From: a virus
Lineage: Duplodnaviria; Caudoviricetes
Length of the DNA stretch: 37,004 nt
Virus record (IMG/VR): IMGVR_UViG_3300044878_000210
Span: 1-37,004 of that record
Direction: 5' to 3' (one strand)
The notes beneath the pieces were generated by a model. That model was given only the letters and a program-made list of their open reading frames with translations. It was not told the origin of the DNA and made no database searches. Below are positions 1 through 37,004 of this stretch, piece after piece (position 1 is the first letter of the stretch; every line of letters starts with the position of its first letter). Both the position numbers and the translations under genes were made by a program.

Positions 1-127
1 AGATCACGATCGCCCACATAGACCAGACGCACGAAAGCGATATGTCTTTTCTCTCGCGCCTGGCGAAGCGCTACGACGCCGTGATGACGGTCAAAGACTC
101 GCGCCTGTTGTTCGTTCCGATCGGGGA
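1..127. repeat. Terminal direct repeat (circular assembly overlap), copy 1
   Basis: Bases 1-127 are identical to 36878-37004. The repeat lies inside the gpD reading frame, so it is an assembly overlap of a circular contig. Confidence 0.97.
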
Positions 128-617
128 AGCGCGCACCGCCAGCGGCAAGACATTGAGCGTTCTCGCGCTCGATCGCAGCAGCGGCGACCAGCACCGGTAC
201 CACGTCGCCGAACGTGAGAACTACGCCGGCGTAAAGGCGTTCTGGCATAGCTCCGGAAAGGGCGAGCGAAAGTCCGTGACCGTGGGCGGCGAGAACAACC
301 ACAATCTCAAAGTGCTGCCCGAGGTCTATCCGAACGAGGCCGAAGCCAGATCCGCCGCAACGTCCGAATTGAAGCGCACACAACGCAGCCAGGCCACGAT
401 GGACTACACGCTCGCCCTGGGCCGGGCTGAGATATTCCCCGAGCTGCCGGTCACCGTGTCCGGATTCAAGCCCGAGATTGACCAAACCCCTTGGCTGGTG
501 AAAAGGGCCAGGCATTCCATTACCGACAGCGGCTTTACGTCCTCCCTGGAATTGGAGGTGCGCGACGACCCTACCTCGGATCGCCACCGCGCCCACTTCC
601 GCAAGGGCGGCGGGTAA
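1..617 (+). CDS. gpD: P2 gpD-like late control/tail hub protein, 3' part (joins 36457-36877 across the circle, 345 aa in total)
   Basis: HIDQTHESDMSFLSRLAKRYDA...GFKPEID..WLV...H...SGFTSSLELE motifs of GPD. The frame is continuous across the junction. Confidence 0.92.
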   Translation, partial: ITIAHIDQTHESDMSFLSRLAKRYDAVMTVKDSRLLFVPIGEARTASGKTLSVLALDRSSGDQHRYHVAERENYAGVKAFWHSSGKGERKSVTVGGENNHNLKVLPEVYPNEAEARSAATSELKRTQRSQATMDYTLALGRAEIFPELPVTVSGFKPEIDQTPWLVKRARHSITDSGFTSSLELEVRDDPTSDRHRAHFRKGGG

Positions 618-618
618 C

Positions 619-750
619 GTCTAAAAAACCACAGTTTTGTTGACACTACATAAAAAGGGGCTGCGCGCCCCTTTTTTGTTGCTGAACCTGTCTAAAAACC
701 CTGTAAACTTTTCTATGTAAAACAAACCTATCGAAAATTTGATTCATTTA
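619..750. promoter_or_regulatory. Putative res (multimer resolution) site
   Basis: AT-rich tract. Imperfect inverted repeat GTCTAAAAAAC-caca-GTTTTGTTGAC (619-644) and a second GTCTAAAAAC at 690-699, upstream of the operon ending in the resolvase. Confidence 0.55.
652..677. terminator. Bidirectional Rho-independent terminator after gpD
   Basis: AAAAAGGGGC-tgcgc-GCCCCTTTTTT. Confidence 0.85.
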
Positions 751-763
751 CACAGAGGAAGCC

Positions 764-1279
764 ATGCCAACATCTATCGGAAATATCAGCTTTGGCGGTA
801 AAAACTTGAGCCAGGAGGACGCGGAGGCGGTAGTAGCCCAATTCGCGCAGCGTGACCGCGAACAAGCCGAGTACGAGGCGAAACTGCCGGATATCCGTGA
901 GCGCGGCGAGGCCGCCCTGCGTCGGCTGCTGCCGATTGCCCAAGGTAACACCGGGCAATGCCGGCACGTCGCCGGCTTCCTCCTGGGCCTGTACAACGGC
1001 ACGCGCTTTAAATTCGATCTGACCGACCTGCGCTGTGTCGATCGCGCCATCTTCGACGACTGCATCGCCGTGCTGCAGATGGACGCCCAGCCGCTCCGCG
1101 AAGTACATACCTACTTCCCCAAGGGTGGCGCGCTGTTCGAGGAACTGGCGACCTCCTGGCGTATCCCTGACCGCGCCAGGCTGCACAGCGTCATCAAAGA
1201 ATCATTGCTGCCGGCTGATCCGTACTATGACGCTCTGCGCGCCGATCGCACGGCCTACCTCGATAGCCAGGCGGTCTAA
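764..1279 (+). CDS. Conserved phage/plasmid hypothetical protein
   Basis: Good RBS (GAGGAA). The motif ALRRLLPIAQGNTGQCRHVAGFLLGLYNG..F.FDLTDLR..D resembles a widespread MGE family of unknown function. Confidence 0.8.
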   Translation: MPTSIGNISFGGKNLSQEDAEAVVAQFAQRDREQAEYEAKLPDIRERGEAALRRLLPIAQGNTGQCRHVAGFLLGLYNGTRFKFDLTDLRCVDRAIFDDCIAVLQMDAQPLREVHTYFPKGGALFEELATSWRIPDRARLHSVIKESLLPADPYYDALRADRTAYLDSQAV

Positions 1280-1281
1280 TA

Positions 1282-1638
1282 ATGAGACTCAAGCTACAAC
1301 GTCACCATATTGCCCAGCTGTTAGAGTCCAGCCAGCTGGTAACCACACCTGGCCACCGCGCCTTACTAGATGGCGACCATATCCATGCTGACCTAGACTT
1401 CCTGACCCGATTCGCAAATTTCGTGCGTGAGGTCGAGTTATTGGAACCAGGGCAACACCCAACTCCGAAGAAAGAAACGATGAGCTTGCCGGCTATCGAA
1501 GCACTGCAGATGATTCGTTTTAGCGGTTGGAACGAGCACCCTACCAGCGTATGGATGCAGAAGTGGGCGGCATGGGGAATGGAGCCGAGCAAATGGCCGA
1601 AACCTCAAGACACACCACCGCAGAAAGGGGGCGAGTGA
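1282..1638 (+). CDS. Hypothetical protein
   Basis: Fills the gap exactly: starts 2 bp after the upstream stop, and its TGA overlaps the resolvase ATG. Lower GC than its neighbours. Confidence 0.6.
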   Translation: MRLKLQRHHIAQLLESSQLVTTPGHRALLDGDHIHADLDFLTRFANFVREVELLEPGQHPTPKKETMSLPAIEALQMIRFSGWNEHPTSVWMQKWAAWGMEPSKWPKPQDTPPQKGGE

Positions 1639-2297
1639 TGCGGCACCCCACCGCCACCAACAACCTGGACCTCATCACCGGCGGGATGCTGATCGGCTAC
1701 GCCCGAGTCTCGACGGTCGACCAGAACCTCGACCTGCAGCGCGACGCGCTGCAGCGCGCCGGCTGCGGCCAGATTTACGAGGACAAGGCCGGCGGCCGCA
1801 CGAAGACCGGGAGGCCCGAACTCGCGGCCGTACTGCGATCGCTGCGCGCCGGCGACACCCTGGTTGTGTGGCGGCTCGATCGCCTGGGCCGGTCCCTTGC
1901 TGACCTGGTGCAAATCATCAACGAGCTGGCCGACCGGAATATCGGATTCAGGAGCCTGACCGAACAGATAGACACCGGCTCGGCGCAGGGGCGACTGTTC
2001 CTGGGCGTGTTCGGGGCGATGGCGCAGTACATGCGCGATGTGATTCAGGAGAACACGGTGGAGGGATTGAAAGCGGCACGCGCTCGAGGGCGCGTTGGGG
2101 GGCGGCCGCCAGCGCTCGATGACGCGGCCTTGGAGGAAATTAAAACGCTGCTGACCAATCCGAACATAACGATGGACGACATCGCGGCCCGCTACCAGGT
2201 AAGCCGCGCCACGGTCTACAACTCGTTGAACCGGGCGGGGAAAAAAGCGGCTGGACCTACCGCAGCGCCTTCACTACGGAATGGCAGTAGCCAATAA
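1638..2297 (+). CDS. Small serine recombinase (resolvase/invertase family)
   Basis: GYARVST catalytic motif, LVVWRLDRLGRS, GLKAARARGRVGGRP and a C-terminal HTH (IAARYQVSRATVY). Start moved to ATG 1638 behind a GGGGG RBS. Confidence 0.95.
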   Translation: MRHPTATNNLDLITGGMLIGYARVSTVDQNLDLQRDALQRAGCGQIYEDKAGGRTKTGRPELAAVLRSLRAGDTLVVWRLDRLGRSLADLVQIINELADRNIGFRSLTEQIDTGSAQGRLFLGVFGAMAQYMRDVIQENTVEGLKAARARGRVGGRPPALDDAALEEIKTLLTNPNITMDDIAARYQVSRATVYNSLNRAGKKAAGPTAAPSLRNGSSQ

Positions 2298-2907
2298 TTT
2301 CTATCTTCCCCTCGTCGCCTGGTGCGATTCTTTCGGGCGCATAGGCTGGATTGTCGCTCGATACCTGCAGGGAACCGTCGATCATGCGTTGAAACCGCTT
2401 GAAGCGCGCGGCGCCGGCAATTCGCACCAGGTACACGCCGTCGATATCCTGGCGCCGGCGGTCAATCAGGACCAGCTGGCCGTCCGTAATCGACTCCCCC
2501 ATCGCATCGCCGACCGCGCGCACGATGATCGTTTCTCCGCAGGACAGGCACTGATGCTCAAGCCAGGCGATCGGCAGCGACCACCACTCTGACGCCGGCA
2601 GCTCGGCCAGCTCGCCGTGCGCGTCGAACGTTGGGACCACGCAAAAATGCACCGCTTTGACCGGCCCTTCGCCCTCTGGCACCACGGCGGGAACGCCCCG
2701 GCCGAGTATCAGCCAGTCGAGGCTGACATTGTATTTTTCCGCGATCGCCAGGCATTCCGCAAATGGAATGGTCCCCCGGCTTTTCCACGCACTAAGCGTG
2801 CTGCGCGATCCCTCGAAGTGTTCCGCGACTTCCCGGTCCCTCAAAACTCCCAATACAGTTTTCATTCTGTCGATGATGGCTTGGATGAAGGCCTTATTGT
2901 GTTCCAT
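2257..2907 (-). CDS. cI: CI-like repressor (HTH plus S24-fold domain)
   Basis: N-terminal 186-CI-type HTH (SRSTLSAWKSRGTIPF...VSLDWLILG) and S24-like C-terminus (VGDAM...DGVYLV...KRFQ...SDNPAY). Divergent from the early operon. Confidence 0.9.
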   Translation of the reverse strand: MEHNKAFIQAIIDRMKTVLGVLRDREVAEHFEGSRSTLSAWKSRGTIPFAECLAIAEKYNVSLDWLILGRGVPAVVPEGEGPVKAVHFCVVPTFDAHGELAELPASEWWSLPIAWLEHQCLSCGETIIVRAVGDAMGESITDGQLVLIDRRRQDIDGVYLVRIAGAARFKRFQRMIDGSLQVSSDNPAYAPERIAPGDEGKIEIIGYCHSVVKALR

Positions 2908-2917
2908 ATTTGAGTTA

Positions 2918-3005
2918 TCTTGTTTACAAAATGTGAATAAAGTTGCTGCGTGGAAGCGAAGTAGAGCGTAGAATTTACACACTGCAACTCTTGCTTACAA
3001 AGTGT
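2918..3005. promoter_or_regulatory. Lysis/lysogeny switch region with two operator-like repeats
   Basis: TCTTGTTTACAAAATGT (2918-2934) and TCTTGCTTACAAAGTGT (2989-3005) are 15/17 identical with a near-palindromic core. TAGAAT -10 at 2969-2974. Confidence 0.65.
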
Positions 3006-3011
3006 TACTAA

Positions 3012-3212
3012 ATGACCACAAGCGCCCACATGAACGACGACAATTTGACGACACCACGTTCCACCCGAGTACCGATCCCCCTGACTGCCCAGGAGGAAAA
3101 AAAACTAGCCAGCCTGGCTAAGAAAGAGTCCCGAAGCAGGCAGGCAATGGCTGGAATTATCTATCGAGCCGGGCTAAAAGCCTATTTAAAAGGAGTAGAC
3201 GCACAGCAATAG
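3012..3212 (+). CDS. Small ribbon-helix-helix DNA-binding protein (Cro/Cox position)
   Basis: RVPIPLT-EEKKLASLAKKESRSRQAMAGIIYRAGL has an RHH pattern. First gene divergent from cI. Confidence 0.75.
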   Translation: MTTSAHMNDDNLTTPRSTRVPIPLTAQEEKKLASLAKKESRSRQAMAGIIYRAGLKAYLKGVDAQQ

Positions 3213-3273
3213 ATGTCTGGAATGACACAAAGGCCTGGGGAGCGCCTGAAATTTACAGACACGGAATTGACAC

Positions 3274-3528
3274 ATGAGCCTAAGAATCACAATTTGTTGC
3301 CCGCACTGCACAGCCAGGGCGATAGCACGAAGCAGCCGCGAGCTTTCGCCGACCATGCGCGAAATCGTGTACGCCTGCATTGATCCGGAGTGCGGCCACA
3401 CCTACGTGGCCCAGCTCGAAGCCGTGCGTACCCTGTCTCCGTCTGCCAAACCCAAGAGCGAAATTCGCCTGCCCATCTCGCAGCACACCCGCGTGCGGAT
3501 CATGGAACAGATGGACTTACTCGCCTGA
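3274..3528 (+). CDS. ogr: Ogr/Delta-like zinc-finger late transcription activator
   Basis: CPHC...A.ARSSR.LS...Y.CIDPECGHTY..LE..RTLSPS. Confidence 0.93.
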   Translation: MSLRITICCPHCTARAIARSSRELSPTMREIVYACIDPECGHTYVAQLEAVRTLSPSAKPKSEIRLPISQHTRVRIMEQMDLLA

Positions 3529-3540
3529 CCCCCAACGAAC

Positions 3541-3879
3541 ATGCACACTCCTATGCCATCGACTCCCCTGTACCCCGCCGCGTTTTCCTTCCTGCAGGCT
3601 CACGAAGGCGACCACCTGGCGCCCGACCAGCACTTGCTGGTAAACCGCTGTATCAACCAGCTGATCGACACCGCCAGCGTTTCCTATGACACGGCCAAGG
3701 TCGCAACGCTGCAGGCGTTTGGCGAACTGTCCGCGCGCGGCCGGCGCGAATATATCGACTGTTCCCACACCACCAGCTACGCGCTGTTCGTGGTCGATGG
3801 GACCGGCGCCAGGCGCGCATACACCCTTGCCGAGCTGATGCGGATTCTCGACCAGGCACACGCCGGCGCCGCCGGCTAA
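3541..3879 (+). CDS. Phage hypothetical protein (early operon)
   Basis: Operonic position between ogr and the primase, with GC3-rich codon usage like its neighbours. Confidence 0.75.
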   Translation: MHTPMPSTPLYPAAFSFLQAHEGDHLAPDQHLLVNRCINQLIDTASVSYDTAKVATLQAFGELSARGRREYIDCSHTTSYALFVVDGTGARRAYTLAELMRILDQAHAGAAG

Positions 3880-3969
3880 AACCACCCAAGCACCACCGGA
3901 TATTGTCGCGGCCAACGAAGCCGCGGCGAACCCCTGTACGCCCAAAACCATAAAACAGACCCCAAAAAC

Positions 3970-6741
3970 ATGGCCTCGATCGAAGAATTGAAAAAGCGTA
4001 TTGACCTTCACGACCTGGCGCACCGCCTCGGCATGAAACAGGGCAAGGGCGGCGACGATGCGCTGTACCATTCGCCGCACCACCCCGACAAGCACCCTTC
4101 CCTGTCCATTTTCGTGGACCACCCCACCGCCGGCACTGGCTGGAAAGACCACAGCCAAGACGTTGGCGGTTCCTGCATTGACCTGGTGATGTACGTCCAG
4201 GGCGGCAGCGTATCGGAGGCAATGAAGTACCTGCACGAAGCGTTTGCCATCCCCTACGACAAGCAGGAGAAACCCGAACAGCAGGCGCAGAAAACGATGA
4301 TCGACTACATCGCCGACCGCTGCATCGCCGACAAAGACAAGGTGCGCGACTACCTGACCGGCCGCGCGATCGCGCCGGCCGCGCTCGAGGCGGCTCTCCG
4401 GGCTAAAACGCTCGGGTTCAACGAATGGACCAGCACCAAGAAGAACTCGGGCGACGTCGGCTACGGCGGGCCGGCCGCCGCGTTCCTGGTGCGGGCGCCG
4501 AACTCGGCCCAGGTGGTAGCGGTCGACATGCGCTTCCTCGATCCGGCGATCAATGGCGACGTCAAGACACAGACCCACGGCGAGAAGGACGGCCACTACT
4601 GGACAGCGGATCCGCGCAAGCTCGATCGGGCGCAGCGTGTCGTCCTGGTCGAAAGCTCGATCAACGCGCTGTCGGTCGATAGCTGCAGCATCCCAGGCAT
4701 GGCGGCCGTGTCGATCCGCGGTATTGGCAACGTCCACCTAATCGACTTTTCATTCCTGCGCGGGAAACAGGTAATCGTCTGCCTGGACAACGACGCGCCG
4801 TTCCCCGAAGGCCACCACAAGGCCGGCCACCGCCCAGGGCCAGAAGCCGCATGGGCGCTGTACGAGCGTCTTACCGCCCTGAATATCAGCGCCGTCCTGG
4901 TCGACCAGGCGCTGTGGCTGCACGAGGCCGTCGCCGGCGAGAAGACCGGCAAGCCGATCAATGACGTAAACGACTATCTCAAGCTGCACGGCCCGCGCGA
5001 CCTGGCGCAAGCGCTCGACAACTACGAAACCTGGTTGATTGCCGGCATGGCCGGCGACGCCACCAGGAGCGGCAAGTCCCGCGTCTACCTGCCGGCGCAC
5101 GACTACGCCCAATACTGGCGCTTTCGTACCCGGCTCGACTTCACCAGCCACATAACCAGGATGGATCGCAAGGGCGAGGAAGGCGAGGAAACACCGACCT
5201 ACGCCGACCTGTGCGGCTTTCGCATCGCCTCTCTGAGCCGCGTATCCGTCGCCAGCTCCACGGCCACCATGAACGGCGACCCGGACAACTCCCCTACCGT
5301 CTATTTCGCCGTCACCGTGCAAACCCCTCGGCACGGCGCCCGCCTCACCCGCAAGGTGCTGCTCGATGACCAGCTGCACAACACACAGCAATGGTCGAAG
5401 TTCGGCGCGATCTGGAAGCCGGCCGAGTTCTCACGGATGGTCACCATTTTGGAGCGCACCGCGCACCTGGGCGAGCGCACGGCCGCCAACTTCGTGGGCC
5501 TTGCCTGGCGCGACGGCCAGCTGGCCGTCAACGAGGGGCCGGACTGCTATTTCACCGAAGCCGAGAAGCAATGCACCTACCACAACCTCACCTTCCCCTC
5601 TGGATCGACCCAGGACGCGCGCAAGGTGATTAAGGCCTACCAGGCCACGTTTAAGCAGAACGCGGCATCTATGGCCCTGACGTGGGCTTTGGGCGGCCAT
5701 TTGAAAGTGCTGCTCGGGTTCTGGCCGCACGTCACGCTGCAGGCCGACAAGGGCGCCGGTAAATCGACCCTGATTAAACGCCTTGAGCGGTCCCTGTCGT
5801 TCACCATGTTTTCGGGCCAAAGCCTGCAAACAGAATTCCGGCTGCTGACCAGCATTAGCTACACCAGCCACCCGGTAGGATGGGAAGAACTGAGCGCGCG
5901 CCGCCAGGACGTGATCGACAAGGCCGTCGCCATGCTGCAGGAGTCGTACCAGTATTCGACCACCAAGCGCGGATCCGAAATGACCGAGTACTTGATGTGC
6001 GCCCCGGTGATGCTCGCCGGCGAGGACGTTCCGGTGCGCTCGCTCCTGGGCAAGCTGGTACGGGCCAACCTGACCGGAAAAAAAGGGCCGATGATGCCCG
6101 ACGATTTGCCGCAGTTCCCGGTGCGCCAATGGCTGCAGTTCCTTACCAAGCTCAACAAAATGGACGTGCTGGCGAAGTACGCCGAGCTGCGCGACTACTG
6201 CCTGCGGCACAGCAGGACCGGCGGCGACGATGACGGCGCCAAGCGCATGGCCGGCAACTACGCGGCCGTTCTGCTGGCCTGGCGCTACCTGTGCGAGTTC
6301 GCCGGCGTCGAGTACACCGAGGGCAACTTCGGCGCCGACCTGCTGGCCGAAATGAACAGCCACATTGCCGAGACAAGCAGCGATCGATCGCCGTGGGTCT
6401 GGATCATGGAAACAGCCCTGTCCGAAATCGACGCCGGCAACTACAAGCACCCGCACAAGTTCGAGTCGATCGACGGCAAGGAATACCTCCTGTTGCGCCC
6501 GAGTCACATCATGGACCACCTGGCGAGTTCGTCGGCCCTGCGCGAAAAATGGAACGCCCTGCCGGTCAAAACAGCGACCGTGTTCAAGCGCCAGATGGTA
6601 GCGGCCGGCGTGATGCTGGACGGCGGCAACGAGATCGAGCGGACCCTGTTCAACAAGCGCGTGCGGCACCTGTCCGCAATCTCAATCGAGGATATGACCA
6701 AGTTCGGACTGTCAGTGGCATGGCGTACGGACAAACATTAA
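3970..6741 (+). CDS. TOPRIM primase-helicase replication protein (P4 alpha-like architecture)
   Basis: N-terminal zinc-finger-like YHSPHHPDKHPS...GSCIDLV, TOPRIM VESSINALS...CLDND, and Walker A ADKGAGKST in the C-terminal half. 923 aa. Confidence 0.88.
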   Translation: MASIEELKKRIDLHDLAHRLGMKQGKGGDDALYHSPHHPDKHPSLSIFVDHPTAGTGWKDHSQDVGGSCIDLVMYVQGGSVSEAMKYLHEAFAIPYDKQEKPEQQAQKTMIDYIADRCIADKDKVRDYLTGRAIAPAALEAALRAKTLGFNEWTSTKKNSGDVGYGGPAAAFLVRAPNSAQVVAVDMRFLDPAINGDVKTQTHGEKDGHYWTADPRKLDRAQRVVLVESSINALSVDSCSIPGMAAVSIRGIGNVHLIDFSFLRGKQVIVCLDNDAPFPEGHHKAGHRPGPEAAWALYERLTALNISAVLVDQALWLHEAVAGEKTGKPINDVNDYLKLHGPRDLAQALDNYETWLIAGMAGDATRSGKSRVYLPAHDYAQYWRFRTRLDFTSHITRMDRKGEEGEETPTYADLCGFRIASLSRVSVASSTATMNGDPDNSPTVYFAVTVQTPRHGARLTRKVLLDDQLHNTQQWSKFGAIWKPAEFSRMVTILERTAHLGERTAANFVGLAWRDGQLAVNEGPDCYFTEAEKQCTYHNLTFPSGSTQDARKVIKAYQATFKQNAASMALTWALGGHLKVLLGFWPHVTLQADKGAGKSTLIKRLERSLSFTMFSGQSLQTEFRLLTSISYTSHPVGWEELSARRQDVIDKAVAMLQESYQYSTTKRGSEMTEYLMCAPVMLAGEDVPVRSLLGKLVRANLTGKKGPMMPDDLPQFPVRQWLQFLTKLNKMDVLAKYAELRDYCLRHSRTGGDDDGAKRMAGNYAAVLLAWRYLCEFAGVEYTEGNFGADLLAEMNSHIAETSSDRSPWVWIMETALSEIDAGNYKHPHKFESIDGKEYLLLRPSHIMDHLASSSALREKWNALPVKTATVFKRQMVAAGVMLDGGNEIERTLFNKRVRHLSAISIEDMTKFGLSVAWRTDKH

Positions 6742-6756
6742 CCAGGAAGGAAAGCC

Positions 6757-7527
6757 ATGAATCAAACCCCCACCACAGGATCCACCGTTGCGCTGCGCGG
6801 ACTCAAGCCGGCCAGCGTTCTAGGAGCAACCCGAGAACATGGCGACCGCCTGCGCTACCTGGGCGGCTGTCGCTGTTTCGACTGCCGGCGCGCGAACACC
6901 GCCTACGAGGCGGCGCGCAAGGTTGCGCGGGCGGCCGGCGACTGGAACGGGATCGTTTCAGCAGAAAAAGCGCGCGATCATATGAAGATGCTATCGAGTC
7001 AAGGCGTTGGGCGCCGATCGGTAGCCGCTGCAAGCGACGTCGCCGACTCCGTTCTCATGGAAGTAATCACCGGACGCAAGGCCCGGATCCGCGCCAGGAC
7101 GGAACGCGCCATCCTCGCAGTTACGACGGAAGCCGCGGCCGATCACGCCCTGGTTCCCGCCAAGGCCACGTGGAAGCTGATTAACCGGATGCTGAAAGAC
7201 GGCCACACTAAAGCCGGGCTGGCGGCCAAGTTGGGCTACAAATCGCCCGCCCTGCAGCTGAAAACGGATTTCGTCACCGTGCGCAACGCCCACCTGGTCG
7301 AACGCCTGGCCGACCAGCTGCGGTCGACCTGTGCCAAAAAAACGCTTGCCCTGGTCGAGAAGCTGATCAAGGCCGAGGGCTACGCACGCCAGCAGGTCGA
7401 CCAGCGCCTGGCCGAGCTGGCCCGCAGCCTGGGCGAAGACACCCCATCGCTGGAACCCCGCAACGGCCGAATCACTGTGAAAGCGGCCGAGCTGGTCGAA
7501 CGGCTGTACGAGAACATGACCGAGTAA
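6757..7527 (+). CDS. Hypothetical DNA-binding protein with HG..Y..GCRCxxC zinc motif and HTH-like segments
   Basis: RBS AGGAAGGA. HGDRLRYLGGCRCFDCRRAN motif, plus GVGRRSVAAASDV and GHTKAGLAAKLG helix-turn-helix-like segments. Confidence 0.75.
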   Translation: MNQTPTTGSTVALRGLKPASVLGATREHGDRLRYLGGCRCFDCRRANTAYEAARKVARAAGDWNGIVSAEKARDHMKMLSSQGVGRRSVAAASDVADSVLMEVITGRKARIRARTERAILAVTTEAAADHALVPAKATWKLINRMLKDGHTKAGLAAKLGYKSPALQLKTDFVTVRNAHLVERLADQLRSTCAKKTLALVEKLIKAEGYARQQVDQRLAELARSLGEDTPSLEPRNGRITVKAAELVERLYENMTE

Positions 7528-7530
7528 TCG

Positions 7531-7603
7531 AAAAAAAACCGCCTGGCGTAACGCCGGCGGCCGCTCCTGGTCGATCTTTGCCGCCCACCTGGGCGGTTTT
7601 TTT
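7531..7603. terminator. Back-to-back terminators between the early operon and the convergent cargo genes
   Basis: Plus strand CCGCCCA-cc-TGGGCGG-TTTTTTT (7581-7603). Minus strand hairpin CCGCC-GGCG-tta-CGCC-A-GGCGG-T8 (7531-7560). Confidence 0.75.
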
Positions 7604-8054
7604 ATTCATCGCCGCTTGTTTTCTCGCCGCCGCGCCGCGCTCGGCATGCCTGGCCGGCGGTGCAAACCAATGCGATCGGCGCCAGGTATTTTTTAACATT
7701 CACCGAGCCGCCGGCGATATCGCCGATATCGACGCATGCCTTGCGCAAGCCGCCCAGGGCGAACCCTTGCGCGCCGGCGCTGTTGCGCACTTCGACACGC
7801 TCGATGTTCGACTTACCCCAGCCGGCCTTCGGATCCACTATCAGCGGCATGCAAACCCCATTCGTCACAAAAGACTCGAATACGCTGAATGTTACGACCG
7901 GGCGAGCGAACGTTGCCGTCAAGACGCCGCCGGCCAGGACCGCACCTTTGAGCGCGAATGGTTGGATGCTGCGGTCGACCGCAGCCGGAACCGTATCAGC
8001 TGCAGCTGGGAGAGAAAACAGGACTGCTACTAAAGCAAATGGTATTTTTCGCAT
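7602..8054 (-). CDS. Exported hypothetical protein (signal peptide, 4 Cys)
   Basis: MRKIPFALVAVLFSLPAAA-DT is a classic Sec signal. GGTGGA RBS upstream. Confidence 0.7.
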   Translation of the reverse strand: MRKIPFALVAVLFSLPAAADTVPAAVDRSIQPFALKGAVLAGGVLTATFARPVVTFSVFESFVTNGVCMPLIVDPKAGWGKSNIERVEVRNSAGAQGFALGGLRKACVDIGDIAGGSVNVKKYLAPIALVCTAGQACRARRGGEKTSGDE

Positions 8055-8120
8055 GGTCGATCCACCTGGTGATTTACAAGACTTGCAAATCTACACCATG
8101 CAAAAGCCGCCGGCGGCCTT

Positions 8121-8555
8121 TCAACGGCAATCTATCGCCGCCGTAAAAGTGGCCATCCCATCCTTTTTCCCGTCCGTCGACGTGATGGTGCACCGCGTAA
8201 TGCTGTCCGCCAGGCGCCGGGATAGCTGCGCCGGCCCGTAAGCGCACCACAGCCAGCGCTCGCGGTCGCCTGGCTCGAAGTCGAAGGTCTGACTATCCCG
8301 CGTACTTTCGTTTGGCACCAGGTAGAGCATTGCCGCCGGCGGTCCCGCCATCATGCCCGCGGCCGTCAAGTGCATAGGGTTGGGGATATACGCGGTCCAC
8401 CCGGTAGAAACCCGGTCAGCCTTAAACGTTTTGGCTGGAATGACGTTGGGACACGTCGCCTTAATCGGACGGTTCGGCCTGTCCATGCTGCGAGCATTGA
8501 GCCAGGGCAGCGCGAGGGCGGCAGCGATGAGAATGTAGGGGAAAGGACGACGCAT
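8121..8555 (-). CDS. STY0301-family / Tai2-like periplasmic immunity protein
   Basis: Signal peptide, pattern CP...GW.....P..L..AGMMAGPP...YLVP...W.WC.YG...LSR.L......C, and 2 bp downstream of the amidase gene. Confidence 0.72.
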   Translation of the reverse strand: MRRPFPYILIAAALALPWLNARSMDRPNRPIKATCPNVIPAKTFKADRVSTGWTAYIPNPMHLTAAGMMAGPPAAMLYLVPNESTRDSQTFDFEPGDRERWLWCAYGPAQLSRRLADSITRCTITSTDGKKDGMATFTAAIDCR

Positions 8556-8557
8556 GG

Positions 8558-8962
8558 TCAGCGCTCGATTGCAGAAAAAGCGAGCGCGTTGTTGCTGGCG
8601 TTCGGGTATGTCCCATTGGGCCGGCGCTGGCCGTGGCGTGGAATTTCAATGCGGCGCAGCACGATCGTTCCGGATTTCTTGTGTTGCTCAATGGCCCAAA
8701 AGCTCGTAGCGCCCGCGTATGAAAGGAAAATTGCGGCGTGCTGGCCGGTGTCTTTTCTAGGGAACTTTCCGTCGAAGAAGGTAGCGATGGCCGTACCGCG
8801 CTTTATGTTTCGGGTCGCCATGACATTGGCGCCCTCGCGCCATTGCGTCGTGCTGATGCCGATAAGTCCGGGGACGTATGCCTTGATTAACTCGACGCAC
8901 TCGCCCTCGCCTATCAGCGGCGTACCGGCAAGCTTTGCTGCGAGTGGATAAAGAAACGGCAT
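8558..8962 (-). CDS. BPSL0067-family / Tae2-like NlpC/P60 peptidoglycan amidase effector
   Basis: True start is ATG 8962 (GAGGAA RBS), 134 aa. GECVELIK (catalytic Cys), W.EG..V, GTAIATFFDGKF, GQHAAIF (catalytic His), SNNA.AF..IE. No signal peptide. Confidence 0.8.
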   Translation of the reverse strand: MPFLYPLAAKLAGTPLIGEGECVELIKAYVPGLIGISTTQWREGANVMATRNIKRGTAIATFFDGKFPRKDTGQHAAIFLSYAGATSFWAIEQHKKSGTIVLRRIEIPRHGQRRPNGTYPNASNNALAFSAIER

Positions 8963-9101
8963 GGTTCCTCCCGCGCCGCTTGATTGCAGCGTAGGACGAT
9001 GTTGCCGTATTGGTGAGGGGAAATATTGCGGTGCGCCAAGTTTGCAGCCTGGCGCCGGCGGCCCCGCGATGGTCAGCCCATCCGGCCCGCCTGGTGATTT
9101 T

Positions 9102-9386
9102 TTACCTGTTCGCTTCGCGGTCTTCGTTGGCGATGAAACGGGAAACCGCCAGGGCGAAAGCGGCCGCCCGACTGAGGCCCAGCTTGCCGGCCTTGCGATC
9201 GAGTTCGGCCAATATCGCGGGATCAATCGTGAGGCTGATCGCCTTTTTACGCCCCCCGCCGCGCGGATCGCGATCCATTTCTTGCCTGGCACCGCCTGGA
9301 ACTGGCGCCACCGAGCCGCCACCATCGGGCGCGCCCTGGATAAATTCATCGGCGCTTTTCCTGCCTGGCCGTGCTGTGATTCCCAT
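9102..9386 (-). CDS. ParG/CopG-like ribbon-helix-helix centromere-binding protein
   Basis: Flexible N-tail (ADEFIQGAPD) followed by RHH KKAISLTIDPAILAELDRKAGKLGLSRAA. Directly downstream of parA. Confidence 0.85.
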   Translation of the reverse strand: MGITARPGRKSADEFIQGAPDGGGSVAPVPGGARQEMDRDPRGGGRKKAISLTIDPAILAELDRKAGKLGLSRAAAFALAVSRFIANEDREANR

Positions 9387-9426
9387 GATTGCCCCTATTG
9401 AATGTTGAAATGATTGTATGTTGATA

Positions 9427-10116
9427 TCAGACTGATGGAATGGCGATATCGAGCAAATAGCGCTGCAGCTGCTCGACTTCCTCACATGCCAGCGGATCGC
9501 GCGGCCGGTATTCGTTGATGTGCAAGCCGCTCCCGCTGGCGTGCGCGATCGCCTTGCGGCGGTTCATGCGGAACGGCGCCAACTCGAATTGCGGATACCC
9601 GGCCACCGCCTCGGCGGCCTCGTCGTTATCTGATCCTTGCGGATCGGCCAGGTTGAGGAACGCCAGGGCGCGAATGTCATGCACCGCGCGTGTCTCGTCC
9701 AGCAGGGCGGCGATATCCTCGAACGCCCACACATCGAAGGAGCGGGGAAGAAAAGGAATCAAGGCGACGTCGGCCACCGTCAGCGCCGCCCGTAGCGCGC
9801 TGTTGTCGCGGCCGCCGCAGTCAATGACGATGTGGTCATAGGCGCCGCGCTGCTGCTGCACCTGGGCGCGCAACGTGGCGCCCTGATCGTAGGCCGAGGC
9901 CGCAATCATCGAGCGGCCGCTTTCGGCGCGCGCCGTGATTGCGCTGATGCTGGTCTTTTGCCGGTCCCCATCGACCAGCCACACCCGGTTCTTGTCTTCG
10001 GGCGCGTCGCCAGTCGCGCCGGCGCGGTTCTGTTGCGCCAGCCCGAGGGCCAGCTGGACAGCCGTGGTGGACTTCCCTACCCCGCCCTTCGTGTGAACTA
10101 CTGCGAAAATTGCCAT
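9427..10116 (-). CDS. parA: Type Ib ParA partition ATPase
   Basis: Deviant Walker A KGGVGKST at the N-terminus with no HTH, LVDGDRQ, YDHIVIDCGG, ADVALIP..P..FD.W. Confidence 0.95.
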   Translation of the reverse strand: MAIFAVVHTKGGVGKSTTAVQLALGLAQQNRAGATGDAPEDKNRVWLVDGDRQKTSISAITARAESGRSMIAASAYDQGATLRAQVQQQRGAYDHIVIDCGGRDNSALRAALTVADVALIPFLPRSFDVWAFEDIAALLDETRAVHDIRALAFLNLADPQGSDNDEAAEAVAGYPQFELAPFRMNRRKAIAHASGSGLHINEYRPRDPLACEEVEQLQRYLLDIAIPSV

Positions 10117-10148
10117 GCTTCCCCCTGGGTTAAATTAATACCGCGCTG

Positions 10149-10177
10149 ATTGTAGTTCGATACCGGGTTGATATCAA
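10149..10177 (-). promoter_or_regulatory. sigma70 promoter of parA
   Basis: TTGATA-N17-TACAAT on the minus strand. The -35 lies within the palindrome TTGATATCAA. Confidence 0.75.
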
Positions 10178-10178
10178 T

Positions 10179-10544
10179 TTACTGCTGATTCGATGTTGTA
10201 TTGCTGTGATCTTCGAGAAGGGCCAGCAGCTCCCGCTGTTCCACCAGGGCGTCGGCGATCGCATCCCGTACATGCACGGCCTCGCCGGCGATCCCGTTCC
10301 CGTTCTTCACCTCGTCCGCAACCCGGACCGCATCATCCTTGCTGAACCGTGTAGCCATCTGCGGCTGTGAAAACTGAGGATTGAGAACGACGCCGGCGTC
10401 GATGTCGAACGCCAGGCACAGCCCTTGGCAGCGCACCACGAAGCCTTGCCCCAGGAGGACACCCTGCAGTGATTTGGCGGCCAGCTCGTAGCTGGTAATG
10501 GCGTTCCTGGTACTGGTGAGCATATCTTTCCAATCTTGATTCAT
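10179..10544 (-). CDS. Hypothetical protein (121 aa)
   Basis: ATG 10544 with GGGGA RBS. Plausible protein composition (MNQDWKDML...ATRFSKDDA..VA..VKNGNG). Confidence 0.7.
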   Translation of the reverse strand: MNQDWKDMLTSTRNAITSYELAAKSLQGVLLGQGFVVRCQGLCLAFDIDAGVVLNPQFSQPQMATRFSKDDAVRVADEVKNGNGIAGEAVHVRDAIADALVEQRELLALLEDHSNTTSNQQ

Positions 10545-10584
10545 GTGGTCCCCTGGTGATGCCCGCCGCCGGCGGGCTGTTGGC

Positions 10585-10806
10585 TTAGAAAAAACGGTAG
10601 TAGGCGATGTTGCCGATTTCTTCGTTCCGGACTTCGCTATCGAACCGGACGTTTCCGACCTGGGCAAACAGCGCCTTTGCTTTCACGAACTGGGCCGAGT
10701 CTTCCACCAGGATCGAGAACATATCGTCCCGGCAAAAAGTCACCTCAGCGCTGATGCCATCCTTGCGCAGCTTTGCGACCATGATGTCTTGCAAGTTCTC
10801 GATCAT
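10585..10806 (-). CDS. Small hypothetical protein (73 aa)
   Basis: ATG 10806 with AGGA RBS, directly downstream of a consensus promoter. Confidence 0.7.
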   Translation of the reverse strand: MIENLQDIMVAKLRKDGISAEVTFCRDDMFSILVEDSAQFVKAKALFAQVGNVRFDSEVRNEEIGNIAYYRFF

Positions 10807-10839
10807 TGTTTTTCCTGTGGTTATCAACTCGACCGAATG

Positions 10840-10868
10840 ATTGTATCTCTATCTCATGTTGATATCAA
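10840..10868 (-). promoter_or_regulatory. sigma70 promoter with the same -35/-10 as the parA promoter
   Basis: TTGATA-N17-TACAAT. The -35 lies inside the perfect 20-bp palindrome TCATGTTGATATCAACATGA (10854-10873). Confidence 0.75.
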
Positions 10869-10928
10869 CATGATGTATGAACAGTGTTGTTTTAATGTCG
10901 TCTTGATGTTAATACCATGATGATATCA
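10854..10928. repeat. Putative parS centromere (palindrome plus degenerate 11-bp tandem repeats)
   Basis: 20-bp palindrome, then AGTGTTGTTTT / AATGTCGTCTT / GATGTTAATAC / CATGATGATAT at exact 11-bp phasing (10883-10926). Related copies at 9401-9429. Confidence 0.55.
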
Positions 10929-11179
10929 AAGAACTGCAGGCGCCGGTGGCCGCGGCGATCGCCAGGCGTGGTCGACCTGGTGGCCGATCGGCGGCCGGCG
11001 ACCTGGCGCCGCTCGATCGCGGCCGCCGTCGACCTGGTGCTGCAGCTGCTCGAGCGGACACTGGCCACCCTCGATCCGAGGCCGGCGCCGGCCGATCGGA
11101 CCACCAGGAACGAGGCCGAGGGGAAGATCCCGGCGGCCGGAATCTATCGCCGCGAACATGGCACAGGCAGCGCACAAAA

Positions 11180-11543
11180 CATGGGGATTTCGGCCACTTT
11201 TGCGGCTAAGTCATTGATTTTTGAGAAAACACCATCCCCGAACTACTCCGAAATTTCCCCGTAAACTGTTCCGATTTCCCCATCGCCGTATTTCCAACCC
11301 CCGCGCCGCCCCTTTGTTCTCTCTCTCTAAATCAATCAAGAAAAGAAGAAGAAAGGCAGGGAAGAAAAAAGCAAGCGCATCCCCGTACCCGCTCCGGTTT
11401 TCCCCGATTTTTTTTAAAAGCATTTCAACCATCCCCGAAATCCCCAACTGTTCCCCCTCGTTTTTGGGGATTGTGGGGATTCACTTTCTGCAACGAAATC
11501 AAACACTTGCGAACGATCCCGACCGCATCCCCCCATCCCCATG
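11180..11543. other. Putative origin for the primase-helicase (WTCCCC repeats, AT/AG-rich core, two IHF sites)
   Basis: 13 copies of WTCCCC/GGGGAW, central CTCTCTCTCTAAATCAATCAAGAAAAGAAGAAG, IHF consensus matches at 11207-11219 (-) and 11497-11509 (+), bounded by inverted CATGGGGAT/ATCCCCATG. Confidence 0.6.
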
Positions 11544-11720
11544 CTGCGCTGCCTGTGGTCCTGTCCAGCGGGAAAGATTCGGCCCTTTCTCGGCCTGGTC
11601 TTTCTGGATCGCCAGAAACACACCAAAACAGCCCCCAGGGCGCGTCAATCCGCATCAAGTACCGCAGCGGCCAAAATCGCCGTAGCCCTTGCCAGCGCCG
11701 CCTTGGGCCTTTGGCGGGCT

Positions 11721-11774
11721 ATGCACTAGAAGCAATGCCACAAGCGAGGATCGGAGGCGGGGAGGGGCCTCCGC
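11721..11774 (+). other. P2-like cos region (predicted 19-nt cohesive end near 11751-11769)
   Basis: ATGCACTAGA...AAGCG...GAGGCGGGGA...CT aligns without gaps to the P2 cos as I recall it (ATGCATTAAA...AAGCG.GGCGAGGCGGGGAAAGCACT). It lies on the downstream side of the portal gene, as in P2. Confidence 0.6.
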
Positions 11775-12553
11775 AGCGGCGGGACAGACCCCGGTGCAAA
11801 ATCGCTTTAGAGGCCCTGTGAGGCGTTTTTTCCTCCCCGGACGCGGAAAGGCGCACGCATGCGCGGAAATCGCCGCCTGACGCGGTCCTGTGGCCTGTGT
11901 GTGGCATGCGGACGCTACATTCACCGGACGATTGCGGCCGAATGGGCAAGGGAATGGCGCAGCTGGCGGAACAGCTAACCGGATGCCTTGGCGCGCGGGC
12001 GCCCCCGCTTGCTTGCGCCCCGATTTCGTGCCGAAATCGTCACGCCTGGTTAATCTTGAACCCGAGGAAATCGAAACCGGAAGACCAACCCCAACCCCTG
12101 AGCCGCCGCCGGCGTCAAATGGGACAGTGCTGTGTCGGCGGGGTTGATCGGCGCCCGGTCTTAGGTGGCGAGCTGGCGCCGCGCGGTGAGCGCGGGGTTT
12201 CGTCCAGCGGACAGGAGGGCAGGGCCCAAAGCCCCGAAGGGGTGAGCCGGTAGCCCCCCGCCGTGGTAGCGGGGCGCGAAGCGCAGGGGCGTATCCCGGC
12301 GAAGGTCTGTCCGACTCCTGGGGCCGTTGCGTTACGGGCTGTTCAGTCGTCCTTTGCCCTTGTGCGCCCTTGGGCGCAGTCTTGCTTTGCTCTCCTAGCC
12401 TGGGGTATGCCGAGGGCGCGGCCTGAAGTGGCGCGCTGCGCGCACGGAAAAACAACAAGACCTTACGAGACAGGAGGGCAAGCCCTCCCTGTACCCACCC
12501 AAACTCCAGAACTAGAAGGAAAGCCGCTGAAACCCGCATGGATACGTGATGTC

Positions 12554-12720
12554 ACCGAAAATAAAAGGGGATTGACCGAAAAAACCAGACGTGATTACGC
12601 AAGGCTAAGGCGCTATTCTTTCGTTCATTGTGTAGGGGTTTGAGTCATTGACCGAAAGAATAAGGCCTTACATTTACGGTGATTGCGTGCTACGATCTGC
12701 TCACTACCGAAAAAATAAGG
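12554..12720. repeat. Iteron/operator-like repeats upstream of rep
   Basis: ACCGAAA(A/G)AATAAGG-like copies start at 12554, 12575, 12651 and 12706. An inverted copy TATTCTTTCGTTCA lies at 12614-12627. Confidence 0.6.
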
Positions 12721-12728
12721 GTTCAAAG

Positions 12729-13352
12729 ATGGCACAGAAGAGAGAAAATAACGTATCCGGCGCACGCACTGGCCCGAGCCTCAAGAGCTTGACATACTCG
12801 GCTGATCGTAACCCACTGCTCAAACCGAACAGCATCGAAATCAAAAAGCGGCGCGTGCAAACCGGCGTGCGTGAGGACTTGACCAGCGGGGCAAATGGTG
12901 AGGTTCGCGTGTCGGCCATTCACGAAATTATTGAGAAGGACGACGCGGAATTCGTCAAGGTTTTTGCCGATGGGGTCAAGGCCGCGTTCGGCCTAAGCCG
13001 CACGGCCGCGCGCGTGTTTCAGCTGGTCCTCGTGAAGTACCAGGATGAGCCGATGGTAGGCGGCTATGTGGATTCGGTGTACCTCGCCTGGTTCGATGGC
13101 GGGCTGTCCGGTGAGGATGTGGGAATGTCAGACCGGACGTTTCAAACCGGGCTGCGCGAACTGTTGAGCAAGAATTTTCTTGCTCCACGGCTGCCGAACG
13201 TCTTTTGGGTGAACCCTAGTCTTTTCTTCAAGGGCAACCGCGTGCTGTTCGTGAAGGAATATGTGAGGAAAGCCGCCAGCGCCGACCAGAAGAAGCGGGA
13301 GGCGCTGGAAAGCACCGGCCAGCAGCGCCTCGGTATAGCCGCTGAGGAATAA
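12729..13352 (+). CDS. Plasmid replication initiator, RepL-like winged-HTH
   Basis: EFVKVF..G....FGLS..A.RVF...MSDRTFQTGLRELL.KNFLA......FWVNPSLFFKGNR is typical of RepL/RepA-type plasmid proteins. Likely ATG 12729, 207 aa. Confidence 0.78.
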   Translation: MAQKRENNVSGARTGPSLKSLTYSADRNPLLKPNSIEIKKRRVQTGVREDLTSGANGEVRVSAIHEIIEKDDAEFVKVFADGVKAAFGLSRTAARVFQLVLVKYQDEPMVGGYVDSVYLAWFDGGLSGEDVGMSDRTFQTGLRELLSKNFLAPRLPNVFWVNPSLFFKGNRVLFVKEYVRKAASADQKKREALESTGQQRLGIAAEE

Positions 13353-13356
13353 GGAA

Positions 13357-13420
13357 GGGCGGCAATACCGCCCCAGGGCGATAAGAAGGGTCGAGCCGCA
13401 GCGATGCGCCTCGGCCCTTG
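13357..13420. terminator. Hairpins between the convergent rep and portal genes
   Basis: GGGCGG-caata-CCGCCC and AAGGGTCGAG...CTCGGCCCTT stems. Confidence 0.45.
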
Positions 13421-13422
13421 CT

Positions 13423-14463
13423 TTATGCGGCCTCGGGCAAGATGGCCGTGTCGATCGTGTAGGGCTTGAACCGTATTACTTCCTCGCCTATCCAGTCGTT
13501 CAACTCAAGAAAGCGCGCCTGCAGCGGCTCGACCTCGTTGCGGCCAAAGACTTTGGCGGCCGTGTCGGCCGCGCCGAAGCCGCCCGTATTGCTCGGCACC
13601 ACGCCCAGGAGTTGCGGCGGTACGCGGTGCGCCGCCAGCATGTCGTCCCTGGTCACATTCTTGATGCTGAAAAACTCGTCTTTGGCGGCGACCTCCGACA
13701 CCGGGATCAACTGGATTCCGTCTTTCTTGCCGTTCGGCGCGTACATGAACAGGTTGCGGAAATTGCCCGGTCCCTTGCTGTCTTTCAAAGCCTGGCGCAT
13801 GGCGGTGACGTCGGCCTCGTTCTGCGCGGCGTCGGTCATGTAAAGGATGAAGCCGGCGTGCGATCCGTTCTCGTAGTACTTGCGCCGGAACAGCGTTGCC
13901 GATTCATTGAGCCAGGCCGAGTGCAGCGCGCCCAGGTACTCGGGCAGGCCGTACACCTCCTGGTTGATGTCCGGTTCCATCAAATGGAAAATGCTGCCTG
14001 GTGCGAATTCGTGCGCAACCTGCCATCCGTGAATCTGCACATATCGGGATAAATCGCGCTTCCGGCGCGTGTATTTCGCCATTGTCGGGGCCAGCTTTAA
14101 CGGCCCGCCCAGGCGGCTATTTTGGCGTTCGAGGTATCCGTTGCCGAACGTCAGGAAGTCGAGCGCCCAGGCGCTAAAAGCCTGGCGCGACAGCAGCTTG
14201 TGCGGAATGAAGGTCGACGCCAGAATGTTGCGCTTGAAGTACAGCGCCGAGCTGTGGTGTGTGCCGGCGCGGAAAGTCTTTGCCAGGCCTGCCCAGCTGA
14301 CCGGCGGCTCGTACCAGTCGCCATTCGACCAGCACTCGACATAATCGAGAATTTCGGCCCGGTCCATAACTGGCGTCGGATCGCCGAACGTGAAGGCCTC
14401 GGCCCGACTTTGTGCAGCTGGCGCCGGCGCCGCGGGCGCCGCTTGGAAGTGCTTTTTCTTCAT
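13423..14463 (-). CDS. gpQ: Portal protein
   Basis: AEAFTFGDP.PV.DR.EILDY.ECW..G.WYEPPVS..GLAK...HHSS...FKRNIL and RKYYENGSHAGFILY. Start at ATG 14463, overlapping the gpP stop. Confidence 0.96.
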   Translation of the reverse strand: MKKKHFQAAPAAPAPAAQSRAEAFTFGDPTPVMDRAEILDYVECWSNGDWYEPPVSWAGLAKTFRAGTHHSSALYFKRNILASTFIPHKLLSRQAFSAWALDFLTFGNGYLERQNSRLGGPLKLAPTMAKYTRRKRDLSRYVQIHGWQVAHEFAPGSIFHLMEPDINQEVYGLPEYLGALHSAWLNESATLFRRKYYENGSHAGFILYMTDAAQNEADVTAMRQALKDSKGPGNFRNLFMYAPNGKKDGIQLIPVSEVAAKDEFFSIKNVTRDDMLAAHRVPPQLLGVVPSNTGGFGAADTAAKVFGRNEVEPLQARFLELNDWIGEEVIRFKPYTIDTAILPEAA

Positions 14464-16226
14464 TGGTAAATCTCCATAAATCCGGTATTGCTCGAAGTTG
14501 CGCCTTCGAGCGGTTCGTTGCCGAGCGCATGCAAGCACGCCCAGGCCAAGTCGGCATGCCCTGTTTCCTGGCTGTAGCCGGCGGCATAGGTCACCTGCCG
14601 GCCGCTGGCCGTCATCGTCTTGCGGATCGCCATAAAGGACTGCGCTAGGTCAGTCCAGCCGGCGTCGAACTGCAGGCGCGCTTTGCCGACAACGGACAGC
14701 CCTTTGAGAACAAGGCGGCCTTTGACCTCGGGCGAGTAGTGCAGCGCGACCACGGCCGGATAGAACTGTTTCACCAGCTGGTGAACGCCATGACCTATGC
14801 CGGTGACATCGAGCGCCATGTAGGTGACGTTGTAGCGCTCCGTGATGCCTTTGATGCTGGCCGCCTGGGCCTCGAAGTCCATGCCCCGCCATTGGTGCTT
14901 TTCCAGCACGCGGAACTGGCCGCCTGGCACGGCTGGCGGCGCCAGGACGATACAGCCGGCCGAATCGCCCGAAAGGGCCGGATCGTAGCCGACCCACACT
15001 TGGCGATAGCCGAACGGCCGCATAGCAAACGGTTTGAAGTCGTCCCAGTCTGCCCAGGAGTCGCACATGCAGCGCTGCAGGTCGGCCAGGGGGAAAATTG
15101 ACGCGGTGTCGTCAATGAACTGGCACATCAACAAATTGGCGTATTCGTCCGGGCTGTACTCGCGCCGCAGCTCGTCAAGGTCGAACAGGTTGCAGCCGCC
15201 GGCGGCCGCGTCTTCGACCGTCACCAGCTGGCGCCACTGGCCGTCTTCGCCCAGGCGGCCGCCGGCCAGCGCCGAGTGCGTGACGTCGAGGTGCAGGTGA
15301 TCCGCTTTCGCGCGCCCCCGGTTTGCATGCTCGCCTGTCCAGAAACTATAGGCCTCGTGGGTGATGCTTGAAGGCGTAGAAAAATACGTCTTGCGCCAGT
15401 TCTTGTGCATCGCCATGCCCGAGGCGACCTTGTTTAGTTTCTTGAAGCCGGCGACCCAAAAATATTCATCGAAATAGAAATTGCCGTGGTAGCTCTGCGC
15501 CGTGTTGGCGTTCGTACTCAAGAAAAACATCTCTGCACCGTTCGGCAACAGGATCGTGTCGCCGGTCAGCTCGACGCCGGCGACCTCGCGCGCGAACGCG
15601 CAAATGTAAGCCCGGAAGATATGCACCTGGGCCTTGCTGGCCGATAGGAAAATCTGGTTCCGGCCGGTTTCCAGCGCGTCGACCAGCGCTTCGCGGGCGA
15701 AGTACCAGGTGGCGCCGATCTGTCGGCTTTTCAGCACGTTGCGCGTGCGCTGGTGGCCGTTCCTGTACCAAACTTTTTGGTAGTCGAACAGCGAGTCGCG
15801 GAAGGCCTCGAGTATTTTCTCCTGTTGGTCTTCGCTGAACTCGTTGCGCGTCGGCTTTTTCTTCGGGGCGGCATTGCGCGCGGCGATGTTCGGGTTTAGA
15901 TCGCCCTCTTTCCCCGTTTCGCCGTACTTCACGACGCGCGCGCCGCGTTCGAGCTGACGCATCAACAGGTCAATTTCTTTGAAGTCCTGGCCGTCCTTCT
16001 TTTCCTTCGCAATCAGCGTGACCAGGCGCGCCTCGAGCGACAACTCGATCTTCTGCAGCGGCGTGAACTTGTCCCATCCGTCGCGCTGTTTCCATGCCTC
16101 GACGGTCGACCGCTTAATGCCCAGGTGGCGGGCAATAGACGACACGCGCCAGTCCTGCCAGTACAGGGTACGGGCGGCGCGGCGCGGGTCAATTTCGACA
16201 GGGGAATCGGTGGCAGTTTCGAGCAT
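14460..16226 (-). CDS. gpP: Terminase ATPase (large) subunit
   Basis: DPRRAARTLYWQ N-terminus, LKSRQIGATWYFAREAL, YFDEYFW, VGYDP and HADLAWA. Confidence 0.97.
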   Translation of the reverse strand: MLETATDSPVEIDPRRAARTLYWQDWRVSSIARHLGIKRSTVEAWKQRDGWDKFTPLQKIELSLEARLVTLIAKEKKDGQDFKEIDLLMRQLERGARVVKYGETGKEGDLNPNIAARNAAPKKKPTRNEFSEDQQEKILEAFRDSLFDYQKVWYRNGHQRTRNVLKSRQIGATWYFAREALVDALETGRNQIFLSASKAQVHIFRAYICAFAREVAGVELTGDTILLPNGAEMFFLSTNANTAQSYHGNFYFDEYFWVAGFKKLNKVASGMAMHKNWRKTYFSTPSSITHEAYSFWTGEHANRGRAKADHLHLDVTHSALAGGRLGEDGQWRQLVTVEDAAAGGCNLFDLDELRREYSPDEYANLLMCQFIDDTASIFPLADLQRCMCDSWADWDDFKPFAMRPFGYRQVWVGYDPALSGDSAGCIVLAPPAVPGGQFRVLEKHQWRGMDFEAQAASIKGITERYNVTYMALDVTGIGHGVHQLVKQFYPAVVALHYSPEVKGRLVLKGLSVVGKARLQFDAGWTDLAQSFMAIRKTMTASGRQVTYAAGYSQETGHADLAWACLHALGNEPLEGATSSNTGFMEIYQ

Positions 16227-16232
16227 GCGGCA

Positions 16233-16331
16233 AGGATGCCGTCACGCGCGCGCGATGGCACGCAGAGGCGTTTGTGCCTGCTGTCCGCACATCGCCCGAT
16301 TGTTGAGCGATCTCGCGCGAGGCGGCAACAT
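16233..16331. promoter_or_regulatory. Divergent Ogr-dependent late promoters PP/PO
   Basis: TGT-N13-ACA at 16273-16291 with a -10-like hexamer 34 bp away on each side: CAACAT (16326-16331, +) and CATCCT (16233-16238, -). Confidence 0.65.
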
Positions 16332-16372
16332 GAACCTCGTCATCACAACCCATCTCGTTGGAGAAAAAACCC

Positions 16373-17422
16373 ATGAACCGAATCACCAAAACCGTTTTAA
16401 TGCTGGGCGCGCTGCTGGCCTGTTCCCTGGCGTTTGCGATGGATGCGAACGCCGCCGGCGTGGCGCTTCACTCGATCGCCAGCCACGCCGATATCTTCGG
16501 TTCGATGGGCGGCGACCTGTCCATGCTCGGCCTCGCGGTCGGATCGGTGGCCGGCGTCGGCGGCGCGGGCAACCACGCAACGCAATCGAAGTTCTTCCGC
16601 ATCGCCGTCGAAGGTGCAACCACAGACGGCCGCAACATCGCTCGCGACTGGATTACGCAGATGGCGAAGAACTACAGCCCGACCCTGTACGGTGCGCGCC
16701 TGAATCTTGAACACCTGCGCGGCACGATGCCGGATGGCCCGTTCAAGGCATACGGCGATGTGCTGTCCCTGGAAGCGCGCGAAGAAACGGGCGAGTTCGC
16801 CGGCAAGCTGGGCCTGTATGCGCAAATCGTCCCTACCCCCGATCTGGTGGCGATGACGAAGGCCAAGCAAAAAATCTACACCTCCTGCGAAATCGACCCA
16901 TCCTTCGCCGACACCAAGCAAGCGTACCTGGTAGGCCTGGCCGTCACCGACAGCCCCGCCAGCCTGGGTACTTCGATTCTTTCTTTCGCAGCCCAAAACC
17001 CGAAGGACAGCCCGTTCGCTCACCGCAAGCTGAAAGCGGACAACCTGTTCACCGCGGCCGTTGACGAAGTGGTCATCGAACTGGAAGAAGTCGCCGCCCC
17101 GGCACCGTCGGTCTTCAAGAAAGTTGGCGAATTGATCGGCCTGTTCAAGAGCAAGGGCGCAGCTGACGACAGCCGCTTTGCCGATATGTCCCAGGCAGTC
17201 GAAGCACTGGCGACCTTCAGCAGCGAACAAGCTGCCATCGCAACCAACCAGCAGCAGACAGTCGTACAGCTCACCACCCAAGTGGGCGAAATGAAGGCCG
17301 CAGCAGAAAAGGACCGCGCCGCGTTTGCAGCACTGAAACAGGAGCTGTCCACCACCGGCAACGGTCAACCACCACGCCCCGCAGCTACCGGCGGCGCCGG
17401 CACCGTCGCGACGGATTGCTAA
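16373..17422 (+). CDS. gpO: Capsid scaffolding protein/protease with a hydrophobic N-terminal extension
   Basis: KFFRIAVEGATTDGR.I...WI.QMA..Y....YGARLNLEH, KIYTSCEI, LVGLAVTDSPASLGT and a C-terminal RP.ATGG....TDC. Confidence 0.95.
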   Translation: MNRITKTVLMLGALLACSLAFAMDANAAGVALHSIASHADIFGSMGGDLSMLGLAVGSVAGVGGAGNHATQSKFFRIAVEGATTDGRNIARDWITQMAKNYSPTLYGARLNLEHLRGTMPDGPFKAYGDVLSLEAREETGEFAGKLGLYAQIVPTPDLVAMTKAKQKIYTSCEIDPSFADTKQAYLVGLAVTDSPASLGTSILSFAAQNPKDSPFAHRKLKADNLFTAAVDEVVIELEEVAAPAPSVFKKVGELIGLFKSKGAADDSRFADMSQAVEALATFSSEQAAIATNQQQTVVQLTTQVGEMKAAAEKDRAAFAALKQELSTTGNGQPPRPAATGGAGTVATDC

Positions 17423-17458
17423 CAGCTTCGCCCCCTCAACGATAGGAGTACTACCAGC

Positions 17459-18472
17459 ATGAAAAACCCAACCCGTATCGCCTACGCGGCATATCTCACC
17501 ACCCTGGCAAGCCTGAACGGCGTAGCCAGCGCGACCGAGAAATTTACCGTTGCGCCTTCGGTGCAGCAAACCCTGGAAACGAAGATTCAGGAGTCCAGCG
17601 ACTTCCTGGGCCGCATCAACATTGTTCCAGTCACCGAGCAAAAGGGCGAAAAAATCGGCCTGGGCATCGGCGGCACCATCGCCAGCACTACCAACACGGC
17701 CAACACCGACCGCAACCCGGTCGATCCGTCCAACCTCGAAGGCAACGACTACGAGTGCACGCAAACCAATTTCGACACGGCGCTCAAGTACGCGAAACTG
17801 GATATGTGGGCCAAGTTCCCCGACTTCCAAACCCGCTTGCGTGACTCGATCGTCAACCGCCAGGCGCTCGACCGCATCCTGATCGGCTTCAACGGCACCA
17901 GCCGCGCCGCCACCTCGGACCGCGCCGCCAACCCGCTGCTGCAGGACGTGAACAAGGGCTGGATCCAGCACTACCGCGAACAAGCGGCCGCCCGCGTCAT
18001 GCACCAGGGCGCCAACGTCAACCAGGTGCGCGTCGGCGCCGAAGCCGGCGCGGACTACGCCAACCTGGACGCCCTGGTCTTCGATGCTGTCAACAGCCTG
18101 ATCGAGCCGGTACACCAGGAAGATACCCAGCTGGTAGTCATTTGCGGCCGCAACCTGCTGGCTGACAAGTACTTCCCGATCCTGAACCAGGCGCAGCCGA
18201 ACAGCGAATCGCTGGCCGCTGACCTCATCATTAGCCAGAAGCGCATCGGCGGCCTGTCGGCTGCTCGGGTTCCTGGCTTCCCGGCTAACGCCCTGATGGT
18301 GACCCGCCTCGACAACCTGTCGATCTACTACCAGGAAGGCGCCCGCCGCCGTTCGGTGATCGACAACGCCAAGCGCGACCAGATCGAGAACTACGAGTCG
18401 AGCAACGACGCGTATGTGGTCGAAGACTTCGGCCTCGGTTGCGTGGTCGAAAACATCACCCTCGCCTGGTAA
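17459..18472 (+). CDS. gpN: Major capsid protein
   Basis: F.V.PSVQQTLE..IQESS.FL..IN, LDMWAKFPDFQ, NPLLQDVNKGW and ENYESSNDAYVVED. Confidence 0.97.
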   Translation: MKNPTRIAYAAYLTTLASLNGVASATEKFTVAPSVQQTLETKIQESSDFLGRINIVPVTEQKGEKIGLGIGGTIASTTNTANTDRNPVDPSNLEGNDYECTQTNFDTALKYAKLDMWAKFPDFQTRLRDSIVNRQALDRILIGFNGTSRAATSDRAANPLLQDVNKGWIQHYREQAAARVMHQGANVNQVRVGAEAGADYANLDALVFDAVNSLIEPVHQEDTQLVVICGRNLLADKYFPILNQAQPNSESLAADLIISQKRIGGLSAARVPGFPANALMVTRLDNLSIYYQEGARRRSVIDNAKRDQIENYESSNDAYVVEDFGLGCVVENITLAW

Positions 18473-18485
18473 GGGAGCGTAGACC

Positions 18486-19157
18486 ATGAAAAGCCCCGCA
18501 CAACGCCATTTTGAGCACGTCACCGCGCGGCAGGTATCTGCCGCCGGCGGCCCAGGGGAATCCCTGGCCGGCGCCAGCCGCTACGAGCTGATGCTCGCAA
18601 AGCTGGCGACCGATCGCCGCCGCTTGAAGTCCCTGCAGTCGATCGAGCGCAAGAAGGCCGTCAAGGCCGAGGTGCTGCCCGAGTATGCGGACTACGTGGC
18701 CGGCGCGCTCGAAGGCGGGCGCGGGGCGCAAGACGATGTCTTGACCACGGTGATGGTTTGGCGCGTTGACGTGGGCGACTACGCCGGCGCCCTCGCCATC
18801 GCCGTGTATGCCCTGCAGCATCACCTGACCCTGCCCGACCAGTACGACCGCACCCTGGCTACTGTGATCGCGGAAGAATTTGCAGAGGCCGCCCTGGTCA
18901 CGCTCAAGGCCGGCGACAAGTTCGACGTCGACCAGCTGCACCAGGTTGCGACCCTCACCGAGCAACACGATATGCCCGACCAGGCGCGCGCCAAGCTGTA
19001 CAAGGCGCTCGGCCTGGCGATGCAGGAAGACCCGGCCGCGGCCCTGCCGCACCTGCGCCGCGCCCTTGCCCTGCACGATCGGGTAGGCGTAAAGAACGAC
19101 ATTGACCGGCTCGAAAAAGCGGTCAAGGCTGCCGGCGGTGACGCCAGCGGCCAGTAA
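18486..19157 (+). CDS. gpM: Terminase endonuclease (small) subunit
   Basis: MKSPAQRH, YELML.KL..DRRRLK..QS.ERK, QDDVLTTVMVW..D.GD and GVK.DI.RLE. Confidence 0.95.
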   Translation: MKSPAQRHFEHVTARQVSAAGGPGESLAGASRYELMLAKLATDRRRLKSLQSIERKKAVKAEVLPEYADYVAGALEGGRGAQDDVLTTVMVWRVDVGDYAGALAIAVYALQHHLTLPDQYDRTLATVIAEEFAEAALVTLKAGDKFDVDQLHQVATLTEQHDMPDQARAKLYKALGLAMQEDPAAALPHLRRALALHDRVGVKNDIDRLEKAVKAAGGDASGQ

Positions 19158-19256
19158 AGAGCCCCCCGGCCTTGGCGGCGCCGGCTGACGATTGGAATAC
19201 CTGACGGTTTACCCGATCCGAAGCCGGCCCACCGCCATCAATTTGAAAGACCGCCC

Positions 19257-19733
19257 ATGAGTTTCATCGCCACCGCCCCTTCAAGCACGCCGTCGACGCC
19301 GGCAGGCGCCGCGATCGTGACGAATGACGGCTTTTTCCCCGACCTCGACCTCGACAAGCTGCGCGAAGCGATGCGCCTCGACGGCACGGTCACGCCGGCG
19401 CGCCTGCGCGATGCCGCGATCGCCGCCGTTATCAGCATCAACGGCGAGCTGAAAGACTGGAAGGCCGGCCAGCTGGCCGCCGGCACAGCCAGCCTGGCCG
19501 ATATCGAACCCAAGATCGGTGGCGTTGGCGTGCAGGTTTCGCTGTACCTGGCTGCCGTCTACCGCACCACCAAAGCGGACCTGACCGAGCGGTACCGCGA
19601 CTTCGACGCAACGAAAGCCGGCGAAGCAAAAGCGGACCAGCTGGAAGGCACGATCGGTGACGATCGCCGCGCCGCGCGCTGGGCCATCCGTGACTTTCTC
19701 GGCCTTCCCCGCTCAACGATCGAGCTTATCTGA
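19257..19733 (+). CDS. gpL: Head completion protein
   Basis: NDGFFPD.D....R..MRLDGTVT..RL and ARWAIRD.LG.PR.TIELI. Confidence 0.93.
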   Translation: MSFIATAPSSTPSTPAGAAIVTNDGFFPDLDLDKLREAMRLDGTVTPARLRDAAIAAVISINGELKDWKAGQLAAGTASLADIEPKIGGVGVQVSLYLAAVYRTTKADLTERYRDFDATKAGEAKADQLEGTIGDDRRAARWAIRDFLGLPRSTIELI

Positions 19734-19939
19734 TGCGCGTACTCGCCCAACAAGGTGACACCGTGGACGCCCTGTGCTGGCGGCACTACGGCCGCACGGC
19801 CGGCCTGGTGGAGCTGGTACTCGAAATGAATGCCGGCTTGGCCGACCTCGGCCCGGTCCTGCCGCATGGCCTCGCAGTAGAAATGCCGGATAAGCCGGCG
19901 AACAAACCCACCGTCCCGCTGCTGCAGCTGTGGGATTGA
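19733..19939 (+). CDS. gpX: Tail protein X (LysM-like)
   Basis: AQQGDTVDALCWRHYGRT.G.VE.VL..N.GLA.LGP.LPHG...LQLWD. Confidence 0.95.
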   Translation: MRVLAQQGDTVDALCWRHYGRTAGLVELVLEMNAGLADLGPVLPHGLAVEMPDKPANKPTVPLLQLWD

Positions 19940-19954
19940 AACAAAGGAACGATC

Positions 19955-20305
19955 ATGGCAGAACCTAGCTCCACCACCACGGCGATTGTTTCGGCCGGCA
20001 TCGGCTTTGCAAGCCTGTTCCCTGGCATCGACGGCAACGCGCTGATCGGCGCTTTCGCCGGCGCGGCGCTGCTCGTGGTCAGCTCCAAAGACCTGTCGAT
20101 CGGCAAGCGCTTCGCCTACCTGGTCATTTCCCTGGTTGCCGGCTACCTGGCCGCCCCCGACCTGGTGCAAATCACCCCGATCCGCTCAACTGGCGTGGCT
20201 GCCTTTTTCGCCGCCGCCCTGGCGATCGCCGTCACGCTGCAGCTGATCGAGCGGATCAAGACGGTTGATCTGTTCGAGTACTTCAAAAAAGGAAAGCCAC
20301 CGTGA
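19955..20305 (+). CDS. Putative holin
   Basis: MAEP...PGIDGNALIGAFAGA with several TM segments. First gene of the lysis cassette. Confidence 0.85.
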   Translation: MAEPSSTTTAIVSAGIGFASLFPGIDGNALIGAFAGAALLVVSSKDLSIGKRFAYLVISLVAGYLAAPDLVQITPIRSTGVAAFFAAALAIAVTLQLIERIKTVDLFEYFKKGKPP

Positions 20306-20541
20306 TGACTTTGACCCAGGCGGGGGCCGCCGCCGAAGACGCGATCGCCCGCTACGTGAAGCGGTGCGGCGCGAACAGTCCTGACGATATGCGCAAGGCG
20401 CTGGAAGTACTCATTTCCAAAGCGGCGCGCAGCATCGAAAAATCTTCATGCCACCAGGTTGCAATGGATGTGCTGGTCCGCACGGTGGAACGTGTGGCGG
20501 AAAACCCGGCCCCAACCTCGGCACCAGTAGGAGGAAATTAA
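20302..20541 (+). CDS. Hypothetical soluble protein inserted in the lysis cassette
   Basis: GTG start overlaps the holin stop (AGGA RBS). Ends 2 bp before the next ATG. Confidence 0.65.
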   Translation: MMTLTQAGAAAEDAIARYVKRCGANSPDDMRKALEVLISKAARSIEKSSCHQVAMDVLVRTVERVAENPAPTSAPVGGN

Positions 20542-20543
20542 CC

Positions 20544-20831
20544 ATGCAAATCGACCTCGCCGTTGCCGGCACCGACCTGACGCTTGCTCTCTACGGCGCC
20601 GCCTGCCTTCACCTGCTGCTGTACCGCAAGGATGGCGCGCGGCACCGGCGCCACGTGTCCTGGTTCGCCTGGGCATTGCTGGTGATGCTGGCCGGCTCGG
20701 CAGTCGAGCTGGCGATCAGCACGCACCATGTTGGACTGTTCGAGGCCATGCGCGCGATTGCGCTGTACCTGTTTATTTTTGGCGCCCGCGGCAACGTGGC
20801 GCGCCTCCTTTATGGAGCGACTGAGAAATGA
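20544..20831 (+). CDS. Second holin/antiholin-family membrane protein
   Basis: AGGAGG RBS. LL.YRK.GARHR..VSW.AW.L...ARGNVARLL with about 3 TM segments. Confidence 0.82.
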   Translation: MQIDLAVAGTDLTLALYGAACLHLLLYRKDGARHRRHVSWFAWALLVMLAGSAVELAISTHHVGLFEAMRAIALYLFIFGARGNVARLLYGATEK

Positions 20832-21628
20832 TGACGAAACTTGGCGATGTTGGGGAAGGCGTTGCGCTGCTGCAGCGCCGTCTGGTTCGCGCCGGCTACG
20901 CGCTGGACGTGACCCATGTATTCGATGAGGCGACGCAGAAGGCCGTAATGGCCCTGCAGCGCACCGCCGGCCTCGTAGTTGATGGCATCGCAGGGCCGAA
21001 GACCTTTGTGGCCGTGGCGGGCGTCTATCCGGCCCACTACCTGACCGACGACGCCCTGGTCAAAGCGGCGTCAACGCTCGGCGTGTCGATCGCCGCCGTG
21101 CGCGCGGTCAATGAGGTGGAATCGCGTGGTCACGGCATGCTGCCCGATGGCCGGCCGGTGATCCTGTTCGAGCGCCACGTATTCTGGAAGCAGCTCGAAA
21201 AACACGGCCTCGACGCGGCCGCGATCGCCGCAAAGTGGCCGAATGTCGTCTGCCAGGAGCGCGGCGGCTACCAGGGCGGCGCCGCCGAGTACGTGCGCCT
21301 GGCGTCGGCGACCATGATCCACCCGGCGGCCGCGCTCGAATCCTGCAGCTGGGGCGCGTTCCAAATCATGGGCTATCACTGGAAGGACTTGGACTATGCC
21401 AGCGTCGACGACTTCGTGGAGCGCATGAAGGCAGGCGAGGGCCACCAGCTGGAAGCGTTCGTCCGGTTCATCGCCAACGAGCCGGCCCTGCTGGCTGCCT
21501 TGAAGGCCCGGAAGTGGAGCGCGTTCGCCAAGGGATACAACGGCGCGGACTACGCCCGCAACCTGTACGACGCCAAGCTCGCCCAGGCGTATGCAAAATA
21601 CGCCGACGCCGAAAAGGCGGCGGCATGA
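20828..21628 (+). CDS. Modular endolysin: PG-binding domain plus N-acetylmuramidase (DUF3380-type)
   Basis: GD.G..V..LQ.RL...GL.VDGIAGPKT, AV.EVESRG.G, ILFERH.F, SWG.FQIMG.H and FA..YNG..Y..N.YD.KL. Confidence 0.94.
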   Translation: MMTKLGDVGEGVALLQRRLVRAGYALDVTHVFDEATQKAVMALQRTAGLVVDGIAGPKTFVAVAGVYPAHYLTDDALVKAASTLGVSIAAVRAVNEVESRGHGMLPDGRPVILFERHVFWKQLEKHGLDAAAIAAKWPNVVCQERGGYQGGAAEYVRLASATMIHPAAALESCSWGAFQIMGYHWKDLDYASVDDFVERMKAGEGHQLEAFVRFIANEPALLAALKARKWSAFAKGYNGADYARNLYDAKLAQAYAKYADAEKAAA

Positions 21629-22059
21629 GCGAGCTTGCCGCCAAAGTCGCCTGTGGCCTCCTGGCCGCCCTGCTGGCCGTCGCGGGCGTCATGTACGTGC
21701 GTGCGCTCCACGCCGAGCTGGAAACCTCCCAGGCGGCCGCCAAAGCGGCCCAGCAGGGCATCGCCGATCGCGACGACACCATCAAGAACATGCGCGATAT
21801 CCAGCACTCCGTCGAGCTGGCCCGCGCGAAGCTGGAAGGGGAGCGCGCCGCCGTGCGTGCGACCCTCTCCGACCGTGAGACTTTGATAGGAAAACTGCAA
21901 TATGAAAATGCCGAAATTCGCACCTGGTCCGCTGTTTCTCTGCCTGGTGATGTTATCCGGCTGCGCGAACACCCCGCCGTCACCGGCGCCGCGTCTTACC
22001 GTGCTGGCATGCCCAGCCGTGAGCCGCTGCACTCTGCCGGCGGTGTCGGCTCGCAGTAA
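21625..22059 (+). CDS. lysB: i-spanin (LysB/Rz-like)
   Basis: ATG 21625. N-terminal TM, coiled coil and L..EN..IR.W....LP.DVIRL. Confidence 0.88.
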   Translation: MSELAAKVACGLLAALLAVAGVMYVRALHAELETSQAAAKAAQQGIADRDDTIKNMRDIQHSVELARAKLEGERAAVRATLSDRETLIGKLQYENAEIRTWSAVSLPGDVIRLREHPAVTGAASYRAGMPSREPLHSAGGVGSQ

Positions 22060-22168
22060 CGGGGATCTGAACCTCGCCGCAGAACGGGCAGAGGCGGCCT
22101 GGGCCGAGTGCGCGGCCCAGGTCGACACGATCTTCGAGTGCCAGGCGAAGGCGGCCACCCATGAATAA
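21902..22168 (+). CDS. lysC: o-spanin (LysC/Rz1-like lipoprotein)
   Basis: Lipobox LSGC, CP.V..C.LP....NGDL.......AWA.CAAQVD...CQ, overlapping lysB in another frame. Confidence 0.9.
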   Translation: MKMPKFAPGPLFLCLVMLSGCANTPPSPAPRLTVLACPAVSRCTLPAVSARSNGDLNLAAERAEAAWAECAAQVDTIFECQAKAATHE

Positions 22169-22592
22169 GCCCGGAAGCCTGCGCGCCGCGATCGCGGCCG
22201 CTGTCCCTGACCTGGAAGCGAACCCGGACAAGTTCCTGGTCTTCGCCGACGAGGGCGGAATCGCCGCCACCGGCACGAAATCGCTATCGTTTGAATATCG
22301 CTATACCCTCAACATGATATTGATGGACTATGCGGGCGACGCAGACACCGTCATGATTGCGCTGCTCGCCTGGGTGAAGCGTAACCAGCCCGAGCTGGTG
22401 CATAACTTCGACAAGCAGAAGGACGGCATTACCTTCGAGGTGGACCACCTGAACAACACCACCTGCGACCTGTCGATCAAGCTGCGCCTTACCGAGTCGG
22501 TGAAAGTCACCACAGGACCGGACGGCACGCATACGGCCTTCCACCTGGACGAGCCGGTACCGGAATGGGAAACCACAGGCCTGGGCGGATAA
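22161..22592 (+). CDS. gpR: Tail completion protein R
   Basis: MNKP.SLR.A...VP.L..NPDK..VF.D.G...SLSFEYRYTL and DLSI.L.LTE.V. Confidence 0.93.
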   Translation: MNKPGSLRAAIAAAVPDLEANPDKFLVFADEGGIAATGTKSLSFEYRYTLNMILMDYAGDADTVMIALLAWVKRNQPELVHNFDKQKDGITFEVDHLNNTTCDLSIKLRLTESVKVTTGPDGTHTAFHLDEPVPEWETTGLGG

Positions 22593-23060
22593 GTGGACGA
22601 ACTGAGCGCGATCGAGGAATGGGCCGGCGCCTTGCTGGGGAAGATGCAGCCGGCGGCGCGCCGCAAGGCGGCCGCCGATATCGCCCGCGAGCTGCGCCGC
22701 AGCCAGAAGGCCCGGATCGGCGCCCAGCGCAACCCTGACGGCAGCGCCTTCGAGGCGCGCAAGCCGCGCATGGTGATGAGGGACGCCAGGTTGCGGGAAA
22801 AGGAAGGCAGGATCAAGCGCCGCGCCATGTTTGCGAAGCTGCGCACCGCTCGATTTTTCAAAGTTGAGACAAGCAGCGATGGCCTGGCGATCGGGTTCTC
22901 CGGGCGCGCCGCGCGCCTGGCTCGGGTTCACCAGGAGGGGGCGTCGTCCGATGTGGCGCCCGGTCGATCGTACAAATACCCGGTGCGCCAGCTGCTCGGC
23001 TTCACCCCGGCCGAGCGTGAAATGATCCGCGATAAGCTGCTCGAACACATCACCAGGTAA
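22593..23060 (+). CDS. gpS: Virion morphogenesis / tail completion protein S
   Basis: LRRSQ..RI.AQRNPDGS.F..RK, MF.KLRTAR and Y.YP.R.LLGF. Confidence 0.93.
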   Translation: MDELSAIEEWAGALLGKMQPAARRKAAADIARELRRSQKARIGAQRNPDGSAFEARKPRMVMRDARLREKEGRIKRRAMFAKLRTARFFKVETSSDGLAIGFSGRAARLARVHQEGASSDVAPGRSYKYPVRQLLGFTPAEREMIRDKLLEHITR

Positions 23061-23062
23061 CG

Positions 23063-23797
23063 TCAGGCGGCGAGGCGCTCCACCGTGGTGGTGTGGATCC
23101 GCTGGTTTATCTCGCAACCCATCCAGTTCAGCCCCGCCTCTTTCGCAGCTATCAGGAACGGCCCGCTTCCGGCGAACAGGTCTAGAACCGTCCCACCCTT
23201 CGGCACCAGGCGCACGATTTCGCGGCCCAGCTCGAGCGGCTTCTCCGTCTGGTGCTTCTTCGGGAAGCTGAGTCGAGCCTGGAACACGCCAGGCAGATAG
23301 ACGTCACACGCCGGCAGCTCGCCTTTGCTGGCCCACACGATGAATTCCGCCTGTTGCTTGAACCCGCCATTGCGCGGCCGCGCGCGGCCGGTGGTCTTGT
23401 CCCATACCGCGATACCCCGCAAGGTGAAGCCGGCCGCCTGGATAACGTCAGTCAGCGCCGGCAGCTGGCGCCAGTCGATGAAGCACACCACCAGGCCGCC
23501 CGGTTTCAGCGCGCGCTGCGCACCCGACAACCAGCCCTGGCACCAGAACAACCACGAGCGCTGGTCCATGTTGTCGAAATCGAAGTCCTCGTAGACCTCT
23601 TTCGTTGACGAATTGATGTACTTCACGCCCGTTGGCTGCGCGCGCGCCGCGCGGTGCAGGCCGCCGGAACAGTAGGGGGGATCGGTCAACAGCATGTCGA
23701 CCGTGTTCGGCGGGATATTGCGGACGAACTCCACCGCGTCTACCTGGTGCAATTTGTTGAGGATGGATGGTGTAGCGGGTGCAGCTTTCTTTTTCAC
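23063..23797 (-). CDS. Orphan N6/N4 DNA methyltransferase (beta class)
   Basis: TDPPY (motif IV) precedes H.TEKP and LDLFAGSG (motif I), then GCEI. Start is probably GTG 23797 or TTG 23803, not 24064. Confidence 0.92.
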   Translation of the reverse strand: MKKKAAPATPSILNKLHQVDAVEFVRNIPPNTVDMLLTDPPYCSGGLHRAARAQPTGVKYINSSTKEVYEDFDFDNMDQRSWLFWCQGWLSGAQRALKPGGLVVCFIDWRQLPALTDVIQAAGFTLRGIAVWDKTTGRARPRNGGFKQQAEFIVWASKGELPACDVYLPGVFQARLSFPKKHQTEKPLELGREIVRLVPKGGTVLDLFAGSGPFLIAAKEAGLNWMGCEINQRIHTTTVERLAA

Positions 23798-23903
23798 GGT
23801 CAAGGATTCCAAAAATGGTTTGAGAGGCACGCGGCGATGACACCGCGGGCGCGAAGCAAGGCCATTTTCTGGCTGGCGCCGCCCCTGGTGAACCACAGGA
23901 AAG

Positions 23904-23962
23904 CGTAGCCGCTGCAGGTACAAACGCGGACAGGTGCATCGCGCGCGTGAGGCCGTCAAGAT
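23904..23962 (+). promoter_or_regulatory. Ogr-dependent late promoter PV
   Basis: CGT-N13-ACA (23904-23922), then 34 bp, then CAAGAT (23957-23962). Same geometry as PO and PF. Confidence 0.6.
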
Positions 23963-23969
23963 GATGTCC

Positions 23970-24581
23970 ATGAACCCTACCGAACTCTTACGCCTCCTGC
24001 TCAACATGCTCCGAAAGGGGACGATTTCGGCCGTGGACCACGAGGCCGAAACCTGCCGTGTCACGAGCGGGGATCTGACAACGAATTGGATACGGTGGAT
24101 GGCCCTGGCCGCCGGCAGTACCCGCGACTGGAACCCGCCGACCGTGGGCGAACAAGTGCTCTTGCTTTCCCCAGGCGGTGACCCAGCGGACGCCGTAGCG
24201 CTGCGCGGCCTCTATTCCGAGACTGCACCGGCGCCAAGCCACAGCCCCGACACCCACACCCGCGCCTATCCCGATGGCGCGGTGATCGAGTATGACCACG
24301 TTCGGCACGCGATGTCCTGCATCTTCCCGCAAGGCGCAACGGTGGTGCTGTCGTCGCCGGCATCCGTGGAAATTCATACCACCGTCGCCACCATCTTTGC
24401 CGATAGCGTCACCCTGGACACCCCTAGCGCGATCGTCACCGGCAATCTGCGCGTCGACGGCGGCATCACCGCAGGCCAGGACATCACGACGCCTGGCGAC
24501 GTGAAAGCCGGCGCAATCAGCCTGAAAACTCACGTCCATACCGAGCTAGGCGACGGCAAGAAAGTGAGCGCCCCTCAATGA
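23970..24581 (+). CDS. gpV: Baseplate spike protein V
   Basis: EL.RLL.N..R.G.I..VD, W.PP.VGEQV..LSPGGD, YPDGA..EYD and C-terminal SL..H.H. Confidence 0.94.
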   Translation: MNPTELLRLLLNMLRKGTISAVDHEAETCRVTSGDLTTNWIRWMALAAGSTRDWNPPTVGEQVLLLSPGGDPADAVALRGLYSETAPAPSHSPDTHTRAYPDGAVIEYDHVRHAMSCIFPQGATVVLSSPASVEIHTTVATIFADSVTLDTPSAIVTGNLRVDGGITAGQDITTPGDVKAGAISLKTHVHTELGDGKKVSAPQ

Positions 24582-24937
24582 TCGGCATGAACCACACGAC
24601 CGGGCGCGCAATCGACGGCCTGCAACACCTGTACCAGTCGATCGCAAAAATTCTGACAACGCCCATTGGCTCGCGCATCGGCCGCCGTGATTTTGGCTCC
24701 GAGCTGCACAACCTGATTGATGCACCGAACAACCCGGCAACCCGAGTTCGCGTTTTCGCAGCCACCGCAACGGCGTTGATGCGCTGGGAACCGCGCTTGA
24801 AGGTGACGCGCATCGGCCTGGCGACGGATCCGGCCTCGCCCGGAAGCCTGGTCATCGAGATTGAAGGCACCACCAACATTTCGCGCGATCGGGTTGCAAC
24901 CGCCGTGCCAATCAACCTTGCAAAGTCTGCCCCATGA
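24578..24937 (+). CDS. gpW: Baseplate wedge protein W (gp25-like)
   Basis: GMN..TG..I.G..HL.QSI..ILTTP.GSR..RRDFGS.L..LID.P and AL.RWEPR. Confidence 0.95.
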   Translation: MIGMNHTTGRAIDGLQHLYQSIAKILTTPIGSRIGRRDFGSELHNLIDAPNNPATRVRVFAATATALMRWEPRLKVTRIGLATDPASPGSLVIEIEGTTNISRDRVATAVPINLAKSAP

Positions 24938-25836
24938 ATACATCGGCTATCGACCTAACCCGCCTCCCCGTTCCAAGCATGGTCGAGGTGATCGACTTCG
25001 AGGTGATCCTCGCCGAACGAAAAGCGGCACTGATCGCCCTTTACCCCGCAGACAAACGGGCCGAGGTTGCCGCTACCCTGGCGCTCGAATCCGAGCCGCT
25101 GGCGATCAACCTGCAGGAGAATGCTTACCGTGAGGTCTTGCTGCGCCAGCGGATCAACGACGCCGCGCGCGCCGTGATGCTCGCGTTTGCCCAGGGCGCG
25201 GACCTCGACCACCTGGCGGCGCTGCTCGGCGTGCAACGCCTGGTGGTGGTTGCCGGGACCGACGACACGCCCGCCGTGATGGAATCGGACACCGACTTGC
25301 GCAAGCGCGTGCAGATGGCCCCGGAAAGCTTTTCTGTTGCAGGTCCCGAGGGGGCATACATTTCCGCGACTCTGAATGCGGACGGCCGCGTACTCGACGC
25401 CGGCGCGAAAAGCCCGGTACCTGGTGCGGTGCTGATCACCGTCTTGTCGCGCGAAGGCGACGGTGGCGCCAGCGAGGAATTGATTGACGCCGTAGCTAAT
25501 GCGCTCAACGCCGAAGATGTGCGGCCGCTGACCGACAGCGTAACCGTGCAGTCGGCGGAAATCGTGGAATACACGGTAGCCGCGACCATCTTTACCTTTC
25601 CCGGCCCTGATTCGGCGGTGGTGGTTGCCGAAGCCCGCAAGCGCCTGGACGCCTATGTGAGCGATTGCCACCGCATCGGACGTGATGTCGTTATTTCGGG
25701 CTTGCACGCGGCCCTGCAGGTGGAAGGCATCGAGCGCGTAGTGCTTACCGCGCCCGCGGCCAATGTTCAAACCAACGACACCCAGGCGCCGTACTGCACG
25801 TCGACCGTGATTCTTTACGGAGGCGTGAATGGCTAA
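24934..25836 (+). CDS. gpJ: Baseplate protein J
   Basis: IDL..LP.P..VE..DFE, AYRE..LRQRIN.AA.AVML, SVAGP.GAY and VRPLTD.V.V. Confidence 0.96.
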   Translation: MNTSAIDLTRLPVPSMVEVIDFEVILAERKAALIALYPADKRAEVAATLALESEPLAINLQENAYREVLLRQRINDAARAVMLAFAQGADLDHLAALLGVQRLVVVAGTDDTPAVMESDTDLRKRVQMAPESFSVAGPEGAYISATLNADGRVLDAGAKSPVPGAVLITVLSREGDGGASEELIDAVANALNAEDVRPLTDSVTVQSAEIVEYTVAATIFTFPGPDSAVVVAEARKRLDAYVSDCHRIGRDVVISGLHAALQVEGIERVVLTAPAANVQTNDTQAPYCTSTVILYGGVNG

Positions 25837-26476
25837 CCTGCTGCCGCCGAACGCGACGACGCTCGAACGCAATGTGGCGGTCGTTAATTCGCGCCTGGGC
25901 GAGCTGCCTACCCCGTTGCGGGATTTGAGGAACGCGGATACATGCCCGGTCGAACTGCTCCCCTGGCTCGCTTCCGAGTTGTCGGTCGACCTGTGGGGCG
26001 CCGATTGGGCGGAAGACCAGAAGCGCGCCAGCATTAAGACCAGCCTGGCCGTGCATCGCGTCAAGGGAACCATCGGCGCCGTGCGGCGCGCCCTGGGCGC
26101 GATCGGCTTCGGCGCCAGGCTGCAGGAGTGGTTCAACCAAATCCCGCAAGGCACGCCGTTTACCTACCGGCTCCTGCTCGATGTAAAGCAGGTGGGTATC
26201 AGCCGCGAGCAAATGCAGACCGTTCAGGAAGTCACGGCCGCGTCTAAAAATCTGCGCTCGCACCTCGATTCTGTGGTGCTGACCGTGAGCAGCACCGCAG
26301 CTCCCCGAATCGCCACGGTGTCGAGCATCGGGAGTGAAATCGGCGTGGCATACCGCGCGCCGAGTCTCGATCTGCTGATGACAGCGGCCGCCGAAGGCAT
26401 GGCCGAGACAAGCGCCGCCGTCGATCTGCTGCACACGCATCTTCACCAAAAAATGACCAACCCAACCTACTGGTAG
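25829..26476 (+). CDS. gpI: Baseplate/tail protein I with a C-terminal extension
   Basis: LLPPNAT.LER, CP..LLPWLA..LSVD.W, H..KGT.GAVRRAL and K..RSHL. Confidence 0.93.
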   Translation: MANLLPPNATTLERNVAVVNSRLGELPTPLRDLRNADTCPVELLPWLASELSVDLWGADWAEDQKRASIKTSLAVHRVKGTIGAVRRALGAIGFGARLQEWFNQIPQGTPFTYRLLLDVKQVGISREQMQTVQEVTAASKNLRSHLDSVVLTVSSTAAPRIATVSSIGSEIGVAYRAPSLDLLMTAAAEGMAETSAAVDLLHTHLHQKMTNPTYW

Positions 26477-26481
26477 AAAAA

Positions 26482-28347
26482 ATGAACCCGAGTCTAGCCT
26501 CCAAAGTCCAGCAGTTTGAAACTGACGCGGACATCATCCATTTGATCGCTCACGGCGATATTCAAACCGTGGTGGCAACCGAAGCCGGCCCGGTTCGCTC
26601 GCTCGCCAAAATGATCCACGACAACCAGGTTGTGATTGACGAAACCGTTCAAAGCCAGCTCAACCCTGACTGGTCCGAGGACGATCCGACCAAGAAAACC
26701 TTTATCCGGAACAAGCCGGCCCTGGCGAAAGTCCCCGCCGACGTCGGCCTCGGCCTGGTGAACAATACGGCCGACGCCGCCAAGCCGGTGTCTGCCGCCC
26801 AGGCGGCCGCCGATACCGCAGTCCTCACCTCTGCCAAGGCCTACGCCGATGGGCTGGTCGTCGGTCTGTGGGACGATCGCGGTAACTTCAGCGCGGCCGG
26901 CAATGCTTATCCTGCAGCAGGCGGTTCCGGCCTGGCCGGCGCGGTGATGAAGGGCGACATCTGGACGGTGAATGTACCCGGCGTCATCGGCGGCGTTCCT
27001 GTCGCTCAACGCCAAACCCTGCGCGCCCTGGAGGACAACCCCGGCCAGCTGGCCGCCAGCTGGGCGATTGGCCTGGCGAACACCGATATTGATGACTCGA
27101 TCAATACCGGCGTCACGGCGCGCGCGCCTTCCCAGCGCGCCGTGTTCGATGCCCTGGCCTTGAAGGCCGACAAGAGCGACGGATTGCTGATCGGCGATAT
27201 CTACACCACAGTCCGCACGTTGCCCGCTCCTGCCTTCCTGGCATGCGATGGGCTGGCCTATTTGCAAGCAAGCTACCCAGCCTTGTACGCGCTCCTCGGT
27301 AGTCCTCTGGCGCTCGCGGACGCTCCGACCCCGGCAACGCTTCCGGAACTGCAACCGACCATGAGCGCTTTAACCCCTGACGGTTCATTCCTGGCTGTGG
27401 CGGCCGGTAGCTATCTTTGCGTCTACACGCGCTCGGGGAATGTCTTTACAAAACAGAACAACATCACCCCTGGCGGGTCTGTCAACAGTCTGGCATTCAA
27501 CAATGACGGTTCGCTGCTGGCGGTAGGGCTGACGGCGGCCCCCTTCCTGGCGATCTATAGCCGTGCTGGTGCAGTCCTCACGGGGCTAGGCAGTCCGGCC
27601 ACATCACCAACTTCCTCGGTCGCCGCGGTTCGGTTCAGCAACGATGGGACAAAGCTGGCGGTTACCTTTGCCACCGCTCCGGGGCTGTATGTGTATGGCG
27701 TGGTCGGGACCGTTTTCACAAAGTGGGCCAACCCGGCGGTCGCGGCGACAGCTACTCCGAACGTCAACGGTCTTGCGTTCTCGCCTGACGGTAGCTGTCT
27801 TGCGATCAGCGCGGTTAGCGCGCCTGTTCTGGAACTGTATAGCATCGCCGGCACGACGCTTACCAAGCTGGCAAGCCCTGCCGTGATGCCACCGGCCGGT
27901 TGCCAAGGGCGTGCTGTTGCATTCGACGCGGACGGCAGCACGCTTGTAGTGGGGTTCAACCAGACCCCCTATGTACATCTCTATAGCCGCAACGCAAACG
28001 TTTTCACGAAGCTGGCCGACCCGAACCCGCTCCCTCCTGGGCCGGCGGTCTACGACGCGCGATTCAGCACGGATGGGAAATACCTGATAACCGGAAACCT
28101 GGCGTCGCCGACCATGGTCTCGTTCTGGAAACGCACAGGGAACGCATTCAATGGCATTACGCAAGCAATTACCCAGCCGGCCAGCTATGGAAGGCATATC
28201 GCCTTCTCCGCAGATGGAACCTACATGGCCGTGATGGTCGATGGCGCGGCTTCCCTGCGCATCTATTCGCAGTCGTACAACCCCGCAACGCAGTTCATTG
28301 TTCCGAAGGTACAAATCGGGGCAAACAGCTACATCAAAGCAACGTAA
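26482..28347 (+). CDS. Tail fibre/receptor-binding protein with a 7-bladed beta-propeller
   Basis: Phage fibre-like N-terminus (GPVRSLAK; VGLG.VNNTAD..KPVS.AQ), collar-like LACDG..Y....YPALYALLG, and seven F(S/N)xDGxxL repeats. Confidence 0.8.
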   Translation: MNPSLASKVQQFETDADIIHLIAHGDIQTVVATEAGPVRSLAKMIHDNQVVIDETVQSQLNPDWSEDDPTKKTFIRNKPALAKVPADVGLGLVNNTADAAKPVSAAQAAADTAVLTSAKAYADGLVVGLWDDRGNFSAAGNAYPAAGGSGLAGAVMKGDIWTVNVPGVIGGVPVAQRQTLRALEDNPGQLAASWAIGLANTDIDDSINTGVTARAPSQRAVFDALALKADKSDGLLIGDIYTTVRTLPAPAFLACDGLAYLQASYPALYALLGSPLALADAPTPATLPELQPTMSALTPDGSFLAVAAGSYLCVYTRSGNVFTKQNNITPGGSVNSLAFNNDGSLLAVGLTAAPFLAIYSRAGAVLTGLGSPATSPTSSVAAVRFSNDGTKLAVTFATAPGLYVYGVVGTVFTKWANPAVAATATPNVNGLAFSPDGSCLAISAVSAPVLELYSIAGTTLTKLASPAVMPPAGCQGRAVAFDADGSTLVVGFNQTPYVHLYSRNANVFTKLADPNPLPPGPAVYDARFSTDGKYLITGNLASPTMVSFWKRTGNAFNGITQAITQPASYGRHIAFSADGTYMAVMVDGAASLRIYSQSYNPATQFIVPKVQIGANSYIKAT

Positions 28348-28356
28348 AGGGCCAAC

Positions 28357-28791
28357 ATGATTACCATTTTCCTCCTGGACGCACAGGGAATTTTTAGCGG
28401 ATCGACCAAAGCCGATTCGATGGGGCCGATGCCGCGCGCCTCGACCACGACCGCGCCGCCCAACCTTAATGGAACCGAGGTCGCTTACTGGACCGGCGCC
28501 GCGTGGGAGGTTCTGGCCGAGCGGCCGCCGGCGCCGGTGGTTGACCCATCCCGGCACGTCCCAACAAAGGTAACCCGCCGCCAGGCGCTCCAAGCCTTGT
28601 TGCTCAATGGCTACCTCGACCTGATCCCGGCGGCGCTTGAGCAAATCCCCGACCTGACCAAGCGCGCCCTGGCAAAGATCGAATTCGAGGCGTCGCAGGA
28701 TTTCGAGCGCTACCGGCCGCTGGTGATCGAGATTGGCGCCGCCTTGAACATGGACCTCGATGAACTGTTCATTCAGGCAGACGCGCTGTGA
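28357..28791 (+). CDS. Putative tail fibre assembly chaperone
   Basis: STTTAPP...W.G..W and VP..VTRRQA..AL...F.R..PLV......L....DELF..A..L. Follows the fibre gene. Confidence 0.7.
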   Translation: MITIFLLDAQGIFSGSTKADSMGPMPRASTTTAPPNLNGTEVAYWTGAAWEVLAERPPAPVVDPSRHVPTKVTRRQALQALLLNGYLDLIPAALEQIPDLTKRALAKIEFEASQDFERYRPLVIEIGAALNMDLDELFIQADAL

Positions 28792-29258
28792 GCTTCGTCA
28801 CCGTTCGATTTACCTCGCACTGGCCGTGGAACCCTACCAGCTTGCCGATTGCCTGGCTGTCCGGTTCGCGCGTCTTTAGCCACAGCATGAACATCATCGA
28901 CGGCACGGCCTACGAGGCAACCATGTTGCACGGATGCCGCGCTGTGCCGCTCGGGGAGGCCATGCGGGGCGTTGCGGTCTACCAGGACATGCAGGTTCCG
29001 GTGTCCGACATCGAGGCGGCGATCGAGTTCGGCCAGGCACAGGTCGGCAAGGGCTACGACTTCGCCGCGCTGGCTCTCCCGATCCTCGCTTCCGAGAATT
29101 GGGCGGACTGGTCCAAATGGTGGTGCAGCGAGTTGAGCTTCATGCAGGTTGCCGCCGGCGGCACGCTGATGCTGGACCCGAACGAGCAAAAGCGCGTCAC
29201 GCCCGACGATCTGCACCAATGCAACTACCCGAAGGGTGAATTGGTCCGGCTGCGGTAA
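28788..29258 (+). CDS. Permuted papain-like (YiiX/YaeF-type NlpC/P60) protein
   Basis: His (FSHS) precedes Q.GKGYD and Cys (WWCSEL), then VTP.DL. Confidence 0.8.
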   Translation: MSFVTVRFTSHWPWNPTSLPIAWLSGSRVFSHSMNIIDGTAYEATMLHGCRAVPLGEAMRGVAVYQDMQVPVSDIEAAIEFGQAQVGKGYDFAALALPILASENWADWSKWWCSELSFMQVAAGGTLMLDPNEQKRVTPDDLHQCNYPKGELVRLR

Positions 29259-29309
29259 GCGCACCAGGTCAACAACCCGCTTCACCAATACGACAACATC
29301 GGAACGAAA

Positions 29310-30719
29310 ATGACTTTCTCCACCATCCACACCCTGTACGGATTAAAGCGCATGGCGGCCGCCGAGGCGGCGAATGCGGCCCTCAACATCACCCACATGG
29401 CAGTCGGGGACGGCGCCGGCAACGATTACGAGCCGAACGAGGAACAGACCCAGCTGAGGGGCGAAAAATTCCGCGCTGTGGTCAATCGCGTTTTTCAAGA
29501 CCCGGTCAATCCCCTGCAGTACACCGCCGAGCTGGTGATCCCCGCAAGCGTCGGCGGCTTCACGCTGCGCGAAGTAGCCGCATTCGATTCCGACCTCGGC
29601 ATGTTCGTGGTTGGCAATCTGCCCACCAGCTACAAGCCAGATATCACCGAAGGCGCATATGGTGATTCGGTAGTCCGCATCGACTTTCTGGTGACGAACG
29701 CCACAGTCATCACCCTGCAGGTGGATCCCAATGTGGTGGTGGCAACGCGCACCTGGATTACCAACTATGTCACCGCCGGCATGCTGATGCCTGGGGGGAC
29801 AACCGGCCAGGTATGGGCCAAGCGAACGAATGACGACGGCGACGGCCATTGGGTAGACCCCAACGTTGCCAACGTGGTAGTCGACGTGATCGAGGAACGG
29901 CAAACGCTCGCGGCGAACCAGACCGCAGTCACGATGCACATCACGACCACCCGCGGCCTGGCCGTCTATGTCGGCGGCGCGCGCATCAACAAGGGCGCCG
30001 GAGTGGACGGCTGGACCATCGCAAACGGTGGTATCTCGCAGACCGATATCATTCTTGGCAAGTCCTACCCCGATGGAACGCGGATCCTGCTGACGCAGAA
30101 CGACCCGAACGGAAGCGCAGTGGCCGCGCTGGAACGCAACCTGAACCTCTCCGACCTGGAGAACAAGGCGACCGCGCGCGCCAACCTGGGCGTCTACAGC
30201 AAAGCCGAGGTGGACCAGAAAACGCCAGTCGGCGCCGTGATGTATTTCCCGTTCACGGTCGCGCCTAGCGGCTGGCTCAAGGTGAACGGCGCCAACGTGA
30301 GCCGCATTGCCTTCGCCGATCTTTTCGCGGCTATCGGGACGACCTACGGCGACGGCGACGGCTTTATCACCTTTACGCTGCCTGATCTTCGCGGCGAATT
30401 TATCCGCTGCTGGGACGACCAGCGCGGCGTCGACGGCGGCCGCGGCATCGGCACCATCCAGACCGACCAGAACAAGTCCCACAGCCACACCGCGACAACC
30501 AGCAACAGCGGCTCGCACAGCCACAGCTACGTCGACACCGACACGGTTACAGGTTTCAACGGACTTGCGGCCGGCCCCAACTACAACATTTCCGACCGCG
30601 AGACAACGCGAACCACCGGCACAGCTGGAAGCCACTCTCACACCGTCGATGTGACGTCGAGCGGCGGTACCGAAACGCGGCCGCGCAACATCGCACTGCT
30701 GGCGTGCATTAAATTCTGA
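29310..30719 (+). CDS. gpH: P2 gpH-like tail fibre with collar domain
   Basis: H-type N-terminus (T.YG....A.......ITHMAVGDG.G...P...QT.L, GGFT.RE, YKP), LE.K..AR.NLG, collar PVGAV.....P.GWL..NG..VSR..FA.LF.AIGT.YG.GDG..TF.LPDLRGEF and ETRPRNIALL.CIK. Confidence 0.9.
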   Translation: MTFSTIHTLYGLKRMAAAEAANAALNITHMAVGDGAGNDYEPNEEQTQLRGEKFRAVVNRVFQDPVNPLQYTAELVIPASVGGFTLREVAAFDSDLGMFVVGNLPTSYKPDITEGAYGDSVVRIDFLVTNATVITLQVDPNVVVATRTWITNYVTAGMLMPGGTTGQVWAKRTNDDGDGHWVDPNVANVVVDVIEERQTLAANQTAVTMHITTTRGLAVYVGGARINKGAGVDGWTIANGGISQTDIILGKSYPDGTRILLTQNDPNGSAVAALERNLNLSDLENKATARANLGVYSKAEVDQKTPVGAVMYFPFTVAPSGWLKVNGANVSRIAFADLFAAIGTTYGDGDGFITFTLPDLRGEFIRCWDDQRGVDGGRGIGTIQTDQNKSHSHTATTSNSGSHSHSYVDTDTVTGFNGLAAGPNYNISDRETTRTTGTAGSHSHTVDVTSSGGTETRPRNIALLACIKF

Positions 30720-30727
30720 GGACAACC

Positions 30728-31012
30728 ATGAGCCAAAAAACCGTTTTTCAATACGATCTGACCGGGCGATACCAGGGAAGGACGCTGGCCGACGAAAGCC
30801 CGCTCGAGCCGGGCGTTTGGCTGCTGCCGGCGCGCACCACCGAACAGGCGCCGCCCGAGCAATGGCCGGAAGATAAGTGGCCGCGCTGGAATGGCAGTAC
30901 CTGGGAAATCACTGGCGCCGCCCGCGCGAGCTACGCCGCCCCGGACGACCCGCTCGCAAAGCTGCAGGGGTTCCTGCAGGCGAATCCAGACGTGGCGGCG
31001 CTGCTGCGCTGA
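30728..31012 (+). CDS. Tail fibre assembly protein (gpG-like)
   Basis: K.V.QYD..G.Y.G...ADESPLEPGVWL.P...T...PP. Confidence 0.8.
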   Translation: MSQKTVFQYDLTGRYQGRTLADESPLEPGVWLLPARTTEQAPPEQWPEDKWPRWNGSTWEITGAARASYAAPDDPLAKLQGFLQANPDVAALLR

Positions 31013-31035
31013 CCCTTCCTTCTGCTGCAGTCCTT

Positions 31036-31071
31036 GGCCGATCCCCTGAAACATGGGCATCGGCCTTTTTT
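31036..31071 (+). terminator. Rho-independent terminator after the fibre operon
   Basis: GGCCGAT-CCC...GGG-c-ATCGGCC-TTTTTT. Confidence 0.75.
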
Positions 31072-31075
31072 CTTT

Positions 31076-31134
31076 TGTACCCACAGCCACTACAACACCC
31101 GCCGCGTGCGCCTCGCCCGCGCGCGGGGCATGCT
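31076..31134 (+). promoter_or_regulatory. Ogr-dependent late promoter PF
   Basis: TGT-N13-ACA (31076-31094), then 34 bp, then CATGCT (31129-31134). Confidence 0.65.
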
Positions 31135-31204
31135 GTCGCCACGATCTGTTTTCCCCGAAGCGGCCGACACGGCCACCCCTCTTACCCAACTTGGAGCAAA
31201 AAAT

Positions 31205-32377
31205 ATGACGACGGAATACCACCACGGTGTACGCGTTCTCGAAATTAACGAGGGTTCGCGCCCGATTCGTTCCGTTTCCACGGCTGTTGTCGGCATCATC
31301 TGCACCGCCTCGGATGCAGACGCGGCCGCATTCCCCCTGAACACCCCGGTCCTGGTCACCAATGTTGTGACCGCGATGGCAAAGGCCGGCACCCTCGGCA
31401 CGCTGCGCCGCACCCTGGACGCGATCGGCAAGCAAACCAAGCCATTTACCGTGGTGGTGCGTGTCGAACAAGGCGCGACGGAAGCAGAAACCACCAGCAA
31501 TGTGATTGGCACGACTGACGCCAATGGCAAGTACACCGGCATCCTGGCGCTGCTCGCAGCTCAATCGGTCCTGGGCGTCAAGCCGCGCATTTTGGGCGCT
31601 CCTGGCCTCGATACGCAGGCCGTAACCGCCGCCCTGGTAGCGGTGGCACAAAAGCTGCGCGCGTTCGTGTACGCCTCGGCGCCAGGCTGCGCGACCAAGG
31701 AAGCGGTCGCGGCCTACCGCGAACAATTCAGCGCCCGCGAGCTGATGCTGATCTGGCCCGATTTCGTGGACTGGAACACCGTTACCAGCGCCGCGGAAAA
31801 TATTCCCGCTGTCGCGCACGCGCTCGGCCTGCGCGCCAAGATCGACCAGGAAACAGGCTGGCATAAATCACTGTCGAATGTGGGCGTCAACGGCGTGACC
31901 GGCATCTCGCGCGACGTGTTCTGGGACTTGCAAGACCCCGACACGGACGCCGGCTACCTGAATGAACACGACGTCACGACGCTGATTCGCAGCACCGGCT
32001 ATCGCTTCTGGGGCAGCCGCACCTGCTCCGACGAGCCGCTGTTCGCCTTCGAGAACTACACCCGCACCGCGCAAGTGCTGGCCGACACGATGGCCGAGGC
32101 CCATATGTGGGCTATCGACAAGCCGATGCATCCATCCCTGGCGCGCGATATTGTCGAAGGCATCAACGCCAAATTCCGCGAGCTGGTGGCGAAAGGCTAT
32201 CTGATCGGCGGCAAGGCCTGGATCGACTCGAACACCAACACCCCTGATGTCCTGAAGGCGGGAAAGCTGTACATCGACTACGACTACACGCCGGTACCGC
32301 CACTGGAAAACCTGTCGCTGAATCAGCGCATCACCGACACCTACCTGGTGGACTTCGCCGCCAACGCCGCCGCGTAA
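31205..32377 (+). CDS. gpFI: Tail sheath protein
   Basis: YHHGVRV.EIN.G.R.I, KPRILGAPGLD, GWHKSLSNV, FWG.RT and YDYTPVPPLE. True ATG is 31205. Confidence 0.97.
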   Translation: MTTEYHHGVRVLEINEGSRPIRSVSTAVVGIICTASDADAAAFPLNTPVLVTNVVTAMAKAGTLGTLRRTLDAIGKQTKPFTVVVRVEQGATEAETTSNVIGTTDANGKYTGILALLAAQSVLGVKPRILGAPGLDTQAVTAALVAVAQKLRAFVYASAPGCATKEAVAAYREQFSARELMLIWPDFVDWNTVTSAAENIPAVAHALGLRAKIDQETGWHKSLSNVGVNGVTGISRDVFWDLQDPDTDAGYLNEHDVTTLIRSTGYRFWGSRTCSDEPLFAFENYTRTAQVLADTMAEAHMWAIDKPMHPSLARDIVEGINAKFRELVAKGYLIGGKAWIDSNTNTPDVLKAGKLYIDYDYTPVPPLENLSLNQRITDTYLVDFAANAAA

Positions 32378-32413
32378 GCACCCACAACAACCCCATAACC
32401 AGGAGCAAAGAAC

Positions 32414-32923
32414 ATGGGACTGCCTAAGAAACTCAAGAACTTCAACGTTTTCAACGATGGCGAAAGCTACATGGGCCAGGTCGCCGAGGTGAACTTGCCG
32501 AAGCTGACCCGCAAGATGGAAGAATGGCGTGCCGGCGGCATGGGCCAGCCCTTGAAAATCGACCTGGGCGCCGAAGCTATGTCGATGGACTGGACCTGTG
32601 GCGGCATGATGCGCGGCATCCTGAGCCAGTACGCGGTCACCAAGCATGACGGCGTGCAGCTGCGCTTTGCCGGCGCCTACATCGGCGAGGATTCGGACGA
32701 GCCGGACGCCGTGGAAGTCGTTATCCGTGGCCGCCACAGCGAAATGGACCCAGGCGCCGCGAAGCCAGGCGACGACACCGCGTTCAAAGTCGTTACCGAA
32801 ATCAGCTACTACAAGCTGACCATCAACGGCGAAGACGTGATCGAGATCGACGTTATCAACATGGTCGAAAAGGTCAACGGCGACGACCGCCTGGCGAAAA
32901 CGCGCAAAGCGATCGGCCTGTAA
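32414..32923 (+). CDS. gpFII: Major tail tube protein
   Basis: LP.KLK.FN.FNDG.SY.G......LPKL.RK.E.WRAGGM and YYKL.INGE..IEID. Confidence 0.97.
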   Translation: MGLPKKLKNFNVFNDGESYMGQVAEVNLPKLTRKMEEWRAGGMGQPLKIDLGAEAMSMDWTCGGMMRGILSQYAVTKHDGVQLRFAGAYIGEDSDEPDAVEVVIRGRHSEMDPGAAKPGDDTAFKVVTEISYYKLTINGEDVIEIDVINMVEKVNGDDRLAKTRKAIGL

Positions 32924-32988
32924 CAGATCCACCAGGCCGCCCGCGATCGGGCGGCCTTCCCTCCCTTCCCCACACCTGGAACTACAAA

Positions 32989-33297
32989 ATGAACATCGAA
33001 AAGAACCCGAACACCGTCACCCTGGATACCCCGATCACCCGCGGCGAACAGACGATCACCGAGGTGACCTTGCGCAAGCCGGCATCGGGCGAGCTGCGCG
33101 GCACCTCCCTGCAGGCGCTTGTCAACCTCGACGTCGACGCGCTCTCGAAAGTTCTGCCGCGCATCACCACCCCGATCCTGACCGAGCGCGACGTCTTCAA
33201 GCTGGACCCCGCCGACCTGGTGCAGATGGGAGCGATGTTTTCCGGTTTTTTGGTGCCGAAGGCCATGCTTGCGAGCATGGAATCCCCGAGCGAGTAG
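32989..33297 (+). CDS. gpE: Tail assembly chaperone E
   Basis: TVTLDTPI.RG.Q.I.EV.LRKP.SG.LRG..L and LDPADL. Confidence 0.93.
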   Translation: MNIEKNPNTVTLDTPITRGEQTITEVTLRKPASGELRGTSLQALVNLDVDALSKVLPRITTPILTERDVFKLDPADLVQMGAMFSGFLVPKAMLASMESPSE

Positions 33298-33419
33298 AAA
33301 ACGCAATGGCCGATATCGCCGTTGTGTTCCACTGGACGCCGCAGTCGATGGACGCCTTCACCCTGACCGAGTTAATGGAATGGCGCGAACGTGCGCGCAT
33401 TAGAAGCGGAAACGAATAA
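33246..33419 (+). CDS. gpE': E' extension reached by programmed -1 frameshift (gpE+E')
   Basis: Slippery T TTT TTG at 33246-33252. The -1 frame is open to TAA 33417-33419 and encodes MADIAVVFHW.P..M....L.ELM.WRERA. Confidence 0.88.
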   Translation, partial: FFGAEGHACEHGIPERVENAMADIAVVFHWTPQSMDAFTLTELMEWRERARIRSGNE

Positions 33420-35995
33420 TGTCAAACAACCTTGTCCTACGTGTCGCGTTCAACCTGATAAACGGCGCCACCCGGCCCCTGCAGAACATCATGGCAGGCA
33501 GCAACCAGCTGGCCGCCTCCCTCAAGACCACCCGCGACAAGCTCAAGGCGTTGGACAAGGTACAGAAAGACATTGGGGCCTTCCGCGAGATGCGCGCCGG
33601 CGTATCGGCCAGCTCCGCGCAAATGGCGGCCGCCCAGGCGCGCGTGGCGAGCCTGGCGCAAGCCATGCAGGCGGCCGGCACGCCAACCAAGGCCATGACC
33701 CGAGACTTCGAGAAAGCGAAGCAGGCGGCCGCCCAGCTCAAGGCGGCGCACGAACAGCAGCAGGGCCAGCTGCAGCAGCTTCGCACCAGGTTGTCGGGCG
33801 CCGGGATCGACACCCGCAACCTGTCACAGCATGAACGCGATCTGCGCGCCAACATCACGTCGACCAACGCGGCGATGCTCACCCAGCAGTCCCGCCTTAC
33901 CGAGCTGGCCGCCCGCGAGCGCCGGCTAGGCGAAGCGCGCGACCGGATGAACGCCACCAAGGCCACCGCGGGCAAGATGGCCGGCGCCGGCGCAGCTATG
34001 GCCGTGGCCGGCGCCGGCGCCACCGCCGCGCTGACCGTTCCTGTGAGCGCCTACGCCAAGGCCGAAGACTCGGCAACCCAGCTGCAGGTGGCACTGATGC
34101 GCGCCGGCGCCACGGTCCCGCCCGAGTTCGAGAAAATCAATGCGCTGGCGATGAAGCTCGGCGATCGGCTTCCGGGAACCACCTCGGACTTTCAAGACAT
34201 GATGACCATGCTTAACCGGCAAGGCATTTCCGCACAGTCGATCCTGGGCGGCATGGGCGAAGCAACGGCATACCTGGGCGTGCAGCTGAAAAAGGCACCG
34301 AACGAGGCGGCCGAGTTCGCGGCGAAGATGCAGGACGCAACCCGCACCACTGAGAAAGATATGATGGGCCTGATGGACGTGATTCAACGCACGTTCTACC
34401 TGGGCGTCGATGACAACAACATGCTGCAGGGCTTTTCCAAGCTCTCGCCGGCAATGGACACCCTCAAGCAAAAGGGCCTGGAAGGGGCCAAAGCATTGGC
34501 GCCGCTGCTGGTGATGGCCGATCAAGCCGGCATGAAGGGCGAGGCCGCTGGCAATGCCTTCCGTAAGATTTTCCAGATGTCGATGGACAAGAAGAAGATC
34601 GCCAAGGGCAACAAGGAATTGGCGCCAGGTAAGCAGCTGGAATTCACGGACGGTAAGGGCGAGTTTGGCGGCCTGGACAATATGTTCAAGCAGCTCGACA
34701 AACTCAAAGGCCTGACCACACAAAAGCGGCTCGGCGTATTGAAGGAAGTGTTCGGCGACGACGCGGAAACCCTGCAGGCGATCGCGCTGATGATGGACAA
34801 GGGCGTAGCCGGCTACTCCGAAGTGCAAGGCAAGATGAGCGCGCAGGCCTCGCTGCAGGAGCGCGTCAACAAGCAGCTCGGCACCCTCAAGAATCTGTGG
34901 GAGGCCACCACCGGCACCTTCACCAACGGCATGGTTGCATTCGGCGAGTCGATTTCTCCCGAGCTGAAAGCCACTACCGAATGGCTGGGCGATATGGCTC
35001 AGAAAATGGGAGCCTGGGCGCGCGAAAATCCGCGCATGGCTGGCGGGATCATGAAAACGGCGGCCGCCCTGGCGCTGCTGCTGACGGCCGGCGGCGCGCT
35101 GCTGCTGATGGCTGCAAGTATCCTCGGCCCTATGGCGATGCTGAAATTCAGTATGACCACCCTCGGCATGCAGGGCGGGTTGCTGGCGAATGTGTGCCGC
35201 ATGCTGGTTGCCCCGCTGCGCGCTGTCGGTATGGCCGTGATGTTCATAGGCCGCGCCCTGATTGCGAACCCTGTAGGCGCAATCATTATGGCAATCGCCG
35301 TGGCCGGTTTCCTGATCTACAAATATTGGGAGCCGATCAAGGCCTTTTTCGGCGGCCTGTGGGACCAGGTGAAAGCCGCGTTCGCCGGCGGCCTGGGCGG
35401 TATCGCCGCGCTGATCGTCAACTTTTCTCCGATGGGCCTGTTTTACCAGGCGTTTGCGGGCTTGATGAACTGGTTTGGCGTGTCCATGCCGGCGAAATTT
35501 ACCGAGTTCGGCGCAAACCTCATTGGCGGCCTGGTCAACGGCATCACCAACGGCCTGGGCGCGGTCAAGGACGCAATCACCAACGTGGCAACCACCACCG
35601 TGACCTGGTTCAAGGACAAGCTCGGCATTCATAGCCCGAGCCGCGTGTTCGGCGAGCTGGGCGGCTTTATCAGCGAGGGCGCGGCGCTGGGCATGGAGAA
35701 CCAGCAAGGCAAGGTGGCCAAGGCAGCCCTGGGGCTGGCTATGGCGGCCACAGCGACGTTTTCGCAGGCTGGCAGCCCGATCATAGGCGCACAGCCGCCG
35801 ATCGACGCACGCGGCCCCCTGATGGCTGCCCAGGCGGGCGGCGCTGCAGGAGCCGGCGCCGGCAACACGTACTCGATCAACATCACGGCCTCCCCAGGGA
35901 TGGACCCGGCCGCGATCGCTCGCGCCGTCAGCGCCGAGCTGGATCGCCGCGACCGCGCCGCCCAAACCCGTATCGGCTCACGCCTCTCTGACTAG
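33419..35995 (+). CDS. gpT: Tail tape measure protein
   Basis: 858 aa, Ala/Gly-rich, coiled-coil N-terminus, hydrophobic segment ANPVG...IYKYW.PIKAFF.GLW, and KLGIHSPSRVF. Confidence 0.95.
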   Translation: MSNNLVLRVAFNLINGATRPLQNIMAGSNQLAASLKTTRDKLKALDKVQKDIGAFREMRAGVSASSAQMAAAQARVASLAQAMQAAGTPTKAMTRDFEKAKQAAAQLKAAHEQQQGQLQQLRTRLSGAGIDTRNLSQHERDLRANITSTNAAMLTQQSRLTELAARERRLGEARDRMNATKATAGKMAGAGAAMAVAGAGATAALTVPVSAYAKAEDSATQLQVALMRAGATVPPEFEKINALAMKLGDRLPGTTSDFQDMMTMLNRQGISAQSILGGMGEATAYLGVQLKKAPNEAAEFAAKMQDATRTTEKDMMGLMDVIQRTFYLGVDDNNMLQGFSKLSPAMDTLKQKGLEGAKALAPLLVMADQAGMKGEAAGNAFRKIFQMSMDKKKIAKGNKELAPGKQLEFTDGKGEFGGLDNMFKQLDKLKGLTTQKRLGVLKEVFGDDAETLQAIALMMDKGVAGYSEVQGKMSAQASLQERVNKQLGTLKNLWEATTGTFTNGMVAFGESISPELKATTEWLGDMAQKMGAWARENPRMAGGIMKTAAALALLLTAGGALLLMAASILGPMAMLKFSMTTLGMQGGLLANVCRMLVAPLRAVGMAVMFIGRALIANPVGAIIMAIAVAGFLIYKYWEPIKAFFGGLWDQVKAAFAGGLGGIAALIVNFSPMGLFYQAFAGLMNWFGVSMPAKFTEFGANLIGGLVNGITNGLGAVKDAITNVATTTVTWFKDKLGIHSPSRVFGELGGFISEGAALGMENQQGKVAKAALGLAMAATATFSQAGSPIIGAQPPIDARGPLMAAQAGGAAGAGAGNTYSINITASPGMDPAAIARAVSAELDRRDRAAQTRIGSRLSD

Positions 35996-36007
35996 GAAAA
36001 AAGAACC

Positions 36008-36460
36008 ATGCTGATGGCCCTCGACCAATTCGTTTTCGGCCTTGATACCCTGGCGTTTCAAGAGCTGCAGCGGCAAACCCAATGGAAGCACCGCCGTTCG
36101 TCCCGCATCAACGCGCGGGACGCCAACCAATACCTCGGGCCTGGTGAAGACACGATCACGCTGTCCGGTGTCCTGGCGCCCGAGCTGACCGGCGACTTGG
36201 CCTCCCTGGTCGAACTGCGCCAGATGGCCGACGCCGGCGCCGCCTATGCAATGGTCGACGGCGCCGGCACCGTATATGGCGCGTTTATTATCGAAGGCCT
36301 GACCGAAGGCCAAACCCTGCACTACGAGGACGGCGTACCACGGCGCGTCGAGTTCTCGATCAGCCTGTCGCGCACCGATGACGACAAGGCCAGCTCCGCG
36401 CCGCGCGCGCTCGGCGATGCCAGCGACGGCGACGGCCAAGCATTCGAGGCCTACGCATGA
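36008..36460 (+). CDS. gpU: Tail protein U
   Basis: MLMAL.QFVF.L.TL.FQELQR...W.H....R....A.QYLG.GEDTITLSG. Confidence 0.94.
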   Translation: MLMALDQFVFGLDTLAFQELQRQTQWKHRRSSRINARDANQYLGPGEDTITLSGVLAPELTGDLASLVELRQMADAGAAYAMVDGAGTVYGAFIIEGLTEGQTLHYEDGVPRRVEFSISLSRTDDDKASSAPRALGDASDGDGQAFEAYA

Positions 36461-37004
36461 ACCAGCCAACGCCGGATTTCCGCATAACCCTGGACGGCAA
36501 GGACTTGACGAGCGCGCTCGAGCCGCGCCTCCAAGGCCTGACCATCACCGAATGCCGCCAGGATGAAGCCGACACCCTCGACCTGACGCTCAATGACAGC
36601 GACGGCCGCCTGGCGATCCCGAGCCGCGGCGCCCTGCTGGCCGTGTCGATCGGCTGGTCCGGTTCGGCGCTGATCGACAAGGGAACCTTTACCGTCGATG
36701 AGGTGGAACATAGCGGCGCGCCGGATACCATCACGATCCGGGCGCGCAGCGCGTCGATGACAAAGAGCATGGGCGAGCGACAGGAAAAGAGCTGGCACGG
36801 TCAGACCATCGGCTCAATCGTCGCCGCGATCGCCACCAAGCACAAACTTACCCCGGCCGTAGGCCCGACCCTGGGGAAGATCACGATCGCCCACATAGAC
36901 CAGACGCACGAAAGCGATATGTCTTTTCTCTCGCGCCTGGCGAAGCGCTACGACGCCGTGATGACGGTCAAAGACTCGCGCCTGTTGTTCGTTCCGATCG
37001 GGGA
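36457..37004 (+). CDS. gpD: gpD 5' part (continues across the circular junction to 617)
   Basis: ATG 36457. P.FRITLDGKDLT...PRL..LT......EAD.L.L.L.D.DG.L.IP.RG...KG.F.VDEVEHSGAPD. Confidence 0.92.
   Translation, partial: MNQPTPDFRITLDGKDLTSALEPRLQGLTITECRQDEADTLDLTLNDSDGRLAIPSRGALLAVSIGWSGSALIDKGTFTVDEVEHSGAPDTITIRARSASMTKSMGERQEKSWHGQTIGSIVAAIATKHKLTPAVGPTLGKITIAHIDQTHESDMSFLSRLAKRYDAVMTVKDSRLLFVPIG
36878..37004. repeat. Terminal direct repeat (circular assembly overlap), copy 2
   Basis: Identical to 1-127. Confidence 0.97.

What the first reader, a model, noticed from the sequence alone, without database searches (positions are those of the whole stretch)
1..37004. An integrase-less P2-type phage rebuilt as a phage-plasmid
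Seen: a circular contig with a complete P2 virion gene set and a CI repressor, and no ORF with tyrosine or large-serine integrase features. Established: P2/186-like temperate phages normally integrate via a tyrosine integrase next to gpD/ogr. Here that slot holds a small resolvase with a res-like site, and two other P2 accessory slots hold ParA/ParG with centromere-like repeats and a RepL-like initiator with iterons. Inference: the three functions of a low-copy circular plasmid (replication, partition, dimer resolution) were acquired at three separate loci, so the prophage is kept as an episome. The best-known phage-plasmids (P1, N15, SSU5 groups) are not P2-like, so this may be a poorly described lineage.
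Basis: partly seen in the sequence, partly recalled or inferred. Interest (0 to 1): 0.85.

Follow-up and report, generated by a model that had tools for sequence, protein, structure and literature searches.

The report
KS14-type P2 phage-plasmid, RepL initiator
This complete 37-kb P2-type bacterial virus has no integration enzyme and carries plasmid copying, segregation and likely dimer-resolving genes, so it likely rests in its host as a free circle, as the known Burkholderia phage KS14 does, though with a different copying protein.

Summary
The record is a 36,877-bp circle with a full P2 virion set and no tyrosine or large-serine integrase. It has a small serine recombinase with a conserved res-like site, ParA plus a ribbon-helix-helix partner with palindromic sites, and a RepL-like initiator with conserved repeats. 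Burkholderia phage KS14, recovered as a plasmid from lysogens in 2010, has the same gene order (recombinase 67%, ParA 65%, primase 68% identical). KS14 differs in carrying a Rep3 initiator. Among 54 related elements in bacterial genomes, 45 have an integrase and no ParA. Seven have ParA, no integrase, and lie on contigs of 6.7-35 kb; 4 of the 5 fetched whole close as circles. ParA-bearing elements form one primase clade with KS14, and their initiator slot holds three Rep types. Two corrections: in the nearest integrating relatives the integrase follows the primase, so the resolvase is not in its slot; and the primase-helicase is likely a separate lytic replicon. The host is likely Oxalobacteraceae. 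Episomal state of this element was not tested directly. The scan noted KS14-type elements before on other DNA.

The parts
1..127 (.). Terminal direct repeat (copy at 36878-37004); circle of 36,877 bp
618..730 (.). res-like site: inverted half-site pair at 618-645, hairpin, two further half-sites at 689 and 716
764..1279 (+). DUF7673 gene, first gene of the recombinase run
1638..2297 (+). Small serine recombinase (resolvase/invertase family), 67% identical to KS14 gp6
2257..2907 (-). CI-like repressor, 186-type N-terminal domain, S24 domain with Ala at the catalytic Ser position
3012..3212 (+). Arc-like small repressor
3274..3528 (+). Ogr/Delta late activator
3970..6741 (+). Zn-finger/Toprim primase-helicase, likely the lytic replication protein; shared with KS14 (68%) and integrating KS5 (70%)
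9102..9386 (-). Ribbon-helix-helix protein (ParG-like), predicted centromere binder
9411..9430 (.). par palindrome between parA end and RHH gene (TGATATCA at 9422)
9427..10116 (-). Short ParA ATPase, 65% identical to KS14 gp40
10147..10177 (-). sigma70-like promoter with the par palindrome over its -35 box
10179..10806 (-). Two small unknown genes (10179-10544, 10585-10806) upstream of parA; the first is conserved in the Oxalobacteraceae branch
10838..10930 (-). Second promoter and palindrome pair 61 bp apart (10860, 10921), the same spacing as in KS14
11160..11540 (.). Conserved non-coding repeat region, also present between primase and integrase in integrating relatives; candidate lytic origin
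11748..11785 (.). cos-like motif (likeness to P2-type cos is recalled, not tested); conserved in L083
12170..12315 (.). Conserved structured non-coding element shared by elements with two different Rep types; no Rfam match
12550..12722 (.). Iteron-like direct and inverted repeats, predicted plasmid origin
12729..13352 (+). RepL-like plasmid initiator
13423..37004 (.). P2 virion, lysis and tail genes Q to D (D continues at 1-617)

Best explanation
This is a complete, integrase-free P2-type phage with the KS14 gene order that likely persists in a Burkholderiales (likely Oxalobacteraceae) host as a circular plasmid prophage. Shown: the genes, the conserved sites and the absence of an integrase. 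Inferred for lysogeny: CI shuts off the lytic arm; the RepL-like protein binds the repeats at 12550-12722 and starts plasmid replication; the RHH protein binds the TGATATCA palindromes, repressing the two promoters they overlap and acting as adaptor for ParA (type Ib layout); the serine recombinase resolves dimers at the single res-like site. Inferred for lytic growth: the primase-helicase replicates from the repeat region at 11160-11540 and Ogr turns on the virion genes. The plasmid parts are exchangeable within the clade: three initiator types occupy the slot before the portal gene, and the recombinase is dispensable.
For: KS14 has the same order and close orthologues and was recovered as a plasmid from five putative lysogens (PMC3091744 section 12). 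Of 54 primase loci in bacterial genomes, 45 have an integrase and none of those shows ParA in the fetched flank; 7 have ParA and no integrase, on contigs of 6.7-35.3 kb. Four of 5 such contigs fetched whole have exact 95-127-nt terminal repeats, and each of the 5 genomes has one capsid match. The Duganella sp. SG902 circle has an 84-85% identical RepL in the same slot. The 54%-identical pMOS6 Rep is reported sufficient for replication (PMC3832669 section 15, 'data not shown'), and close homologues sit on 2.7-3.4-kb plasmids. Sites co-occur with their proteins. ParA-bearing primases form one clade (SH 99; SH-aLRT 96).
Against: No host genome for this element, so the episome is not observed here. 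A cohesive-end phage can assemble as a circle whatever its lifestyle (established knowledge). FLC10, with the same layout, is tabulated as lytic in a review (PMC12388082). [quoted passage not shown] The recombinase is closer to a DNA invertase structure (E 1.5e-52) than to gamma-delta resolvase (E 2e-27) and is absent from 3 of 5 genome-derived relatives. RepL scores under the Pfam cut-off. The gpD tree does not keep the ParA-bearing elements together.
Confidence: 0.8

Rival explanations
1. The phage is effectively lytic or in a carrier state; the plasmid genes are remnants or only stabilise a short extrachromosomal phase.
For: The record comes from a virus collection and has about 75-130-fold contig depth in one sediment run. 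FLC10 is listed as lytic.
Against: Repressor, par, rep and their sites are intact and conserved. Relatives sit as closed circles in isolate assemblies. KS14 lysogens were obtained.
Confidence: 0.09
2. The phage integrates by another route (the small serine recombinase or a host recombinase), and par/rep serve the excised form.
For: P88 has partition genes and integrates. The recombinase gives a partial hit to a PHROG labelled integrase.
Against: 219 aa with no PF07508 domain. None of 7 ParA-bearing relatives is flanked by chromosome in its assembly. The recombinase is missing in 3 of 5.
Confidence: 0.06
3. The element is a plasmid with a non-functional virion module.
For: The repressor appears non-cleavable and this genome has no LexA box, so no induction route is evident.
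Against: All P2 virion families are present as open frames of expected size. KS14 also lacks a LexA box and makes virions.
Confidence: 0.05

Closest known systems
Burkholderia phage KS14 (NC_015273, Kisquattuordecimvirus; also FLC5, FLC10, CEP1)
   Same: P2 virion, no integrase, order D-recombinase-CI-ogr-primase-RHH-ParA-Rep-portal; 33 of 48 window proteins hit at mean 60% identity; par palindrome pair 61 bp apart.
   Different: KS14 has a Rep3/RepB initiator; the window has a RepL-like one with no match in 50,697 phage records. Nucleotide similarity about 38%. Different tail and accessory genes; likely Oxalobacteraceae host.
Burkholderia phage KS5 and related integrating prophages
   Same: P2 virion, same primase-helicase (70%) and the same non-coding region after it.
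   Different: Tyrosine integrase after the primase; no ParA, Rep, recombinase or S24-type CI.
P2-type plasmids pZM36 (Zymomonas), pArsFIN13 (Arsenophonus), Haematospirillum H5569 plasmid
   Same: P2 virion genes with a ParA-like ATPase on circular plasmid records.
   Different: ParA only 27-29% identical, no hit to the window's primase or RepL; likely separate origins.
RepL replicon of Paracoccus plasmid pMOS6
   Same: 54% identical initiator; origin with repeats upstream of the gene.
   Different: A 7.7-kb mobilisable plasmid with two 18-bp repeats; here five shorter direct and inverted repeats in a phage.

Membership tests
P2-like phages (Peduoviridae) | P2 head and contractile tail gene set in P2 order | tested here: met
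P2-like phages (Peduoviridae) | gpA rolling-circle initiator and tyrosine integrase of P2 proper | tested here: not met
   Primase-helicase instead, no integrase; KS14, classed in Peduoviridae, also lacks both
KS14-type plasmid prophage | No integrase; small serine recombinase next to CI | tested here: met
KS14-type plasmid prophage | ParA and RHH gene after the primase, with conserved palindromes | tested here: met
KS14-type plasmid prophage | Plasmid initiator just before the portal gene | tested here: met
   Same slot, different protein family
KS14-type plasmid prophage | Recovered as a plasmid from lysogens | not testable with these tools
   No host; only assembled contigs of one run held it in full
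Genus Kisquattuordecimvirus | About 70% whole-genome nucleotide similarity (threshold recalled) | tested here: not met
   blastn coverage x identity 38% to KS14, 37% to FLC10 (one-way estimate, not VIRIDIC)
Type Ib partition system | Short Walker ATPase without N-terminal DNA-binding domain plus small RHH protein | tested here: met
   229-aa ParA with Walker A at the N-terminus; RHH_1 hit just under cut-off (19.9 vs 20.5)
Type Ib partition system | Adaptor binds the repeats and stabilises a replicon | not testable with these tools
   Needs binding and stability assays
RepL initiators (PF05732) | Pfam gathering score | tested here: inconclusive
   18.2 vs 20.3 bits, but 49-58% identity to proteins annotated RepL
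Dimer resolvase rather than invertase | One multi-subsite res locus per genome, no inverted second site | tested here: inconclusive
   One half-site cluster, six scattered single matches elsewhere; protein closer to an invertase

The most novel reading that the evidence does not exclude
KS14 is one tip of an undescribed, single-origin phage-plasmid group across Burkholderiaceae and Oxalobacteraceae with a fixed initiator socket that accepts three different Rep proteins. The conserved structured element at 12170-12315, kept across two Rep types, is a Rep-independent module that lets small-plasmid initiators run a 35-kb prophage.
Probability: 0.25. Interest if true: 0.55.

Novelty: new member of a known kind. 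Interest (0 to 1): 0.32.

Why it matters
It extends the KS14 lifestyle from a few Burkholderia phages to soil and sediment Oxalobacteraceae and provides cultured strains (Duganella sp. SG902, Duganella rivi FT55W) in which it can be tested. The clean split between integrase and par/rep in otherwise similar phages makes the group a tractable model of how an integrating phage becomes a plasmid. The concept itself is not new.

Tried and rejected
Hidden integrase: none; none in 5 IMG/VR relatives 90-100% complete. Host junctions: only assembled contigs were available; run X1, possibly the source, covers all 60 bins at 73-130 depth with no high-depth joint listed, but loose-end tables were cut (181 and 38 rows hidden), so this is not evidence either way. 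Run X2 held 0.05 of the words and was not used. The ATCCCC repeats at 11183-11535 were rejected as RepL iterons because the region is shared with integrating prophages. LexA box in the window: none. Rfam and tRNA scans: none. Single-strand folding of 12130-12500 was no better than shuffles (z 0.71). ESM Atlas search of the 10179-10544 protein: no named family. PDB search of RepL: no hit. ParA scan of IMG/VR found only 3 distant loci. RepL was found in 1 of 401 genomes sampled from the SG902 family, SG902 itself. The full mixture-model primase tree did not finish. pLA6_12 RepL (PMC6789725) was not compared by sequence. Copy number relative to chromosome could not be obtained.

Full report
Observation. 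The window is the whole record G000, one contig with a 127-nt exact terminal repeat, so a circle of 36,877 bp; gpD is one open frame across the junction. Pfam and PHROGs scans of 54 ORFs give the full P2 set from portal to gpD with lysis genes. Six-frame searches for PF00589 and PF07508 found nothing, and 16 integrases from related prophages gave no hit better than E 9.7. The non-virion arc holds a 219-aa serine recombinase, a CI-like repressor, an Arc-like gene, ogr, a 923-aa primase-helicase, an RHH gene, ParA and a RepL-like gene next to the portal.

Sites. Upstream of the recombinase run lies a cluster of four 12-bp half-sites (618, 634 inverted, 689, 716). A cluster of two or more is present in 15 of 18 recombinase-bearing loci and 0 of 14 without; the motif came from 7 of the 18, and KS14, FLC10 and L046 are the misses. 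TGATATCA occurs 4 times, all around the par genes, and near parA in 12 of 16 loci. Two copies overlap the -35 boxes of the only two promoter-like sites found at 8900-13500 (shuffles gave 1.4 on average, so the promoters alone are weak evidence). Upstream of RepL are five copies of a 14-bp motif, direct and inverted, conserved in 7 of 7 aligned loci. Both motif counts exceeded all 2000 resamples, with motifs chosen after inspection.

Precedent. KS14 is the best or near-best phage hit for ParA and the recombinase and has the same gene order. Lynch et al. (PMC3091744; passages and section 12 read) report that it lacks a tyrosine integrase and recovered it by miniprep from five putative lysogens. 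Pfeifer et al. (PMC7969092; passages and section 25) place KS14 in the uncurated VP882 community; their supplementary table could not be read and may list further P2-type or Oxalobacteraceae elements. P2-capsid plasmids with ParA-like genes are also on record in Zymomonas, Arsenophonus and Haematospirillum. Searches for KS14 + plasmid prophage + P2-like returned only the 2010 paper; searches showed no description of an Oxalobacteraceae branch in the listings seen (25 of 540), which is a limited library.

Comparative test. A primase scan of GTDB genomes gave 54 loci. Forty-five have an integrase: 42 by Pfam and 3 by tblastn, one weakly. None of the 45 shows ParA in the fetched flank. Seven have ParA and no integrase and lie on contigs of 6.7-35.3 kb; two more are truncated. 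Five of the seven were fetched whole. Duganella rivi FT55W, Duganella sp. SG902, Paraburkholderia lycopersici and a Pseudoduganella MAG have exact terminal repeats of 95-127 nt; the Massilia scaffold has none and contains 56 N. Each genome has one capsid match. In a FastTree of 62 primases the 15 ParA-bearing rows, with 2 truncated rows, form one clade including KS14 (SH 99); IQ-TREE on 28 chosen rows agrees (96). The gpD tree does not: KS14, FLC10 and L046 mix with integrating prophages (one of its 5 changes is a mislabelled duplicate, L111). The window's gpD falls in a supported clade whose named hosts are Massilia, Duganella and Pseudoduganella, the basis for the host guess. The early region therefore behaves as a module that has moved between virion sets.

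Exchangeable parts. The slot before the portal holds the window-type RepL (window, L006-L011, L014, SG902), a second winged-helix type (L022, D. rivi, Massilia, Pseudoduganella; PF05732 E 9e-8 for L083 but only E 0.027 to the window protein), or Rep3 (KS14, FLC10, L045, L046). The recombinase is missing in 3 of 5 genome-derived elements. The window RepL has no match in 50,697 phage records but 117 plasmid records, the closest being 2.7-3.4-kb plasmids. Its 54% homologue in pMOS6 is reported sufficient for replication (PMC3832669, passages and section 15). A solitary repL also suffices in pLA6_12 (PMC6789725, passages and section 8), not compared here by sequence.

Corrections. In KS5 and the other integrating relatives the integrase follows the primase, separated by a non-coding region that the window keeps at 11160-11370. 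In the window par lies before that region and rep after it, so rep is nearer the old integrase position than the resolvase is. That region is likely the lytic origin, giving two replication systems. The CI has Ala at the S24 catalytic Ser position; 2 of 22 clade repressors keep the Ser and both have Arg at the Lys position (residue roles recalled). Its only PDB hit is 2fjr, repressor CI (identity as phage 186 CI recalled). Several relatives have a LexA box between cI and ogr, where the window has the Arc-like gene and no box, so the induction route here is open.

Limits. The element itself is not seen in a host. Only assembled contigs of one run held it fully. A review tabulates FLC10 as lytic (PMC12388082, passages), and P88 integrates despite partition genes. 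Passages of PMC6015842, PMC5304414, PMC12860723, PMC13586616 and PMC13366799 added nothing decisive.

Verdict. A real, complete KS14-type phage-plasmid candidate at about 38% nucleotide similarity to KS14, with a swapped initiator. New member of a known kind; interest 0.32.

Noticed in passing
window 8558-8962 (-) and 8121-8555 (-): BPSL0067-family gene, homologous to type VI amidase effector 2 (PDB 6win, E 4e-19), followed by a STY0301-family gene: a likely antibacterial effector-immunity pair carried by a phage. Homologues of the first lie in a different slot in L021 and L027.
   Followed up: partly
window 12170-12315: Conserved structured non-coding element with two-sided changes in 15 of 36 predicted pairs across 9 loci (one block of changes is shared by 4 related sequences), kept across two Rep types; no Rfam hit.
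   Followed up: partly
window 2257-2907; L019:11436, L022:11451, L025:4482, L028:11434: Repressor lacks the S24 catalytic serine; four relatives carry a perfect LexA box where the window has an Arc-like gene.
   Followed up: partly
window 6754-7605: A low-depth contig in run X1 replaces this stretch with 282 other letters: a co-occurring variant lacking ORF 6757-7527.
   Followed up: no
window 26482-29258: A 621-aa beta-propeller tail protein and two small genes inserted between gpI and the tail fibre, absent from the nine compared genomes.
   Followed up: no
window 23063-23773 (-): N6/N4 DNA methyltransferase between gpS and gpV, present in the Oxalobacteraceae relatives and phiE12-2, absent from KS14.
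   Followed up: no
L017 (phiE12-2) 9371-12748: This P2-like phage has ParA (59%) and an RHH gene beside a gpA-type initiator, with no integrase annotated and no hit to the Rep types tested.
   Followed up: partly
L046:10292-11244: The Paraburkholderia bryophila element has a different ParA type (24% identity) in the same slot.
   Followed up: no
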